A stretch of DNA of 64,000 nt, taken from IMG/VR virus record IMGVR_UViG_3300025519_000001, positions 1-64,000 of that record. One strand, written 5' to 3'. The notes beneath the pieces were generated by a model, which searched no databases, had not been told where the DNA came from, and saw only the letters and a list, made by a program, of their open reading frames with translations. Shown in pieces: positions 1 through 64,000 of this stretch; positions within the stretch are counted from its first letter, which is position 1, and each line of letters starts with the position of its first letter. Origin of the DNA: a virus. Made by a program: the position numbers and the translations under genes.

Positions 1-217
1 AGGGCTGAAGTGTTGGAAATTGCAAGTGAATTTATTTGGAGGGAGGGATATAAAAGCGAATTTAACCTAGTCTACAAAGTATGGCGTGAGGGAGTGTTTA
101 TCGAAGATTGAAAAAAGCAGGGCTAGGGACATGTCCGAGAATGCCGGACAGCCGCTATAACAGCGGCCTCCGCTCAACCTGCTATAACAGCAGGAAAAAT
201 TTAGGAGGGATTTATCT

Positions 218-760
218 ATGAAACTGTCTCAACTGCTTACCACCAAAAAAATTATTGCTTCTGGCTTCGCCGCCATTCGCGGCCTTGAAGCCTATTCGAA
301 AGGTTCGGAACCCGTTGTTCTGTCGTCGCTGTCCCCGGCCATTCTGGCAGAGCAAGGCGTAACGGAATTTTACGCGCTTGTTCTGCCGCGCGGTGCCGTA
401 TATAACACGGCTGATGATATTATCGCCGCCGATTTGGACGTGCGTCGTTATCTTATCCAATCCGCCGATGCTAGCGGCATGGAAACTGTGATTGTCTCCC
501 GGCATCCTGGCACGGTCGCTCTTCTCCAAGCGCAATATCCGGGCGCTCAAGTGCTCGACGCCGTGACGCCGGACCAAATCGCCGGCAAGCATGTTGTCGG
601 GACGTTGCCGCCTCACTTGATCACGGCAGCAGGCGCATATACGGCTGCAACTATCCGTGATTTTGATTATACGCGAGACGGCGACTTGTCCGGAAATGAG
701 CTTGCAGAGCGACTTATTATCGCTGACCAGCCGCTTCAGGTCGTGGAGGTAGAGGCATAA
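218..760 (+). CDS. Csx16 (VVA1548)-like protein with an apparent tandem duplication; candidate cyclic-oligoadenylate ring nuclease / anti-CRISPR
   Basis: C-terminal half has the Csx16 signatures IVSRHPG...VVGTLPPHL...RDGDLSGNEL; N-terminal half (VVLSSLSPAILAEQGVTEFYALVLPRG...DVRRYLI) resembles a degenerate second copy; RBS GGAGGG. Confidence 0.7.
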   Translation: MKLSQLLTTKKIIASGFAAIRGLEAYSKGSEPVVLSSLSPAILAEQGVTEFYALVLPRGAVYNTADDIIAADLDVRRYLIQSADASGMETVIVSRHPGTVALLQAQYPGAQVLDAVTPDQIAGKHVVGTLPPHLITAAGAYTAATIRDFDYTRDGDLSGNELAERLIIADQPLQVVEVEA

Positions 761-1066
761 TATATTAAGATGGAGGTATTGGAATTGGAAGATTTAACAC
801 TGGACGATATTATAACAGTTTTTGACGGCCAACACAAAGACCATAAACATATTTTTTATGATGGATGGCCCAGTCTGCCGCACATAACGGCGGACGATTT
901 GCGCGATTATCAGCGGCCCTTTTAGTTGTTTTTACCATGCTAGGACGCATAACAGCAACATGATACAATTACATACAGTATAGGCGCTGTTGTGCGTCCG
1001 ATGGATGGTAAAAACATCCACTATAAAAATAAAATATTACATAACAAAAAAAGGAGATGTTTTTAA

Positions 1067-1591
1067 ATGGAAGTTCGAATCTATGTTGCCAATCTCGCCG
1101 CCTATAACGCTGGTCGTCTTGTCGGAGAGTGGATCGACCTTCCGCTTTCCAACGAAGAACTGCGCGAAAAAATCCAGTCCATTCTCGACGCCTGGAACGA
1201 TGGCTTTTCGCCGTCGGAAGAGTGGGCCATTCATGATTACGAAGCGCCTTTTGAGATTGGAGAATACGAAAGCCCATATAAAGTGAATGAATGGGCGGAA
1301 AAATTGTCTAGCATTAACGAAGATGAAGAAGTTATCAGCGCCATTTTCGGCGGTTTTTCCATCAAAGAAGCGTTAGAAATTCTTGAGAATGGCGAATACA
1401 GGGTATACAATGACTGCAACGACATGGCAGACGTTGCTTATGCATGGTATGAAGAAACCGGACGGCTTGCGGAAATTGAAAATGTACTGCCTGTATCTTA
1501 TGTCGATTGGGACGCAATCGGTAGGGATATGGAATTAGAAGGGACGTTTATCTATGCCGGTAATGGCGTATATGTTGAAATAACAGATTAA
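1067..1591 (+). CDS. ardA: Antirestriction protein ArdA (DNA mimic, inhibits type I R-M)
   Basis: IYVANLAAYNAGRLVGEWIDLP, EEWAIHDYE and YVDWDAIGRDMELEG motifs; very acidic; RBS AGGAG. Confidence 0.95.
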   Translation: MEVRIYVANLAAYNAGRLVGEWIDLPLSNEELREKIQSILDAWNDGFSPSEEWAIHDYEAPFEIGEYESPYKVNEWAEKLSSINEDEEVISAIFGGFSIKEALEILENGEYRVYNDCNDMADVAYAWYEETGRLAEIENVLPVSYVDWDAIGRDMELEGTFIYAGNGVYVEITD

Positions 1592-1674
1592 CTACAACGC
1601 TTTTCAGCCGTATAACAGTCCACAAGTGCTATAATGGACTTGTGGACTGTATAAAAACCAAAGGAGGCATAAAC

Positions 1675-4600
1675 ATGGAAACATCCAAGTTTTCCGGATT
1701 GTACGAATATTTGGGTTTCGCGATATATAACGCCGGTTCCCGTCACGAATGGGATATTGAGCCTATTGGATGGGATATTCGAGCCATTGAGCGCTGGAAA
1801 GCATCTTCTTTTTCGTTTCGAACACTGGCACAAGCTAAAAAGTGGATTCGGGAAAATGCCGATAACATTAAGGAGAGTGATTATAAAGCATGAAGGAATG
1901 AACATTATATTGCATTATACTATACGATCCATCGAAGTAATACATAGAAGCCAATAGGAGGTTCAACAATCATGTCCAGATGGTTAATCATTTTCAATCA
2001 ATACCAACCAAACGAAACGCGCTATGAAATTATGGCTTCCACTTGTGACGAGGCTATTATGACAGCCATGAGTGAAGCAAACATCTCCAAACGTCCGCCA
2101 AATATTTCTGCTCAAGTGAAGGAGGAATAATCGCCATGCAAACAATGAGTGAATATAAAAAATACAATTATTCAGGTAAAATTTTGGACGTTCTCTATTA
2201 CTCTATAACAGACGATACTCTATATATCAAATACAATGGCAAACAAGCAATGCGAAAAATTCAACAAACAAGCGAATATACATACAAATTTACAAAAACA
2301 CTCGTAAAAGCAATTAACGGCGCGGAAGGTTTACGTCGCTTCTTCGTTTCATGTCATGACGCTGACAGTCCGTTTAATCGTTCGTTTTTTGATACGTTGG
2401 TTAAACTTGTTTCCTAATATGTTATAACAAACAGCAACGCCATAATAGCGCTTGAAATACTCATTTCATGAATATATGGAGGAATAAAAAATGAATAAAT
2501 GCCTTCTGTATATCCTTGTAACTTTCGTCGATTCTGATTTTAATTTTGACGAGTACGAATGCGCAGATTTGGTGGAAGTAGCAAGACTTAGGGAGGAATT
2601 AGAAAACGATAACTATAAATTTGTATCCGCTCAACCTGTCTATGGTTGATAAAAGTCAATACATTACAAGTAAGACAGCAGCCCATGAAATGCGTTTATT
2701 TCATTCGGGATTGATGATATCCTTTTGATTGTATAACAACCGTCTAGGCGGTGTCTGTATAACAGACGAGCAGCCTTAAGTCTAGAGCGTTACGCGCTAT
2801 ATATTGGCGCGTAGATGGCTAGTAAAAAAAGTTAAAGGAGTAATGTTTTATGAATATTGTAACACGTCCACTTGATGAACACGACTATGAAGCCATGAAA
2901 GCAGAAAAGGAAGAAAGGGAAGCAATCGAAGCTATGATGAACTGGGCAGACAATTTTAAACTTGCATTACAAGAAAAGCGATTTTCTGCGGCAAAAGTTG
3001 CACTCGACAGAATGAATAGCATACTTTCGGATTATGTATAACAGATTGAGGAGGAGTAGTTCACATGACTATCAAACAAGCAAAAGAACTAAAGCGCGGC
3101 TCCGTTATCCTCATCAATCACATAACAGGAAAAGACGAACTCGCCCGTGTTGTCAGATGGGATGAACGCGCACAAGGAATTGACTATCACGCCATTAGTG
3201 GCGGAGGAAGTATTTGTAAACCCGAACATATCATAAAAGTGCTTGACGAAAAGCCCTTTTATGAATCGGAAATATGGGCACAAGCATGGAAAGAAAAATG
3301 GAATGAAAACTATAAAAGAAGCCGAAACGCGCTATAACAGCGCGTCCGTATACGGTGGCAACGTGTACGCTGATGATGGTAAGCCAATATGTAGGAGGCA
3401 TAAAAAAATGAAAGAATGGAAGCGAATTATTGCTGATGCAGGCTATGTGCCTACAAAAAATGGACTTGTTTCATATCTTGACGAAAGAAACAAACTTCCT
3501 TTCATTTGTCCGTTTTGGTCCGAAAAAATCAAATACTATCGCAGTTTAACCATAACAGAACTACTGAAGTATATGGAGGAATAAAAAATGAAAACTAACA
3601 ATAAAAATCGCTTTTTTCGCGACTTTTCCTTTTCTGTTTATCGTTATTCTCCCGAATCCTTCCGGCTTTACTACAAAGGAAAAGAAGTCAAACTTTCGGA
3701 CGATGAACGCTTTAACATGGGATATGCAGCCATAACAAAAGGCAAGCAGGAGGTTTTAAAACATATCAAACGCTGGACGCGCAAAAAGTCTACACTTGCC
3801 AAACGTGAATATATGCCTATCCTTGCAATTCTTTCAGACGATAACAGCGAATACTATCATATTGGTGTCCGTGTCAATCGTTATAACATGATGGAAAAGT
3901 TGTCCGTTTATCAATGGATCAAAGAGGCTTTTAATGATGGGCGTTTTGCTATAAAAACGACAACGGCGAAACTGGACGCGAATTTTAAACCCTATGATGT
4001 TCAAGAAGATCAACACGAAAAGAAATTAGGCAAACGGATTGTATTTATTTAAAAGCAAATAATACATTAACAGTTGAATCATACTATAACAGCAAAGGAG
4101 GGACGATTGACGAAATAACAGCATTAAAAAAATATGTAGGAGAGTGTTAAAAATGAACAAACAGGATAACAACAATAACAGCCAATCGGCATGGGATCTA
4201 GTACGAACATACAGACAAGCAGCACAAAGAGCACAAAAAATGTATAAAAAAGGTAAACCGTTTGATGCTAACAGCATTAAAGCGTTTGAACTATATGTGT
4301 CCTTTTCACGTAAGATGATTAATGTAAAATTGTAAAGGAGTGACTAAACAATGCTAGGTAAATGCGTTCATTATGTATCAGGTATTGAAACAAAGCAGCT
4401 TGTAAAAGTTGATCACTACAAAGGATTCGACTTTTATAAGCTACGCAAAAACGCTAACACAGACTGGACGATGATATATTTTCAGCATGACGGACATTTT
4501 TTTCCGATTAGTAACAACGTTGATAATATTAAAAACTTTTTAGATAATAATTCTAACTTTGACATTGCGACGTTTATCGTTTCCGAATTTGAAGAATCAT

Positions 4601-7600
4601 TAAAAACGGGCGCAAATGTATCCATGGGATATGCACAATATCTAGGACGCGAACAGGAGGCGCTGGAAGCCGTTAGGCGTTTCCGAGAGCGCAAGGAACA
4701 AGAAAAGGCGGAACGTGAAGCGAAGAAAGTAGAAGAAGAACGGAAGCGACTCCAGGAGAAGGAAAACGCCATAACAGCAGCGGAACAAGACTACAAAGAA
4801 AATAAATATATTAATGGAGACATTTTTTTAGAATTGTGCGACAAGTATAATATTACAATCCCCATTCGTACTAGAGGATGGATTAAAGAGAATTTAACAC
4901 GAATCAAGTATAACAGCGAAAGAAGTGTGTCATACAGTCATACGGGCAATCCGTCAAAAAGCATTGTCGATATTGCATTTAGTCTCTATAACAGTTTGAC
5001 GGAAAGCGAACAGGAAAGTGGAGAATATGTCACGCTAGACGAATTAAACAATTTATTCGGCGTGAATGCCTAATAACAGGAGGCCTCTCCCATGTCCACA
5101 ATTCGCGTACTGCCTAACGGCGCATTGGTCAATTCATATCGAATCATCGGCACGTCTACAACAGTCTATGAAGCGTTTGAGCCTTCATCCTACACTGGGA
5201 ATCATTCGTGCATTCAGCGCTTCAATGATCGCGTTTATGGCGCTATCAGCAGCAGGAGAACAAGAAGAAGAGAGGATAACAGCAAAGAAGCATTACAACA
5301 TATTTTCGAAGCATTTCCCCATTTGAAACAAGTTGATTATACTATTGACGAATTTATGGGAACGATTGAAACAATTAACGAATAGGAGATGATAAAAATG
5401 AAAATAACAGTTAAATCTTATAAACCTTTGTTTGCAAAAAAAGTAAAATATGTCGCTTCATTCGGACAATTCCAGGAAGAAGGTAATACGAAAGAAGAAG
5501 CGAAGCAGAACCTTATAACAGCGCTTGAGTGGTATTTCAGCAATACAGGCAACGAATTGACAACTAAAGTTATTCCCGAAGCTGGCGTAACTCTGTTCAT
5601 GCTTAGAACGTTCGCAGGATATGAAATAAGAACAGTCTATCATGATGGAAGAATTTCCATGGGAACGAGTCTATATGGACGTTTAAGCCATAGGGAAGCA
5701 TTAGAACGCCTTAATAGTCATGTAGAAGGATATCAAGCAGTAAAGGCCGTATAACACGAATACATAAACAATGGGAGGTTTATATCTATGTCTCAAACTA
5801 TAGCAGGACAAATGTATAACAATCATATCAAGGAAAGTCTCTTGTCTGGTAAACCTGTAGAATTGAGTATGAAAGACTTTTTGCCTAAAAGCCAGTATAA
5901 CAACAAACAAAAACAATACCAAAAAAACGAATTTGAAAAAGAAATTATGGCAGAATTGAAGCGACTCCAAAGCGAGTATATAGGATTTGAAAATATCCAT
6001 CTTCGCATATCGTTGCTTAAATCTCATGTTATGGAAATGATGGCGAATGTTGAAGATATGGAAGATGTAAAAGAAATTTATAGAGTTTATAAAAATATTG
6101 CTTGGAATAATCCTATCTAATTTAACAACCAATAACAGCACACTCCCATAATATCGGCTCCATATGGTATTATGGGAGTGTGTATACAAAGGAGCGGATA
6201 ACATATGACTCATTTCACGTTTACGGGTTACTACGCAGGACAAACTTTTTGTGGAGTAGCACGAAACGAAACGGATAAATATATGCACATTCAAGGCTCT
6301 AATACTCCTATCATGAAGCGTCTTTTGAGCGGGAAAGAGAAATTATGTCCCCATTGTTGAGAAATCTATTTATCTGAAGGTGAGGATGAGGGCGATGAAT
6401 GAGACAATAAAGCAAGTTGAAGATGAAATAAATCGAATAACAAAAGAAATTAAAACATGTGATAGCAGTGAACGCATCAAGGAATTGCAGAATGAACGTG
6501 ATGAATGGTCTATGATTTTAGGAATCATGTTAAACAAACAGAATACATAACAGCTATGTTTGAATCAAACCAGTCTTTCATTATCACAAACGGAGATAGA
6601 TAAACAATGATTCTAACTATAATTGGAATTATACTCTCTGTGTTTTGTGTTTTATCGTTGCTATTGGGAATTGTCGGGTTATTTAATAAAGAGGATTATT
6701 CCTATAGTGGCAATAGAAGTTATAATAGTATAGGGCCGTTTGGAATGGCATTTGTTTTCGGATTGATTGCATATACTTTGCTTCATGTGCAATAACACAA
6801 TAAAACAAGTATTTCATGACCATATAATAGGAGGCTTTAACAATGGAGAAGTATTTTATTAAGGATCATGGCGACGATTTTGAAGTACTAACAGAAGGGC
6901 AGGCTAAGGGAACGAACGCCATTTCTTTGTTTGAATATCTCAAAAAGCAACTAGATAGTGTCGATGCTTCGTTCTATCTTTATCTCCATGAATTTCCTGT
7001 GTTTGGGGATGAAATAGGTTTAAAGCCAGAAGAGGTTTTACCGACACTTCAAAGGGCAGCAGATTTCCTTGGAGGCATGACACGTTCTCAAGTATACGAC
7101 GAACTTTGCCAACATGATAAATTGGCTGTATTCTTCAAAAGTGAAGCAAAAACTCTTATTAAGGATGCTCTTATCAAGAAAGCAAATTCATTGCTCAATG
7201 AAGCATTAACTCTTTGATAAACAACGTGGAGGTTGTATAACAGCAACCTCCAAAGATCCCATGAAAACGGCATTTCAAGTCTATACAAAAAAATATCAAG
7301 CCGACAGCCGATGATAGAACGGCAGGCCGAAAGGATGGTTAAAAATGGAAAAGGTAAAAGTAACGTATCAAGCAGGACAATCAAGATATTCTAACGCAAG
7401 CGTAGACTACATGCTTGCAGAAGTTGATGGCATCGAACTTTATGCAGAGCGTCCGCCCGTTGAAGATGATGAGACTGGAAGTTACGAGGAGTTGAAATCT
7501 GCGATCATCGAGCAGGCCCAGGCGCATAACATCGACGTGGGACTCTTGGAGTTTTGGTACGACGACGCACAACATTCTAGGGAGGTTTAAACCATGGCAA

Positions 7601-8310
7601 TTAAATTTAAACATCCCGAATATGATTTTTCGTTCGAGGTTAAATTCATTATTAGAGACTTGGAAGCAGTAAAAACTAATATCCAAAATCCGTTTATTAT
7701 GGCTTCTGGCACACTCGATAATCATTTATTTGACATCCCGCATTCCGCAAATTATACAATCAAAAATTCTCTTTTTAGTCTCATGCAACATATAACAGGG
7801 CAACAAAACATATGGGACATTTGCAAAACCGCATTTGATAAAGACGAGGAATGGGGAAAGTGGAGAAATGATGGTTTGCTTTATGAAGCATACCATAAGT
7901 ACACAATAAAGCCTGCATACGTCGATCAAGTCTTATTTGTTATTGATCAGTGGATCGCTGAAGCAAAGGAAATCATGCAGAAAATGATTGACGCAGAAGA
8001 AGAAAAGAAACGACAGCGCGAAGCAGATTATAACAGATTTACAATCATTGAAACGTATCAATTAATCATGCCTACAGGCGGCGAAGATGGCACAGACGGA
8101 TATTTTGACGGATTGATCCGTAATAATAGCACGGGAATATCTATCCGAGTAGTAGCTAAAAATATATTTGATGTTGGTTTCTTCTCGTATCCTAAACGTG
8201 TTGAAGAGACAGAAGAAGTGTTTAATAGACAATCTTGGACAGACGACGAAAAGGATGCTTGCGCTTGGATTGGTAAGTTTTCGCCTTTTACTACTGCTAT
8301 TCGTATGTAA
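1675..8310 (+). other. Block of about 17 co-oriented small hypothetical early genes (e.g. 1675-1893, 2136-2417, 2850-3041, 3065-3337, 3588-4052, 4351-5073, 5092-5385, 5398-5754, 5788-6120, 6607-6795, 6843-7217, 7345-7590, 7594-8310)
   Basis: ORF track plus strong GGAGG/AGGAG RBSs; no family recognised. Confidence 0.75.
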
Positions 8311-8406
8311 TAACAACACAATGTTATAACAGCCCAAGCGGAGCCGATCCGCTTATTTATTTTAATAGCAAGGATGAAAATAAGGATTTAAAATAAAATA
8401 TTATAC

Positions 8407-8435
8407 TTTACTAGTGTAAAATACAATGATATGAT
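8407..8435 (+). promoter_or_regulatory. Sigma-A promoter (TTTACT-17-TATGAT, extended -10)
   Basis: Close to consensus; follows a terminator-like hairpin at about 8336-8363 and precedes ORF 8478. Confidence 0.6.
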
Positions 8436-8477
8436 AGTTTTAGAGTTAAAAATTACATATGAGAGGACTGATCGTCA

Positions 8478-8846
8478 ATGTCCTATACAGTTACAGAAGC
8501 GAATATTAAAGCATGGGAAAACCAAATTAAGAAATTCGAAAACATGACAGATGTTAATAACAGCTACTTTGAAGTGTTCCGCGATTCAAAATATCCTGAT
8601 TGGCAAACGGACTCCAAACAAAAAGCAAGTTGGCTGCAATATAAAAGTAGAGTTGGTAACTTTTTGGATTCAATTGCCAAAGATGTTGTAACAATGACAT
8701 ATGAAGAAATCGCTAAGTATATCGAAGCAAAACCAAATACAAAAAATCATATTAACGGCTTTTTGCTTTTCATTATCAGAGAAAACGTTCTCAATTGCCG
8801 TGAGCGAATCAATAAAGATTTATTGTTTTGGGTTTTAGGTTTTTGA
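8478..8846 (+). CDS. Hypothetical protein, possibly a stand-alone integrase N-terminal (SAM-like core-binding) domain
   Basis: YKSRVGNFLDSIAKDVVTMTYEEIAKYI resembles the helical pattern of integrase core-binding domains; no catalytic domain. Confidence 0.4.
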   Translation: MSYTVTEANIKAWENQIKKFENMTDVNNSYFEVFRDSKYPDWQTDSKQKASWLQYKSRVGNFLDSIAKDVVTMTYEEIAKYIEAKPNTKNHINGFLLFIIRENVLNCRERINKDLLFWVLGF

Positions 8847-9880
8847 CTATAACAGCAGTAGTACACGAAATCAGAATTTTATGAGGGAGACAAATAATAA
8901 GATGAAAAACAAAAATGTGAAATTTGACTCCAATGTACCCAACTGGGTTAGAATTGCAATGTCAGAAGAATTTTGTATGGGATGGAATCCAGTTAAAGAA
9001 AATGAGGATATTTATGTAAAGTTCATTGAGCATAGAAATTTTGAAGAAATTATTATGACTGTAAACGATGAGGCATATGAATTTGACCGCTTTTCAAGAT
9101 GTTATTTCCTAGTAAAATAAGTGAAAAATAAAAAAGATGGAGTGATAACAATGAAAGAATATCGAATTGAGACACATTATTTTGTAAACGGTGAATGGTT
9201 TGCGGATATCTGGCTTTTTGAGAATGGGATGCCGATTGATTTTATTAAGAAAGTGAAAAGAAATGATGATGGAAGCATGTCGCCTGAATACGGTAATAAA
9301 CTTGGAACAAACTGGATTGCTCCGCAATTTGTTTATGCATAACAGCCGATGAAATAAGGTTTTCATTCAATCTTGAAAGGATGATAACAGATGAAATTCA
9401 ACGGAGTAAAGTTGACAGAGGAATCAATTTTAAAGGCGCGTCAATGGTATGCTGATAATGCTAGAGGATGCATTGAGGAAGTACAGAACGGTAGCGTTAA
9501 AGTAAATGATCCTGAAGCGTATATTAAATGGCGTGAGAAACAAATTGAGGATGCTTTAGCGGGACGCTATGATCATACATTAGCGTTCTTACAACGGGCT
9601 TATTATATTCAAACTGGTGAATGTGTGGCATTGTTGCCATAACAGACAATGAAATAATGCTTTCATGTAAAGTTTAAAAATAAAATATGGAGGATACATA
9701 TGAATGGAATCATTTATTTGGTAGCATGGCAAATAACAGGTGTAATTCTTTTCTTATCAGTTTGTGCTGTTATTGGTTTGAATATGACGGTTTTTGCTGA
9801 TATTGAAGAGGAAGAAGAATGTTTTGGTTATAAAAATAAAGTTTTGGTTTATTGGAATGATAACGAAAAATCTTAATTAT

Positions 9881-9926
9881 ATGAAGTCACCGTAAAACCC
9901 CTGCGTTTACGCATGGGGAGTGTCAA
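9881..9926 (+). mobile_element. IS200/IS605 mini-remnant (single hairpin, PATE-like)
   Basis: CCCCTGCGTTTACGCATGGGGAGTGTCAA; the 3' end GGGGAGTGTCAA is identical to the right end of the element ending at 61088. Confidence 0.7.
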
Positions 9927-9957
9927 AAATAATTATTATCAAGGAGGAATTTAAGCT

Positions 9958-11043
9958 ATGCAAGCAGAAATTGTATTTGAGGAAAATGTAGAAAAAAATT
10001 TGATGGAGGACAAAATCATGGTAGAAGATAATAATAGCAAGCAATATACATCCTTGGCTGAACGTATTGCAGCAGAAAGGATTCAAAAATCGCAAGCACA
10101 ACCAAGAAGCTTGCGAAATATCGCAAGAAATCCCAATTCGTTTAACTTTGATTTGGCAGTACAAAGAAACTTGAGATGGACAGATTTCCAAGTTAGCGAA
10201 TTGATTGAATCGATTTTGCTTGGATATCCGATTCCTCCAGTTTACGCCGTTAAATCAGAGGATAATATTACATGGTGCATTGATGGTAAGCAAAGGTTTA
10301 AACGTGCTATTATTCCTTTTATGAGGGACGAAATTGCAATTGTAGATGATTTTCGTCCAATCTTCGGAGTGGACATTTCTGGGAAGAAGTTTTCAGAACT
10401 TCCGCCAGAATTTCAGGAAATTCTCGAGGATTTTAATGTTGTCATTTATCAATTCGAAAAGTTGACTCCTGACCAAAGAGATGATTTTTTCCGCAGATTG
10501 AATAGCGGAACTCCTCTTTTGGCAATTGAGTTGACACGCTCCATTCTGGGTTCCGAATTGCTTGATTATATTAACAGCCTCATTGAGACGCCTTTCATGC
10601 AAAAGGTGGCTTTGAGTGACAAACAACGAGATAAATATGTAGATCAAGAGTTGGTCTTGCAAATGATTTCTATTATAACAGAACGAGGATATGACATCGG
10701 AAGTAAAGAAATGCGGGAATTTGCATTGAAACTTCGTATTGATGGGCTTTCGCAGGGAGAAAAAGACAGGATTCAAAAGACATTTGACTTCCTTTCCGTA
10801 GCCTTTGCTTCAACTGACGAGAAAACAGCTAAGAAGATCCTTAAGAAAGCAGATGTTATTGGAATTGTTGGCGCTGCTGTAAAAGCAACTTGTACTCCAG
10901 AGGTCTTCAGCGAAAAATTAAGTATTTACATTGCTAATCAAGCTTCTGGATCGAATTATGCGAATACGAAACGAAATAAAAGTTCTTCGGCAGATAGCGT
11001 AAAAAGACGTATTGAAATTTTGATTGGAGTATTGGAAGAATAA
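9958..11043 (+). CDS. DUF262 (ParB/Srx-superfamily, GmrSD N-terminal-like) domain protein
   Basis: VQRNLRW...LIESILLGYPIPPVY...IDGKQR and FFRRLNSGTPL motifs; no obvious HNH/DUF1524 domain. Confidence 0.85.
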   Translation: MQAEIVFEENVEKNLMEDKIMVEDNNSKQYTSLAERIAAERIQKSQAQPRSLRNIARNPNSFNFDLAVQRNLRWTDFQVSELIESILLGYPIPPVYAVKSEDNITWCIDGKQRFKRAIIPFMRDEIAIVDDFRPIFGVDISGKKFSELPPEFQEILEDFNVVIYQFEKLTPDQRDDFFRRLNSGTPLLAIELTRSILGSELLDYINSLIETPFMQKVALSDKQRDKYVDQELVLQMISIITERGYDIGSKEMREFALKLRIDGLSQGEKDRIQKTFDFLSVAFASTDEKTAKKILKKADVIGIVGAAVKATCTPEVFSEKLSIYIANQASGSNYANTKRNKSSSADSVKRRIEILIGVLEE

Positions 11044-11054
11044 GTATTGTTAAA

Positions 11055-11088
11055 AGGCTAGGAGAGTGTTTGTCGCTCTCCTAGCCTC
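11055..11088 (+). terminator. Intrinsic terminator-like hairpin
   Basis: AGGCTAGGAGAG...CTCTCCTAGCCT right after the DUF262 stop codon. Confidence 0.65.
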
Positions 11089-11172
11089 AATAAAAAATAA
11101 TTTCTTTTTATAACAGCATGTGCTATATTGTTTATAGAAACGAAATATTATACATAACAGGTGATCAGATTT

Positions 11173-11388
11173 ATGTCGAACATCTATAAAGAAAATGGCT
11201 ATAACAGTCGTGAAGAATACCTTGAAGAACTTGCAGATGAATATGGTATTCCATATGAAATGGTTTATAGTCTGTGGGAAGTCTTAGGGGATGAAGAAGC
11301 CTTTGACGGGCTTGTAAGCGCCTGTGAAGACGCAGAAGCGTTGATGACAAGCGAAGAAGACGAAGAGGAGAATGAAGAATGGGACTGA
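11173..11388 (+). CDS. Small, highly acidic hypothetical protein
   Basis: ORF with RBS AGGTG; about one third D/E residues. Confidence 0.7.
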   Translation: MSNIYKENGYNSREEYLEELADEYGIPYEMVYSLWEVLGDEEAFDGLVSACEDAEALMTSEEDEEENEEWD

Positions 11389-11687
11389 TTAGGGTTATCG
11401 TCAAAGAGCCACAGAAGGATGCTTATGTGACTGACATTTCAAATACGCTCGAAGCTAAACAGAAAATTGTTGGTGGATATATAGAAGCCGTTCCCTTTGG
11501 AATTGACCATATTCTTATCTTAAATGAAGAAGGAAAACTAATTGGACTTCAACCGAATATTTTATGGAATGATGATGTGATCATGGGAACGATCATTCTA
11601 GCGCGGAATGAAGCGCCAGAATTTGGTTCCATTCGTCCAGAAGAAGAAGGATGGATGATTCAGATGCTTAACAGAGCGTCGGTATAA
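11379..11687 (+). CDS. DUF3846 family protein
   Basis: LEAKQKIVGGYIEAV...ILNEEGKLIGLQPN motif. Confidence 0.8.
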   Translation: MGLIRVIVKEPQKDAYVTDISNTLEAKQKIVGGYIEAVPFGIDHILILNEEGKLIGLQPNILWNDDVIMGTIILARNEAPEFGSIRPEEEGWMIQMLNRASV

Positions 11688-13451
11688 GTATATGAAACAA
11701 CGATTTCATGGATATTTCAAAAATAACAGACAAAAGGTGTTATTATGAATGACAAAGAATTGTTTGAAGTAGTGAATAAGGCACTCTTTCAAAATAAATC
11801 ATGTTCTTTTGACACATGGTATACTATCATTGTAAATAACAAACCAATATTTGAGGCTGCAATTAACAGCAAAGGATATATACATATTCGAAAACCCATC
11901 AAAAAAGTTGATTGGTACGAAAATCGAAATGATGTATTTCTTTATCGAAAATGGCGATTTAACAGCAAAAAGGAATTAGTTGATGCTGGAATGATCGAAG
12001 GAACAAAACCGAATAAAGAAGATATTAAGGAGGTTATTTTATGACGCTGGAACAGTTTTTTGATTTGCCTATTGACACGCAAGAGCAATGCGATGAATGG
12101 CTTAGACTTTATCGTAAGTGGTATAAAGCACAAACTAAAAGAACGAAAAGGAGTCGATAACAATTGAAAAGACTTGCAGAAAACTTGAGAAGCCGATAAA
12201 AGCAGGATTTGATTAGAATAAAAATAATAATAGGATGGTGTTAAAAATGAAAAATTATGATAGCAGAGAGCAAATTGCGTATGATGAAGCCGCAATAATA
12301 GCAAGTGAAATTATGTACCAAAATAATGTCTATACAAAGAATAGGATAATCGACAGCGTAAGATTCGGAGATTATGAAAACCTTCAGTGTATTGTATTCA
12401 GGTGAGAAAAGGAAAGTCACAACGTAGAAATTTATCATAATGGCGAAGAGATTAAATATGTTGGAACTGGTTACAGTATGTATTAGTCGATGAAAGAATG
12501 ATTTTATAAGGAGTGATAAAAAATGACAGCAAGGAGAAAGATTGCTAACAAAATTTATGAGTTGGGAAATGGCGATACTTTTGATTTTCATTTTAAAACT
12601 GAGGATGGAACGACAATTTATGCGGCTGCTACGTGCATGAGGATTCATGACCTTAATAGGGTTATTGTGTCGGCGTATGGTAGAAATGAGTACGACAGAA
12701 TTATTAGTGAATTTGATACTGTGGCTGATATTGAGAAAAAGCTTGATTTTATTTGCGAATAACAGCGAATACAAAAGGCAAGAAATTTTATATATAAAAG
12801 GTGAGATAAAAGTAGCAGTATTCTTTGAAAAAATTAGCCCTAAAGTTTTGGAAGCAGCGAAAAAATTGGAAATGGAAGGTTATATTCGTATCAACAAGTT
12901 TGAACATGGTGAAAACTGGATGCAGATTGCAGATGAAGTTATTGATGAAGTTGCTTTGCTAAACGAATATAAAATTGAAGTTAAATGGTTTGATGGTTCG
13001 TGTGCGATTAGAAAGAGTAAATAAAAGATTATTTCACAAGAACAATAACAGCAGGAGGTATACATATGTTCAAGGTGACTACAATCGAATGGTGGAATGG
13101 TCATATAACAGTCGCAGAGTACCATTTCGACAATGTGCTGCATATGTACAAATTCATTCATCTGTGCGAACAAGACGGAATTAAGTATAAAGTTGTAAGA
13201 GTTAAAAATAATAATCAACAGAAAGGAGCATGACAGTTGGTCGGAATCCTTTTGTTAATTCTTTCAACTATTGCTGGTCTGCTGTTTGTTTTACTTATCA
13301 TCTTTGCGGTATTAAGAATTAAAACAACTATGAAAATAAAACAAATTAGGAATAAAATACTTGCTATAGAAGTTGATCGTAATGTTTTGCTACAGCAAAT
13401 TAAGCAGATTGAACAGGAAAGCCTATAAATAGTATCTTTGATCGGCATATT

Positions 13452-13573
13452 AAGTTGTAAAAAAGTTATAAGCAAGTTACCAGCAAGCTAAAAAACCGCA
13501 TAACAGTAAGGTTTCTTTATAATTTAGGGGCGGTTTTGCAAGTTAAATGCAAGTTAGAAATAAGTTATAAGTT
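13452..13573 (+). repeat. 11-bp-phased AAGTT direct-repeat array around an inverted repeat (iteron/centromere/att-like site)
   Basis: AAGTT or AAGCT at 13452, 13463, 13474, 13485, 13540, 13551, 13562, all in one 11-bp register; central AAAACCGC...GCGGTTTT. Confidence 0.7.
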
Positions 13574-14010
13574 AGAATCAAATGTCCATTTCGAGGAGAG
13601 TTGATAGTATGAAACTGAACAGGGATGATATCTATGTAGCAACATTTGTTCATTGTTTAGATGAAGCTGATATAATTCAACAGACCACCAGCGGACGCAA
13701 GTTCTATCGTTTAAAAAATTTTCTAGGTGATCTAGGTTATATTGTTAAGTCTGTAGAGTTAATCAATTAATTGTTTCGTGGGGTGCGAATAATGAATAAA
13801 AAGATTTCATATAAAGAAGCAATTGAACGAATTCAAAGGTTAAAATATACGTTTATAGGGAATCGTGATCAACTTCATGAGGAAATTGATCGTATTATTG
13901 TTATGACTAAAAAAGAATGAAAGCAAGGATAAGATGAAATGAAGAAGGACAATATTTATGAGAAATGTAGTAGGTGTTTTTAAAATAAAAAAATAAAATA
14001 TGTAAAACTA

Positions 14011-14040
14011 TTGACAATTAAAAACAAAATATGATAATAT
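14011..14040 (+). promoter_or_regulatory. Sigma-A promoter of the tRNA operon
   Basis: TTGACA at 14011, GATAAT/TAATAT -10 region, AT-rich UP region. Confidence 0.75.
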
Positions 14041-14053
14041 AAATTCATCAAAT

Positions 14054-14135
14054 GGGGAGCGAGGCGTCCGGTAGACGCCGACGGTCTTATACACCGTGAA
14101 TAACGAGCTTGGTTCGACTCCAAGGCTCCCTACCA
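14054..14135 (+). tRNA. tRNA-Ile(UAU)
   Basis: Cloverleaf: acceptor GGGGAGC/GCTCCCT, anticodon arm ACGGT-CTTATAC-ACCGT, T loop TTCGACT, encoded CCA; 10-nt variable region. Confidence 0.85.
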
Positions 14136-14136
14136 T

Positions 14137-14213
14137 ATCCCCTTAGTTCAATTGGATAGAACAACAGCCTTCTAAGCTGTAGGTTAGAGGTTCAATTCCT
14201 CTAGGGGATGCCA
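14137..14213 (+). tRNA. tRNA-Arg(UCU)
   Basis: Acceptor ATCCCCT/AGGGGAT, anticodon arm ACAGC-CTTCTAA-GCTGT, CCA. Confidence 0.95.
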
Positions 14214-14214
14214 T

Positions 14215-14300
14215 GCGGATATGATGGAATTGGCAGACATATCGGACTTAAAATCCGAGGTCATTGAGACGTGAGGGTTCAAATCCCTCTATCCGCACCA
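14215..14300 (+). tRNA. tRNA-Leu(UAA)
   Basis: Anticodon arm TCGGA-CTTAAAA-TCCGA, long variable arm, CCA. Confidence 0.95.
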
Positions 14301-14301
14301 T

Positions 14302-14377
14302 GAGCCATTAGCTCAGTTGGTAGAGCACCTGACTTTTAATCAGGGTGTCGAAGGTTCGAGTCCTTCATGGCTCACCA
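14302..14377 (+). tRNA. tRNA-Lys(UUU)
   Basis: Canonical Bacillales-type tRNA-Lys, anticodon arm CCTGA-CTTTTAA-TCAGG, CCA. Confidence 0.97.
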
Positions 14378-14392
14378 TTCATGTCAACTTTT

Positions 14393-14412
14393 AGCGCCTT
14401 CAGGCGCTTTTT
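14393..14412 (+). terminator. Terminator of the tRNA operon
   Basis: AGCGCCT-TC-AGGCGCT followed by a T run. Confidence 0.7.
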
Positions 14413-14723
14413 GTGTATATGCGCAAATGTAGTCGAAATATAGTCGATTAAATCTTAAAATAATAGTACAATAAAAATAAAAAAGGAATTGGTTTCTTTT
14501 GGTTAAAATGATCACGCAATATCAATCGGATTTTAGTTCGCTTAAAACCAGAGGATGGTATGTTGTTGTCGATATGAAGGGCAAAGTTAAGGTTTATAGT
14601 TGGTTTGTTTATTTAAATTTAATTTCAAATGTTATTTTAAAAGCAGATGCGGTTTATTGGAGTGATGATCGGGAGGAGATTCACAAGGTTTTTGGTGTTT
14701 AATAAAAGAGACATTTTATGGTG

Positions 14724-14764
14724 AAAAAGATTTAAGACCACCAAACCGATTGGTGGTCTTAAAT
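14724..14764 (-). terminator. Intrinsic (probably bidirectional) terminator closing the CRISPR-like RNA
   Basis: Perfect 15-bp stem ATTTAAGACCACCAA/TTGGTGGTCTTAAAT with a U tract on the minus strand. Confidence 0.8.
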
Positions 14765-14779
14765 TAAGGAGAAAAATTC

Positions 14780-14886
14780 ATTTCAATCCACGCTATTACA
14801 GCTAATAAAAGCTGTTTCAGCGAATAAAAAAAGGGGGGGGAGAGACATTTAGAGAGTTTCAATCCACATTCTCTAGTGAGAATGAC
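14780..14886 (-). CRISPR. Type I-C-like CRISPR mini-array / solitary-repeat RNA (two divergent repeats, one 31-nt spacer), no cas genes in window
   Basis: Minus strand: GTCATTCTC-ACTA-GAGAATGTGGATTGAAAC (14886-14856) and TTCGCT...AGCGTGGATTGAAAT (14824-14780); both carry the I-C 3' handle TGGATTGAAA(C/T) directly after a hairpin. Confidence 0.75.
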
Positions 14887-14899
14887 TTTGATCAATTTA

Positions 14900-14928
14900 A
14901 TTCTAAAATATATGCTTTATTTAGTCAA
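14900..14928 (-). promoter_or_regulatory. Sigma-A promoter for the CRISPR-like RNA
   Basis: TTGACT-17-TAGAAT on the minus strand, 13 nt before the first repeat. Confidence 0.75.
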
Positions 14929-14981
14929 GCGCTAATTTGTGCTAAAATGTTATCATAAAAATTAAGTAAGGTGGGTTTGCT

Positions 14982-15395
14982 ATGGGGAGACTGTCAATTA
15001 AACAACGTATTCTAAAGACATCGGACATCAACCGTAGAAAAGAATTGGCGTTAAACTGGCATCAGGCATGGGCTGGAAAAATGAAAAGAGAATTGTCGTG
15101 GTCGATTGAGGAATTGGAAACGTTAGATTTGCAACAAATATTTTGGCGTCTAAGATTCATAAAAGCCGAAACAGAGAAACATTTTGCTGCACTTCCAAAT
15201 GTATTAGATAGTTTGGACATCTCAGGCGACAAATATAGAAATACTGCTTCTCAATTCATCAGTCTAATTGATGGTATTATGCATAAATTAAATCTAGAAA
15301 GGAATAGCCGAAACACAAAGTTGTTGCTTCAGAATGCTTATTTTGAATACAGAAATTTTTCAGACGAATTGGTGTCAGTGATCAAAAACAGATAG
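14982..15395 (+). CDS. Hypothetical protein
   Basis: 137-aa ORF with RBS AAGGTGGG, divergent from the CRISPR-like RNA. Confidence 0.7.
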   Translation: MGRLSIKQRILKTSDINRRKELALNWHQAWAGKMKRELSWSIEELETLDLQQIFWRLRFIKAETEKHFAALPNVLDSLDISGDKYRNTASQFISLIDGIMHKLNLERNSRNTKLLLQNAYFEYRNFSDELVSVIKNR

Positions 15396-15640
15396 GGTGG
15401 TTTTATGGCCTATATCTCGCCAGCACAAACAAAAGCTAAATCATATGCTGCAAAATATGATTATAAACTTCGCAAAATTAAGGATGGCTATGTTAAAGTG
15501 ATTCGACCCAATGGGTCGATTGTAACGGTTAAAGATTGGAATTCTGCTTGGGAATTAATGATGGGTGAGACGGTTAAAGTTGACCCCAATAAAAACATTT
15601 TCGATTTTTGAAGGCTTCAGGCATAGAAAAGTTCCGCTGA

Positions 15641-16126
15641 TTAACCAGCGGAACTTTCGTTTTTCAGAAAACCTAATTTTCGGGCGTTGTTTAACATGTT
15701 GATCAGGTTATCTAAATCTTCACCATTAGGGATTTCTTGAATTTTTTGTTCCAATCTGACGTTTTCCCTACGGAGCTTATTGTGGTCTCTTTGTAATCGT
15801 TTATAAGCAGCGGTTGCTTCTTCAACTGCTTTCGTCAGTATTTCAAATGGATCTTCACTGTTTTCTGCGATATCAGGAATATCAAGTTTTTGATTTTTAT
15901 TTTCACGAAGCGTCCTTTTTTCTTGTTTTGCTTTTTCAAGTTCATCTTCGTATTGCTTCCTAACTTTACTATTCCAACGGAAACCACAAGCTGCTGGAGT
16001 TCTTGATAATCTTTCCGCCGCTACTTTAAATCCTTCCCCTTGTGTGCCACCGTTTCTTACGCTTTCAAGAATCGCTTCAGCAAGAATGTGGTCATTTTCT
16101 GCACTCCAACTATCTTTCCTGTTCAT
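15641..16126 (-). CDS. rsfA: RsfA/YlbO-family (Myb-like) sporulation transcriptional regulator
   Basis: MNRKDSWSAENDHILAE...GGTQ...LSRTPAACGFRWNSKVRKQY; start moved to ATG 16126 after RBS GAGGCG. Confidence 0.9.
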   Translation of the reverse strand: MNRKDSWSAENDHILAEAILESVRNGGTQGEGFKVAAERLSRTPAACGFRWNSKVRKQYEDELEKAKQEKRTLRENKNQKLDIPDIAENSEDPFEILTKAVEEATAAYKRLQRDHNKLRRENVRLEQKIQEIPNGEDLDNLINMLNNARKLGFLKNESSAG

Positions 16127-16206
16127 TCTTCTCGCCTCGTTTATCGATTTATTATATTTATATCCAAAATCTTCATTACCTATACATACAAAAAAATATA
16201 TAAAAT

Positions 16207-16220
16207 AGAACATTTGTTCC
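16207..16220. promoter_or_regulatory. LexA (SOS/Cheo) box between rsfA and mazF
   Basis: AGAAC-ATTT-GTTCC matches the Firmicutes GAAC-N4-GTTC box; 2 nt upstream of promoter TTGATA-17-TATACT (16223-16251). Confidence 0.7.
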
Positions 16221-16304
16221 CGTTGATAAAAAAGAAAAAATTATATATACTGTTTATAGTGTAAAAAAATAAATTATTAGGTTTAACATTTGGGAGTGGA
16301 ACGG

Positions 16305-16697
16305 ATGTTAGCCACGTTGGAAAGAGATATTTCGCAAAAGATTAACACAATACGTAGAATGGATATTTATTTTGCTGACCTTCGTGGAAACAATGCAGGT
16401 TCAGAACAGACAGGAATAAGACCAGTTTTGGTTATACAAAATGATATTGGCAATACTTATAGTCCAACTATTATCGTTGCGAATATTACATCATCGGAAA
16501 CAAAAGCAAAATTACCTGTTCATGTTCCTTTGAAAGCTAGTAAGACTGGGTTGAGAAATGATAGTATTGTTTTGTGCGAACAAATAAGAACAATTGACAA
16601 GTCTAGGCTAATTGAAAAAATAGGAACGGTGGATAAAGAAACTCAAAGGGAAATTGATCTTGCGCTTAAAAAGAGTATTGGTCTGATTAATTTTTAA
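16305..16697 (+). CDS. mazF: MazF/PemK (NdoA-like) endoribonuclease, no MazE upstream
   Basis: DIYFADL...GSEQTGIRPVLVIQNDIGNTYSPTIIVA...LCEQIRTIDKSRL; likely start ATG 16305. Confidence 0.93.
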   Translation: MLATLERDISQKINTIRRMDIYFADLRGNNAGSEQTGIRPVLVIQNDIGNTYSPTIIVANITSSETKAKLPVHVPLKASKTGLRNDSIVLCEQIRTIDKSRLIEKIGTVDKETQREIDLALKKSIGLINF

Positions 16698-16722
16698 TTT
16701 TTATAAATAGGAGAGATTCTTT

Positions 16723-16887
16723 ATGAGTTTTTTGATTGTTGGTTCTAAAAAAGGCGTATATGACACTAGAGAATTGGTTATTGAATTGGAGAGTCGTGGT
16801 GTTCAAAACGCCGAAATGATCGTTGATGATGTTATCAAAAAAAGAAAAGCGACAATTTGTGGGTTGAGAATTCTCACTCTTCAATAA
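16723..16887 (+). CDS. 54-aa protein probably co-transcribed with mazF (not in ORF track)
   Basis: RBS AGGAGAG; MSFLIVGSKKG...LRILTLQ; followed by a terminator hairpin at 16893-16923. Confidence 0.65.
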   Translation: MSFLIVGSKKGVYDTRELVIELESRGVQNAEMIVDDVIKKRKATICGLRILTLQ

Positions 16888-16946
16888 TTTGTAACCTCTT
16901 ATGGATATCATAAGAGGTTTTTTGTTTAAAAATAAAATATTTAATA

Positions 16947-16976
16947 TTGACAAATGTAAAACAAAAAAATTATAAT
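16947..16976 (+). promoter_or_regulatory. Sigma-A promoter TTGACA-18-TATAAT heading an accessory gene array
   Basis: Both hexamers match consensus exactly. Confidence 0.8.
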
Positions 16977-17049
16977 TTACTTAAGATCGATACATAGAAG
17001 CGATACTGAGCGGTGCATGAAACTATATTTTTATGGGGAGTTGAAACGA

Positions 17050-20000
17050 ATGAAATTGAATGTAAAGGTTATAAAGAGTGGCAAAACGGATGGTAGACCT
17101 TGGATGAGAACGGAACTCGAAGAAAAGGAAATAACGCATATCAGAGCATTTTACATACATGGAAATGGATCAGCAACAATTCAATACGAAGGGAAAGACA
17201 ATGAAGGAAACTGGTATCAATTCTTCAAGAAGGATAACAAAAATGTTAAATTGCCTGTGATAGATAAATATAATGAAAACTGGACACAGGTACTTATAGA
17301 TGTTAAGGGTATACGGGGTATATATAAATACCAGTCAGAAGAAATAAGAATTGGATAAAATGATCCTTTCATGGGGAGTGATGATTAAATGAGTAGGCAC
17401 GGAAGATATGGAGATCCTGATAAAAAAGGAACTGAATTTTTGATCAAATCGGCTTGCGATTACATAAATGATTTAATTAAAGAATCGGACAGAAGCAAAG
17501 AAAGCAAGGAATTTATATTATGTCAAATTAATAAAGCAAGAGAAATATTGTATGGCGATGGAAGAATCTTATCTGATACACTTAAAGTAAGGTTTGAATC
17601 GAGATTGAACAACTTAGAAAAGAAGATAATGAAATGGAGGTATGAGTAATGCTGGTGAAAGAAATTAGATCGAAGACGCTTGGTTTTGATAAAGGCAGTT
17701 ACATAGAAGTTGAACATCTGGACGGTAAAATTCAAAAAATATCTCTTAAAAGGGATAAGAAGCGGTTTAATGATGGTAACCTTGAAAATCAGTATTATCT
17801 TCTTAAAGAAGGAAACAGAGTTTATGTTAATGAAATAAGTCTTTCATGGGGTGAAAAAATGAAAATAGGGATTGAGATTGATGGAGTAATATATGCAGAA
17901 AACGGAAATATAAGTCATAAAGAATTTCTCGATAAGTTTTTTGAGTTTGTAGAATCAAATGGGTGGTATTTTGGCGGAGCAACTCGTTTAATTGATGAAA
18001 ATGGGGATGCAATTAATAAAGTCAAAAGATAGCGAGATAAAATGGAAGAATATTATTCGTCAGTTTCAAGAGAACATTTGATGAACGATTTAGGAAAAGC
18101 AGGATTTAAAGTAAAAAATAAAACCAAAGGAGAGTAGTAAAAGTGATCGTGTTTGACATTGTTGTTGATGGTGAAATTAAAGAAACTCTTGTACCAACAA
18201 ATCAACGGCTGCGAGAAATGAGAGATTATCTTTATGATCGGTTGCCTGAGTTAAAAATGAAATATGGTGAATTTGTAGTATACAGAAGGTTAATTCAATT
18301 AGGGGCATAAGGAAGGAGAATACTAATATGAAGGAAGAATTGTTGAGACAAATCCAAGAGTGGCGACAAGAGCAAGATCGACTAGAAGAACTAATTGAAA
18401 TGAATTACCGTAAAATTGACGAATTAGACGAAAATACATAGATAGGTGATTGTAATGAAGAATACAAAACGGATTCGCTTTATTGACGAGCAAAATGATT
18501 TAACATTTAATTTTATTTTAAATAAATATGGTCTTAAAACGATTGTCACGGACAATAACAGCGAATGTGATGTAGCATTGGCTGATCTATCAGAAACCGC
18601 AAAAGCATTTTATGAAATACAACGAAAAGAAATAACAGGCGAGAAGTATATTGATAAGATTAAAAAAATACTATACCGGTCTGCGGTATAATAAAATAAG
18701 TTGTTAATAAATCACTATAACTAAGGAGCAGAATAAAATGGGAATGTACACTGGACTTCGTTGCAAGGTGATTATTAAACCCAAATACCGATGTGAATTA
18801 AATCTGCTACACGACGAACTGGAATATGAATGGACTGAATCTAATATTGATTTCCTAAGAGAATTTGGGGAATACTCTAGGGCCGATTTTATTCCGAAAG
18901 GAGTATTGTGCTATATGCCTGATGATTGGGAAGATGTTCCGCTTAACAAAGATGGAGCACGTGACTGGATGAATGCAACAGCTACAGATGGATTTGAAAG
19001 ACGCTTTGATTTAAAAACGGGTCTGTGGAGTTTTCAGTGTAGTTTGAAAAATTATAAAGGTACGATTGAGTATTTCTTTGATAAAGTACTGAGTAAGATT
19101 ATCGAGAAAGTTATCCATCTTGAGTATTATTATGAAGAATGGGATCGTAGTGTGTTTTATGATTTCGTAGATGGAAAAATTGTTAAAAGCGACAGAGAAG
19201 GAATTAAATATGGTTGTTAAGAAAATAGATTTAAAATAAAAGGAAATCACTATTTTATCATAAAGGAGAATGAAAAATGGGTAACTGGAGAACAGTCGAA
19301 CTAAAGGGTAAAGTTACCAATCGTGATGAGATTGAGAAAATGATCGATTATTTAACTGTAGATCAAAATTCCTGTACTAGTCAAGCTTATAATGACGAAA
19401 TTTTCTATCTCCAATTCGGCACAGGTCTGTACGGTATCAATCAGTGGATTAATAATGACGGTTCAATCGATATTTGTGGAAATGTGTACGAAAGAGATTG
19501 TGAGATTGAAGATCTACATAACGAACTAAACATTCTTGCCGCCAAGTTTCCTTCATTAGAATTAATTCTACATGTGGGGGGAGATTATGAAAGTACCGAA
19601 TGTATATCAAGTTTCATTGTTAAGAATTCAGAAGTAAAGAAGGTTAAGCCACTGGTCAATAAACTTAATGGAATTGATAAAGAAAGAGCGATGGCAAATT
19701 TTTTCAAAGCGATAATATGGTGAATTCATTTGTTTTGTTTGGGGGATGATATTTTGGCACGATTCACTCAATATCACGGATTAACAGAAGAAGCACGAAA
19801 GTTTTTAGCGGACGCTGAATTAGTAACTCACTTTGAGGGAACATTGGGAATTGCAATGGAACCTATCCATTTTGGGATTTGGAAAAAGAAAGATAAAAAA
19901 GAAGAAGATGATTATTTCCCCCAGATGGAAGGTACATATGCTGAAATAGTTCAGGCAGAAATATGGAGTTCTGGCCCGATGATTTTCACATGCCTTATTG

Positions 20001-20062
20001 ATTTGAGACATCCTGATAAACGTTTGTTTGAGTGGTCTGAAGCAGAAATGAAGAAATATTGA
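17050..20062 (+). other. Array of small hypothetical genes (17050-17358, 17389-17649, 17649-18032, 18143-18310, 18446-18691, 18738-19220, 19277-19723, about 19754-20062)
   Basis: ORF track, RBSs, junction palindromes. Confidence 0.75.
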
Positions 20063-20070
20063 TTGTTTAT

Positions 20071-20114
20071 TATGTTCCCGTAAAATCCCTGTCTTTAGGC
20101 ATGAGAAGTATTAA
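20071..20114 (+). mobile_element. Degenerate IS200/IS605 mini-remnant
   Basis: TTTAT followed by CCCTGTCTTTAGGCATG, the same hairpin core as the left end at about 59791. Confidence 0.6.
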
Positions 20115-20953
20115 AAAGAAAGGGGCGAATAAGCCGTGAAACACAGTTTCTACGACAAGAACGGAAAATTATTTGTTGATTGCTCCGAATGCAAACGTGG
20201 CGGCAACGGAGACAAGAGTTGCGGCGCGGGTTGGACGGTTAAAAGAGGCGGACATAGCGGCTGTTTTCTTGGGGCATTGCGTGACGGAATACCTATGCAA
20301 AGGAGCGAATCCAAGTGAGTAACTACACCATCAGGCATGACGAATACGGTCATGCTACTGCAATCGAGCGAGAAGGCTATACTGTATTGCACCTGCTCTC
20401 CGGCACCGAACGGAACGAGCAGGAAGTCGAAGGGATTGTACGAGAACTGAATGGAGTCCAGCGTCTTAGGGCGGCGTTGGCGTCGTTACCCGACAAAATC
20501 ATGGATATGAAATGGACAGACACTGAAGAGCTTACGTTCCCACTGGACAATCCGACAGCAGAAGAACAAAGCGAATGGTTAGATGAGTTTATAGACCGGC
20601 TTGATATGCATGTTCGTAACATCATAGACAACGAGATCGAAGGCCTCTCCGCCACAACCGAATCAACATGCAAATGCGGCGGAACAGGCGGATATAACCT
20701 AAAGTTTGGACAACTGGGCGAAGAAACGTTTCCCTGTGAAGTGTGCAGCGCGGACTTCTTCAAAAAAACCGGGCTGGAACGGGTGAGGGAATATTGTCCT
20801 GACCATCCCGATGTGAAGCCCGAAACATCCAGTAGCCATACATGGACACAGGACGAAAACACATATTTCGTGAGTTATGTCAAATATTGTCCAACTTGCT
20901 ATCGCGTTATAAGCACGGAAGCGCGGTTGTAGACGAGGAGAAGGAGGATAACG

Positions 20954-21340
20954 ATGCGTGAGTACAAGTTTCGCGGCAGACGGATAGATAACGGCGAATG
21001 GGTGCATGGATACCTGATCGAAGACCGTTACATTGTCGGCCCGGTTGTGGAGTGGACGGAGGACTATTTCAACACCGAATTCTGGCTCAAAGTCGATCCT
21101 GAAACGGTTGGGCAATATACTGGCCTGAAAGATCGGAACGGGAAAGAGATTTATGAGGGGGACATTCTCGAAATTGGGTACTACCGATATAAAGTTGAGT
21201 TTTCGGAAGGATGCTTCGGCGCTCGTGATGGGTACGGATTTTCACCATTTCGTAACAGTATATGGGGGATGGGCGGCGTGATCCTCGGAAATGTTTTTGA
21301 ACATCCCCATCTGCTGAAAGGAGACGGGAACGATGCGTGA
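20954..21340 (+). CDS. YopX family protein
   Basis: MREYKFRG...VDPETVGQYTGLKDRNGKEIYEGDI...LGNVFEHPHLL. Confidence 0.92.
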   Translation: MREYKFRGRRIDNGEWVHGYLIEDRYIVGPVVEWTEDYFNTEFWLKVDPETVGQYTGLKDRNGKEIYEGDILEIGYYRYKVEFSEGCFGARDGYGFSPFRNSIWGMGGVILGNVFEHPHLLKGDGNDA

Positions 21341-21740
21341 GATACGTTTCAGGGGAAAGCGTCTAGACAACGGCAGGTGGGTGGAAGGTAGCTACCTCAA
21401 GATGTTTCATGGACTTCACATGGACGGCAATCACCACATCCATTTCATTGTTGACACAAAGGGTATTAGGTATGAAGTCTATCCTGAAACCATTGGGCAA
21501 TACACCGGACTGAAAGACAAGAACGGTGTTGAAATCTACGAAGGTGATATACTCCGTGATCATTCAGGTGTTGGTGAAGTGAAATGGTTGCAGGAAAGTT
21601 GTCAATTTGTTGTCTATGCACAAGTACCCGAACCTGTTTATATTGGTTTTGAATCAGACGGAAACTTAAAGCATACAGAAGTCATCGGCAACATCTACGA
21701 AAACCCCGAACTGCTGAAAGGAGACGGGAACGATGCCTAA
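21333..21740 (+). CDS. YopX family protein (second tandem copy)
   Basis: MREIRFRG...PETIGQYTGLKDKNGVEIYEGDI...VIGNIYENPELL. Confidence 0.92.
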   Translation: MREIRFRGKRLDNGRWVEGSYLKMFHGLHMDGNHHIHFIVDTKGIRYEVYPETIGQYTGLKDKNGVEIYEGDILRDHSGVGEVKWLQESCQFVVYAQVPEPVYIGFESDGNLKHTEVIGNIYENPELLKGDGNDA

Positions 21741-23081
21741 ATATACAGAAAAAGAAATTCTTCATCTTGCAGGAAAGCTTGCGATTGCAGCTAGACTTGT
21801 AGTAAACAGCGATGCTTTAACAATCAGCGATAAGATCAAGGGATTGGAAAAGGCGCTGAATGAATATGACCATGCAATTTTTAACAACACTTTAGAGAAA
21901 GGAGGTGGAGATGAGTGAAAGCATACCACGTTCACGATAAGAAAAATAGTGGAGAAGAAGCGTGTCATGAGATCGTATTCGCGGAAACTGCCGCTCAAGC
22001 CAAATATATCAGCGAAGCCTACAGTAATGGCGTACCGTGGACGGATATATCGGCAATCAGGAAACCTCAGTTTGACCAATACGCTGAAAGTGGTAGTATC
22101 TCGAAATCTGCATATATCGCAGATGGCTGGTATTTCGAGTGCGATGTTTGCGGCAGCTTTAGCGCGACACATGAGAATGGCGAAAAAGTGCTTTGCGATG
22201 ATTGTTACGAAGAAGTTAAAGGAGATGAAAACGCATGATACGGTTGACTGGCAAGCAAACAGTAGAAGTGGAGTTTGATGAGCGAGAACTTGGGAGAGCG
22301 ATTTTGTTATATGTCATGAAAAAATATCTCGCCGCAGATTTTGACGACGCTGGATGCGATTGGATGACGAAAGATGGAAAAGTATATATCGGAAGCCTCG
22401 ATTGGTTAGCGATAGACAATGAAAATGCAGATACCCTTATTGACGCATCAAATATTTTGCAGAGTGGAAGAAGGTTAATTGCCGGATTGGAGGAGCCGAA
22501 GCATGACTGATCGGGAAAAGAAGATCGCGGAGATAGGGGAAGCGGTAAAACAGTATCCTCAGGTAGAAATTAACCTGCTTGAAACCGTTGATTTCCTCCT
22601 GTCCGAACTGGAACGGAAGGACGAGGAGAATCGGAAACTGCGGGAGGAGTTAGACCAACAACGAGCGCAAATCGAGTTCTACAAGGGAGAGGCTAATCTT
22701 CGGTATGAATGGTATTGGGAGCAAAATAAACAACTCCAATTCGCACAGAAAGATAAGGAAAAGCTGATCGAGGGGTTGCGGTGGTATGCAGAGGGCTGGA
22801 TAGACTCTCGGGATGAGGGCCAACGCGCCCGCGAAATCCTCGAAGAGATAGGGGTGAACGTGAAATGAACACATGTGAAAGACATGGGCGGATACGGTGC
22901 GGAGAGTGCGCCTATATAGAGCAACTTGAGGAAGAAAGGGAAAAACTGATCGAGGTTTTGCGGTGGTATGCCGCTACAGAAAACTGGCGGCTATCTCTTA
23001 CCCACATGCTCAATGACAGAGGAAAACGCGCCCGCGACATCCTCAAAGAAATCGGGGTGACGGTGGATGTGTATGATTAAT

Positions 23082-23111
23082 AAAAAGGCATGTCAACGCT
23101 GACATGCCTTT
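23082..23111. terminator. Bidirectional terminator
   Basis: AAAGGCATGTCA-ACGC-TGACATGCCTTT between convergent genes. Confidence 0.75.
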
Positions 23112-23117
23112 GGACTA

Positions 23118-23396
23118 CTAAACAACGTCGTCTTGGGAAACAACGTCAGTCCACTCAATACGACAATTTTTCGCAATTAATGAATAACTACCCCCATCGC
23201 AAGTATAAATATCTCCATCGATTAGCATAATAGTGTGATTATTGATTTCATTGCGAACATTTTTTAAGGCATCTTCTGGTGGGCCAAAGATAGGGAAATA
23301 AATTGGTATCACAAGGCGACCAGCGACAAAAAGTTTTTCCATTGCGAACTCAACTCCCCCGGTCGGTGGTAAGATGCGGTAAATGAATCTTATCAT
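23118..23396 (-). CDS. Hypothetical protein, probably leaderless and SOS-inducible
   Basis: Only minus-strand gene in the area; TATACT -10 box 7 nt before the ATG; LexA box just upstream. Confidence 0.6.
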   Translation of the reverse strand: MIRFIYRILPPTGGVEFAMEKLFVAGRLVIPIYFPIFGPPEDALKNVRNEINNHTIMLIDGDIYTCDGGSYSLIAKNCRIEWTDVVSQDDVV

Positions 23397-23414
23397 ATAG
23401 ATAAGTATAAATCA

Positions 23415-23428
23415 AGAACAAATGTTCG
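23415..23428. promoter_or_regulatory. LexA box
   Basis: AGAAC-AAAT-GTTCG. Confidence 0.8.
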
Positions 23429-23524
23429 TATATTATGGGACAGAAAGTAAGAAAAACAATAATTGTTTGACGAATTAAGAGCGGTTATCGTAAAATTATG
23501 ATTAATGAATGGTGGTGATTATAT

Positions 23525-24217
23525 TTGAATTACGAATTATTTTTTAAATTTTTGGAGGATATAGGAATTAACAACCATTACTTAATAAAAAATAATATCT
23601 TGTCAAGCGAAACAATGCATAGAATAAAGCATGGAAAAAATATTAGGTTTAAGACAATAGAGAAGGCTTGCGAAAAGTTAGGAGTAGATGTTAATGATAT
23701 TACGATTAGAATGGAAGAAGGTTCTTGTGGTGATGAATTTAAATTTAAAGAATGCGACCCAGATATAATTTCAAAATTGAGAAAAAATTCATTAAAAAAG
23801 AGAAAAAAATTTCAAATCGTGGGACTTAAACAACTTCGCAAACAGCAAAAAGTATCCAAAGAGCATATTGCAAATAGCGTAGGTAAAAGTGCCCAGATGA
23901 TTGGAGTATGGGAGCGTGGTGAGCAGGCTATTTACGAAGAGTATGTTGAAAAAATAAAGAAAGTTCTTGATATACCACCTGAAGCAATTATTGAAGTCAC
24001 TGAAAAAAATAAGAACTTAATTTTAAACCATAAAAAATTGCCGAAAATTAATTCTCCGACTAAACAACGATCTCGAACTTACAAATATAGAGGGTATCTC
24101 ATAACACCTACTGGAAATGGCTTATGGAGAGTTCATAATACTTATTTGAGTCAAGAGTACAAAACTTTATCAGATTGTAAAAAATATATTGACTCCAAAG
24201 TGGGAGAAATTCGCTAA
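23525..24217 (+). CDS. Regulator with two XRE/Cro-type HTH domains
   Basis: LSSETMHRIKHGKNIRFKTIEKACEKLGV and LKQLRKQQKVSKEHIANSVGKSAQMIGVWERG. Confidence 0.8.
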   Translation: MNYELFFKFLEDIGINNHYLIKNNILSSETMHRIKHGKNIRFKTIEKACEKLGVDVNDITIRMEEGSCGDEFKFKECDPDIISKLRKNSLKKRKKFQIVGLKQLRKQQKVSKEHIANSVGKSAQMIGVWERGEQAIYEEYVEKIKKVLDIPPEAIIEVTEKNKNLILNHKKLPKINSPTKQRSRTYKYRGYLITPTGNGLWRVHNTYLSQEYKTLSDCKKYIDSKVGEIR

Positions 24218-24223
24218 ATTTAT

Positions 24224-24268
24224 AACCCTGTCGCCTAACACCCGTGACTTTAGTCATGGGAGGTTTAG
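24224..24268 (+). mobile_element. IS200/IS605 mini-remnant
   Basis: TTTAT followed by CCCGTGACTTTAGTCATGGGAGGTTTAG, an end hairpin with a degenerate terminus. Confidence 0.6.
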
Positions 24269-24353
24269 TGATAAAAGTATGATTGCTCCGTTGGTTGACT
24301 ATTTAAAGAAAAAAGGCATTGAGGTTAAATAATAAGGGGAGTGGGGAGAGCAG

Positions 24354-27300
24354 ATGTTAAACAGTATCGAAAAGGTTGTTAAAAAAGAACTAGTTGGTGT
24401 TCTGGTAAGAGTGAAGAAGGAAGCAATCAAGGCATATATTCAAGATGTTGTTGATATTAAAGTTGGTATTACGAAAGACTTTAATAGTAGTAATATGCAT
24501 TTTCTTGTAAAAGTTGATCAGCACAAATACAAAACAGAAGTTGGAAAAGAATACTGGATTGAGGCTAAGTATCTAGATGTAATTTAAAAATGGAAATGAA
24601 AATCTAATTTCGTGGGGAGTTGTTTGATAATGAATCGAGAAGAAGCAACCATTAATTACAGAGCGTATGCATATGATCTCTCGCAAAAGGTTCTTAAGGC
24701 TACCGCTAACGAGCTTCGTAATATCACTGAGTGGGATGAGTATAAACAAACATTGGCTGCCAAAGAAGCGCTGGAAAAACTTGAAGGCAAATGAAACACG
24801 GAATCATGGGAAGGGAGAAAATTAATTATGCTCAAACATATTATTGATGAAGCAATCAAAGCAAAAGGGCAACAAGAGCAAGTTAGAGCAATGAAAGTTG
24901 AGTCGGGAATGCAAGTGATGATCACAAAAGAGAAATTTTCTGAATTTCTGGTTTCGGAGACTGCAATTAAGTTAACAGACGAATTTGAGATGAACATAAA
25001 AGACGTTGATTACGAATGGATTACTGTTCAATTCCGGTCAAAAAACGATACTTCAGATTGGAACCGATTTGTTGATGTTACGGACTTATTTATTAAGGCT
25101 ATGAAAAACTGATTTTATTTGGAAGGGTGGGCGTTTAAAATGGATTTTGAATTACAAATTATTAAATGGTGGAAGCAACAAAAAACAAATTTAGAGTCTC
25201 TGCTGGATGATCAAGATGAACTTGATAAGCTGACAGAAGAAGAGGTTAATGCAATTCGAGTAATTGTACGTTTAGCAGATAAACGTATCGAACGATACTC
25301 AAGGCGATAAAACGGAGATTTCATTAGGAGGTTTGAAAGTGAAAGTTAAGGTCTTTGGAGTTCTGAAATATATTGCCTTGATTTCTGGATTGTTTTTCTT
25401 ATATGGATCAATTGTACAACTTAATTCAAATGATCCAAGTATTGATGATGTCAATTATATCTGGAGTTTTTTATTGACTATGTGCTGTATTTTGTTGGCG
25501 ATTTTCTTCCAAGGAGAACAAAAAAGATAACTTAAATAAAAGATTGGTTTTATGGGGAGGGAATCGAGTGAAGGATAGTGATTATATCTTAGACCAGTGG
25601 AATGAGTTGAAGCAGAAATTGGAGAGCCGAGGAATTGTAATAAATGACTCAGGAGCAAAGAATGATGTTATTCTTGCAATGTCTGCTTGTTTTTATGAAG
25701 GAACTTCTGTAGGTGAAAGGAACGGTCAAAGAGCTGCTTTAACGAAGGTTCAGGAATTAATGGATACTTACAGGGAAGATTCATTGTTAGATATCGAAAG
25801 ATAGCCTATAAAAGACTCGTTTCATGAGGTGATAAATATGTTTCATGTTTGCAGAGTGTGAGTATGGGATATGAAAAACTGATGCAAAGACTACTATCAG
25901 AAGTCACTAAAAATTGAGAGGTAAATTAATATTTGTTCAATGTGCCCATTTAGATGAAAAAGGAAATACCAAATCTACGATAAGTGTTTTAAACGAATTG
26001 AGTGATAAATGGTCGCAAGAGTAATGAATATAAAATAACAAATAAATTGTTTGTCGGGAGGAAGTATTCGTGTACATTGAATTTAAAAATGGAAGCAAAA
26101 TAGTTGGTGTTGATTCTGATAAAATTAATAGAGGATGTAGTTCTAAAAATGTTATAACGTTTGTGAATGAAGATCAAATCCATCTGATCGTATCTAAATT
26201 TATCATTGATGTCATTGAGGAAAATGAAATTTGTAAATGGGTATATGCCGAAGAACCATTTTATAATTTCCATAAAAATAAAGTAAGTTATGATTATTCA
26301 GGCGAAGTTGTAAAAATGTCGTTAAACGAATTTGAAAATATAGCCCAAAATTCATCTTCACTAGAAGAACTTCTGCATGAACTTTATGTTGATAGATGGG
26401 AACCAACATTCATATCAAATTACGGAAAACGGTGGGTGGATTTTTTACAATTAGTTAACGAAAAATATGACGAATGGAAATATGGTAACTTTGAATTATA
26501 TGATGAAGATGGAAATGAATTGAATGAAGAACTTGAAATAAAATTGGATGAAACCCTTAGAAATTTTTTAGAAAATGCGCCAATGGAATTTTATATTAAA
26601 AAAATAGAGCAAAAGTTAAAGGATAATATGCTTTAATATAAATAAAATAAATTTAGACAAAAGAGCGTGGGTTGATTTTGTGGGATAATATAGATATGTT
26701 ATAATTAACCATAGGTATATAATAGATAATTCGTTTCAAGAGTGCAAATTAGATTGAGTGAGGAGACAAGAAACAATGAACGAAGTTCTGACTTGTAAAA
26801 ATTGTGGTGTTGAACTAAATGACAAAATGGAACTTGAGTATAGCCAAACTGCAACAGAATTATTTTGTAGTCCTGACTGCGCTAAGGATTTTTACTTTGA
26901 ATATATGGGTAGCAGTCCGATTGATCTAACAGATGCGCATGATTTGAAAGATAAAGGAATCAAGGTAGTAAGGGGCAAAATTGTCAGTATTAACTGACCA
27001 TGAAAGTTCACTTTTATTTCCCTAAAAAATGGAGGTAATATTTATGGGTTTTAAATTTGATGATGGTGGTTTAAAAAAGTTCCAAAAAGACTTAGAAAAA
27101 ATGGCTAAAAAAGCACAGGAATTAGACGGTGAACATAGAGTTCCGTTTGACCAGTTGTTTAATGAAAAGTTTATGAGGAAATATACTTCGTTTAATGATT
27201 TCGATTCATTCTTAAGCGCTGGATTTGATAATATTGAAACAGAAGAAGATTTTGAAAAAATTCCTGACGAGAAAATGGATGCACACGTAAAAGCGACAAC

Positions 27301-30300
27301 CCGTTTTGACACATGGGAGGAAATGTTGGAAGAAGCAACTAGAGAATGGATAGCAAATCAATTGGGTTTTTGATTAAATAAAAGGTCATGATTTTATTTG
27401 AAGGAGGAGAAAGAAAATCAATAATGAAGCACATTACACTGACATGTAATTTTTGTTGTGAAGAGATTAAACAAGAAGATAAATTTCATACATTTAATGT
27501 ACCTGTTTACATTGATTTTGATGAGAACAAAGTAATTCGTGAAGAATATCATTTTTGTGAACATTGTTATAATTGGCGGTTACATACTTCATTAAGTGAA
27601 TATGAGTTGGAACTGAGAAAAAAATTTAATGATTATATGGCAGAAAATAAGTGGAAAATGTGATCAAATGAATTGTCAGTTTCATGGGAAGGAGATATAA
27701 AGTATTAATGACACTTTTTACTCTTAAAGAAATTCAAAACGATATTGATCGTACTAAACATCTTATTGAAGTGGGAAAAGATGCGGTATATCATGCTGTG
27801 CTTAACGGAAATTTTGAAAAAGCTAAAGCTACTGCTGAACAAGTTGAAGATTTAAAAAAGAAACTAAAAGAGTTTATTGATCAATTGGTTGATTTAAAAA
27901 TTGAAATCTAATAAAAAATCCATTTGATTAGGAGATGATCGTTAATGAGATGGCATAGGTTTTATAATTGCACTATTGAAGGTGTAGAAATTCCAAATCA
28001 ATTTCCCAAAAGTATTACATTATATATTTCAAATGATGAACTTCAGAAGAAACTTAATGAACCGTATAAAGTTTCCTTCTGGTTTACATCATCAAAAACC
28101 AAAAATCAGATTCAAGAGTTAATAAATGGAAAACGTGAATATTGCTATTTTGCCAATGGAATGCAGGATATCGACATCTACATACATGGTGAAGGCTATG
28201 CTATTCTTCATAGTCCTCACGAGATGGAGAACAGGGTATTTTATTTAAAAGAAGGGCAAATAGAAAAAGTACTAAAAGAAATTGAATTAAATTTTAGGGG
28301 ATGAATTAAATGAATGAAGTAGTTATGAAATCATTTGACAAAATGTTAAAAGCAAAATATGAAGCGGAAGATGCGCTAAATAAGTTTGAGCAAGCGCGAA
28401 ATGCGTACAAGGAAGCCAAAATGAATGAATGCATTGATAATATCCTAAGCGTTTTAAAAGAAGAAGGAAATGTAACGGAACGTGACTTAAAGATTTTCCT
28501 GTCGGATCTTATAGCTAGTGTAATCAGCCAATATTGATAAAAAATATTTAAAAGGGAGAGAATGAAGATGTCCCAATGGAGAAACAAAATTGATATCAAG
28601 AGGTTTTTTACAGATGAATCAAATGATGAAGATGTTAAGGCTATTTGTGAGAAATTAATTCCTCAACTTGAGAGAATTCTTGAAAACGAGAATAATAGAC
28701 AAAAGCAAAAATTAGATGATGATTTTCTGTGGGAATTCTCTAATCTAATTGAAGAATTTAAATGGATCAAAGAAAGCATTGAGAAAGAATTGGATGCAAC
28801 TGAATATAGTTTTGATGATTGGACAGAAGCTTTCAACGAGTATTTGAGTCAGTTGTATGATTTAGGAGATACAGTTACAATTAGTCGTGGATGGGGTGAT
28901 ACAGAGAAATTTCTGTGGATTGGTTGAGTAATTGGATTTAGTAAATCGGAGGAATATAAATGGCAAAAATTGAAATTGATATGATTGTGAAAGTAAGTTA
29001 TGAACTAGACCGTAGCGATTTTGAAGAAGATGCAACTGATGAGAAATGCGCAGAATTTGAGCGTGAATGGGCAGAAAATGAAGTGATTGAGTTTTTAAAT
29101 TATGCTGCCAGAAAAAAAGGAATTATTTCCGTGAAAGCTCAAGCAAAAGTAAGAGAGTAAACAGAAAGCTTATATTCTAAGGAGGAGTTAAAATGAATTG
29201 GATCAAACTAAAAGAATTTATTCAACAGCGTTTCAATGAATCAACTGATCTACAAATTAAAAATTCGTTCGAAGAAATATTAAATAAGATGGATGAACTA
29301 GAGAGTCAAGATACTTTCTTGGCATACACTTGTGATGCGGGATGGGAATTGTTGCAAAACGCTAGGCCGGAAGATATGGTTAGCGTATGGACTGATTCTA
29401 ATCAGAGTGATAGTAAATATAAAGTTCGTGTTCGTAAAAATGCTATAATCAATTTTGATGAAAATTTAAAGGTATATGATTGTCGAGTTGGTGGAGTGCA
29501 ATTAATTGGAGAGGTAAAAGACTCTTTTATTGGGGGAGAGCAAAAATGAATGATAAGTATATTCAGCTTGTAAATCGGATTGAACAAGAAATCAGAAAGC
29601 ATGTTGAACTTGAGCGAAAGGCCAGGGAAAATAATGAGTACGCAAACATACACATCTACATGTATATTGCAGAAACACTTCGTCAGATTTTAGATGATGT
29701 TGAAGATAGGCATTACCGATAAAATAACGGTTTTGTTGGAAATTAGGAAGGAATGATGAGATTGAAGGTATCAGAACTTATTGAGCAATTAAAAGAAGTA
29801 GATCCAGATTTAGATGTTTGTCGTATGGGAAGTTGTGGTCACGGAGAACCTGCATTTCCTGAATTAATTGATAAGATTTCGGTTGAGGTAAAGCAGTTTT
29901 ATACCGGAGAGAAAAAACTGTGTTTATTACTAAAAGGGAAATATGAATGATTTATGATGAAACGATGATTTCATTTGGATAGAACCGGAGGTCTTCTTAA
30001 TGCTTTGGAGAAAAAGAAAAGCAAATCCACAATCGGTTCTTGGAATAGTTGCTTTAGCAACACCATTCTCGTACAAAGTTCATGATGTATTAATGTCAAA
30101 TGATAAAGAATCAGGATTCTTCCGAGACAAAGGAGAATCGCTTTTTAAACATGTTATGGCTGCGGCTACTATGATAGCGATAATCGATTTAGAAGATGAT
30201 TATTATCCCCTATACTATTCCGAGATTGTAGACGGCCTAGAAAGACACTATTCGGGGTTGGAGCATTTATGCTCAGACTTTAACGAGTATGTCAGAAGGA

Positions 30301-30678
30301 ATTATCATGTAAATACAAGATTGGACTCGATTGTTCTTCAATGGTTACATGAACGTGTTGGTACAGGAGATACTTCCAATCAGGCAGAAATTGAAATGCT
30401 TGCAGGTGCAGTAAAGGCAATATTTATAGTATATTATGATTGGTTTAATAAAAACAATATGCCGATAAAATGTTAGTTTCATAGGGATGGTGATATTTTT
30501 TATGTATTTAGATGAAGATGATTGGAATACTATTTATGAAATTGAAGAAAGAGTGAACAGTGGGAATGCTACAAATGATGATGCAAAAGAACTTTTAAAA
30601 TTGGTTTGGAAGATGAATGGTAATGTTATTGATCCAAGAACACATGATAAAATTCAAAAACTGATTAATACATTATAA
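24354..30678 (+). other. Array of about 20 small hypothetical genes, many bounded by the junction palindrome
   Basis: ORF track, RBSs, palindromes. Confidence 0.75.
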
Positions 30679-30884
30679 TCCAATAAAAAATCCATTTTAT
30701 GGGGAGATGATAAATTAATGATTTACAAAAATCAAGTTGAGGGAACCGTTGTATTCAGCCGAAGTGATAAGCCTAATACCTGCATTTGTTGTGAAGGCAA
30801 CCATATATACGGGAAACATATTGAATTTGAACCTTTCAAGTCTGTATTTCCGGGTCTAAATGTTACCAGCGTGCAGGATTTTAT

Positions 30885-32353
30885 CCCTCATGTCGGCAGA
30901 AGACCCCCACTTCTACAAGTGGGGGATGAATGACGACTAGATATTTTACCAATAATATTGACTTTTAGTAAACTAATTTGATATATTATCCATAAGGAGG
31001 TGAAAAATATGCCAAAAGGTAAAACTAAAAATATCATTTACGGTTGTCAGAAACAACAATTAAATCATCTTTCCAAAAAAGAATATATTGCATTAAAAAC
31101 AATGTGCCATTTTGCAAAGAATCTATACAATGTTGGATTATACAATGTTCGTCAATATTATTTTCAGGAACAAAAATATTTGTCCTATGAATCTAATTAT
31201 TATCTTTCTAAAGATAACGAAAATTATAAATCATTAAACAGCAATATGGCACAACAAATATTAAAAGAAGTTGACACGGTGTTCAAATCATTTTTTGGAT
31301 TAATACAAAAAGCCAAACAATCTAATTATGATTTTAGAAACATTAGTCTTCCACGTTACTTGGAAAAAGATAGTTATTTCACCTTAGTCATCGGCCAAAT
31401 TCGTATAAAACCAGACATGACTTTAGATATTCCTATGTCGCCAGCGTTCAAGAGAGAATATGGTAAAGTAACCATTAAAGTACCTGAAAATCTTCGTAAT
31501 AAAAAGATTAAAGAAATTCGTATTATTCCTAAATACAAGGCAAGGTTTTTTGAGATTCAATATACGTATGAAGCTATTGAAGTTCAAAAAGAGTTAGATC
31601 AAAATCATGTACTTGCTATTGATTTAGGATTGGATAATTTGGCTACTTGTGTTACGAATTGGGGTAAATGTTTTATTGTTGATGGTAAAAGGTTGAAATC
31701 TATTAATCAGTGGTACAACAAAGAAAATTCAAGACTACAAAGCATCAAAGATAAGCAAAAATTAAAAGGAATAACCAAGAAACAAGCGATACTTGCAATA
31801 AATCGCAATAATCAAGTTAATGACTATATTCGCAAAACTTCAAGGATTATTGTTGACTATTGTATTAAAAACAATATTGGCTCTCTTGTGATTGGATACA
31901 ATCCAACTCTGCAACAGGGTAGCAATATGGGCAAAAGAAACAATCAAAACTTTGTGAATATTCCAATTGGTCAATTAAGAGAAAATATCAAATATCTTTG
32001 TAAGATTAATGGAATTCAATACAAAGAACAAGAAGAAAGTTATACAAGCAAAGCAAGTTTCTTCGATAACGATGATCTTCCTGTTTACAATGCTGATAAT
32101 CCTCAAAAATATGAGTTTAGCGGCAAACGTATTACAAGAGGGCAATATCAAAGTAAGAGTGGTAGAATTATTAATGCTGATGTAAATGGTGCATTAAATA
32201 TTTTGCGTAAAAGTAAACTGGTGGATTTAATAATCCTACAGTGTAGCGGCGATTTGGACACGCCTTTGAGAATAAGGGTTGCTTGACCAAACTTCTCAAG
32301 AATCCCCCGCTTCTAAGTGAACGAAAGTGAGCGTAAGCGGTGGGAGGGTTCAA
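30885..32353 (+). mobile_element. IS200/IS605-family element, TnpB only; inserted after TTTAT, ends in TTCAA
   Basis: Left-end hairpin CCCCCACTT/AAGTGGGGG, right-end hairpin and TTCAA; precise excision restores the host ORF; no tnpA. Confidence 0.9.
31000..32286 (+). CDS. tnpB: TnpB (RNA-guided RuvC nuclease family)
   Basis: AIDLGLDNLA, EESYTSK and INADVNGALNI motifs; likely start ATG 31009. Confidence 0.93.
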   Translation: MKNMPKGKTKNIIYGCQKQQLNHLSKKEYIALKTMCHFAKNLYNVGLYNVRQYYFQEQKYLSYESNYYLSKDNENYKSLNSNMAQQILKEVDTVFKSFFGLIQKAKQSNYDFRNISLPRYLEKDSYFTLVIGQIRIKPDMTLDIPMSPAFKREYGKVTIKVPENLRNKKIKEIRIIPKYKARFFEIQYTYEAIEVQKELDQNHVLAIDLGLDNLATCVTNWGKCFIVDGKRLKSINQWYNKENSRLQSIKDKQKLKGITKKQAILAINRNNQVNDYIRKTSRIIVDYCIKNNIGSLVIGYNPTLQQGSNMGKRNNQNFVNIPIGQLRENIKYLCKINGIQYKEQEESYTSKASFFDNDDLPVYNADNPQKYEFSGKRITRGQYQSKSGRIINADVNGALNILRKSKLVDLIILQCSGDLDTPLRIRVA

Positions 32354-33114
32354 CAGAGAATGTTTAACATTGGCTCCCAGAGAGATAGAGGGAAAGAAAG
32401 CAAGGGTTACAGTAGAATTTTTTGAATAAAAAGTTCATTTTATTGGGAGATGGGGAGTTTGGAAAATATCAAACAATATTATATTAATCGTATTATTAAT
32501 CTTGCAGCCGAAAATAATATATATGAGTATACAGTAAAGAATCTTAGCGATAAAGAGGAGTATGAATTGATTGCTATCTGGGATACACTTAGATGGAAAT
32601 ATGGCGATCTAGCGACTCACAACAGACAATAAAAATACTATTTGAGGGAGAGATGAAAATTGATATATCTTGAAAAATTCATTGAACAATTTACAGATGA
32701 AGAACTTGAAAAATGTTTTATTGAAATTTACGAATGGAGAAAAGTCGGAGTTTTGCCTACTGATGCATTAACTCGTAAGGCATGGAATGATTATAAGAAA
32801 CAAAGCCAAAATGAGTCATTCCCTATTCATGCTATGCCTGAAGCAATATTTTTTGAAATTTGCAAACGCAAATATCGTGAAGATGGAATTAATGTTTGAA
32901 TCACATGACTTATTTATTGGAAGTGAATACATTTGAATAATAGGCAAGCGAGTATAGATTATTATAAATCAATGGGTTACAGATACACCTGTCCAAATAA
33001 TATAACGAAGCACACAAAATTAAAACATGTTAACAAAAACATGTTTATTTGTGTGCATTTTTATGTTACAATAGCGGTTGGAATAAAAAATATTTTGGAC
33101 AGGAGTTGTTTTGA

Positions 33115-45129: not shown

Positions 45130-45417
45130 ATGCAAAAAACAAAAGTAGTTAATAAACACCACAAAGTTCCCTATGACATCTATATAGGTCGAGGATCAAA
45201 ATGGGGAAACCCATTCTCACATATGGACGGTACAAAAGCAAAATATAAAGTTGAAACCAGAGAAGAAGCAATTGAAAAATATCGTGAATGGATTATGCAG
45301 CAACCAGAATTATTGAACAGTCTACACGAATTAAAAGGCAAGACACTATGTTGCTTCTGTAAACCAAAACCATGTCACGGAGATATTTTAGCTGAATTGG
45401 CGGATAAGTTGCCATAA
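45130..45417 (+). CDS. DUF4326 domain protein
   Basis: YIGRGSKWGNPF...LKGKTLCCFCKPKPCHGDIL. Confidence 0.9.
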   Translation: MQKTKVVNKHHKVPYDIYIGRGSKWGNPFSHMDGTKAKYKVETREEAIEKYREWIMQQPELLNSLHELKGKTLCCFCKPKPCHGDILAELADKLP

Positions 45418-48199
45418 AAGTGTTTATGGTGGATTCCAATAAAAGATTGCATTAGTGGAGGTTATATACATGGTAAAACAAAAAGTATTGGGAAAAATTA
45501 CCCATGCAGAATTTGGACAGTATCCAGACAGACCATTTTTGTTTGGTTTACAGCTTTGTTTTGAATTTCCTAGTAGTGGGGTTGGTGATGGAGGAAGATA
45601 CGCGGTTAATATTAGTCCTGAATGCAGATGGGAAAAGTCAGAACGACAACAAGCAATCACTATAATGATTGAGCATGTGAATAAGATATTAACTGATGCT
45701 AAAGTAAATTATGTTTCTCAATTAAAGGGAAAGCCAGTTGAAGTAACGCTAGAAGGTAATATGTTTAAAGATTTTAGGATTTTGACTGAAGTATTGTGAT
45801 TATAGGAGGGGATTAAATATGCACTCATATATAGGTTTTCTTGCAGCAGAATTATATGCTGAAATTTCAGGAATGAATGCTGAAAATATGCAACGACAAG
45901 TATTAAGTCAATCGATGGCTTATACTGAGGAACAATATTTTAATGTACTTCAGGGCTATCGAGAGAAGTTAAAACAATACGAAGAAAATATGATGAGAGC
46001 ATCAAGCCGCTAGATAAAGTTATTCCATTGCGCGGTTCGATTACTAAGCGAAAGGAGAATAAAAATGGATAAATATAAACAATTAAATCTTGCACTTGAT
46101 CTACTCGAAATGATCGTCATTAAGAGTAAAAAATTAAATTTTGCATTCGAAAATAAAATTGATACTTGTGACTATTTTGATGATATTCTTGATAAAGTTT
46201 GGGACTTGGTAGGAGAAATGTCTGGAGTAGATGGCGATTATCGTGATGCAGTTTACGATACGTTATTCCAATTTCAAAATAAGGATATTGACAGGAATCA
46301 GTTTTTCGATGAACTTAGGGAGATTGTTAGCGAGATGGAAAGGGATATGCGAGGTTTAAATGAGTCCATTTAAGAAATTACTTGAATTAGCAAAATCTCA
46401 TGAAGAAAAAGAAGGATTCTCAAAAATGATTCAGATGATGCTTTGTCTAAGAAAACATGAAAGGTTAAGGAGTATAATAAAATGAATAAATATTGTCCGT
46501 GTTGTGGGCAGGAAATTATTCGAGAAATTAATATTGGTGATTATGTTTTGGTTAATAGAAATGTAGATAGTATATACAGTAAATACATTGGTAGACAAGG
46601 AAACATTGTTGATAAAAATGATGATAACTCATATACCGTTAGACTTCCAGAAGAAGATATTTATATTTTTGACCATGAATTTGATTTAATCTAACAATGA
46701 AACGATTATTTCACGAGGGGACGAGAGAAGATGATTATTATTGTATCAATTTATTTATTAACAGTTTTACTATCAATTTTACTTTTTAGGAAAGTCATTC
46801 AGAAAGTAGAGTATGCGCCTGTTGGATTTGCGTTATTTGTAAGCCTAATTCCAATTATAAATTTGCCTAGTGCAATAATTATATTTTTGTCAGAAGTTGG
46901 TGACATTGACGTATGGTTGAAAAGGTATATATTCTTTATTAAAGATTAAAAATTCATTTTTATGAAGGGACGAGATAATCATTATTCCATTAATCGGAGA
47001 ATCTTATGTTTATACAGGGAAAGATAATGAATGTCACAAAAACGGTCATACGTATTATGTCATTGAAACAGGACAGCATTGGAATAAAGAATACGGTTCT
47101 GGTATTTGGATGACGACAGAAGAATATCCGAATACTACAGATATTGATTATGGGTGTTTTTGGGGTATAGGTTCATTCAAAAAGAATTTTCGGAAATATT
47201 AAGATGATTAAACTATTCTTTTAGAAGTTGATAAAAAAGATATGAAAATTGAATATTTATTTTGTATAAAGGAGAAATGCTAATGCCAATTATAACAAAA
47301 GACAATGTAAAATATCTTCAATTCGGCTACGGAGATATTTTTGTAGGAGATGCAAAAGATAAAGAAACTGGAAAAGTATTTGGCGCAGTTTTCATTCAAT
47401 CTGAGCCTAGAGACATTGGAGTCTATATTGAGAATACAGAAGGGCGGCTATTAGACGAATTGGATACTCATGTGATAATGCAATTTGATGATATTAAATC
47501 GTTAGATGTAGTAATTGAAGTATTGCAAGAAATTAGAAATGAAATGCAAATGCAGGGTATTGGATATTAATTACATAAGAAAAAAGTATGTTCAAATCTG
47601 TGTTTTGTGGAGGGAGTAAATGAAAATTATTACACTTAGAACTGTAGACAAGGACGGAAATATTGTTAAAGAATCTAGTTTACATTTGAAAGAAGGGTCG
47701 ATTCTAGTGATGCGTCCTCCCGAAGAGATGGGATCTTCTGATATTGGAAAATTACACGAATGTATGTCAAAAGCATTGGAAGCAGATATGCCATTTATTA
47801 CCGTAAATCCCAGAATTAAATTTCAGATACTAGAAGTTCAATGAAGATTAAAAGTAAAAATTGTGAAGGGAAATTATTAGAAGAGTGTATATGACAAAGT
47901 ATCATACAAAACCACAACGAGTTCGGTTTAAGTCTCAAAGAGAAATTGTCGATGAACAAAGACAAGAGAGAATAGAAATACTCAGTAAACTGTATGAAAA
48001 AGAAAAGTTAAATTTTTTTTCAAACGTCCTAACCTTTGAGTGGAGTGAATTAGATGGTAAGATACTTCAAATTCATGTTGTCGAATCCAAAGACGAATTA
48101 ATTGTTTTTGGAATAAATTCTGATGGGAAGTGCTATGTACTGTATAGCAAAGTCATTCCAGAATGTGATTAATTCATGGGAATTGGGAGCGTGAAATAA

Positions 48200-49033
48200 A
48201 TAGTAAAACTACAACCTGTAATTAAATGGACTGGAAGCAAAAGAAGTCAGGCTGATTATATTGTAAGTAAGTTTCCAAGAGTGATTGAAACTTATTATGA
48301 ACCTTTTGTCGGTGGAGCAAGTGTATTATATAAACTTCTACATACTGATATAAAAGTGAAAAATGATTATATATGTAGTGATATAAATAGTGATTTAATC
48401 TCTCTGTGGAATGCGATTAAAGATTTTCCTAAAGACTTAATAGATGCATATTTTGAAATGTGGAATGAATTAAATCGTGATAATTATATTGAACGAAGAA
48501 AAGAATATTTTTATTCGATTAGGAGGAGATTTAACCAACATCGAGAGCCAAGTGATTTCTTATTTCTAAGCAGAACTTGTACAAATGGTTTAATACGATA
48601 TAACTCTAAAGGCGAATTTAATACATCGTTGCATTTTACTCGTACAGGAATTATGCCAGAATCTCTAGCACAAATAATTATAGATTGGCATAATAAGTTG
48701 AATAAATTTGATGTTCAATTTATTTGTAGAGATTATCAAACAGTTATTACAAAAGAAAATGATTTTATTTATCTAGATCCTCCATATGCAGGAACAAAAG
48801 GGGTGTATTACGGAAGTATTAATTATGAATCAATGTGGGAGTGGTTACGAAAACAAAAAGGAAATTATATTTTGAGTTTCAATGGTACTTGCGGTAATGA
48901 GAACAGAACTTTTGATGTTCCCAAAGATATATATAATGAGCATGATTATTCATATAGTGGATGCAGTAGCTTTAAGAGAATTAAAGAAAAGGGAACACAA
49001 TACGTAAACGAAAGTTTATACATAAAATTATGA
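48200..49033 (+). CDS. Dam-like (D12 class) DNA adenine methyltransferase; inferred ATA start
   Basis: PVIKWTGSKR, YEPFVGGAS and YLDPPY motifs; the conserved N-terminus lies upstream of the first GTG and is bounded by an in-frame TAA at 48197. Confidence 0.9.
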   Translation: MVKLQPVIKWTGSKRSQADYIVSKFPRVIETYYEPFVGGASVLYKLLHTDIKVKNDYICSDINSDLISLWNAIKDFPKDLIDAYFEMWNELNRDNYIERRKEYFYSIRRRFNQHREPSDFLFLSRTCTNGLIRYNSKGEFNTSLHFTRTGIMPESLAQIIIDWHNKLNKFDVQFICRDYQTVITKENDFIYLDPPYAGTKGVYYGSINYESMWEWLRKQKGNYILSFNGTCGNENRTFDVPKDIYNEHDYSYSGCSSFKRIKEKGTQYVNESLYIKL

Positions 49034-50709
49034 TGAAATTTCATTTTTAGGGGAGTATCAAAATATGAATAAAAAAGTTCAAATCATTGAACATAAACCA
49101 ACAGGAACATTTTGGGTCAATGATTCTAATTGGCAAATACGTATCAAAGAAGAAGCATACAATCTAGGAGAGATTGAGTACGATACAGAGGATGTTTTTG
49201 CTGTTAAAGAGTATATGCATAAGATTGGATATGAATTATGTAGAAGAAAAGAACTACCTATGTCCATTTTAGGTTTAAGTAAATTAACCCCAGAAGAACT
49301 AAAAGAAATGATTGATAAAGCGAAAAACAACGAGGAAAAAGTATTGATCAGTTTAGAATAAAAATAAAATTATTCTTTCATGGAGGAGTGGGGTGAAGTA
49401 TTTGAAAGATATATTGATTAAAATTGATCAAAATTGCGAAATGCTTGAAATCTACGAAGGTGAAAAACGTTTGTTCGTCGGTAATTATTGGGATTTTAAT
49501 CGACCAAATGATATTGTAAAACTGTTAGGCAAACTGGGACATAATGTGGTAGTACAAGAATATAAATTCGAATGAAATCTGTATTTCATGGGGGTTAGCA
49601 TAGAAATGAAAGAACATAGTAGACGAAAATCACTAAATACGCATGAGGCAAGATTGCGTAGCGAATTGCTTGAGTATGTGGAGATCATTAAGACGATCCT
49701 TGATAGGAGTTATGGGAAAGAAGTTGTCTTTTACGAAGATGGAAGGTGGTATTCCAGAGATCATTGTAGGTATATCAGCATAGATGAACTAGCGGAGTAC
49801 ATATATGATGTAACTAAGCGTAGTAGTGCATATTAAAGTTGGTAATCACCCTTTAAAATGGAATTTGGCAAAGAAATACTGTTTGTTAATAATAAGATTG
49901 TGCTCGTAAAATGACAATAAAAACTATCCATTTTATTAAGAAGGGGCGAGTTAGGTGAAAGAAGATTTAGTTGATTATATCAAACAAAAGATTTCACAAG
50001 CAGAGAAGAAGGTCACTTTTTACGAAGAGGGACATGGCGATAATCCAACAGAAACGTATGGCTATTATGGTGGATGGAGATTAGGTTATTGGGAAGGTAG
50101 AATTGCTGCCTTCGAAGATATTTTGTTTAAAATCGAAGCTGGTAAATAAAAGTTTATATCTTATAAGGAGAAAGATAAATGAAAGTTTATATTGTAACTT
50201 CTGGTTGTTACTCAGAATATCGTATTGAGAAAGTGTTCACGAATAGAGAAAAAGCAGAGAAATACGTTTTATTCCATTCGGGCGGATATGATGAACCAAA
50301 AATTGAGGAATATGAAACAGAAGGAGATTTTGATTTTTATCAAATCAAATACTTTTATGCGCGGTATGAAGTGGATGAAGGAGAAGAAAAATTTCATATG
50401 AATTTTAATTTCACAACATCACTAGACACATCAGAAGAAGAAGCATCAGACACATATTATTTCGAATATTCGAGAGATCATAAGTGCTTAATTATCAAGC
50501 GTGTCATACGAAGTGAATCATATGACGAATCCGCTCTTGAAAATAAATACAAGCAAGTGTGTCGGGATTTGTATTCAAAAATTAAATCTCTAAGGGAAAT
50601 CGAAGGGTGGGACGAAAAGATGGTTCAAAAGTGGCTGAATGAAAACGCTAAAAAATATGTTCCTGAATTTGAATGAAAACGTGATTTTATTTTAAAAGGA
50701 GAATGATAA

Positions 50710-51225
50710 ATGGCAAGTCTATATACATTAGCAAGTCAATACGCTGAACTTGAGAACCTAGCAAATGATACGTTAGAAAATGATGAAGGGGTAGATGAAG
50801 ACACTCTTCAGATGTTCATCGATACGCTCGATGCTATTCAAGATAGTATGGAGAGCAAAATTGAGAACATCGGAAAATTCATTAAGAATTTGGAAGGCGA
50901 TATTGCGGCGTTTAAGGCCGAAGAAAAGCGTCTTTCCGCTCGTCGTAAAGCAATGGAAAATAAAGTGGAGCGACTTAAGACGTACACAAAAGAAATGCTT
51001 GAGTTGGCTGGAAAAGAAAAAATTCAGGCAGGTATTTTTAATGTAAGATTGCAAAAGAACAATCCATCTGTTGTAATTTTAGACGAATCTAAGATTCCTG
51101 AACAGTATCGTATTAAGCAACCTGATAAAATCGCCAATGCCGAGATTCTAAAGGCTCTGAAAGAAGGACGAACGGTTGCAGGTGCAACACTTGCACCAGA
51201 ATCAAAACATATTCGTTTCAGTTAA
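50710..51225 (+). CDS. Siphovirus Gp157 family protein
   Basis: MASLYTL...DTLDAI...KAEEKRL...LQKNNPSV...IPEQY. Confidence 0.9.
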   Translation: MASLYTLASQYAELENLANDTLENDEGVDEDTLQMFIDTLDAIQDSMESKIENIGKFIKNLEGDIAAFKAEEKRLSARRKAMENKVERLKTYTKEMLELAGKEKIQAGIFNVRLQKNNPSVVILDESKIPEQYRIKQPDKIANAEILKALKEGRTVAGATLAPESKHIRFS

Positions 51226-51245
51226 AGTAAAAATTGCAAGAGTTA

Positions 51246-51275
51246 TTGACTTTTAAAAGTAAAAAATGATATATT
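51246..51275 (+). promoter_or_regulatory. Sigma-A promoter of the replication operon
   Basis: TTGACT-18-TATATT with extended TG; followed by a 5' hairpin at 51292-51321. Confidence 0.7.
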
Positions 51276-51350
51276 TAAATAGAACCTTTATGGCGTCATC
51301 TAAAGTGTTTTGGATGACGCTCATTATAAATTAATAAGGGGGTATCAACT

Positions 51351-51773
51351 ATTTTTGCTTACATAAAGGGAGAAGATGAGCATTTTGTATTCGAGCGCTT
51401 TTCAAATCGAAAAGACGCAAATGCATGGTTACAAGAAGAATTAAAATTATATTGTATTTGTTATGATAAATCAAATGTTGAATATGACGTTCTGACAGAT
51501 AGAGAATTTAAAAAGAAGTTTTCTGACGGTGATTATTTAAAGTATCTATCTTGGAGAAGGCTTGGAAATCAATTAAGATGGAGAATTAAAGAATCACATA
51601 ATTCGGAAACAGAGCCACAATTGATTTCGGATCAGGATGTTTTAATGGACTCACGCGGAAGCATAATGAACCACCAGAAACTAAGACAACTATATTTGGA
51701 CAGACGCGGGAAAAACACGCCCGAAATGTCGCACAGTGAACTTATTAATGACGTGACTGGAGATGAATATTAA
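51351..51773 (+). CDS. 140-aa hypothetical protein with ATT start (missed by ORF track)
   Basis: Open frame translated by hand; RBS AAGGGGGT about 7 nt before ATT. Confidence 0.65.
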   Translation: MFAYIKGEDEHFVFERFSNRKDANAWLQEELKLYCICYDKSNVEYDVLTDREFKKKFSDGDYLKYLSWRRLGNQLRWRIKESHNSETEPQLISDQDVLMDSRGSIMNHQKLRQLYLDRRGKNTPEMSHSELINDVTGDEY

Positions 51774-51798
51774 GAATGACTGCGGGTGGTGATTAAAA

Positions 51799-52404
51799 AT
51801 CGCACGTCCAGTTAAATGTAGGTCATGTTTGCAGTTTGATGATAAAACCAAAATGATCAAAACAGAAAAAGATGGATATTTTCACGAAGGAGAATGTTAT
51901 CAAAAATATCTCGATCATAAAGAATTTACAAAAAAAGAAAACGAGGAATGGGACGAATTATATCAATATATAAAGAAATTACATAATGTAGTGGTTGTAC
52001 CACCAGCAAATGTTGTACGACTACAAGCTCTTAGGAACGGAAATGACCTTAAGAAAGGAAAACCATACAAGCGTTATAAGATGGGTGCAGAATATTCATT
52101 AATGTTAGAAGCGTATTTGCTTGCGGAAGATGAGATAAAAAAAAGTATAGCTACAAAATTAAAAGATAGTAATGATGTTAGTGCAATTAATTATTGTATT
52201 TCTATTATGACTAATAAACTAAACCAGGCATGGAAAAATAGACAAAAAGCAAAAGAAGCGAAAGAAGAAAATAAAAAATTAGAAAGGAAAATAGAAGAAA
52301 TGTCAGATGTAGTAAAAAAAATGAGAGAGGTTCAGCAAAATTTGATTTCCGTTTCTAAAAACAATGACGAAAATGAAATAGATATTACGACGCTACTTGA
52401 TTAA
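51799..52404 (+). CDS. YorH-like replication protein with N-terminal CxxC; inferred ATC start
   Basis: (M)ARPVKCRSC...YFHEGEC; RBS GGTGGTGA; in-frame TGA at 51790; directly upstream of the helicase. Confidence 0.6.
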   Translation: MARPVKCRSCLQFDDKTKMIKTEKDGYFHEGECYQKYLDHKEFTKKENEEWDELYQYIKKLHNVVVVPPANVVRLQALRNGNDLKKGKPYKRYKMGAEYSLMLEAYLLAEDEIKKSIATKLKDSNDVSAINYCISIMTNKLNQAWKNRQKAKEAKEENKKLERKIEEMSDVVKKMREVQQNLISVSKNNDENEIDITTLLD

Positions 52405-53956
52405 TATAGAAGGGGGGGGGATTTTTATTCAAGACGTTACAGAGTCTAAAATTAAAGATATAGCAACTGAATTACTTGTATTGGGCAGTTTGTATACCAA
52501 TCATGATTTACTTTTGGAATATGGTGAATTACTAAAAGAACAATATGATTTTTCAGAACCAACTACAAAATTTTTGTTTAACTCTATAAGCGAGTTACAT
52601 TATCAATATCCTGACACAGAAATTACAGAAACCAAAGTAAACATATACATGAATCAAGATCCAGAGCGAAAAAAGAAATATGATGCCTTAAAGGGATATT
52701 CCTACATAGAACGTATCAAAAAGCTTGTTGATTTAAATGATTTTCCTACATACTACGAAAAATTAAAAAAGTTTTCATTGTTACGTGAATATGAACGCAA
52801 AGGATTTCCTGCACAAAAAATTTACGAAAAGAATAATTTCGAAAAATTAACTTGTGAAGATATTGTTCGGGCAATGGAATACCAAGCTTCAAAAATAGGA
52901 ACTATAATTGGTGGTTTAAAAGAAAGTATTATCTTAGGTAAGAATATGGTTTCAAAAGTTGCCCAATGGAAGCAAAAACCCGATGTTGGACTATCAATAC
53001 CTTTTGAAATCATTAACATGCTTATGCGTGGTTTAAGAAACAAAAAGCTTACAATGTTCGGAATGCATTCGGGGTGTGGTAAATCAAGGACTACATCAAA
53101 GATTGCTTGTTACTTAGGCATTCTTCATCAAATTCCTGTTTGGGTAGGGGCAAACGAACAAGATGAAGATGAATGGGATGCAATGGTTATTAGTTGTGTT
53201 ATTAATAATCCCGAATTTGGATTTCAAAATGAGTTATATCGTCGAGGGTTAAATGGAATTGATGAAACTAAAATTGTAACTGGTGCTTACAATGAACTTG
53301 AAGAAGAAGTAATTTTAATGGCTGCTGAATTTATTGAGAAAAATAGCAAGATATATTTCTCTGAACTTGAATCGTTCAGCGAGAATGATATTAGACGTGA
53401 AATTAAGATTCATCAACTAAAGGGCTGTCAGCTTGCAATATACGATACAATGAAAGCCCCTGATCATGATTGGATGTCTTTTGTAAAAACAGCAGATATG
53501 TTAAAGGAAATCGCAAAGAAACTTAATATCCCTATCTGGACTACATTTCAATTAACCGATGATAGTTTGTTTAACGAATTACTTACAAGTCAAGCCATTG
53601 CAAATGGCAAACACATTAAACACGTAGCAGATCATCTTTTAATGGCACGACCGTTATTTGGAGATGAATATGATAAATATAAAATATTAAATCCAAATGG
53701 TTTTTCTGGAACTGAGCAATTAAATTTAAGACGTGATGAAACTTATTATGTTGTATTTGTTGATAAGAATCGTGGAGGAAAAGACAAGGATCGAATTTGT
53801 TTAAGAGTTGATAAAGGAAAAAATATGTGGATTGAAGAAGGTTATTTAATTCTCTCCGAGGACGAAAAGGAATTAAAAAGGATTAAACGTGAACACAAAA
53901 AATTAAAACAAGAAAAAGAGGTACGTAAACTCAAAGCGGAACTTGGGAAGGAATAG
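52397..53956 (+). CDS. DnaB-like replicative helicase (YorI-like); likely start ATT 52427
   Basis: Walker A HSGCGKSR, IYDTMK, TTFQL, DKNRGG. Confidence 0.9.
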   Translation: MINIEGGGIFIQDVTESKIKDIATELLVLGSLYTNHDLLLEYGELLKEQYDFSEPTTKFLFNSISELHYQYPDTEITETKVNIYMNQDPERKKKYDALKGYSYIERIKKLVDLNDFPTYYEKLKKFSLLREYERKGFPAQKIYEKNNFEKLTCEDIVRAMEYQASKIGTIIGGLKESIILGKNMVSKVAQWKQKPDVGLSIPFEIINMLMRGLRNKKLTMFGMHSGCGKSRTTSKIACYLGILHQIPVWVGANEQDEDEWDAMVISCVINNPEFGFQNELYRRGLNGIDETKIVTGAYNELEEEVILMAAEFIEKNSKIYFSELESFSENDIRREIKIHQLKGCQLAIYDTMKAPDHDWMSFVKTADMLKEIAKKLNIPIWTTFQLTDDSLFNELLTSQAIANGKHIKHVADHLLMARPLFGDEYDKYKILNPNGFSGTEQLNLRRDETYYVVFVDKNRGGKDKDRICLRVDKGKNMWIEEGYLILSEDEKELKRIKREHKKLKQEKEVRKLKAELGKE

Positions 53957-53970
53957 GGAAGTGATTCGAA

Positions 53971-54984
53971 ATTGATGCTCAAGTCCTGAAGGAAAAAATT
54001 AAAGAAGACGATAAGGTAGAACTTATTTTAGAAGCATTAGGTTGCCATCACATTAAGCGAAGCAAAAATTGTTTTACTGCTGCTAATCCAGACGGAGATA
54101 ATAAAACGGCAATTAATGTTTTTTATGATACATTAGTTACACTTAACCACACAAGATCCGATTTTCCAGAGAGAGCAAGCATTATCGATCTTGTGTGCTA
54201 TATAAAAAAAATATATTTTACTCATGCTATTAATTGGATTTGCGAGGTTTGTGGATATGATTTTTATGATTCTACATATAAAGAAGAAGAGCTAGATCCA
54301 TGCTTGCTAATACTTGATCAAATAGAAGCATCAAGTTATAAACAACAAGAGTTTCCGTTATTAAAACATAACAATAAGATCCTTCTTGAATATATAGATT
54401 ATCCTAATAGTTGGTTTATCGAAGAAGGTATTTCTTATGATGTTCAAAAAATGTTTGAAGTCGGTTTTTCTAAAAGAGACGATTGTATAACGCTTCCTAT
54501 ACGGGATGAACTAGGAAACCTTGTGGGAGTAAAAGGGAGGACAATTCTTCATGATGATGGTGGAAGAAAGTATTGGTATATATATCCTGTTCCCAAAAGT
54601 AAAATATTATACGGACTTGATAAGTCGTTAAAATTTATCAAAGAACAAGGTGAAGTTATTGTTTATGAGTCAGAAAAAAGTGTGTTAAAGTCATGGTCAA
54701 TGGGTTTTTGTCATTGTGTGAGTATTGGCGGTCATGAAATTAGCGACACTCAAGTTCTAAAACTTGAGAAATTAGGTGTTGATATTATTCTGGCATTTGA
54801 TAAAGATATTTCTCCAAAGGAAGTAAAAAAACAAGCAGATAAATTTATTTTAAAAGATTCTCTTTATGCGATTATTCCCAATAAGCACAAAGCTTTATTG
54901 GGCGAAAAAGATGCTCCAGTTGATCGAGGAATAGATGTTTTTATTAAGCTCTATACAGAAGATAAATATAAAATACCGAAATGA
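53971..54984 (+). CDS. DNA primase (TOPRIM, YorJ-like); inferred ATT start
   Basis: ITLPIRDELGNLVGVKGRT, LYGL, VYESEKSV, LAFDKD; frame open back to ATT 53971 after an in-frame TGA. Confidence 0.9.
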   Translation: MDAQVLKEKIKEDDKVELILEALGCHHIKRSKNCFTAANPDGDNKTAINVFYDTLVTLNHTRSDFPERASIIDLVCYIKKIYFTHAINWICEVCGYDFYDSTYKEEELDPCLLILDQIEASSYKQQEFPLLKHNNKILLEYIDYPNSWFIEEGISYDVQKMFEVGFSKRDDCITLPIRDELGNLVGVKGRTILHDDGGRKYWYIYPVPKSKILYGLDKSLKFIKEQGEVIVYESEKSVLKSWSMGFCHCVSIGGHEISDTQVLKLEKLGVDIILAFDKDISPKEVKKQADKFILKDSLYAIIPNKHKALLGEKDAPVDRGIDVFIKLYTEDKYKIPK

Positions 54985-55308
54985 AGGATGGTTAAATTAA
55001 ATTATGGCAACAGGACATTGGGAATGTTTGTATTGTGAAAGTGTTTCAAAGCCTCGCAAAGTTAAAGGCGAATTAGTATGCAGAAATTGTAACGCTCCGT
55101 GGGAAGAAGCAATTTGGGTAGAAGATGTTGAAGATGAAAGTGAAAATGAAGAATAAAGAAAAGTAGAAATAAAAGTAAATTAGAACACTACATATTGATT
55201 GTTTAGTGTTAAATGAATCTATATATTGATACAAAAAGTGCATGAAACTGTGGTTTCATAAGATTGTATGGGGTGGCCTTATGCTACCCCAAAAAGGAGA
55301 GTGATTAA

Positions 55309-56235
55309 TTGGGACTAAATGTTTTAAGTTTGTTTGATGGAATGTCATGCGGACAAATTGCTTTAGAGCGTGCAGGGATCGGAGTTAGTACATATTACGC
55401 AAGTGAAATTGAAAAATCAAGTATAAAAATTACCCAAAAGAATTATCCAAATACAATTCAACTTGGAGATGTGACCAAACTTAATAAAGAAAAACTATTA
55501 TCGTTAGGAAAAATTGACTTACTTATTGGTGGTAGTCCATGTCAAAATTTAACGATAACCACCATTGATCGTCCCGAACACAACCAAGGATTAGATGGAA
55601 AAAAGTCAAGGCTGTTTTGGGAATATGTAAGAATTCTTCAAATTGTTAATCCAACATATTTTCTATTGGAAAACGTTGAAAGCATGTCGAAGGAAGATAG
55701 AGATATTATTACCGAAGAGCTTGGAGTTGAACCAATAATGATTGATAGTGCATTAGTTTCAGCCCAAGAGCGTAAAAGGTATTACTGGACAAATATCAAA
55801 AGAATCCAACAACCCAAAGATAAAGAAATTGTAATTAAGGATATTTTGGAATCAAGTGTTAATGAAAAGTATTACTACAATCAATCATATGATTTCTATG
55901 GTTTAGATAAAAAAGTTGTGGCAAAACTTCATTTAAATACTCACGATCTTCTTAAACGAGTTTACAATATTGAGGGTAAATGTGCTACATTGACAGCTTG
56001 CAGGGGAGGATATAAACAAAAGAAAATCTATCTTCCAGACGAAAAACGTATTCGAAGATTAACGCCACTTGAATATGAACGCCTTCAAACTGTTCCTGAT
56101 GGATATACAGAAGGAGTAGCAGAAGGACATCGTTACAATATGCTTGGTGATGGATGGACTGTTGATGTAATTGTACATATTTTCAATGCATTAAAATGTG
56201 AATTATTAAAAAATAAAAATGAAATGAAAGTATAA
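55309..56235 (+). CDS. DNA (cytosine-5) methyltransferase, orphan
   Basis: SLFDG, GGSPCQ, LLENV, QERKRYYW, RRLTPLEYERLQ, LGDGW. Confidence 0.95.
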   Translation: MGLNVLSLFDGMSCGQIALERAGIGVSTYYASEIEKSSIKITQKNYPNTIQLGDVTKLNKEKLLSLGKIDLLIGGSPCQNLTITTIDRPEHNQGLDGKKSRLFWEYVRILQIVNPTYFLLENVESMSKEDRDIITEELGVEPIMIDSALVSAQERKRYYWTNIKRIQQPKDKEIVIKDILESSVNEKYYYNQSYDFYGLDKKVVAKLHLNTHDLLKRVYNIEGKCATLTACRGGYKQKKIYLPDEKRIRRLTPLEYERLQTVPDGYTEGVAEGHRYNMLGDGWTVDVIVHIFNALKCELLKNKNEMKV

Positions 56236-57514
56236 TTTTATGAGAAAAGAGGAACATTAAATGAAAAAATACGCTGATTGGTATTATGTTCGTGAAGCAG
56301 AAAAAGAAGGTCGAGTAGCATCCATGACTAATGTTGTAGAGCGTAACAGAACGGAATTAAATGATCAACTGAGTTCTTACTTTAGAAGTAAGATACCTAA
56401 TTATAAATCTATTTTCGACGAACATGAATGCGATGATATTCTTTTTAATTTAAATGATTACATAGAAGAAAACAATATTGATAAACGAGAAATTGATTTT
56501 CCTATTACTGAGGGGACTGATATTCACTTATTAAAAATCACTGACAACCTTCATTTAAAGATTCTTGTGGTTGATGAATACTATGGAGGGGGAGATTATG
56601 AAAAATATATTGAGATTGGATATTTTGTGATTAACGAAAATACGACAGAGCGAGATGTTGATAAACTAGTTGATTTTGTGAAGCAATATTTGCAATAAAA
56701 GAGAAGTTTCATGAGGAGGCAAAAGAGAAATAAATGTTGATAATTGAATGTAATGGAGAATATGCTTTCGGAGGCAGAACTGAAGATATATTCGTAGTTG
56801 AAAATCATAATAGTATTGACGATCTACAACAATATATTCAGAACAAACAGCCAATAAAATGCAAAGAACCAACAAAGTATGTAAAGAGGTTTATTATCGA
56901 AAAAGAATCATTAAGGGATAGGTTAGTATATTTAAATAATTATTTGAAAATAAAAAAAGCGGATTTTGTTATTATGACACAAGAAGAGATTGATAGTCTT
57001 TATCGGCGTTCATGTTACAAATGCGCTAGTCATAACGGCTCCCTTTCTGATTTTCTTAGATGCTGTTATATTCCAGATGGTGAAGGGGGATGCGCTCGAC
57101 AATGGGAACATTTTTCATGGTTTAAGAATTTATTTAGAAAGAAAGGCCAATAAGAATAAAGAAATTTGAAGTAAAATTTTTATTAGTTAAGGAAATAAGG
57201 GTATGAAACATATCTTTCATTAGCGATTGGTGATTAATCGTGACTAAAAAAGATAAAGATATTTTGTTGTTTGGTTTGTTTTTGGCTCAACTTAAAGATA
57301 AATATGACATTAGGCCGACTGATTTAATTCAAGATTATAATCAAGAAAAAATTAATGAGATATTTGACAAGGCTCTCTCAAAACTATCAACAAAGGAATC
57401 GTTAATTAAAGCAGTCACAGATTTGTACTATGATTTAAAAATAAAATAGTAAAAGTATTGACTTTTTAAATGTGATTTTGATATTATGTCTATGCAACAG
57501 AAAGGAGTGGTTAC

Positions 57515-59200
57515 TTGCAGAGAAAGTGGAAACAAAAGAAACCTAAATTATCCTACAGTGACAACGCAAGCATTATTGAAAAGTTAGCAGCTATCAATGG
57601 AATTAAAGAAATTGGACGATTTATTAATCCTACTAGGGACGAACTTCATGATCCATATTTACTTAAGAATATCGAAGAAGCAGCTAATCGAATTATCAAG
57701 GCCGTCAAGACTGGCGAAAATATTGCAATACATGCAGACATTGACGCAGATGGCGTTTGTAGTGCAGCAGTTATGTACCGTTTTTTAAAAAAGTTTACGG
57801 ATAATATTACATACTTCCACGCACAGCGTTCGCGTGGTCATGGTATTCATCAGTCAATCAGTGATATTCCATATGGAACAGACTTACTTATAATTCTTGA
57901 TAGTTCATCTAATGAAGAAGAATCATGCAAGAAAATATTTGAACGTGGAATTGATATTGTAATTCTTGACCATCATGAGATCGAAAATAAAAATGAATAT
58001 TGTATTTTAGTAAATCCACAACAAGAAGGATGCCAATATCCAAACAAACAAGCTTCCGGTGTACTTATCACATGGAAAGTATGTCAAGTAATTGAAGATA
58101 CACTTGGAGGAAATTTCACTGATTCTTTAATTGATCTTGTTGGCCTTGGTCTTTATAGCGATCAAATGAGCATGTTAGAGTATGAAAATCGCTATATTCT
58201 AAAACACACAATCGAAAACATCAACAACAAGGGTATTAAAGCAATTTTAAATCTTTTACGCAAAGACATTGGAAAACTTAATGCAAATGATTTTGGATAC
58301 TCAGTAATGCCATTTGTTAATGCAGCTACAAGGCTTGATAAAATTGAATACGTTCTTGATTTGTTGATTAGCGACGATGATTCTTTAATTGAACAACGAG
58401 TTAAAGAAATAAAAAAGTTAAACGAACAAAGAAAACAAAAGCAAAAAGAAACAATTGAAACTATCGTTGAATACATAGACGAGAACGACAAATGTATCGT
58501 GCTAGTGGAACCAGAACTCGGCAAGGGCTTCAACGGCCTTGTTGCTGGAGATATTGCTAATGCATATCAACGACCAACTATCATATTAGGAAATGCACTA
58601 AAAGAAAAAGACGAATATCATGGAAGTTTCCGTTCAGTTGGATTTTTTAAATTCCTTGATTTTGTTCGTGAAATTCCAGAAGTGATTTTTGCGGGAGGCC
58701 ACCAATACGCGGGTGGTTTAGGAATCAAGAAAGTTAATTTAGAAAAATTTAAACAAGAATTAAATGAAAGATTAAAAGATGTTGACTTTGAAAATGTAGT
58801 AAGCTATGAGCTTAATTTACATCATCAAGAAATTGATGAGCCTTTTATTGAATTAATCAATAGTTTTTATAAAGTTACGGGAAAAGGTTTTAGTGAGGGT
58901 AAATTTCTTATCGAAGATATGTATGTATTAACCAAAGATATAATTGGTTCTGGTGATACATTAAAACTAGGTTTATGTCCTGTTTCAAACACATGGTTTG
59001 ATGATATTGAAAACATTAAGCCAACACTAATAGGAATGAAATTTAGAGCAGATCAAGAAACAATAAATAAAATAAAGACGGGAGATGTAATTGATTTAAT
59101 TGGTTCATTAAATATCAATGAATTTGTTAGATGGAGGCCACAAAAAGAAATTATAAAAACATTACAAGTATTCATTGAAGATTTTAGGCATTCAAAATAA
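57515..59200 (+). CDS. recJ: RecJ-like ssDNA exonuclease (DHH, YorK-like)
   Basis: DIDADG, ILDHH, NAATRL, GSFRS, GGHQYAGG; promoter TTGACT at 57458. Confidence 0.93.
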   Translation: MQRKWKQKKPKLSYSDNASIIEKLAAINGIKEIGRFINPTRDELHDPYLLKNIEEAANRIIKAVKTGENIAIHADIDADGVCSAAVMYRFLKKFTDNITYFHAQRSRGHGIHQSISDIPYGTDLLIILDSSSNEEESCKKIFERGIDIVILDHHEIENKNEYCILVNPQQEGCQYPNKQASGVLITWKVCQVIEDTLGGNFTDSLIDLVGLGLYSDQMSMLEYENRYILKHTIENINNKGIKAILNLLRKDIGKLNANDFGYSVMPFVNAATRLDKIEYVLDLLISDDDSLIEQRVKEIKKLNEQRKQKQKETIETIVEYIDENDKCIVLVEPELGKGFNGLVAGDIANAYQRPTIILGNALKEKDEYHGSFRSVGFFKFLDFVREIPEVIFAGGHQYAGGLGIKKVNLEKFKQELNERLKDVDFENVVSYELNLHHQEIDEPFIELINSFYKVTGKGFSEGKFLIEDMYVLTKDIIGSGDTLKLGLCPVSNTWFDDIENIKPTLIGMKFRADQETINKIKTGDVIDLIGSLNINEFVRWRPQKEIIKTLQVFIEDFRHSK

Positions 59201-59772
59201 AACTTTAAAGGGGATAATACATATGCTATTTTACGCAACTGGAACTGACGAAAAAGGTGCTCATTATATTATCTATCATAACGAAATTTTTAAAGATCGT
59301 TTTACTGCTGTTCAACAAGCAGAACGAATTGCAAAGGTAAAAGGTTTAACGCTTGAAGGTGTACGAGTTGTAGGAGAAAGTAAAGTTGAAGGTCGCACAA
59401 TGACCAAATTTTTCAAACATAGAAAACAACACAATGGAATTAATCCAAATGAGTATTTTAGTGTACTTTGAGGTTCATTAAAACTGAATCCGCTAGTCTG
59501 GTCGGCTGGCGGATTCACCATAGGAGGAAAATGTATTGAACGAATTATTTTCGGTTTTAGAATGGACGCAAGAGAATGATTCGGAAGCCAATATTATTGC
59601 TAGGCATTTAACCAAATCTCAGGAAGATATTTTTGTTTCAATTGCACCGGAACATCTGCACAGGGAAGTTATTAGTATGAATGAACTTAACAAATTGCAA
59701 GGTGTTCAACAATAAAAAATCTATCTTTCATAGAGGAGAAATGAAGATGAGCGAGGTAACTGTAACTATTAC

Positions 59773-61088
59773 AAATCCACCACAAGAAAGCCCCTGTCTT
59801 TAGGCATGGGGATGAATTGTGGTAGGATAAGTTGGTAAAAACTTGATTTTCATAACTAAAATATGATATATTTATTATAAGAAAAAAGAACGGAGGTGAC
59901 ATTTGTGCAATCCATCACTGTAAAAATCAGATTTTTTCCTGATAACCCAAAGGTCATTAAAGAAGCATCACAAGAATATATCAATATTGTCAATAAATTA
60001 TCTCAACAAGCAGTAGAAAATAAAACTTTCCCTAAAATCACAACAAAAGATATTTCAACTTTTCTTCCATCTGCTGTTTGCAATCAAGCGATCAGAGACG
60101 CAAAATCTGTATATACCAAGTATAAAAAAACCAAAAAATTATCTGTTCTTAAGAAGCCAGTATATTATATTAATAATCAAAATTATACCATTCTTGATAA
60201 TGCAATTGCCTTTCCTATATCTATTAACGGAAAAACGAAAAAGACATATTTTAAAGCCATTGCAACAGATAGAGATATAGAATTAATCAAAAAATCCAAA
60301 CTTGGTCTTATGCGTATTGTAGAGAAATCAGGTAAATGGTATGCTCAAGTGTCCATTCAAATTCCAGAAGAAAAATTTAGTGGCGAAAATATCATGGGCA
60401 TTGATCTTGGCTTAAAAGTTCCTGCTGTTGCTGTAACATCAACAGGCAAGACAAGATTTTTTGGTAATGGTAGGCAAATGAAATATGTCAGGCGCAAATA
60501 TCAGTCTCGCAGAAGAAAATTGGGTAAACTTAAAAAACTTTCGGCCATCAAAAAATTAGGCGATAAAGAAAGCAGATGGATAAAAGACCAAAATCATAAA
60601 ATCAGTAGACAGATTGTGAATTATGCTATACAAGAAAATGCAAGTATGATAAAACTAGAAAAATTAGAAAATATTCGCAAGACGACAAGAACAAGTCGTA
60701 AAAACGCAAGGAATCTGCACAACTGGTCATTCTATCAACTGCAACAGTTTATCACATATAAGGCTAACTTGGCAGGAATTAAAGTTATAGAAGTTAATCC
60801 TGCATATACAAGTCAAACATGTCCTCGTTGTGGTAAACGAAATAAAGCAGATGATAGACGATATGAATGCTCATGTGGATTCAAGACACATAGAGATCGG
60901 GTTGGTGCAATAAACATCATGAACCAACCTGTGGCAGATGGTAACAGTCTGCCAGCCTAAGAACCTATATGGTCTGTCTTAGGATGGGCTGATGGCACAG
61001 CCCTTAACTTGGAGATTGCACGAAGTAGAAATGCATGAGTGCGCGAATCATCCAAGAATCCCTCGGATTTATCCGTGGGGAGTGTCAA
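59773..61088 (+). mobile_element. IS200/IS605-family element, TnpB only; inserted after TTAC, ends in TCAA
   Basis: Left hairpin CCCCTGTCTTTAGGCATGGGG, right hairpin CCCTCGGATTTATCCGTGGG then GAGTGTCAA; reading frame restored on excision. Confidence 0.9.
59896..60960 (+). CDS. tnpB: TnpB, catalytic D-E-D and zinc finger intact
   Basis: GIDLG, IKLEKL, YTSQTCPRCG, CSCG, HRDRVGAINI. Confidence 0.95.
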   Translation: MTFVQSITVKIRFFPDNPKVIKEASQEYINIVNKLSQQAVENKTFPKITTKDISTFLPSAVCNQAIRDAKSVYTKYKKTKKLSVLKKPVYYINNQNYTILDNAIAFPISINGKTKKTYFKAIATDRDIELIKKSKLGLMRIVEKSGKWYAQVSIQIPEEKFSGENIMGIDLGLKVPAVAVTSTGKTRFFGNGRQMKYVRRKYQSRRRKLGKLKKLSAIKKLGDKESRWIKDQNHKISRQIVNYAIQENASMIKLEKLENIRKTTRTSRKNARNLHNWSFYQLQQFITYKANLAGIKVIEVNPAYTSQTCPRCGKRNKADDRRYECSCGFKTHRDRVGAINIMNQPVADGNSLPA

Positions 61089-62137
61089 CAAATCTGAGTA
61101 TGAAAGTCTGTTGCGTGACAGCATAAAATTAAGTTGTCTAGAAGCATGTGGTGTTGATAATTGGGAGGGTTGGGATGATGCAATGAAGATGTATCATGAA
61201 GAAATGGAAGGGGAAAATGCTAAAGAAAGAGAACTATCTATAAGTGGGAGAGGGCCAACACAAGAAGCATTTTCTCGGATTGAGTGATAATGTTAGTTAT
61301 TTTGTAGAGCAAACAGACGCGACTTACGGCGTCCCCTATCATTATCGAGTGCTTTTTCGTCCTGAAACCATTGTTCCTGATATTGATTTGCAAACATCTA
61401 TTGAAAAATAAAAATTTCATAGGGAGAGATTTATAAATGAAGATTAAATTTGAAGAAGATATCAAAAAAAAGAAGGTTGAGATTGGAGATCTTATTCTGG
61501 ATAATGGAGATTTATATTTGATTGTTCATGGTCTTAATGAAGAGTATCCATTTGAAATTGTTGAACTTGATAAATGTACTGTTGTAGAAGCATATTCCTC
61601 AGAAGAAGATTTGATAGATTTTTTTGAAAATCCTATAGTGTATAAGCATGATAAAGTCGAATTAGTTATTAAAAATTGCTAATGGAAGAATAATTTTTTG
61701 AAAAAATGATGATGAATAAAGGAATGTTTAAATGATTATTGTTGCTTGGATACTAATGATTGTTTTTGGTTGGTTTGCTTTACTTGGTTGGATTAAATAT
61801 TGGTTTGGATCGGTAAAGCTAAGTCAATTAATTCTTATTATGTTTTGGTCTGTTATTGCTGCATTATGTGCTGGCGTAATCTTTGGTGGATTATTTAGCA
61901 ATTATATTAATTAATGATGAAGTCGGATTTCATGAGGATGAATAAAATATATCAATACCATATATTTTTAATTTTGTAGTTGATGATCAGAAGGGATACG
62001 CTGAAAAAAGAGATAGTAGAAATTATTTTGTCTATTGGGATAACGAAGATGTCCCTGATATTTACGACACTAAAGATGTTCAAAGACTTCTAAATAATAG
62101 TATATGGATTTTACAAGAGCATTTTTATGAAAAGGGT

Positions 62138-62650
62138 GTGATTAATAACTTGACAAAAAGAAAAAATGGAATGGGTAGTCATGAATCAGCACGTATGAAA
62201 ACTGATGAGTGGTTGACTCCTCCTGAGATTTTAAAGGAATTAGGTGAATTTGATTTAGATCCATGTTCACCAATACATAGACCTTGGGATACGGCAAAAG
62301 TACACTACACTATTGAGGATGACGGTTTGTCAAAGGAATGGTTTGGTAGAGTGTGGCTTAATCCACCATATGGTAATATGGTAGCAAAATGGCTAGATAA
62401 ATTAGCTATACACGGAAATGGTATTGCGCTTATTTTTGCAAGAACAGAGACAAAGATGTTCTTCGATCATGTATGGGATAAAGCAAATGCATTGTTATTT
62501 TTTAGAGGAAGGCTTTTCTTTCATCATGTGACAGGAGAAAAAGCAAATCAAAACGCTGGCGCTCCGTCTGTTCTTATTGCTTATGGTGAAGAAAATATGA
62601 AGACTCTAGAAAGTGTTTCTGATTGGGGTAAGTTAATTAAATTAAAGTGA
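62138..62650 (+). CDS. Phage N6-adenine DNA methyltransferase (short Dam-family type)
   Basis: DEWLTPP, FDLDPC, DDGL, VWLNPPY, LIFARTET. Confidence 0.9.
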   Translation: MINNLTKRKNGMGSHESARMKTDEWLTPPEILKELGEFDLDPCSPIHRPWDTAKVHYTIEDDGLSKEWFGRVWLNPPYGNMVAKWLDKLAIHGNGIALIFARTETKMFFDHVWDKANALLFFRGRLFFHHVTGEKANQNAGAPSVLIAYGEENMKTLESVSDWGKLIKLK

Positions 62651-63295
62651 AAGTTTCATTTGATTTGAAAACAAAAAAAAGGAGATACATATGAAAATCA
62701 ACAAATTTGGAGCATGGCCTAAAACTGAAGAAGAATTAATTTTTTATCTGCATGAACAAGAGAATAAACATCATGATTATAATTCGATTGCCGAAGCTTT
62801 GACAAATGTTACTGTAGCGATGTTTAACTATTTTGCTTGCAAACATGGTATGACAGGTTTTCAATGCAGTTGGTCTGGAATGCAATTTCTAAGACAAACA
62901 CGAGGGATGGAAGGGCCATTTGGGATTGTTGATGGATCTAAAATGCTCTATCCACAATATGATATTGTTGCCGAAGTTAAAAAATGGTTAGAAGAATGGA
63001 AGCCAGAACTAGGTCGAATGGCAAAAGAAAAACTCAAACAAGAACGCAATGAAAGTTTTCTTCCACATCCAGATGTAATTGCTCGTTGGAAGGAACTTGC
63101 TAAATATGTTGAATAATTATGATAAAAGAAGAATTATAAAGGAAGTGAAAAAATGAAAACAGTTGATGTAACTTTAGTCGTTAAAGATGGTGGGTACGAA
63201 CAAGTTAGAATTCCTTCTACAATGCTTGGAGACTTGGCTTATGCAATTCAAGAAAAAGGTTCTGAAGTAGTACAGCTTGCAAGCAAAAAATTTAA

Positions 63296-63360
63296 CCTAC
63301 TGCGACCAGAATTCCCCCGCCTCTATAGGCGGCGGGATGAATGGATGCTAAAATATCTTC
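63296..63360 (+). mobile_element. Orphan IS605-family left end interrupting ORF 63153
   Basis: TTTAA then CCCCCGCCTCTATAGGCGGCGGGATGAATG, the same layout as the left end at 30885; no tnpB or right end follows. Confidence 0.6.
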
Positions 63361-63503
63361 TCCAAAAATTGACTTTTCACTAACTATAATGATATACTAT
63401 TCTATTTGGATATATGCCAAACAAATTTGTCTTAGGATGTTCCTTGTTAATTTGTGCCATTTCCTTTTTTGGTTCTGCAATTAGAAATGACGAAGGAAAA
63501 TGA

Positions 63504-63902
63504 ATGGGGGAATATGTATTGGTAAAAGATGTAGATAAAGATGTTAAAGATGCAAAAATTATCGATGTAGAATTTGTAGCAAGTCTTTGTCATGAAGTAA
63601 ATCGCGCTTATTGCCAAAGCCTCGGTGATCATTCTCAACCTTCTTGGGACGAAGCACCGGATTGGCAAAAACAAAGTGCAATTAATGGGGTAAAGTTTCA
63701 TTTTGAGAATGAAACAACTCCAGAAGAAAGTCATGTTAATTGGATGAAAGAAAAAATTGCTGACGGATGGGTTTATGGAGAAGTTAAAGATCCCGAAAAG
63801 AAAACTCATCCATGTTTAGTAGAGTACAATCAATTGCCACAGGAGCAACGTAGTAAAGACTATATTTTTAAAGCTATTTGTGATTTTTATAAGTATAGAT
63901 AA
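63504..63902 (+). CDS. RyR (ryanodine receptor repeat) domain protein
   Basis: CHEVNRAYC...SHVNWMKEKIADGWVYGEVKDPEKKTHPCLVEYNQLP. Confidence 0.9.
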   Translation: MGEYVLVKDVDKDVKDAKIIDVEFVASLCHEVNRAYCQSLGDHSQPSWDEAPDWQKQSAINGVKFHFENETTPEESHVNWMKEKIADGWVYGEVKDPEKKTHPCLVEYNQLPQEQRSKDYIFKAICDFYKYR

Positions 63903-64000
63903 ATATGAAAATATAATTTTATCATCTGTGAGAGAGGAGAAAGATTATTCTACAATTTCTTTTTTGGTTTGGAGTTTATTTGTTAATCGGATATATTTGG

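Follow-up and report, generated by a model that had tools for sequence, protein, structure and literature searches.

The window analyzed here is a 64,000-nucleotide stretch of viral DNA (positions 1 to 64,000 of IMG/VR record IMGVR_UViG_3300025519_000001), and the whole 154,759-bp contig was scanned for the word ATAACAG. An initial annotation of the window had linked the word-rich region at its beginning to anti-defense genes, and we recovered this link: the block carries, on the plus strand, an ArdA anti-restriction gene (positions 1067 to 1591, with a word at 1580), a gene for a GmrSD_N (DUF262)-like protein (9958 to 11043) and one for a DUF3846 protein (11379 to 11687; PF12957, 69.9 bits), together with an ArdC-N fragment and a second ArdA gene at contig positions 152071 to 152598. 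Searches for relatives of a 361-residue protein encoded in the array found none, and a near-identity search of the array block against cultured phages gave no match. Downstream of the block, also on the plus strand, are a small ORF (13771 to 13920), a separate unit (14011 to 14408) with a near-consensus promoter, three tRNA genes (14137 to 14374), a weak tRNA-like match (14055 to 14130) and a terminator, and then, 2.8 kb past the array, a gene for a MazF/PemK-family endoribonuclease (16290 to 16697; E value of 3e-34 to Bacillus subtilis EndoA). The β1-β2 loop of this MazF, ADLRGNNAGSEQ, is one residue longer than that of Bacillus EndoA, and its gene is followed on the same strand by a 54-residue partner ORF (16723 to 16887) and a terminator (16893 to 16919). 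A tyrosine-recombinase-like homologue of the master repressor and a RecD-like helicase are encoded at contig positions 142729 to 143775 and 144070 to 146343, respectively.

We then looked into the distribution of ATAACAG. Between positions 157 and 13506, the window contains 44 plus-strand copies and a single minus-strand copy (9767), and the only remaining plus-strand copies are at 18555 and 18632, exactly as counted in the initial annotation; the remaining minus-strand copies are at 57063 and 61850. These 49 matches compare with 10.18 ± 2.98 (maximum, 18) in dinucleotide-preserving shuffles of the window. Because 8 further plus-strand copies are found at contig positions 150497 to 154700, the array forms a single block that spans the contig ends, where 52 plus-strand copies and 1 minus-strand copy over ∼17.8 kb stand against an order-2 Markov expectation of 3.0 to 3.1. 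The strand polarity and the density described earlier are thus borne out, and these data confirm that the array is real and larger than first reported. ATAACAG is also the most overrepresented 7-mer of any 15-kb segment, with a z score of ∼31 compared with at most ∼9 for all others.

The word is exact, its one-mismatch variants showing no enrichment except a mild one for ATAACAA (17 versus 5.3 expected). Its flanks are weakly constrained, with G seldom found at −1 and C at +1 in 25 of the 52 copies, and base frequencies are flat beyond these two positions, which leaves 7 invariant and 7 to 9 informative bases. Copies occupy reading frames 0 and 1 as well as intergenic stretches; 40 to 56% of them are inside ORFs, and the intergenic density is ∼2.6 times the coding density. 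Twenty-one copies within ORFs compare with 3.96 ± 1.77 (maximum, 10) in 500 synonymous-codon shuffles, and 24 with 8.1 ± 2.3 in the related genome G011, so that the enrichment persists under dinucleotide, Markov and synonymous-codon controls, the first check set by the initial annotation. The word is complementary to the anticodon loop of tRNA-Asn, yet its copies are not confined to in-frame AAC codons.

Several known kinds of site were considered and rejected. No −35 and −10 hexamers were found at a fixed spacing, and the flat flanks likewise speak against a promoter. Evasion of type III restriction, in which all sites would share one orientation, is contradicted by 9 inverse copies in late genes at normal frequency. 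By inspection, ATAACAG fits neither GTTRRRY nor RYYYAAC and is therefore not an integron attC core. A literature search with AUAACAG, TATAACAG and UAUAACAG returned nothing relevant, and we found no paper describing the array.

The array is present in related phages, which answers the other check set for it, conservation in orthologous regions. Co-oriented ATAACAG arrays were found in the SPbeta-like genomes G001, G003, G004 and G011 and in the cultured Psychrobacillus phage Perkons, and none in SPbeta and LC76P1. The sense-to-antisense ratio is 52:0 in G011, 39:1 in L173 and 27:0 within the Perkons array. Two other genomes were set aside: the 74 copies of G007 have a 9-nt periodicity that points to in-frame coding repeats and hence to a different phenomenon, and the copies of G009 (19:1) are in large ORFs, three of them spaced 30 nt apart. 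The abrupt stop at 13506, noted at the outset, is real and syntenic, since the small ORF just past the array end is homologous to Perkons ORF54, which also trails the last word of that phage. The gene content of the arrays differs almost wholly between phages, ArdA orthologues carry the word at differing alignment columns, and in-ORF copies exceed those of synonymous shuffles; together, these results show that selection acts on the density of ATAACAG and not on its position. Away from the arrays, ATAACAG is about twofold scarcer than expected, both in sense (23 versus 44.9) and in antisense (12 versus 27.2) orientation, ranking 6th and 3rd lowest, respectively, among 210 words of the same composition.

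We also analyzed the structures in which the word is embedded. A plus-strand twister-sister ribozyme (Rfam RF02681) was identified at positions 115 to 186, with two stronger copies at contig positions 153904 to 153974 and 154632 to 154702; the scores of 62.2, 49.4 and, for the copy in the window, 42 bits all exceed the gathering threshold of 34. The word at 157 is the loop of the last hairpin of this ribozyme, and that at 184 begins in its 3′ flank, within the hairpin CCTGCT-ATAAC-AGCAGG (178 to 194, plus strand), which is immediately 3′ of the ribozyme and 5′ of a ribosome-binding site; the hairpin module is repeated at contig positions 154694 to 154711. A pistol-like match at 2753 to 2820 (plus strand; RF02679, 30.3 bits, below the gathering threshold of 34.5) covers only the 3′ two-thirds of the model (positions 24 to 68), and the word-bearing hairpin GTCTGT-ATA-ACAGAC lies 5′ of the matched part. 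In G003 and Perkons, full pistol ribozymes are found upstream of the array. A type II hammerhead match at 3320 to 3388 (plus strand; RF02276, 33.9 bits versus a gathering threshold of 37) has intact CUGAUGA and CGAAAC cores with every model position matched, and the word at 3334 forms the loop of one of its stems (ACGCGCT-ATAAC-AGCGCGT). A stand-alone plus-strand hairpin, GGAGGTTG-TATAACAG-CAACCTCC (7228 to 7251), stands 3′ of an ORF end and carries the word in its loop, and at the array end (13452 to 13573, plus strand), the last word occupies the loop of a hairpin (AAAACCGC...GCGGTTTT) with flanking AAGTTA repeats.

All five hairpins quoted in the initial annotation therefore exist, but its statement that the word is often in hairpin loops holds for only ∼5 of the 52 copies, and 4 of the 5 quoted hairpins are variable loops or flanks of the self-cleaving ribozyme matches (twister-sister, hammerhead and pistol-like). 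RNAplfold predictions over four genomes showed ATAACAG to be no more single-stranded than 7-mers of the same composition, which rules out hairpin display as a general property of the word, and in the GC-stem hairpins its final two bases are paired. The step from these hairpins to a word that is read as single-stranded nucleic acid is therefore not supported.

These structures bear on the idea that a noncleaving phage RNA-binding protein recognizes AUAACAG and represses translation, stabilizes the transcripts or prevents their termination, in the manner of T4 RegA or of a lambda N/nut system repeated many times over the operon. Several copies form loops of 5 nt closed by GC stems (GCU-AUAAC-AGC), an arrangement that we take to resemble boxB hairpins; one word directly precedes an intrinsic-terminator-like hairpin (8336 to 8354); and words are enriched just 5′ of start codons (16 versus 8 expected in the bin from −25 to −1), often adjoining or fused to the ribosome-binding site (ATAACAGGAGG). 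As most copies are outside hairpins and away from starts, no accessibility bias was detected and a candidate protein was not found, we consider such a binder unlikely.

The word could instead be read as double-stranded DNA. In cluster A mycobacteriophages, the immunity repressor (gp71 of L5) binds stoperators, which are 13 to 14 bp long, mostly intergenic and distributed genome-wide. Like stoperators, the ATAACAG sites of this temperate phage are asymmetric, number in the dozens and all have the same orientation relative to transcription, and a repressor or accessory protein of the phage might bind the duplex word and block RNA polymerase through the anti-defense block in the lysogen. The presence of the master repressor homologue is compatible with this scheme, and the deficit outside the array in both orientations fits either recognition as duplex DNA or the titration of a binding protein. 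Its 7 to 9 informative bases nevertheless fall short of those of L5 sites, >40% of the copies are within ORFs, and the array is limited to one 17.8-kb block instead of extending over the genome. The binder is putative, the phyletic profile having yielded no conserved candidate besides MazF. The known repressor site of SPbeta, the SPBRE bound by MrpR, is a 15-bp promoter element present in about ten copies (PMC10516654); we rejected it as the identity of ATAACAG, from which it differs, and its architecture also argues against stoperator-like silencing, which we regard as rather unlikely.

A further DNA-level reading is a polar signal located on the first-entering end of the genome, where a translocase, nuclease or protective factor would read the word and protect or pace the entry of anti-defense DNA. 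Chi, KOPS and SRS are genome-wide, host-specific polar words that occur once per several kilobases, act in a density-dependent manner and are read by a moving DNA enzyme. ATAACAG shares their shortness and strand polarity, but it is local and about ten times denser: at one word per 340 bp, it is far denser than any known Chi or KOPS, and the genome-wide excess typical of Chi is replaced by a local excess with a deficit outside the array. Moreover, the same word is used by phages spanning 27 to 35% G+C, which argues against a Chi of the host AddAB. The arrangement of anti-restriction genes near one defined end and transcribed inward is reminiscent of the first-step-transfer region of T5 and of the early region of T7 (Ocr), for which we know of no word array; staged entry is putative in SPbeta-like phages.

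An argument for an entry signal comes from Perkons, in which terminal repeats of 264 bp define the ends of the packaged genome (PMC13245101). The inward-pointing Perkons array (5396 to 22596) begins in ArdA, 5.4 kb from the mapped genome end. Since the termini are mapped and the array extends from 5.4 to 22.6 kb from the left end, the option of first-entering DNA, raised in the initial annotation, gains support, the order of entry being itself putative. In Perkons and here, a word-free, helicase-encoding leader of 5 to 8 kb precedes the array, and misplaced copies are scarce in either orientation, as fits a reader of DNA. On the other hand, gene order around the array differs, the repressor homologue preceding the array here and following it in Perkons, and the leader helicases belong to different families. 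The RecD-like helicase, the second candidate reader among array-positive phages, is absent from Perkons and was rejected. We judge an entry signal to be improbable. Were ATAACAG indeed read in DNA close to the entering end, this group of phages would have its first example of a signal for entry or protection that is encoded in the sequence.

The block is hypervariable, with many cassette skips and replacements in four metagenome runs, and the words might mark points at which anti-defense cassettes are exchanged between phages. Indeed, 16 of 30 joint ends are within 35 nt of a word, compared with ∼25% expected at random positions; by a rough estimate, most of this excess is explained by the intergenic concentration of both joints and words. 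Several joints (2769 or 2003 joined to ∼3320) coincide with ribozyme starts and not with words, seven bases are too short for homologous exchange, and the large share of words inside ORFs does not suit exchange points. This explanation is very improbable.

The phyletic evidence directs attention to MazF. In all five evaluable arrays, from genomes found without using MazF, a mazF gene is located inside the array or at most 3.2 kb downstream, and MazF is the sole ORF of the genome that is present in G001, G003, G004, G011 and Perkons and absent from SPbeta and LC76P1. A scan of metagenomes for close relatives of the MazF encoded at 16290 to 16697 found two short contigs only, and no arrays surrounded more distant relatives. 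The cleavage site of B. subtilis MazF is U/ACAUA (PMC11780869), and sites of this enzyme (EndoA) are reported to be enriched in SPbeta and phi3T transcripts and linked to the arbitrium decision between lysis and lysogeny (bioRxiv 10.1101/2023.04.27.537455), the SPbeta circuit using a MazF borrowed from the host (PMC10516654). A second word, ATACATA, which contains UACAUA, is overrepresented in the sense orientation within the early and middle genes of Perkons, G001, G003, G004 and SPbeta. These ATACATA arrays directly fit the published enrichment, so that the family has at least one polar array whose word corresponds to an RNase site.

As a tentative leading explanation, possible though short of probable, we propose that ATAACAG is an RNA-level class tag by which a sequence-specific nuclease, with the phage MazF-family enzyme as the leading candidate, acts on early anti-defense transcripts. 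The word would mark the sense strand of early anti-defense operons in one SPbeta-like group and read as AUAACAG by a sequence-specific factor, most plausibly an endoribonuclease such as the phage's own MazF. The whole transcript class might then be cut and switched off together, once the anti-defense proteins are made, at commitment to lysogeny or at induction. Action in RNA, cleavage of the word and the role of MazF as the cutting enzyme are each inferred. The mazF genes within or beside each evaluable array and the SPbeta/phi3T precedent lend indirect support to cleavage sites for the decay of early mRNA, one of the options first listed. The strict sense-strand polarity in every genome, the conservation of density over position, the placement of words against ribosome-binding sites and just 5′ of starts, and their occupation of free ribozyme loops also count in favor of the tag. 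Suggestive, too, is the match between loop type and word use: the three strongest ATAACAG arrays are accompanied by noncanonical MazF β1-β2 loops, and in two of these phages (G011 and L173) UACAUA shows no sense-strand enrichment, whereas phages with canonical EndoA-type loops have weaker ATAACAG arrays and enriched UACAUA.

In the same phage family, SPbeta and phi3T provide the closest parallel, with a short exact word in excess on the sense strand and a MazF gene, here phage encoded and with a life-cycle role assigned by analogy. In contrast to those phages, the word is ATAACAG and not UACAUA, its cleavage is putative, and it is concentrated in one ∼18-kb anti-defense block at ∼17 times expectation, whereas MazF sites show a ∼2- to 3-fold excess over many genes. 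The RegB endoribonuclease of T4 cleaves 4-base GGAG sites that overlap Shine-Dalgarno sequences in early mRNAs. If a phage RNase reads ATAACAG, it would similarly inactivate a temporal class of transcripts through a short site often beside the ribosome-binding site, but with 7 bases and also inside genes.

Other data weigh against the tag. The predicted accessibility of the words equals that of controls, and UACAUA is not depleted in the ATAACAG block of this genome (14 versus 7 expected). In G003 and several other phages with 10- to 15-copy arrays, the MazF substrate loops are identical to those of the UACAUA-specific Bacillus EndoA, and MazF can hardly read ATAACAG there unless the words came with exchanged cassettes. 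A reader of RNA only is disfavored because it leaves the antisense deficit outside the arrays unexplained. The association of MazF with the word is equally explicable by shared phage ancestry, and it could reflect the need of SPbeta-like phages for MazF in their lysis-lysogeny circuit.

Should the word be a nuclease or binding tag, the phage would address a whole functional gene class with one short signal, written even through unrelated, freshly exchanged anti-defense genes, and anti-defense islands could be found from sequence alone. Such a tag would add a layer to the arbitrium and MazF lysis-lysogeny circuit, and if MazF is the reader, this would be a natural case of reprogrammed MazF specificity. 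Perkons and Psychrobacillus sp. L4, a cultured pair, make these readings directly testable.

A broader scheme, which we hold to be doubtful, is a word code in which every gene block is labeled by a particular exact, polar word that is read by a MazF-family nuclease with retuned substrate loops: ATAACAG would label the anti-defense block and AUACAUA, the MazF site, the early and middle genes, and another clade would use GGTTAGCA. The MazF of this phage would have acquired a new 7-base specificity, (A)UAACAG, and the code would let the phage eliminate a given class of its transcripts on demand.

ATAACAG was found 49 times in the 64-kb window, against 10.2 ± 3.0 times in dinucleotide shuffles. 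Just as the initial annotation had counted, 44 copies occupy the plus (sense) strand between 157 and 13506, where a single minus-strand copy occurs (position 9767), and the other 50 kb of the window carry plus-strand copies only at 18555 and 18632. The window makes up the first 64 kb of a viral contig (154,759 bp, classed as linear and 96% complete), and searching all of this contig revealed eight more plus-strand copies at contig positions 150497 to 154700, so that the array spans the arbitrary contig ends; its continuity is further supported by a loose end at 171 in metagenome contigs, which carries sequence from the other end of the contig. The whole block, ∼17.8 kb long, thus holds 52 plus-strand copies and 1 minus-strand copy, whereas an order-2 Markov model predicts ∼3. 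The resulting z score is ∼31, and every other 7-mer remains at or below ∼9 in any 15-kb window of the genome. None of the one-mismatch variants is enriched, except for a mild excess of ATAACAA, and the flanks are nearly uninformative (G is rare at −1, and C follows at +1 in 25/52 copies). As initially described, the word is found both within ORFs and between genes; the copies in ORFs occupy frames 0 and 1 (frame 2 would give TAA). With conservative gene calls, its density between genes is ∼2.6 times that in coding sequence, which is itself still ∼10 times the expectation. Shuffling synonymous codons within each ORF yielded 3.96 ± 1.77 in-ORF copies versus 21 observed, so the enrichment persists after the codon and dinucleotide corrections by which the initial annotation had proposed to refute it.

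The genome is that of an SPbeta-like siphovirus, with a terminase 44% identical to YonF of SPbeta and 47% identical to that of the Lysinibacillus phage LC76P1. It encodes a tyrosine-recombinase-like repressor homologue and a large late protein (contig 139782 to 142373, minus strand) in the position of the SPbeta YonO RNA polymerase; PHROGs assigns this protein no function, and its size and position suggest that it is the YonO counterpart. Early and middle genes are carried by the plus strand, in a stretch that begins at 142.7 kb, passes the contig ends, and stops at 85.7 kb, and late genes by the minus strand. In line with the anti-defense genes previously announced for this region, the array block contains two ArdA genes, an ArdC-N fragment, a GmrSD_N-like protein, DUF3846, and DUF7680. 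A promoter that matches the sigma-A consensus perfectly (TTGACA-N17/18-TATAAT) is present at contig positions 148839 to 148867, 1.6 kb before the first word, and another at window positions 16947 to 16976, directly after the terminator of the MazF module. The 7.7 kb preceding the block contain no ATAACAG, and AAGTTA repeats flank the hairpin at which the block terminates, next to which come a new promoter and tRNA genes.

Conservation in relatives had been set as a further check. Genomes G001 and G003, found through their DNA polymerases (77% and 72% identical, respectively), harbor co-oriented ATAACAG clusters. Scanning for sites with three copies close together yielded G004 (130 kb, 28% G+C), with 27 copies in 8.8 kb, and G011, whose 52 copies in 15 kb all share one orientation. 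G004 has 27 ORFs in common with the present phage at a median identity of 32%, which makes it as distant as SPbeta. In the cultured Psychrobacillus phage Perkons (MT325768.1), the plus strand carries 27 copies at 5396 to 22596 and the minus strand none, and no excess of ATAACAG or of any comparable 7-mer was detected in SPbeta and LC76P1. The arrays of different phages have almost no gene content in common, and the word falls at differing alignment columns among ArdA orthologues; what is conserved is ATAACAG and its density, not its positions. The array is real, selected, and conserved, and our literature search found no published description of it. A 41.7-kb viral contig (G007) carries 74 one-strand copies spaced by multiples of 9 nt, which look like repetitive coding sequence and make it a false friend for array searches by word density.

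The Perkons genome ends in defined direct repeats of 264 bp, and the form on record is the packaged one (PMC13245101). Its array points inward, starts 5.4 kb from the left end, within ArdA (ORF11), and stops at 22.6 kb, just before ORF54, the homologue of window positions 13771 to 13920. This homologue lies past the last word in both phages; the abrupt end noted initially is thus borne out and syntenic. The Perkons array covers about 4 to 16% of the genome, beside one physical end, and ATAACAG may serve as a polar signal in the DNA of the entering genome end, a reading that we judge rather improbable. Gene order differs, the repressor homologue being located before the array in the present contig and after it in Perkons. 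As a cultured system together with Psychrobacillus sp. L4, Perkons would allow each of the readings discussed here to be tested.

The word had also been described as often lying in hairpin loops. The quoted hairpins at 151, 178, 2753, 3327, and 7228 do exist, and only the last one stands alone. Rfam identified three twister-sister ribozymes (window 115 to 186, and contig 153904 to 153974 and 154632 to 154702). The hairpin at 151 forms the variable loop of a stem in the first of these, and the hairpin at 178 adjoins this ribozyme directly on its 3′ side. The hairpin at 2753 is directly 5′ of a partial pistol match (Rfam, 2772 to 2820), and the one at 3327 forms the loop of one stem in a putative type II hammerhead whose cores are intact (3320 to 3388; Rfam score of 33.9 bits versus a gathering score of 37). 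ATAACAG sits at positions free to vary within these ribozyme RNAs. Twister-sister is presumably cut in its conserved GCUCA strand, the downstream mRNA beginning 2 bases before CCUGCU-AUAAC-AGCAGG, and this hairpin would then be a 5′-terminal stem-loop after cleavage. Over all copies in four genomes, RNAplfold predicted ATAACAG to be unpaired no more often than 7-mers of the same composition, so loop display is no general property of the word. Full-scoring pistol ribozymes (63 bits) are found in Perkons (3064 to 3136, plus strand) and G003 (99591 to 99662, minus strand), 1 to 2 kb upstream of the first array word. Beyond the window, contig positions 76407 to 78593 (plus strand) encode a 728-residue RNA-repair enzyme in which polynucleotide kinase, phosphoesterase, and RNA ligase are fused (PHROG 8238); it would act on 5′-OH and cyclic-phosphate ends, the products of ribozymes and MazF alike.

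Contigs from four metagenome runs (X2, X3, X4, and X6; bioreactor and mixed culture) were aligned to window positions 1 to 14000. The block was hypervariable in these runs, with many cassette skips and replacements; this anti-defense region is a hot spot at which natural populations shuffle cassettes. Breakpoints recurred at 6123 and 3394, each in three runs; some joints fell at ribozyme boundaries (2003 or 2769 to ∼3320), and some cassettes were bounded by ribozymes. ATAACAG might be conceived as a recombination joint, as 16/30 joint ends have a copy no more than 35 nt away. However, both joints and words cluster in intergenic sequence, and this proximity is not evidence for crossover at the word; we consider this explanation very improbable.

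We propose that ATAACAG could mark a class of transcripts at the RNA level, as a tag for a sequence-specific nuclease, and the leading candidate is the phage MazF endoribonuclease (window 16290 to 16697, plus strand), an assignment that we regard as tentative. All ORFs of the genome were compared by tblastn with array-bearing and array-free relatives. Four occurred in G001, G003, and G004 but in neither SPbeta nor LC76P1, namely, MazF, a RecD-like helicase, and two structural proteins; the latter three are missing from Perkons, leaving MazF as the sole survivor. Among the five genomes found without using MazF, its gene is located within the array in G001 and G003 and past it in G011 (by 0.2 kb), the present phage (2.8 kb), and G004 (3.2 kb). 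It also lies within the arrays of Perkons and seven further loci, including L173, but these were found through MazF and do not constitute independent evidence for proximity. The MazF of the present phage is a close relative of Bacillus subtilis EndoA, which cleaves at U/ACAUA (PMC11780869). Its β1-β2 loop is noncanonical (RGNNAG), and the observed/expected sense ratios in early and middle genes are 5.5 for ATAACAG (∼17 within the block itself) and 2.5 for UACAUA. Noncanonical loops are also found in G011 (RIGIIG; 7.2 and 0.3, respectively) and L173 (SGNAG; 6.1 and 0.7), and phages with the EndoA-type loop (SPVVG) have ratios of 1.4 to 5.1 and 1.8 to 2.6. Across MazF loop groups, ATAACAG and UACAUA trade off.

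A second word, ATACATA, includes the published B. subtilis MazF site and shows a sense-strand excess in the early and middle genes of Perkons (76 in 80 kb; L261 to L264, 0 to 80 kb), G001 (102 in 100 kb; 0 to 100 kb, minus strand), G003, G004, and SPbeta (27 in 30 kb; 90 to 120 kb), roughly 15 to 18 copies being expected in each of the first two. The excess is weak in the present genome, where overlapping copies of the two words form ATACATAACAG at 6543 to 6553 and 11150 to 11160. In the arbitrium lysis-lysogeny decision, SPbeta and phi3T draw on the MazEF module of their host (PMC10516654), and the enrichment is in line with the reported richness of their transcripts in MazF sites (bioRxiv 10.1101/2023.04.27.537455). 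Hence, by published evidence, one polar word array of this family is a nuclease-site array. LC76P1 has neither a MazF gene nor an array, and it contains 5 sense TACATA versus 21 expected (L011 to L013, 0 to 62 kb) and 30 in antisense; its transcripts look as if they avoid MazF sites.

Other results count against the nuclease-tag reading: in G003 and others with arrays of 10 to 15 copies, the substrate loops of MazF are identical to those of EndoA, and UACAUA is not depleted within the present genome's own block. A protein that binds ATAACAG in RNA without cleaving it is another possible reader, one to which we give little credence. Outside the arrays, ATAACAG is ∼2-fold underrepresented in both orientations (early and middle genes, summed over five genomes). 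The sense word occurs 23 times versus 44.9 expected (sixth lowest of 210 words of the same composition), and the antisense word, CTGTTAT, 12 times versus 27.2 (third lowest of 210), below which rank only words containing GATC or CTAG. The antisense deficit is unexpected under a purely RNA-level reader and keeps duplex-DNA readings alive, among them stoperator-like roadblocks at ATAACAG, which we hold to be unlikely, if less so than the non-cleaving binder.

The MazF tree clusters the proteins by associated word (ATAACAG, GGTTAGCA, TACATAT, or poly-G), a grouping that shared phage ancestry explains equally well. GGTTAGCA is a polar word in a group of MazF-bearing viral contigs (L212, L217, L229, L232, L239, L240, and L242; 44 to 51% G+C), with up to 21:0 copies in 20 kb, or ∼1 per gene; it directly flanks the MazF gene, and the MazF proteins of these phages form a well-supported clade. 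MazF homologues at L215 and L176 (a single 130.8-kb contig) and at L205, L206, L209, L237, and L241 are accompanied by other polar words, TACATAT/GTACATA (34:7 in 20 kb) and runs of at least seven G's (7 to 9 copies, none reversed).

Follow-up and report, generated by a model that had tools for sequence, protein, structure and literature searches.

The gene at positions 218-760 of the window, that is, of the whole stretch of 64,000 nt that was analysed, seems to be an early phage gene whose 180-aa product would consist of two fused copies of Csx16, one of them badly eroded. Both halves of the protein are homologous to Csx16, the conserved motifs of that family are divided between them, and the genes for its relatives lie in mobile contexts. 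Whether type III CRISPR signalling ends in the death, the arrest or the survival of the cell depends on ring nucleases. The preferred reading, to which a probability of about 55% is assigned, is that the protein is a cA4 ring nuclease with a single site on a single chain, by which the phage counters type III CRISPR; it is probably a candidate anti-CRISPR of a known kind in a one-chain form. Csx16 accompanies type III CRISPR systems and is a ring nuclease specific for cA4 (Hoikkala et al. 2025, PMC12409355). Its activity was first demonstrated in 2025, through an enzyme assay together with structure modelling; the one Csx16 that was assayed accepts cA4 alone and is active in EDTA (PMC12409355). 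Viruses are known from published work to use ring nucleases (PMC12409355, PMC12830947, PMC13148439), and those of phages serve as anti-CRISPRs (PMC12409355, PMC12830947). Since Csx16 has been published as a ring nuclease acting on cA4 (PMC12409355), the best guess for the function of this protein is a ring nuclease directed against type III CRISPR.

The open reading frame was confirmed on the plus strand, with an ATG start and the stop codon included in its coordinates (Table 1). Its GC content is 0.549 against 0.343 for the 64-kb window and, therefore, the gene looks like a recent import from a donor of higher GC. AlphaFold2 models the whole protein with a pLDDT of 94.7 and a pTM of 0.85, the latter indicating a fixed packing of the two halves. 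No Pfam family other than PF09652 matches the protein at E <= 1, TIGR02620 is not matched at the same threshold, and searches of NCBIfam and PHROGs returned no match; the ESM Atlas feature matches (0.79-0.89) merely repeat PF09652.

Table 1. Features of the gene, its surroundings and comparable proteins. Positions are those of the window, except where L019 (record positions 146000-154759) is given.
Feature	Position	Strand	Basis and remarks
Twister-sister self-cleaving ribozyme	115-186	+	Rfam RF02681, 42 bits, gathering score 34, E 3e-7, full-length model match
Hairpin CCTGC-TATAACA-GCAGG	178-194	+	sequence reading; its 5' arm is the 3' strand of the ribozyme outer stem
Shine-Dalgarno AGGAGGG	203-209	+	sequence reading; 8 nt 5' of the ATG of the 218-760 gene
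Gene for the 180-aa double Csx16-like protein	218-760	+	ORF call, full-length homologues, AlphaFold2 model
N-terminal half, probable degenerate Csx16 repeat, residues 1-86	218-475	+	HHalign against canonical Csx16, fold when modelled alone
C-terminal half, Csx16 domain, residues about 90-178	485-751	+	Pfam, PADLOC, HHalign, motif counts
ardA anti-restriction gene	1067-1591	+	Pfam PF07275, E 5.4e-36; same early region
ArdC_N-like ORF	L019, 4223-4498		
Second ArdA	L019, 6072-6596		75% amino-acid identity to the window ArdA, about 79% nucleotide identity over 560 nt
DUF7680 protein gene	L019, 6915-7340		
Tandem Csx16-Csx16 proteins P0172, P0187, P0208 and P0231 (190-230 aa)			two PF09652 stretches

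The earlier note had read a Csx16 signature in the C-terminal half, and the profile comparisons bear this out. PF09652 matches residues 92-144 with an E value of 3.4e-5 and 24.4 bits, against a cut-off of 25, over positions 2-60 of its 91; the PADLOC Csx16 model gives 7e-6, and the profile of the C-terminal half aligns to 78 canonical Csx16 domains in HHalign with a probability of 99.9% and an E value of 9e-33. One relative, P0102, scores 27.2 bits on PF09652, above the cut-off of 25. Moreover, a search of 1.8 billion representatives with a profile of 48 relatives led to many proteins of 95-130 aa, solely through positions 90-168 of the profile. The ten of these that were checked score 52-180 bits on PF09652, with 52-83 bits for the single-domain proteins to which the C-terminal half is linked. 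Canonical Csx16, a single domain of about 95-130 aa that is modelled as a homodimer and is found in cas loci, conserves an R-H motif after strand 1, in the form (V/I)-(S/T)-R-H, a G-x-L-P motif and an R-G motif before the last helix. The C-terminal half is homologous to it over the whole domain, with the same order of beta and alpha elements, and retains S94-R95-H96 and G128-T-L-P131, whereas the canonical R-G position is occupied by an acidic loop (D150, D154-G155-D156). Thus, the 180-aa protein differs from canonical Csx16 in its second, eroded repeat, in having D-G for R-G in the good repeat and in being phage-borne. The loop at residues 149-162 (about 662-703 of the window) is specific to the subfamily and nearly invariant, reading F-D-Y-x-K-D-G-D-L-x-G-x-E-L instead of the canonical R-G loop, and it satisfies five of the six key positions of an EF-hand/DxDxDG calcium loop; the sole sequence-profile match in the PDB, the EF-hand of secretagogin, aligns to it with a non-significant E value of 1.2. 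In a tree with the tandem Csx16 proteins described below, the C-terminal halves of the family form a clade of their own (SH-aLRT 99).

The degenerate second copy that had been proposed for the N-terminal half stands at the level of profiles and fails in a direct comparison of the two halves. BLASTP gives no alignment between them, and HHalign of the N-terminal profile against the protein's own C-terminal profile gives a probability of 3%. Against canonical Csx16, the same N-terminal profile reaches a probability of 69.5% with a P value of 4.2e-5 over 52 columns, placing residues 31-84 on canonical columns 38-94, which hold G-x-L-P, the R-G loop, the helix and the last strand. The score of 28.9 was reached by none of 200 column-shuffled decoys (10.6 +/- 2.4, maximum 20.0), and the reversed N-terminal profile scores 13.7. 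In addition, the weak HMM-to-sequence matches of the N-terminal half share one register in many members of the family. The link between the repeats is visible only against the broader canonical Csx16 profile, and its support is moderate. The N-terminal half has no R-H motif, G16-F17 standing in its place, and retains P57-R58-G59. In the HMM comparison of each half that the earlier note had proposed, the C-terminal half came out as Csx16 and the N-terminal half as a remote repeat; the latter, modelled alone, forms an alpha/beta domain with a pLDDT of 92.9 and has the beta-alpha-beta order of the C-terminal half with one beta-alpha unit missing. Taken from sequence and fold, the N-terminal half is very likely a much-eroded Csx16 repeat that arose by duplication.

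At E <= 1e-28, 97 full-length homologues were found, and the relatives collected with both halves number 140, all with the two-repeat architecture. Key motif residues of both halves are kept in 88-100% of these 140 relatives, including R95 in 123, H96 in 137, R58 in 134 and F17 in 137. Mean pairwise identity over the same set is 0.41 in the N-terminal half and 0.50 in the C-terminal half, and the sequences indicate that the N-terminal half is under purifying selection. Homologues occur in Bacillus phage Shbh1 (gp42, annotated as 'CRISPR related domain'), in Clostridium phage phiCs5676-1, where the protein bears a 160-aa extension, on 11 IMG/VR contigs and in prophages of Cohnella algarum and Paenibacillus medicaginis, with further copies on mobile-element-like contigs. 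Every context examined for the family is phage, prophage or mobile-element-like, which fits an anti-defence role. No cas gene adjoins a homologue in any of these contexts, and Cas10 models match neither the phage record of 154.8 kb nor the two lysogens (Cohnella and Paenibacillus). The proposal of a fused, asymmetric Csx16 pair carried by a phage outside any cas locus thus holds as far as the architecture and its setting are concerned. In the bacterial family of the lysogens, Cas10/Cmr2 is above the cut-off in 15 of 151 sampled genomes, so that the proposed target exists in that host range. Some relatives (P0117, P0099, P0102, P0149, P0155 and the one at 4989-6017 of locus L003) have C-terminal extensions of 100-230 aa, in which a Pfam search found no domain, and P0117 is built as N + C + C, with a third Csx16-like stretch.

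The search with the profile of 48 relatives also returned clear tandem proteins of 190-230 aa, in which two PF09652 domains are joined by short linkers; their existence makes a one-chain Csx16 pair geometrically feasible. A word-indexed search added three proteins to the tandem set, and a further search with P0172 gave one weak, partial match (residues 42-79). In twelve of the 16 tandems, R-H (or K-H) is confined to one repeat and R-G to the other. Two of the remaining four lack a single motif, one has all four and one is ambiguous, and none of the 16 has both motifs in one repeat and neither in the other. The split occurs in both repeat orders. The 180-aa protein resembles these tandems in being one chain of two repeats and in this complementary retention, with R-H in the C-terminal repeat and R-G in the N-terminal repeat, and its full canonical motif set is found only across both halves (R95-H96 and R58-G59). 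It differs from them in that both of their repeats are recognised by Pfam, whereas its N-terminal repeat, one beta-alpha unit short, needs profile-profile comparison. The distribution suggests several independent duplications and losses, in about seven lineages including the 180-aa family, on a tree that is poorly resolved. Were each loss pattern decided by a coin toss, the same outcome would be expected in seven of seven lineages with a probability of about 0.008.

The split would be most simply explained if the R-H motif of one protomer cooperated with the R-G motif of its partner, so that one of the two symmetric sites could become dispensable once the protomers are fused. The split motifs suggest, in other words, a cross-protomer Csx16 site, one of which would survive in the 180-aa protein. 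Moreover, the presence of exactly one full set of conserved residues argues for a working single site and against a dead binder. In the proposed mechanism, the single polypeptide would imitate the Csx16 homodimer, its halves packing as the two protomers may do. The C-terminal repeat would provide the S-R-H motif and the G-x-L-P loop and the eroded N-terminal repeat the R-G motif, which would together form one composite site for nucleotide binding and cleavage, against two in the symmetric homodimer. We infer that cA4 made by the Cas10 of a host type III CRISPR system would be bound on the pseudo-dimeric face and the ring cut at one position, so that cA4-dependent type III effectors would never be switched on. 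The protein would be made early, from a recently acquired, GC-rich cassette, and the mRNA would probably be released by a twister-sister ribozyme. The co-opted anti-CRISPR put forward in the earlier note is in keeping with the mobile contexts and with the homology to Csx16, although the idea of co-option itself is not new (PMC12409355); the different messenger or sponge that it offered for the pseudo-dimer drew no positive support.

At the site that would have been lost, F17 and the acidic loop (D150, D154, D156 and E161) may leave room for a sponge, for an altered ligand and for metal dependence. A cyclic-oligoadenylate sponge would bind cA4 tightly on the asymmetric two-repeat face without cleaving it and disarm signalling by sequestration. 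One of the two symmetric sites is gone, the R-G position of the C-terminal half being D-G-D, and F17, D154 and D156 at the lost site are nearly invariant, as would be expected of a binding surface; phage sponges for other signals are known, and such a role has been raised for Csx15 (PMC12409355). Nevertheless, R95-H96 and R58 are each present in 88-98% of the 140 relatives, and one R-H with one R-G is retained across the tandem lineages (the 12 of 16 above), as expected if one catalytic site is kept, whereas a pure binder would not need this pattern. Sequestration without cleavage thus seems unlikely.

A somewhat less likely alternative is that the protein cleaves or binds another messenger, such as cA3 (from type III or CBASS systems), cA6 or a CBASS trinucleotide; the loss of two-fold symmetry would then have retuned the specificity, and a metal might be bound by the D150/D154/D156/E161 loop. 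SAVED offers a precedent, as a single-chain fusion of two CARF-like domains in which fusion gave the reading of asymmetric ligands. The evolutionary logic is the same, from a dimeric cyclic-nucleotide sensor to a one-chain pseudo-dimer; SAVED domains, though, are sensors fused to effectors, whereas the 180-aa protein is small and stands alone, and no SAVED protein is among the structural matches of its model. The D-x-x-x-D-G-D-L-x-x-x-E loop with its likeness to calcium loops, the lack of Cas10 in the homologue-bearing lysogens by model search and the proposal that Crn4b-type phage enzymes act on cA3 (PMC12830947) could also be taken in favour of another ligand. Against this stand the strict cA4 specificity and the activity in EDTA of the one assayed Csx16 (PMC12409355) and the canonical ligand-facing motifs of the C-terminal half, and nothing points positively to another ligand. 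On a bolder view, which we hold to be improbable, the loss of symmetry would be adaptive and not decay, F17 and the acidic DxxxDGD loop providing a new specificity or chemistry (metal-assisted cleavage or the capture of asymmetric signals, e.g., cA3), and the recurrent R-H/R-G split would mean that all Csx16 catalytic sites are built across the dimer interface. If the capture of asymmetric signals were true, the 180-aa protein would be a dual anti-type III and anti-CBASS factor.

The most doubtful of these alternatives is that this small protein merely descends from Csx16 and has no counter-defence role, its part in phage physiology being nucleotide binding or regulation. The neighbouring genes are mostly ORFans, the adjacency to ardA is not conserved in the relatives and the C-terminal extensions of some of them hold no known domain. 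However, the phage, prophage or mobile-element-like context recurs in every case examined, the gene stands among early accessory genes, the ligand-site motifs of Csx16 are retained, and the gene behaves as a GC-foreign, mobile cassette. Service to a phage-encoded cOA system was rejected, since the record has no Cas10.

AcrIII-1 (Crn2, DUF1874) is a viral cA4 ring nuclease anti-CRISPR, and the job proposed here is the same, that of a phage enzyme destroying cA4. The solved DUF1874 protein AFV3-109 (PDB 2j6c) is near the top of the PDB structural matches to the model, as the best match of the N-terminal half and the second-best of the whole protein, and no DUF1874 match was found in sequence by Pfam at E <= 1. 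AFV3-109 (2J6B) has also been reported as the match for Csx16 (PMC12409355).

A published survey counted Csx16 genes in two phage genomes (PMC12409355), one of which is possibly that of Shbh1. Phage Csx16 genes being already in the literature, the novelty lies in the architecture: in a conserved form with two repeats on one chain, in motifs that are retained in complementary fashion, as in true tandems, and in the link to a twister-sister ribozyme. An incomplete literature search found no published description of tandem Csx16, of the motif split or of the ribozyme link, and three ring-nuclease papers (PMC12409355, PMC12830947, PMC13148439) contain neither a solved Csx16 structure nor defined catalytic residues. 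The tandems amount to a natural experiment, in which about seven lineages each keep one R-H and one R-G on opposite repeats, and the split motifs would predict how the Csx16 active site assembles and that one site suffices. With 140 relatives collected, the family represents a widespread phage-borne form; as curated models barely detect it, it is probably underrepresented in surveys of viral anti-CRISPRs.

The virus record, of which the window covers the first 64 kb, has 154,759 bp and is 96% complete according to CheckV. The larger genes match phage families, including a DnaB-like helicase, a RecJ-like exonuclease, a Sak4-like annealing protein and a DNA methyltransferase, and among cultured phages, large ones of Bacillus and Brevibacillus come closest, with proteins that are about 37% identical. 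The neighbouring ardA that had been remarked on is present, beginning 306 nt 3' of the gene, but this neighbourhood is not conserved, as a tblastn search of 15 related loci with the ArdA of the window gave no ardA homologue; Shbh1 has an annotated anti-restriction gene 4 kb from its homologue. The region across both record ends, with two ArdA proteins, the ArdC_N-like ORF and the DUF7680 gene, would fit an early anti-defence region. Also at the right end, two ORFs have no Pfam match: L019 7434-7916 (160 aa), which has a GC content of 0.55 and is as foreign as the 218-760 gene, and L019 8032-8634 (200 aa), which is flanked by two twister-sister ribozymes. A 5'-truncated ORF at 1-111 of the window stops at 109-111 and another begins 27 nt before the end of the record; these do not join in frame, so that sequence is missing between the record's ends. 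Elsewhere in the window, ORFs at 31000-32286 and 59896-60960 match the transposase family phrog_506 (E 2e-35 and 5e-54, respectively).

The twister-sister ribozyme of the window ends 32 nt 5' of the ATG of the 218-760 gene. Two further RF02681 copies are found in the phage record, at 153,904-153,974 and 154,632-154,702, and RF02681 also lies about 35 nt 5' of the homologues in the Cohnella and Paenibacillus prophages (9895-9965 in both loci, L004 and L005). These copies score 42-62 bits against the gathering score of 34, and each is directly 5' of accessory genes. Thus, the ribozyme and the gene seem to move together as one cassette, given the same ribozyme before the Cohnella and Paenibacillus homologues; RF02681 is absent upstream of the homologue in Shbh1 and in three IMG/VR loci. 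Behind both the window ribozyme and the last one at the right end of the record come the same hairpin and a AAAAATTTAGGAGGGATT leader (178-209 of the window and L019 8700-8735, respectively). As the 5' arm of the hairpin is shared with the outer stem of the ribozyme, cleavage could allow refolding into a 5'-terminal hairpin. A partial Pistol ribozyme (RF02679, model positions 24-68) was also noted at 2772-2820 on the plus strand of the window, with 30.3 bits against a gathering score of 34.5 and an E value of 0.006.

Follow-up and report, generated by a model that had tools for sequence, protein, structure and literature searches.

A palindromic site between accessory genes of an SPbeta-like phage as a candidate crossover site for address-coded gene exchange

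Described exchange systems and the phage palindrome

Sites or repeats between accessory genes are known from several mobile elements. The pdif/xrs sites and dif modules of Acinetobacter plasmids use XerC/XerD (PMC11705084), and single-recombinase Xer systems are represented by XerH/difH, XerS/difSL and XerA/dif (PMC5357621), which resolve chromosome dimers at a single site per chromosome. Integrons (IntI, attI/attC) form arrays of small promoterless genes behind a promoter. The PeSL cassettes of the T4-type phages RB49 and phi1 are promoter plus stem-loop repeats in hypervariable module-exchange regions, which recombine mutually and make mini-circles (PMC2839356). In the SPbeta family, SPBRE, the operator of MrpR, is a repeated intergenic element (PMC10516654).

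We analysed a stretch of 64,000 nt (the window) from the 154.8-kb genome (G000) of a large phage of Bacillus type, in which the 18-bp palindrome ATRAAA-N6-TTTYAT separates many genes. The phage is SPbeta-like, with mrpR, yopQ, yopP, a YonO-type RNA polymerase and a large serine integrase all present. The window had no Megablast match among phage records, and scans of viral contigs for relatives returned one with the AAA protein as query and none with YopQ.

As on the Acinetobacter plasmids, many sites lie between accessory genes, and a 6-bp central region would set compatibility, with little intramolecular excision and two-crossover exchange between co-resident replicons. In contrast to pdif with its asymmetric XerC/XerD arms (ATAA-centre-TTAT), the phage arms are symmetric, with AAA/TTT adjoining the centre, consistent with one enzyme; moreover, all sites are co-oriented, the element is a phage, and each genome holds 35-70 sites with position-specific addresses common to distant phages. 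The dyad around a short centre and a recombinase gene beside a site are shared with the single-recombinase Xer systems, and the left arm of difH contains ATGAAA, although difH arms end in four A at the centre and the phage arms in three. Integrons resemble the locus in their gene arrays with recombination-like sites in between and an upstream promoter, but the phage sites neither fold as attC nor covary, they lack a single insertion site and any sign of reordering, and partner centres match. Unlike PeSLs, the phage sites are short (18-28 bp), promoterless and individually addressed, and unlike the palindrome, SPBRE is a non-palindromic 15-mer in about ten promoters. In our best model, the phage sites would work like Acinetobacter pdif modules and not like an integron. 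The analysis points to an undescribed exchange system that is built into the phages; the motif is not described in the literature with searchable text, which did not extend to subscription papers such as the 1999 genome paper on SPbeta.

Distribution of the sites and their addresses

The window contains 32 exact copies of the motif (31 in the first-pass annotation), compared to a mean of 0.30 and a maximum of 3 in shuffled controls, in agreement with the earlier expectation of fewer than one by chance. An estimate of 15-20 near-copies also held, with 18 extra sites at one mismatch, about 7.5 of them expected by chance (50 sites at up to one mismatch versus 7.8 expected). One-mismatch sites were judged real where the same spacer occurs at the corresponding position of another phage (Table 1). 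The whole genome has 40 exact copies, 32 of them in the window, all in one orientation. When the spacer length was scanned from 0 to 15 nt in the genome, N6 gave these 40 copies and every other length 0-5, which fits the proposed tyrosine-recombinase geometry of inverted arms around a fixed 6-bp centre. The palindrome is the core of a weaker 11-6-11 dyad.

Table 1. Sites and neighbouring genes, in window positions unless G000 is given.
Feature	Position	Strand	Remark
Exact 18-bp sites, part 1	starts 6800, 9349, 9649, 11692, 12490, 14702, 17017, 17355, 17830	.	motif scan
Exact 18-bp sites, part 2	starts 25101, 25307, 25536, 25808, 27000, 29957, 30465, 30683, 32426	.	motif scan
Exact 18-bp sites, part 3	starts 36013, 38193, 40223, 40551, 41813, 45114, 49364	.	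motif scan
Exact 18-bp sites, part 4	starts 49572, 50673, 55242, 56224, 56695, 57203, 63905	.	motif scan
Span of exact sites	6800..63922	.	
One-mismatch sites	6564, 7261, 8865		spacer recurs at matching position in L294; counted as real
One-mismatch sites	12196, 27668, 27911, 29719		spacer recurs at matching position in G002; counted as real
One-mismatch site	49033		spacer recurs at matching position in G086; counted as real
One-mismatch sites	43581, 43917		one-off spacers in L014
Span of one-mismatch sites	6564..49050	.	
Three sites downstream of the 16947 promoter	17017..17847	+	spacers recur in same order in prophage G086
Best-documented slot array, seven sites	25101..29974	+	spacers identical and colinear in G002
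Apparently duplicated slot	27668..30700	+	site pairs 27668/27911 and 30465/30683
YopQ-like core gene (DndB family)	33115..34458	+	no site at junction with mrpR
MrpR (YopR)	34473..35453	+	recombinase-fold repressor without catalytic motifs (PMC10516654)
YorF/ssb-like gene and AAA_24 (YorG) pair	36076..38186	+	flanked by sites 36013 and 38193
YomM-like tyrosine recombinase	G000 115869-116891	-	full catalytic set; outside window
YopP-like	G000 142729-143775	+	outside window

Most sites lie at gene junctions, as first noted. The stop of an upstream ORF (at least 45 codons) falls within -25 to +18 of 25 of the 32 sites (14% of random positions), an SD-like word occurs within 30 nt of 27/32 (27%), and both occur together at 20/32 (5.9%). 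Stop codons had been placed in the left arm of six copies; this was reproduced at 17355, 25307, 49572, 50673 and 56695 (arm position 4), and the case of 32426 was not picked up by the 45-codon test. At 25101, 30465 and 56224 the stop lies at the spacer end, again as annotated. Equally, no site was found at the junctions of the core pairs yopQ-mrpR, ssb-AAA and helicase-primase or in the GC-rich block at 20.1-23.1 kb. Concerning the strong promoters assigned upstream of the arrays, 16947 is a 12/12 and 35485 a 10/12 sigma-70 match, but promoter-like matches overall do not exceed those in shuffles. Most sites are internal to operons and distant from promoters.

The first description of the spacer as freely varying was misleading: it differs between positions within a genome, but at corresponding positions it is conserved from phage to phage. 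With the Paenibacillus prophage G002, whose AAA protein is 46% identical, G000 has 12 spacers in common versus 2.7 expected, and 10 identical spacers are colinear, compared to at most 8 after shuffling the order and at most 5 after shuffling columns (300 shuffles). Conservation is confined to the 18 bp; the slot genes are unrelated, and none of the genes from 24354 to 30933 had a tblastn homolog in G002. At the colinear sites, the degenerate arm positions match in only 5/10 and 4/10 cases. Further addresses are shared with L014, G086 (7 colinear, read by eye), L279 (4) and L294 (6), the last with a different order of blocks. No significant address map common with G000 was found in G001 or in the named phages (SPbeta, E3, Perkons and Staphylococcus phages). 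In the apparently duplicated slot, the first spacers are one base apart and the second identical (27911/30683, the only repeated address in G000), and the contents are unrelated genes of 67 aa and about 60 aa. Repeated spacers are present in G131. Uniqueness of spacers within a genome was rejected as evidence, since no repeats occur among 34-64 exact sites, but only about two collisions are expected over five genomes by a rough estimate made by hand, which is not significant.

Breakpoints and laboratory hybrids

Ten SPbeta-group genomes have 34-46 sites each, enriched at N6 only. In SPbeta alignments, gene-content breakpoints coincide with sites: 21 of the 24 junctions with a site are breakpoints, versus 16 of the 61 without (p=3e-7). 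Homology ends at the site edge, with blocks ending at site positions 17-19 and starting at 0-2 (11-13% of ends versus 0.7% by chance). Where only one flank is shared, mismatch through the spacer stays at or below 8% (left-anchored) or 13% (right-anchored), and the degenerate outer base differs in 24% of far arms versus 3-7% of near arms. This places the crossovers inside the site. Exchange across non-matching overlaps, which the first-pass annotation noted for IntI and Tn916-type integrases, is not supported: swaps occur between identical spacers, and 123/143 and 123/165 swap-edge pairs keep the same one. Nevertheless, in 605 of 864 pairwise breakpoint events both ends lack a site.

Published PacBio data on SPbeta x phi3Ts hybrids (Dragos et al., bioRxiv 2020, 10.1101/2020.05.06.055103) offer a second view. 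Junction N1, called 'non-homologous' there, joins SPbeta to phi3Ts within an 18-bp shared site, and junction 7 ('30 bp') does so within a 21-bp match that includes one such site. These are the only two short-homology junctions, both inside sites with unrelated flanks, and they come from long-read assemblies of a single study. The chance of both falling in sites is 0.004 against all isolated matches of at least 16 bp and 0.09 against colinear matches only. The remaining 15 junctions lie within identical blocks of 0.4-20 kb and are not localisable. In four hybrid genomes the crossovers fall within uninformative identical blocks of 1.4-18 kb, several of which start or end at sites; one 40-bp crossover interval of Hyb3 in our own mapping has no site, and no site was found at the published ends of the phi3T/phi3Ts 's' fragment. 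Breakpoint profiles and laboratory junctions place the crossover within the site, the exact cut position being beyond their resolution, and they support the first-pass view of recombination sites for accessory genes.

Candidate enzyme, exchange model and competing explanations

The search for an intact tyrosine recombinase elsewhere in the genome led to YomM, of Xer/Int fold, with the catalytic set R-K-H-R-W-Y invariant; SPbeta-type YomM has HxxK in place of HxxR. XerA and XerH are among its best structural matches (YomM is about 18% identical), and IntI is a fold match as well (19% identity), as are other family members. The gene lies in the late region beside the tape-measure gene, more than 30 kb from the array, and an exact site (115369) lies 0.5 kb downstream; such a site just downstream of yomM occurs in 4/6 phages. 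A motif excess was detected in 10/10 YomM-positive versus 5/25 YomM-negative genomes (p=1.6e-5) among 35 MrpR-positive Paenibacillales genomes, which are not phylogenetically independent; the counts were already known when the cut-off was set. The motif also occurs without a recognisable YomM, in G086 and KKP_3916, KKP_3916 encoding only a short Sundance-type enzyme, and the lactococcal phages 949, VPE25 and Ldl1 have YomM-like proteins but not this motif. A de novo palindrome search in these three and LIBA6276 gave no convincing counterpart site. YomM is the best but an imperfect candidate, linked by co-occurrence. YopP as the sole enzyme was rejected; it is present without the motif (G153, Sundance) and was not found in motif-bearing G002 and G244.

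As the best explanation, the sites are probably crossover sites of an address-coded gene exchange via a tyrosine recombinase. That an enzyme of this class catalyses exchange at the sites seems quite likely, and for YomM itself we see about an even chance. Each arm would be bound by one recombinase monomer and strands would be exchanged over a 6-bp centre that has to be the same in the partner. Because nearly every site has its own centre and all are co-oriented, the only possible partner of a site would be its positional counterpart on a sister copy or a co-resident related phage, and such address matching would avoid self-deletion. A single crossover would create a hybrid genome; two would replace the gene or genes between two addresses by the other phage's content of that slot, keeping stop codon and ribosome-binding site in register and requiring no homology in the genes. 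It may just as well be true as not that SPbeta-like phages generally encode such a genome-wide system, with a YomM-family recombinase, 35-70 co-oriented sites, a map of 6-bp centres common to phages of different hosts, slot-for-slot swaps of unrelated genes, and new slots formed when genes are occasionally captured where the site is cut. If true, this would offer a concrete mechanism, in a model phage, the SPbeta prophage of B. subtilis 168, for the long-standing question of how mosaic boundaries come to coincide exactly with gene edges when the genes themselves share no homology. It would explain the published 'non-homologous' junction, assign a candidate function to the additional tyrosine recombinases that these phages encode and whose role PMC13245101 leaves open, and provide dozens of natural orthogonal 6-bp addresses as a useful tool for multiplex cassette exchange.

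The palindrome could have another or no role and the sites could be conserved micro-homology linkers for host recombination or for a phage annealing protein such as YorG, annotated as Sak4-like in SPbeta. The yorG gene (37152-38186) adjoins the array, both laboratory junctions fall in perfectly identical stretches of 18-21 bp, and the co-occurrence with the enzyme is imperfect. We consider this unlikely, as it predicts equal constraint on all 18 bases, but distant phages differ at degenerate arm positions while their centres match; dyad symmetry and the strict 6-bp spacing are left unexplained, and a multi-copy direct repeat of 16-23 bp, which offers many more micro-homologies in SPbeta and phi3Ts, is unused in the reported junctions. 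Decidedly less probable is a site bound by a regulatory protein or one that organises DNA (MrpR, YopP or a host factor), with breakpoints gathering in conserved intergenic DNA. It would account for a dyad with fixed spacing next to ribosome-binding sites, and MrpR and YopP have recombinase folds. However, an operator needs no position-specific centre conserved across distant phages, most sites are far from promoters, and 41 of the 43 motif copies in the G002 host genome fall in the prophage, the host chromosome being nearly free of the motif, which argues against a host regulon. MrpR, earlier offered as an alternative, is not likely to act on these sites: its ChAP-seq peaks, only ten, share the different 15-mer, and the palindrome is near only 2-3 of 7 tested peak promoters.

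The location between stop codon and RBS would also suit RNA hairpins with a role in processing or translational coupling, likewise raised before, but to these we give hardly any credence. The left R and right Y vary independently (Fisher's test, p=0.73 within G000 and p=1.0 for four genomes together), and an A-C mispair is present in the 6-bp AU stem of 8/40 copies. An integron-like platform, from which cassettes would leave as circles, be captured at non-matching sites and be reordered, ranks marginally below the regulator in our judgement. Small promoterless genes behind strong promoters, the repeated address, the block order of L294 and the repeated spacers of G131 speak for it. However, the order of addresses is largely fixed even in distant phages, 0/21 site-associated pure insertions carry the same spacer on both sides, the arms do not covary as a folded attC-type strand would, and no attC-like Rfam match was obtained. 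The integron-like part of the first-pass annotation is hence not supported, and genes appear to be swapped in fixed slots and not excised and reordered. Three of 13 insertions, in line with integron-like capture, start exactly at the boundary of left arm and spacer with a degenerate new right side, which hints at a minor capture route at this position.

The site array and the phage carrying it

The 18-bp palindrome ATRAAA-N6-TTTYAT forms a real array in the window, in which 32 exact copies were found compared to 0.3 expected, and 50 copies at up to one mismatch compared to 7.8. Hence, the excess noticed in the first-pass annotation (31 exact copies) was borne out, as was the proposed placement at gene junctions, with an upstream stop codon at 25 of the 32 exact sites (14% at random positions) and an SD-like word after 27 of them (27% at random). 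The claimed absence of the motif between paired core genes and from the GC-rich block at 20.1-23.1 kb was also confirmed for the window. This block of small genes (20100-23100, GC 45-48%) was probably acquired via another route. Site 17830 falls within a longer open frame (17649-18032), which probably has its true start just after the site and a small upstream ORF ending in the spacer. The entire virus record (154,759 bp, the window being its first 64 kb) contains 40 exact copies, and only spacers of 6 bases are enriched.

The genome encodes MrpR, YopQ, a YorG-like AAA protein, RecJ, a YonO-like polymerase and a large serine integrase as well as, beyond the window, two further proteins of tyrosine-recombinase fold, YomM-like and YopP-like, which identifies it as an SPbeta-like temperate phage. 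In SPbeta and nine natural relatives, the site reads WTRAAA-N6-TTTYAW (the W positions were introduced after inspection of SPbeta), with 34-46 copies per genome and exclusively with N6. The SPbeta dyad is weakly extended to 11-6-11, which is the geometry of dif (PMC5357621). The site is also enriched in E3, Perkons, Tsamsa, FADO, KKP_3916 and a staphylococcal SPbeta-like phage, and 41 of the 43 motif copies in the Paenibacillus radicibacter genome lie inside its prophage. No enrichment was found in the Brevibacillus phage Sundance, which shows a weak dyad of another kind (TTCTA-N12, 6 copies).

Spacers as probable addresses and sites as breakpoints

We consider it likely that the sites are crossover points for a predicted recombinase, with the spacer serving as address. 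In Acinetobacter pdif modules, compatibility between sites is set by the centre, and exchange takes place between molecules (PMC11705084). The window sites probably work alike, although they fail the XerC/D arm test. The window phage and the P. radicibacter prophage (AAA proteins 46% identical) share 12 spacers compared to 2.7 expected, 10 of them colinear (300 shuffles gave at most 8 with order shuffling and 5 with column shuffling). Seven lie at 25101-29957, where the window genes have no homolog in this prophage and identity does not reach beyond the 18 bp; at the two degenerate arm positions, only 5/10 and 4/10 pairs match. Furthermore, prophage G086 carries, as read by eye, seven window addresses in order (17017, 17355, 17830, 25101, 25307, 41813, 49033). 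Three other compared genomes share four spacers (L279), six with one block displaced (L294), or, flanking unrelated genes, two exact plus two one-off spacers (L014). No significant sharing was found with the Bacillus subtilis group. Genome G284 harbors an orphan slot-array piece in a host chromosome (C1:664556-666508), i.e. six sites in 2 kb bearing addresses of the P. radicibacter prophage and the window phage, in order and distant from any MrpR gene. In the site clusters of G131 (C1:264-270 kb and 557-574 kb), spacers recur or closely resemble one another, in contrast to the window phage with its unique addresses; these clusters may be a variant closer to integrons or remnants that were duplicated.

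The suggested breakpoint analysis among relatives including SPbeta supported the sites as crossover points. In ten SPbeta-group genomes, homology blocks stop at site positions 17-19 and start at 0-2, which accounts for 11-13% of unique block ends compared to 0.7% expected. In a new test in SPbeta itself, with a control for gene boundaries, every SPbeta junction was counted once (the gene caller recovered 44/50 annotated ends); 21/24 junctions with a site are breakpoints compared to 16/61 without (p=3e-7). Where an edge has a single shared flank, the spacer remains matched, and the outer degenerate base differs in 24% of cases in the far arm versus 3-7% in the near arm, which fits crossing over inside the site. 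A clean slot swap is found upstream of mtbP, where two shared sites enclose 132 bp in SPbeta and 1056 bp in phi3Ts. Nevertheless, other routes operate as well, because 605/864 events lack a site. A second junction motif, a direct repeat with two ATAAAA words, occurs at many SPbeta and phi3Ts junctions (e.g. SPbeta 90637, 120659, 132766), at about 7 places in SPbeta, many more in phi3Ts and rarely in the window phage genome.

Dragos et al. (10.1101/2020.05.06.055103) reported 16 homologous and one 'non-homologous' SPbeta x phi3Ts junctions, all except two within 0.4-20 kb of homology. Our site reading of two of these crossovers is new. Junction N1 falls at SPbeta 116414, where an 18-bp site begins that both parents carry in identical form between unrelated flanks; Dataset S4 gives SPbeta flank, site and phi3Ts flank, and the tabulated phi3Ts coordinate is 14 bp off. 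The crossover of junction 7 ('30 bp') lies inside a 21-bp match containing the site at SPbeta 69423. Among 107 isolated parental matches of at least 16 bp, 7 overlap sites (6/19 of the colinear ones), so that the chance of both junctions at sites is 0.004 or, for colinear matches, 0.09. Both are assembled long-read contigs of a single study. Complete genomes of hybrid phages gave no information on crossover position.

Candidate enzyme and rival readings

The proposed search for an intact tyrosine recombinase elsewhere in the genome led to the YomM-like protein. At least 1389 proteins make up its conserved family, in which R173, K204, H281, R284, W307 and Y316 are invariant, and the protein has a predicted Xer/Int fold (pLDDT 89). 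A site lies just downstream of its gene in the window phage, SPbeta, the P. radicibacter prophage and Perkons, resembling the xerS and xerH arrangement. Among 35 MrpR-positive genomes out of 301 Paenibacillales, motif excess was observed in 10/10 YomM-positive compared to 5/25 YomM-less genomes, with kinship ignored and the cut-off set afterwards. This co-occurrence is new, together with its exceptions: G086 and KKP_3916 have sites and no clear YomM, YomM-like enzymes occur in lytic phages of lactococci and enterococci that lack the motif, the YomM of SPbeta type carries HxxK, and Sundance has no sites although an intact but divergent recombinase is encoded at the same position next to its tape-measure gene, all of which weakens YomM as the enzyme. 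YopP fits worse than YomM, and MrpR is catalytically dead (PMC10516654).

Contrary to the proposal of the first-pass annotation, the system is not an integron, since none of 21 site-associated insertions has the same spacer on both sides; 3/13 inspected insertions start right where arm and spacer meet, which may be how new slots arise. The alternative of MrpR operators named in that annotation is now excluded, because the MrpR peak promoters compared share a different 15-mer. RNA or single-strand hairpins, also considered there, are disfavored by the independence of the R and Y arm positions and by the A-C mispair that 8/40 copies would carry. The serious rival to recombinase-mediated crossover is annealing by YorG at micro-homologies. 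We found no description of the motif in the literature searched.

Other features of the window and record

Annotated features of the window phage genome
Feature	Position	Remark
GmrSD N-terminal-domain gene	window 9958-11043	
Three tandem tRNA genes	window 14137-14374	
MazF/PemK-like gene	window 16305-16697	same place kept in the P. radicibacter prophage
IS605 OrfB/TnpB (Cas12f-like) gene	window 31009-32286	own promoter-like match at 30958; enclosed by sites 30683 and 32426
Second IS605 OrfB/TnpB (Cas12f-like) gene	window 59905-60960	
YomM-like gene	genome 115869-116891	tyrosine-recombinase fold; outside window
YopP-like gene	genome 142729-143775	tyrosine-recombinase fold; outside window

ATAACAG is a polar signal in window 1-13500, with 43 occurrences on the + strand and one on the - strand; it is found only twice in 13.5-64 kb. 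Two small genes at 770-1591 have look-alike copies with similar N-termini close to the opposite end of the record (genome 151295-152598).

Follow-up and report, generated by a model that had tools for sequence, protein, structure and literature searches.

A stand-alone phage RNA unit with two look-alikes of type I-C CRISPR repeats, a candidate tandem RNA anti-CRISPR

A 155-kb phage, putatively a phage of low-GC Gram-positive bacteria (Bacillota), carries on the minus strand (14928-14724) what appears to be a gene for a small RNA of ~170 nt containing two structural mimics of type I-C CRISPR repeats. We read this unit as a tandem RNA anti-CRISPR of the Racr type directed against a putative I-C system of the host, and give the nature of the RNA and its mode of action, taken jointly, a probability of about one half. 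The window analysed here (64,000 nucleotides) represents the first 64 kb of the phage genome (154,759 bp, ~33% GC; a record from a bioreactor metagenome that is 96% complete), which encodes a terminase, a portal protein and an integrase. Its relatives among cultured phages (Brevibacillus and Bacillus phages) are distant, with identities of at most 38% for the RecJ-like protein and at most 30% for the portal. A search with the portal protein found no relative in 185,579 species genomes, and single-protein searches with the 137-aa, 190-aa and 361-aa proteins of the phage recovered no sister phages.

The unit comprises a sigma-70 promoter, two hairpins (R1 and R2) that are each followed by the motif TGGATTGAAAY and by a spacer-like segment (S1 and S2, respectively), and a terminator with a 15-bp stem (Table 1). 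On re-reading, every element listed in the initial annotation was found at its place on this strand, including a promoter with 10 of 12 consensus matches, and its description of a stand-alone, Cas-less transcription unit for an I-C-like repeat RNA with its own promoter and terminator stands. Transcription is predicted to start near position 14893. The minimum-free-energy fold of the unit (-49.6 kcal/mol, z = -6.0) was equalled by none of 200 shuffles, and the R1, R2 and terminator hairpins were all present in both the minimum-free-energy and the centroid folds. The motif TGGATTGAAAY occurs twice in the 154,759-bp genome, on the same strand and 76 nt apart, against a chance expectation of 0.35 per 64 kb. 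The -10 box, the predicted start and the 5' arm of R1 are overlapped by an imperfect palindrome (14879-14904; 16-nt arms, centre TGATCA), a possible operator to which the 190-aa Myb/HTH-like product of an upstream gene might bind.

Table 1. Coordinates of the RNA unit and its parts, of neighbouring features and of variant cassettes in other phage contigs
Feature	Position	Strand	Basis
-35 box, TTGACT	14923..14928	-	consensus scan
-10 box, TAGAAT, 17 nt from the -35 box	14900..14905	-	consensus scan
R1, I-C repeat mimic of canonical geometry	14856..14886	-	covariance model, fold
R1, 5' GT	14886-14885	-	
R1, 5' arm CATTCTC	14884-14878	-	
R1, loop ACTA	14877-14874	-	
R1, 3' arm GAGAATG	14873-14867	-	
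R1, handle TGGATTGAAAC	14866-14856	-	
S1, 31-nt spacer-like linker	14825..14855	-	strain comparison, genome-wide word count
R2, I-C repeat mimic with elongated, interrupted stem	14780..14824	-	covariance model, fold
R2, outer stem CGCT/AGCG, preceded by TT	14822-14819/14794-14791	-	
R2, inner stem ACAGCT/AGCTGT, loop TTTATT	14815-14810/14803-14798	-	
R2, handle TGGATTGAAAT	14790-14780	-	
S2, single-stranded 15-nt tail GAATTTTTCTCCTTA, from R2 handle to terminator	14765..14779	-	sequence, fold
Intrinsic terminator, hairpin 14764-14730 (15-bp stem, 5-nt loop), then CTTTTT	14724..14764	-	fold
Junction ('hinge') palindrome ATAAAA-GAGACA-TTTTAT, abutting the unit right after the terminator	14702..14719	.	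palindrome scan
137-aa ORF, divergent, good RBS, confident helical fold	14982..15395	+	
Phage tRNA cluster Ile-TAT, Arg-TCT, Leu-TAA, Lys-TTT, convergent with the unit	14054..14377	+	
190-aa Myb/HTH-like protein gene, upstream of the unit	15641-16213	-	
Variant-stem I-C-like cassettes in other contigs	L026:5058-5230; L027:4766-4883; L040:1135-1363; L045:2874-3102		

In the published description of the I-C repeat, a 7-bp stem with a loop of ~5 nt is flanked by overhangs of 2 nt (5') and 11 nt (3'), and Cas5c recognises the base of the stem, U22-G23-G24 and the 3' overhang while ignoring the loop and the 5' overhang (PMC8524198). With all 7 bp paired, R1 displays the geometry of this published Cas5c substrate (2/7/4/11), UGG lying right after a Cas5c cut predicted between 14867 and 14866. 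It shares with the canonical repeats of B. halodurans, S. mutans, S. pyogenes and X. oryzae (PMC8524198) the 2-nt 5' overhang, the 7-bp stem, the closing C:G pair and the 11-nt 3' overhang, composed of UGG and then AUUGAAAC, but differs from them in its tetraloop, its AT-rich stem and the absence of an array, a leader or adjacent cas genes. R2 keeps the 2-nt and 11-nt overhangs, the closing pairs and the handle, with a Cas5c cut predicted between 14791 and 14790; unlike the canonical repeat, its stem is split into 4 + 6 bp by a 3 x 3 internal loop (GAA versus AAT). Both stems had been drawn correctly beforehand, that of R1 as fully paired and unlike the usual GC-rich one (pairs 2 to 4 differ from the usual G/C) and that of R2 as elongated. 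The conserved handle UGGAUUGAAAY and the closing C:G pair are found in both R1 and R2 and are all that the two have in common, i.e. they are not near-identical repeats and do not form an array of such repeats beside I-C cas genes.

Nine canonical I-C array repeats from viral contigs unrelated to one another's source phage here, none of them from this phage, served to build a covariance model, which was searched against 246 kb (the whole phage plus other loci). It matched R1 over its full length (29.8 bits, E 1.1e-4 in the 246 kb) as well as R2 (19.9 bits, E 0.044 in the 246 kb), and elsewhere in the 155-kb phage it produced no site with E below 3. An Rfam scan returned no family matching the unit. 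When 17 repeat-like units on mobile elements were aligned to the model, 98% of the stem cells paired in this alignment, which was fitted to a model that favours pairing; compensatory changes were present in six of the seven stem pairs and the closing C:G pair was invariant in all 17 units.

Cas8c, Cas5 and Cas7 were searched for in the whole phage and are absent, so that the earlier remark that the window holds no cas genes is true for type I-C and extends to the entire genome. The phage does encode its own Cas12f system (at ~72.4-74.8 kb), whose 32-bp repeat is unrelated to R1 and R2. Because the phage lacks Cas5, Cas7 and Cas8c and its Cas12f repeats are unrelated, the RNA must act on a putative I-C system of the host. 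Use of the RNA by the Cas12f system itself was considered and rejected, both the Cas12f repeat and its anti-repeat pairing being unrelated. None of 276 I-C spacers from collected arrays matched the phage.

The segment between the two hairpins, S1 (31 nt), consists of TCTCTAAATGTCTCT followed by C8, T7 and A. The phage genome contains 40 junction palindromes, which lie between accessory genes and each have a unique 6-nt centre, and one of them abuts the unit. The word AGAGACATTT occurs in the whole genome only at 14707, in this palindrome, and at 14841, in S1. A split copy of the palindrome in S1 (14824-14853) shares the unique centre GAGACA with the copy at 14702-14719. The homopolymer tract that follows (14826-14840, G/A on the plus strand) reads C8T7 here, C6T8 in strain variant L076, and C6T6 in strain variant L077 and in sequencing runs X2, X3 and X6, S1 measuring 30 nt in L076 and 28 nt in L077. 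The unit is otherwise identical in all these variants, as are 200 nt around the tract, and S2 throughout its 15 nt and S1 over its first 15 nt are unstructured and do not vary among strains. A 43-codon ORF crossing the unit was discarded as a coding sequence; it has no RBS and is frameshifted by a -1 indel in L076.

S1 is therefore a junction-palindrome scar joined to a hypervariable, slippage-prone C/T tract and not an acquired spacer, since its core copies the adjoining palindrome and the tract varies between strains. For this reason 'mini-array', with S1 as its 31-nt 'spacer' as the initial annotation had it, is a poor description of the unit. R2, its tail and the terminator have the appearance of a cassette with a copy of the same joint on either side, and the restriction of AGAGACATTT to 14707 and 14841, together with the shared GAGACA, suggests that R2 came in here as a cassette along with the terminator. 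The picture for R1 and R2 is one of two units brought together rather than of an array that acquired a spacer.

Searches for targets of S1 and S2 bear on what the RNA might do. In the phage, neither TTC-flanked sites nor RNA complements of S1 or S2 exceeded chance as judged against shuffles, and cultured phages contained no target of either. The sequence TTC plus the first 15 nt of S1 (an exact 18-mer) was found at two sites of a 137-kb viral contig, G001 (53071-53088 and 84593-84610; loci L081 and L082), both in frame as ETFREK in two unrelated ORFs, and TTC plus the start of S1 was found once more in a 17-kb contig (L079:2871-2887). All three matches stop exactly where the C-run begins, covering only 15 of the 31 nt, and they fall in unrelated ORFs or a spacer region of contigs that are unrelated to this phage. 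Such matches would be expected if the phage borrowed Cascade and Cas3 of the host I-C system against a competing phage, with S1 as the guide, and viral mini-arrays that target other viruses are known, as presented in PMC10120712 and work cited there. We nevertheless consider this offensive use very unlikely. The three matches are within chance for an AT-rich 17-mer in the viral collection, in which unrelated AT-rich 19-mers gave six to seven chance families; by total count we judge the S1 matches in G001 and G002 to be compatible with chance and, while they are unexplained, we do not take them as a target. That two of them should share one contig by chance is odd and unlikely, but G001 holds ~24 other repeated 18-mers and no target of S2. 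As described in the work cited by PMC10120712 (Faure 2019, Medvedeva 2019), virus-borne mini-CRISPR arrays for inter-virus conflict likewise have two repeat-like units with one segment between them in a virus without matching cas genes, but their repeats are near-identical and their spacers match related viruses over the full length, whereas here the repeats differ in all but the closing pair and the handle, and the low-complexity S1 matches at most 15 nt. The initial annotation had proposed comparing the spacer with other phages, for matches next to a TTC PAM, and with host cas promoters; the former comparison thus yielded three chance-level matches in viral contigs and none in cultured phages, and in the I-C-bearing loci examined there was no site combining TTC with a seed.

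The main rival to the decoy reading is a regulatory guide of the Cracr type, which we regard as unlikely. Here, S1 and/or S2, processed by Cas5c, would steer the I-C Cascade of the host by a short PAM-proximal match to the promoter of its cas operon or of a CRISPR-guarding toxin, which would be repressed without cutting. The Cracr arrays reported from viruses, i.e. crRNA-like regulators, include nine I-C arrays with two spacers and a design of one repeat plus a terminator (Liu et al., bioRxiv 10.1101/2024.10.29.618823); regulatory mini-arrays are known from viruses as well (Shmakov et al., PMC10120712). The present unit has the layout of both, with a degenerate repeat and a short spacer-like segment occurring twice ahead of a terminator in a phage. 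Both segments are shorter than the usual 33-35 nt, and both contain the strain-invariant, unstructured stretches noted above. The Cracr class is, however, defined by a PAM-proximal match of at least 9 nt, either to CreR/CreA of the host or to the promoter of one of its cas or toxin genes, and no such match was present in the phage, in the I-C loci examined or in IMG/VR, where the handle plus the S1 seed gave no match at all and the handle plus the S2 seed gave 15 chance matches, with no true relative among them. The S1 seed, moreover, largely copies the phage's own junction palindrome, which points to an origin by recombination and not by copying of a host CreR.

S1 and S2 are also complementary to ribosome-binding sites of the GGAG type. 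This complementarity, together with the confinement of the unit to this phage lineage among the viral contigs, cultured phages and plasmids searched, would suit either a functionless, decaying relic of captured I-C repeats or a Cas-independent small RNA whose C/U-rich stretches pair with ribosome-binding sites. Both are quite unlikely in our estimate. Decay is at odds with two hairpins that are perfect despite their unrelated sequences, with two intact 11-nt handles, with a strong promoter and terminator and with the identity of three strain variants outside the homopolymer tract. As for pairing, no extended RNA target exists in the phage and the would-be seed, the C-run, is the variable part. 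The same results lend no support to the guided repression through anti-Shine-Dalgarno-like segments that had been offered as an alternative in the initial annotation, no RNA or DNA target in the phage rising above chance.

Relatives of the unit were sought through the R1 stem. Neither an array nor a solitary unit with this stem was found in 185,579 species genomes, and no CRISPR array with it was found in JGI metagenome contigs. The stem plus handle was detected four times in JGI and ENA metagenome contigs, two of the four being strain variants of this phage. A 16-mer of stem and handle gave only chance matches in viral contigs, and the whole unit had no match in cultured phages and plasmids. 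A solitary unit with the CATTCTC/GAGAATG stem and the handle (L074:6433-6464, minus strand, contig OLWA01000173.1) belongs to a temperate Bacillota phage that is not related to this one; it follows immediately on the terminator of a TIR-domain gene, upstream of terS and 1.3 kb from a tRNA-Gln gene. A further contig (L075:12420-12720, minus strand, contig Ga0247609_10003558) contains four I-C-type handles within a tRNA-Val operon, in which the CATTCTC/GAGAATG stem recurs. This contig is a fragment of a bacterial chromosome encoding HPF, FtsX, a PcsB-like peptidase and bacteriocin exporters, and the operon has a promoter of perfect consensus (TTGACA-17-TATAAT). The order is tRNA-Val, a hairpin with handle, 13 nt, a half-unit with handle and 5 nt, followed by tRNA-Val, a hairpin with CGGATTGAAAC, 15 nt, a half-unit with handle and the terminator; the 5' arm of one hairpin includes the CCA end of the tRNA. 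From this arrangement, the units would be set free by tRNA processing. The segments between them (13, 5 and 15 nt) are too short for guiding, and, the carrier being bacterial, a role other than anti-CRISPR is possible for the CATTCTC/GAGAATG sub-family.

Other phage contigs (L026, L027, L040/L045, L046 and L049) bear different I-C-like cassettes of two or three units. In L026, L027, L040 and L045 (Table 1), each unit is followed by a short tail, similar from unit to unit, and by a terminator-like hairpin, and these cassettes may be Racr or Cracr cassettes. Kinship of the large phages with I-C units (L026, L046 and L038) with the phage studied here was rejected on comparison.

The divergent 137-aa ORF next to the unit is an ORFan: it has no homologue and matches no PHROGs, Pfam, PADLOC or PDB family. 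We list it as a neighbour of the unit. No acr or aca gene was recognisable nearby, the ORFs around the unit falling into no family (no Acr library being among the collections compared). Within the tRNA cluster on the other side, the tRNA-Arg(TCT) gene (14137-14213) differs at ~18 positions from its counterparts in L076 and L077, in contrast to the near-identity of the tRNA genes on either side, a pattern that looks like an allele replacement of a single tRNA. A 1.2-kb stretch (12787-13977) is replaced in L076 and L077 by ~197 nt of other sequence, apparently a gene-content swap near the junction palindrome at 12490. Farther along, a 428-aa ORF (31000-32286) matches the transposase family phrog_506 and may mark an insertion sequence inside the early region of the phage.

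The best fit to these observations is the RNA anti-CRISPR reading, raised already in the initial annotation, in the form of a tandem decoy. It accommodates the layout, with two units of hairpin and 11-nt handle, a scar for a linker and no I-C cas genes in the phage; the selection by the covariance model of exactly R1 and R2 in 155 kb; and the existence of a solitary unit with the R1 stem in L074 and of copies with 13-, 5- and 15-nt segments in L075. There is a precedent in the Racrs, RNA anti-CRISPRs derived from solitary repeat units, of which RacrIC1 inhibits I-C interference, and non-targeting crRNAs are known to compete for Cas proteins (Camara-Wilpert et al. 2023, PMC10651486). As proposed, the RNA would be made early in infection and each unit would be bound by the host Cas5c, which would cut between G and UGG, at the base of the hairpin on its 3' side, and stay on the 11-nt handle as it does on a real crRNA. 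Two crRNA look-alikes would result, the first composed of the handle, a meaningless linker of 28-31 nt and the R2 hairpin, and the second of the handle, 15 nt and the terminator hairpin. The former would load a near-complete Cascade without a guide and the latter would let two or three Cas7 subunits assemble before stalling the process; both would divert Cas5c, Cas7c and Cas8c from phage-targeting crRNAs. Being unlike, the stems of R1 and R2 would not allow recombination between the two units, which were probably joined as separate cassettes at the junction palindrome.

Like RacrIC1 and other Racrs, the unit is a phage-borne repeat look-alike outside an array, with its own promoter, no cas genes and the same I-C handle, and the prediction for it is likewise that the Cas protein which processes crRNA would bind it and that Cascade subunits would be diverted. 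Its position also agrees with the definition of a Racr, by which a mobile element carries a repeat-like unit that lies outside arrays and has a promoter within 250 bp (PMC10651486). The described Racrs, however, closely resemble the repeat of the host, RacrIC1 being a single unit that matches a real repeat at 29 of 34 positions and is co-transcribed with acrIC5 (PMC10651486), whereas here there are two units with unlike stems that match no known array, a terminator of their own and no recognisable acr gene nearby. The handle and geometry match type I-C in general, but the R1 stem is in none of the arrays searched (185,579 species genomes and JGI metagenome contigs), nor does it occur among the I-C units in one part of the list of the Racr study (PMC10651486). 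The presence of the R1 stem on a bacterial chromosome fragment (L075) and the lack of a recognisable acr or aca gene also speak against a decoy. [quoted passage not shown]

A wider, two-sided strategy is conceivable, although we find it improbable as a whole, its parts being taken jointly. The phage may borrow spacer capture by the host I-C system for its own Cas12f array while the unit disarms I-C interference through structure-only mimics with stems found in no real array. As mobile cassettes, the mimics would be swapped at junction palindromes, and the CAUUCUC/GAGAAUG design would circulate among unrelated Bacillota phages and would have become established in a tRNA operon of a bacterium, to be released there by tRNA processing.

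The kind of element is already known, with both RacrIC1 and two-spacer I-C Cracr arrays published, and the finding opens no new category by itself. What is notable here is the retention of only those features that Cas5c reads, the cassette-like look of the units at recombination joints and the presence of a Cas12f system in the same phage. If our reading is true, a large Bacillota phage would encode an I-C RNA anti-CRISPR in which just the closing pair, a hairpin and the 11-nt handle are kept, the rest having diverged. Similarity searches of the SRUFinder type probably miss such a unit, and catalogues of solitary repeat units based on similarity would then under-count these RNAs, more of which would be found by structure-aware models such as the covariance model used here. 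Type I-C systems are used in genome editing, and the unit would offer a compact natural reagent for shutting them down. For the phage itself, it represents a second CRISPR-related module in a genome that already carries Cas12f.

Follow-up and report, generated by a model that had tools for sequence, protein, structure and literature searches.

The MazEF system of Bacillus subtilis consists of the endoribonuclease MazF (EndoA) and the antitoxin MazE (EndoAI), which are encoded in the two-gene operon ndoAI-ndoA. In canonical type II MazEF modules, the mazE gene, whose product has an AbrB/SpoVT or RHH fold, is located immediately upstream of mazF in the same operon. Classical MazE neutralises MazF via an acidic, largely disordered tail. 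The EndoA-type MazFs of B. subtilis, S. aureus and C. difficile recognise UACAU and that of Ca. Desulforudis recognises UACAAA, and these enzymes cut after the U of UACA (PMC8634880). Other type II modules such as HigBA, MqsRA and HicAB have the toxin gene ahead of the gene for a small partner in a tight operon.

The host MazF is also central to the lysis-lysogeny decision of arbitrium phages (PMC10769878). For instance, the phi3T proteins AimX and YosL inhibit the host MazF, whose activity favours lysogeny and has to be blocked for lytic growth, and the phi3T_93 protein binds the host MazE and thereby frees MazF (PMC10769878). Moreover, SOS input reaches phages of the SPbeta family via LexA-controlled small proteins, and the Sar antirepressor of SPbeta and phi3T is under the control of a LexA box located between yopS and yopT (10.1101/2025.11.27.690993). 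The word GAAC-N4-GTTC could be confirmed between yopS and yopT in the SPbeta sequence. The first-pass annotation of the locus described below drew on this SPbeta-family background and rendered it accurately (PMC10769878), and its claim that an SPbeta-family phage carries an intact MazF of its own behind a LexA box is borne out by the sequence.

The DNA analysed here, hereafter the window, comprises the first 64 kb of a 154,759-bp IMG/VR virus record, which was found to be 96% complete using CheckV. Judged from its genes, the phage is a temperate SPbeta-like member of the SPbeta family because both an MrpR-type integrase-fold repressor and a DndB/YopQ-like gene are present. It also encodes a DnaB-type helicase, a RecJ-like exonuclease and two YopX proteins. 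A megablast search revealed no close relatives among the GenBank phages, for which the best RecJ identity was 38%, and no close relatives were identified in IMG/VR with MazF, ORF54 or RecJ as queries. Using the SPbeta AimR as the query, no AimR was matched in the phage; AimR diverges fast.

The elements that had been listed for the cassette at positions 16,207 to 16,923, namely a LexA-type box, a promoter, an intact mazF gene, a 54-aa open reading frame (ORF54) and a terminator, are all present. The features of the cassette, of its neighbours and of the repressor region are as follows.

15641 to 16126, minus strand: gene for an RsfA-family (Myb-like) regulator, 160 aa from the ATG at 16126
16208 to 16219: predicted LexA (SOS, Cheo-type) box GAACATTTGTTC
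16223 to 16251, plus strand: sigma-A-type promoter, -35 TTGATA, 17-nt spacer, -10 TATACT, starting 3 nt after the box
16292 to 16299: ribosome binding site of mazF, GGGAGTGG, ahead of the ATG at 16305
16305 to 16697, plus strand: mazF, EndoA-type PemK/MazF endoribonuclease, 130 aa
16723 to 16887, plus strand: orf54, 54 aa, ribosome binding site GGAGAG
16893 to 16926, plus strand: intrinsic terminator, hairpin at 16893 to 16919 with a 12-bp stem and a 3-nt loop, followed by a T run
16947 to 16976: promoter of the next unit, perfect TTGACA-18-TATAAT
33115 to 34458: DndB/YopQ-like gene, preceding the MrpR-type repressor gene
34464 to 35453: gene for the MrpR-type integrase-fold repressor, PF22822 and PF22823

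The terminator is followed by the perfect consensus promoter of the next unit at 16947 and thus the mazF and orf54 genes form an autonomous transcription unit. As had been noted in the first-pass annotation, there is no mazE gene upstream of mazF; the neighbour is the divergent gene of the RsfA family, and the canonical MazEF arrangement is therefore not found here. Indeed, neither MazE_antitoxin (PF04014) nor RHH_1 (PF01402) has a match anywhere in the 154,759-bp record. The RsfA-like product matches TIGR02894 DNA_bind_RsfA (E 4.1e-34) with 118 bits, which is slightly under the cut-off of 126, and it also matches PF13921 Myb_DNA-bind_6. Homologues of this regulator occupy the same divergent position in L013, L016, L019, L064 and L065, which together with the window gives six lineages.

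Like the B. subtilis enzyme, with which it shares the toxin subfamily and the two-gene operon context, the phage MazF is predicted to be a catalytically intact endoribonuclease of the EndoA type. It matches PF02452 PemK_toxin with an E value of 1.5e-33 over profile positions 1-108 of 109 (115.7 bits versus a cut-off of 23.1) as well as phrog_1936, and it aligns with the Bacillus EndoA/MazF chains 4MDX, 4HKE and 7BXY in the PDB with E values of about 1e-34 to 1e-35. The identity to EndoA of the Bacillaceae is about 57-60%. According to the alignment, the catalytic residues Arg25 and Thr48 (B. subtilis MazF numbering) are retained as R39 and T62, and the G-S-E-Q substrate loop, which binds the RNA, is retained as G32-S33-E34-Q35. 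The exchange T48A renders the B. subtilis MazF RNase-dead (PMC10769878). Moreover, the aligned RNA-contact residues, i.e. the G of GSEQ and R-P, are conserved, with the contacts as given previously (PMC8634880). In contrast to the B. subtilis MazF, the phage enzyme is extended by 15 residues at its N-terminus, and its beta1-beta2 loop is one residue longer (RGNNAGSEQ in the phage MazF versus SPVVGSEQ). The ATG of mazF aligns with the GTG of the L013 gene and the ribosome binding site ahead of it is conserved. Phage-borne mazF genes as such are already known, as illustrated by PHROG 1936 and the annotation of the Psychrobacillus phage Perkons.

The extended box AGAACATTTGTTCC matches 12 of the 14 positions of CGAAC-N4-GTTCG. 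The word GAAC-N4-GTTC occurs twice in the 64 kb, at 16208 and 23415, as compared with 0.34 occurrences expected from shuffled sequences, and the promoter of the cassette agrees with the consensus at 10 of 12 positions. The box is located 85-115 nt upstream of mazF in six diverged lineages (the window, L013-15, L016/17, L019, L064 and L065), with invariant GAAC and GTTC half-sites and a variable N4 (ATTT, ACTT, GTCT, ATAT or GTTT), and in all six the promoter of the type -35/17/-10 starts 2-4 nt after the box. The intergenic DNA around the box has diverged between the lineages, including a 62-nt insertion in one of them. Phylogenetic footprinting thereby provides good support for a predicted LexA operator at the mazF promoter. 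However, since the box is about 85 nt away from both start codons, it could instead, or in addition, control the divergent RsfA-like gene. The second SOS box at 23415 is located between a 92-aa open reading frame and a double-HTH gene. No SOS box is present beside the mrpR gene or the 72-aa open reading frame that follows it (35.4-35.9 kb in the window).

Only about seven credible sequence clusters of the ORF54 family were identified when 1.84 billion representative proteins were searched with a profile, and the genomic place was looked up for every one of them (L013-15, L016/17, L018, L019, L020, L021 and L022). A reverse search from the MazF side showed that P0007 and P0005, two additional MazFs that share the loop signature, also have an ORF54 member downstream (L064 and L065). 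In 10 of the 10 lineages examined, which comprise the window in addition to those just named, orf54 is located directly 3' of a mazF gene. The two genes overlap by up to 26 nt or are separated by 13-67 nt. The ORF54-linked MazFs have a common derived signature, RRMDIY.ADLRGGNAGSEQ, together with the N-terminal extension. By contrast, the MazFs of Perkons and of the P0008 clade (L066/67) occur without ORF54, while ORF54 was never found without MazF. The previous guess that the 54-aa reading frame belongs with MazF is thus strongly supported by strict co-occurrence. The label "orphan MazF" from the same annotation is correct in so far as there is no MazE; however, it is misleading because the ORF54 partner is always present in this clade of MazFs. 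MazE is likewise absent beside the MazFs of Perkons and L066, and since these enzymes have neither ORF54 nor MazE, a phage MazF is not strictly in need of an antidote. The Perkons ORF38 and the 79-aa reading frame after the L066 mazF gene were considered as relatives of ORF54 and rejected as not related. Two borderline profile matches, the reverse-transcriptase-like P0128 and P0129, which adjoins a Tpt1 fragment, were judged to be spurious or uncertain and were not included.

The orf54 reading frame is a genuine and conserved gene on which purifying selection acts (pN of 0.15-0.37 versus pS of 0.5-0.9). An AlphaFold2 model of the protein has a pLDDT of 90.6 and shows a compact structure with the topology b-b-a-a-b-b. 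The family has no match in Pfam, PHROGs, NCBIfam or PADLOC, and it is by these four libraries that ORF54 is set apart from the known families. The fold has no match in the PDB with Foldseek at E <= 0.001. The best Z score in the VIA-wide search was 4.9, for a small DNA-binding protein, and is under the meaningful level, and in the ESM Atlas only weak pre-ATP-grasp look-alikes were obtained. The isoelectric point of ORF54 varies between 5.2 and 9.6 among the family members; the values for the window are 9.0 for ORF54 and 9.4 for MazF.

The phage carries a further feature that has been connected with MazF, an array of the word ATAACAG, which is indeed real and common to Perkons and the Geobacillus virus E3. 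In the window phage, the block extends from 150.4 kb to the end of the record and over positions 1-13.6 kb and contains 52 plus-strand copies, as compared with about 3 expected, and one copy on the opposite strand. The block encodes two ArdA proteins and a GmrSD-like protein. Although only 22% of the block is intergenic, 29 of the 52 copies are intergenic, many of them near gene starts, and the coding copies use both reading frames that avoid the TAA stop. No flanking consensus was found around the word beyond the seven bases. Oriented arrays are also present in Perkons (27 copies, 5.4-22.6 kb), in E3 (16 copies) and in L016, L022 and L066, the latter with 39 copies in 12.4 kb. They are absent from SPbeta, Sundance, Tsamsa, KKP_3916, BcoS-136, pW2, C30-3, PK-3 and FADO. 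Downstream of the block, the sense strand has 6 copies of ATAACAG versus 23.8 expected (summed over three complete phages, each of which shows this avoidance), while the antisense strand shows no avoidance. The array resembles the sites of the T4 enzyme RegB and the stoperators of cluster A mycobacteriophages in that short oriented words are repeated through early genes. The RegB sites and the stoperators are each read by one phage protein, which acts on RNA in the case of RegB and on DNA in the case of the L5 repressor gp71. In contrast to both, ATAACAG is an exact 7-mer without a flanking consensus.

The best explanation for the cassette, to which we would give about even odds of being correct, is an SOS-gated toxin-first MazF/ORF54 module of a temperate SPbeta-like phage, which would consist of the RsfA-family regulator gene, the LexA operator, the mazF-orf54 operon and the terminator. 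In the lysogen, the host LexA would bind to the box abutting the -35 region of the mazF promoter and keep the operon off. Upon DNA damage, LexA would be removed and MazF and ORF54 would be made together. As expected from its family, MazF would most probably cleave the mRNAs of both the host and the phage at sites of the U^ACA type. ORF54 is probably a non-canonical inhibitor. Most likely, it would bind MazF and hold it back in the manner of an antitoxin whose gene follows that of the toxin, and this restraint would time or dose the RNase activity during induction. By analogy to phi3T, the phage would have its own MazF and its own inhibitor, both under SOS control. The role of ORF54 as an accessory or inhibitor of the toxin is suggested by the one-sided dependence, because ORF54 was never found without MazF while the converse was observed. 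The same dependence, taken together with the clade-specific change in the loop that is displaced by MazE, points to a direct partner of MazF. However, several features argue against an antitoxin of the classical kind: ORF54 is a globular protein of variable charge that is not acidic, being basic in the window, and related phage MazFs have no partner. The weak resemblance of the modelled ORF54 fold to small DNA-binding domains (the hit with a Z score of 4.9) would also fit a regulator. A more far-reaching possibility, which we consider tentative and less likely to be true than false, is that ORF54 is the first of a new class of MazF-binding proteins that are small and globular and that a phage-owned SOS-gated switch replaces the circuit of host MazEF with AimX and YosL.

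Other roles of the two proteins have to be weighed against this module. MazF might be a true orphan that is kept in check by the host MazE (EndoAI), with ORF54 serving as a positive modulator, e.g. as a MazE binder that frees MazF like phi3T_93 or as a factor for specificity or stability. With 57-60% identity to the Bacillaceae EndoA, cross-neutralisation by the host MazE is plausible, and cross-neutralisation between UACAU-type MazEF pairs is the subject of a dedicated study (PMC10893535). A precedent for a MazE-binding phage protein is provided by phi3T_93 (PMC10769878), and the basic and globular ORF54 is unlike MazE. However, the beta1-beta2 loop that MazE displaces is altered and longer in exactly the ORF54-linked clade, which suggests that these MazFs have adapted to a different binder, and we regard the orphan toxin under host control as unlikely. 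It also seems rather improbable that ORF54 or the RsfA-like protein acts as the SOS-induced switch, like the Sar/YopT antirepressor of MrpR/SroF, and that MazF is co-expressed cargo. Such a switch would fit the geometry of the locus because the order in SPbeta, with yopS on the minus strand, the SOS box and yopT/sar on the plus strand, is the same as that of the rsfA-like gene, the box and mazF-orf54, with the LexA box located between a divergent regulator and a small plus-strand gene, where it would tie the phage programme to the SOS response (10.1101/2025.11.27.690993). The lack of an SOS box beside the mrpR gene of the window or the following 72-aa reading frame points in the same direction, and small size and poor conservation are typical of Sar proteins (10.1101/2025.11.27.690993). 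However, an antirepressor is not required to occur only with MazF, as ORF54 does, and orf54 is located 18 kb upstream of mrpR and not one open reading frame away like sar. An SOS-boxed small gene one open reading frame downstream of mrpR/sroF is thus not what the cassette offers; its cargo is the MazF RNase together with ORF54. Moreover, ORF54 and YopT share no sequence or profile similarity and YopT (2DLB), whose fold is an intertwined dimer, is absent from the Foldseek and VIA fold matches; the hhalign probability for the pair is 0.2%, although the missing match is weak evidence since Sar proteins share <20% identity. Finally, the SOS box at 23415 is an equally good candidate for the control of induction.

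As regards the targets of MazF, it had been proposed that the sense-strand AUAACAG copies of the early anti-defence operon are read by the enzyme and that it clears or processes these mRNAs in the way T4 RegB does, a role that we consider very improbable. Arguments for such a role are that the array is real and oriented, that the word is avoided on the sense strand elsewhere, that arrays adjoin or surround an EndoA-type mazF gene in the window, L016, L022, Perkons and L066, and that among 11 complete MrpR/RecJ-type phages a PemK-family gene is present in all three with an array and in none of the eight without one. The altered beta1-beta2 loop would also leave room for a change in specificity. 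However, ATAACAG lacks the UACA core of the characterised EndoA-type enzymes and the aligned RNA-contact residues are conserved, and E3 has an array and the strongest avoidance without having an EndoA-type MazF. The two PemK genes of E3, which are located beside the tape-measure gene, are distant (19-24% identity), and they are implausible readers because an identical 7-mer specificity is unlikely at this level of identity. Conversely, the MazF-bearing phages G001-G003 have no array, and the MazF-bearing L064 has none within 6 kb on either side. A PemK gene was found on 0 of the 13 IMG/VR contigs with local arrays that were returned by a scan for three close ATAACAG copies. Among these contigs, the complete genomes G005 (strand ratio of 38:3) and G009 (19:1) have an oriented ATAACAG excess and no PemK; these two genomes lack MrpR and may be unrelated. 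The suggested co-occurrence of mazF and ATAACAG enrichment across relatives thus breaks down in both directions, and the type of the beta1-beta2 loop does not track the presence of the array. The canonical site UACAU is not avoided in these phages: TACAT on the sense strand shows no depletion but a mild enrichment, both over the whole genome and in four arrays, and the counts therefore give no clue to the cleavage specificity of MazF. A tblastn search (E 1e-5) yielded no reader protein that is common to the window phage, Perkons and E3 and absent from SPbeta and Sundance. The occurrence of an identical 7-mer in phages with hosts of different genera is better explained by a conserved host factor or a reader at the DNA level than by MazF. 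Given the missing UACA core, the array of E3 without an EndoA-type MazF and the complete phages without PemK, the role of MazF as the ATAACAG reader is unsupported.

The SOS-gated MazF/ORF54 module would share features with several described systems and differ from each of them. Compared with B. subtilis MazEF, the module has no MazE, the toxin comes first, the partner is a basic globular protein of 54 aa without a known family, and the operon bears a predicted LexA operator and is located on a phage. With AimX, YosL and phi3T_93, the system has in common that the choice between lysis and lysogeny would involve small SPbeta-family proteins that act on a MazF RNase; however, the MazF in question is that of the host in phi3T and is encoded by the phage here. 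The tight operon with the toxin gene ahead of a small partner is reminiscent of HigBA, MqsRA and HicAB, whose toxin and antitoxin families are different, and no MazF/PemK module with toxin-first order and an ORF54-type partner was found in the libraries and the literature searched. Four aspects are novel here: MazF has a dedicated family of 54-aa partners, the toxin gene comes first in the operon, a predicted LexA operator is conserved at its promoter, and the neighbouring gene belongs to the RsfA family. The latter hints at a link to sporulation control.

Taken together, a branch of the SPbeta family has its own MazF, which is wired to a conserved predicted LexA operator and always paired with a protein of 54 residues. 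If ORF54 inhibits MazF, it would add a new fold of very small size to the inhibitors of this widely used RNase toxin, and the toxin-first MazF module would be a new variant. The module would also offer a simple test of whether the MazF activity itself steers induction.

In the phage genome, a single early anti-defence block (window 1-13506 together with genome 150497-154700) contains 52 copies of the heptamer ATAACAG on the plus strand. An oriented array of this kind is also present in Perkons, E3 and L066, and downstream of the block the sense-strand heptamer is avoided in the three complete genomes, i.e. those of the window phage, Perkons and E3 (6 observed vs 23.8 expected). The densest array seen is that of the metagenome contigs L066/L067, which encode the MazF protein P0008 and carry 39 plus-strand copies in 12.4 kb; its sole long gap (5265-6784) covers the MazF gene. 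The following genes were located in the block or at its end:

Genome 152071-152598, ArdA anti-restriction homologue, early block
Window 1067-1591, ArdA anti-restriction homologue, early block
Window 9958-11043, GmrSD_N / NsnA-like gene
Window 13771-13920, 49-aa ORF just beyond the final ATAACAG copy

The 49-aa ORF has a homologue (46% over 35 aa) at Perkons 22618, the corresponding end of the array in that phage.

A second LexA box, which fits the consensus at 13 of 14 positions and thus better than the box upstream of mazF, was found between two genes:

Window 23118-23396, minus strand, divergent 92-aa ORF flanking the box
Window 23415-23428, second LexA box, AGAACAAATGTTCG
Window 23525-24217, 230-aa protein with two HTH domains, on the other flank

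This region is a candidate for an SOS-controlled switch region. Further genes lie elsewhere in the window:

Window 31000-32286, IS605 OrfB-type (TnpB-like) transposase gene inside the phage
Window 35712-35930, 72-aa ORF directly downstream of the MrpR-type repressor gene
Window 59896-60960, second IS605 OrfB-type (TnpB-like) transposase gene inside the phage

The 72-aa ORF resembles the SPbeta antirepressor YopT/Sar in position and size; sequence similarity to YopT was not found, nor was an SOS box upstream of the ORF. E3 and the locus L016 carry insertions similar to the IS605 OrfB-type genes close to their MrpR genes.

A borderline ORF54-like ORF of 66 aa (E 7e-4) on the TARA contig L023 adjoins a fragment of an RNA 2'-phosphotransferase (Tpt1) gene rather than a MazF gene, and it is possibly unrelated.

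Finally, CCWGG and GGWCC are nearly missing from the whole phage genome (e.g. CCTGG, 4 observed vs 40 expected; GGACC, 3 vs 31), and this scarcity suggests that the phage avoids restriction sites of its host.
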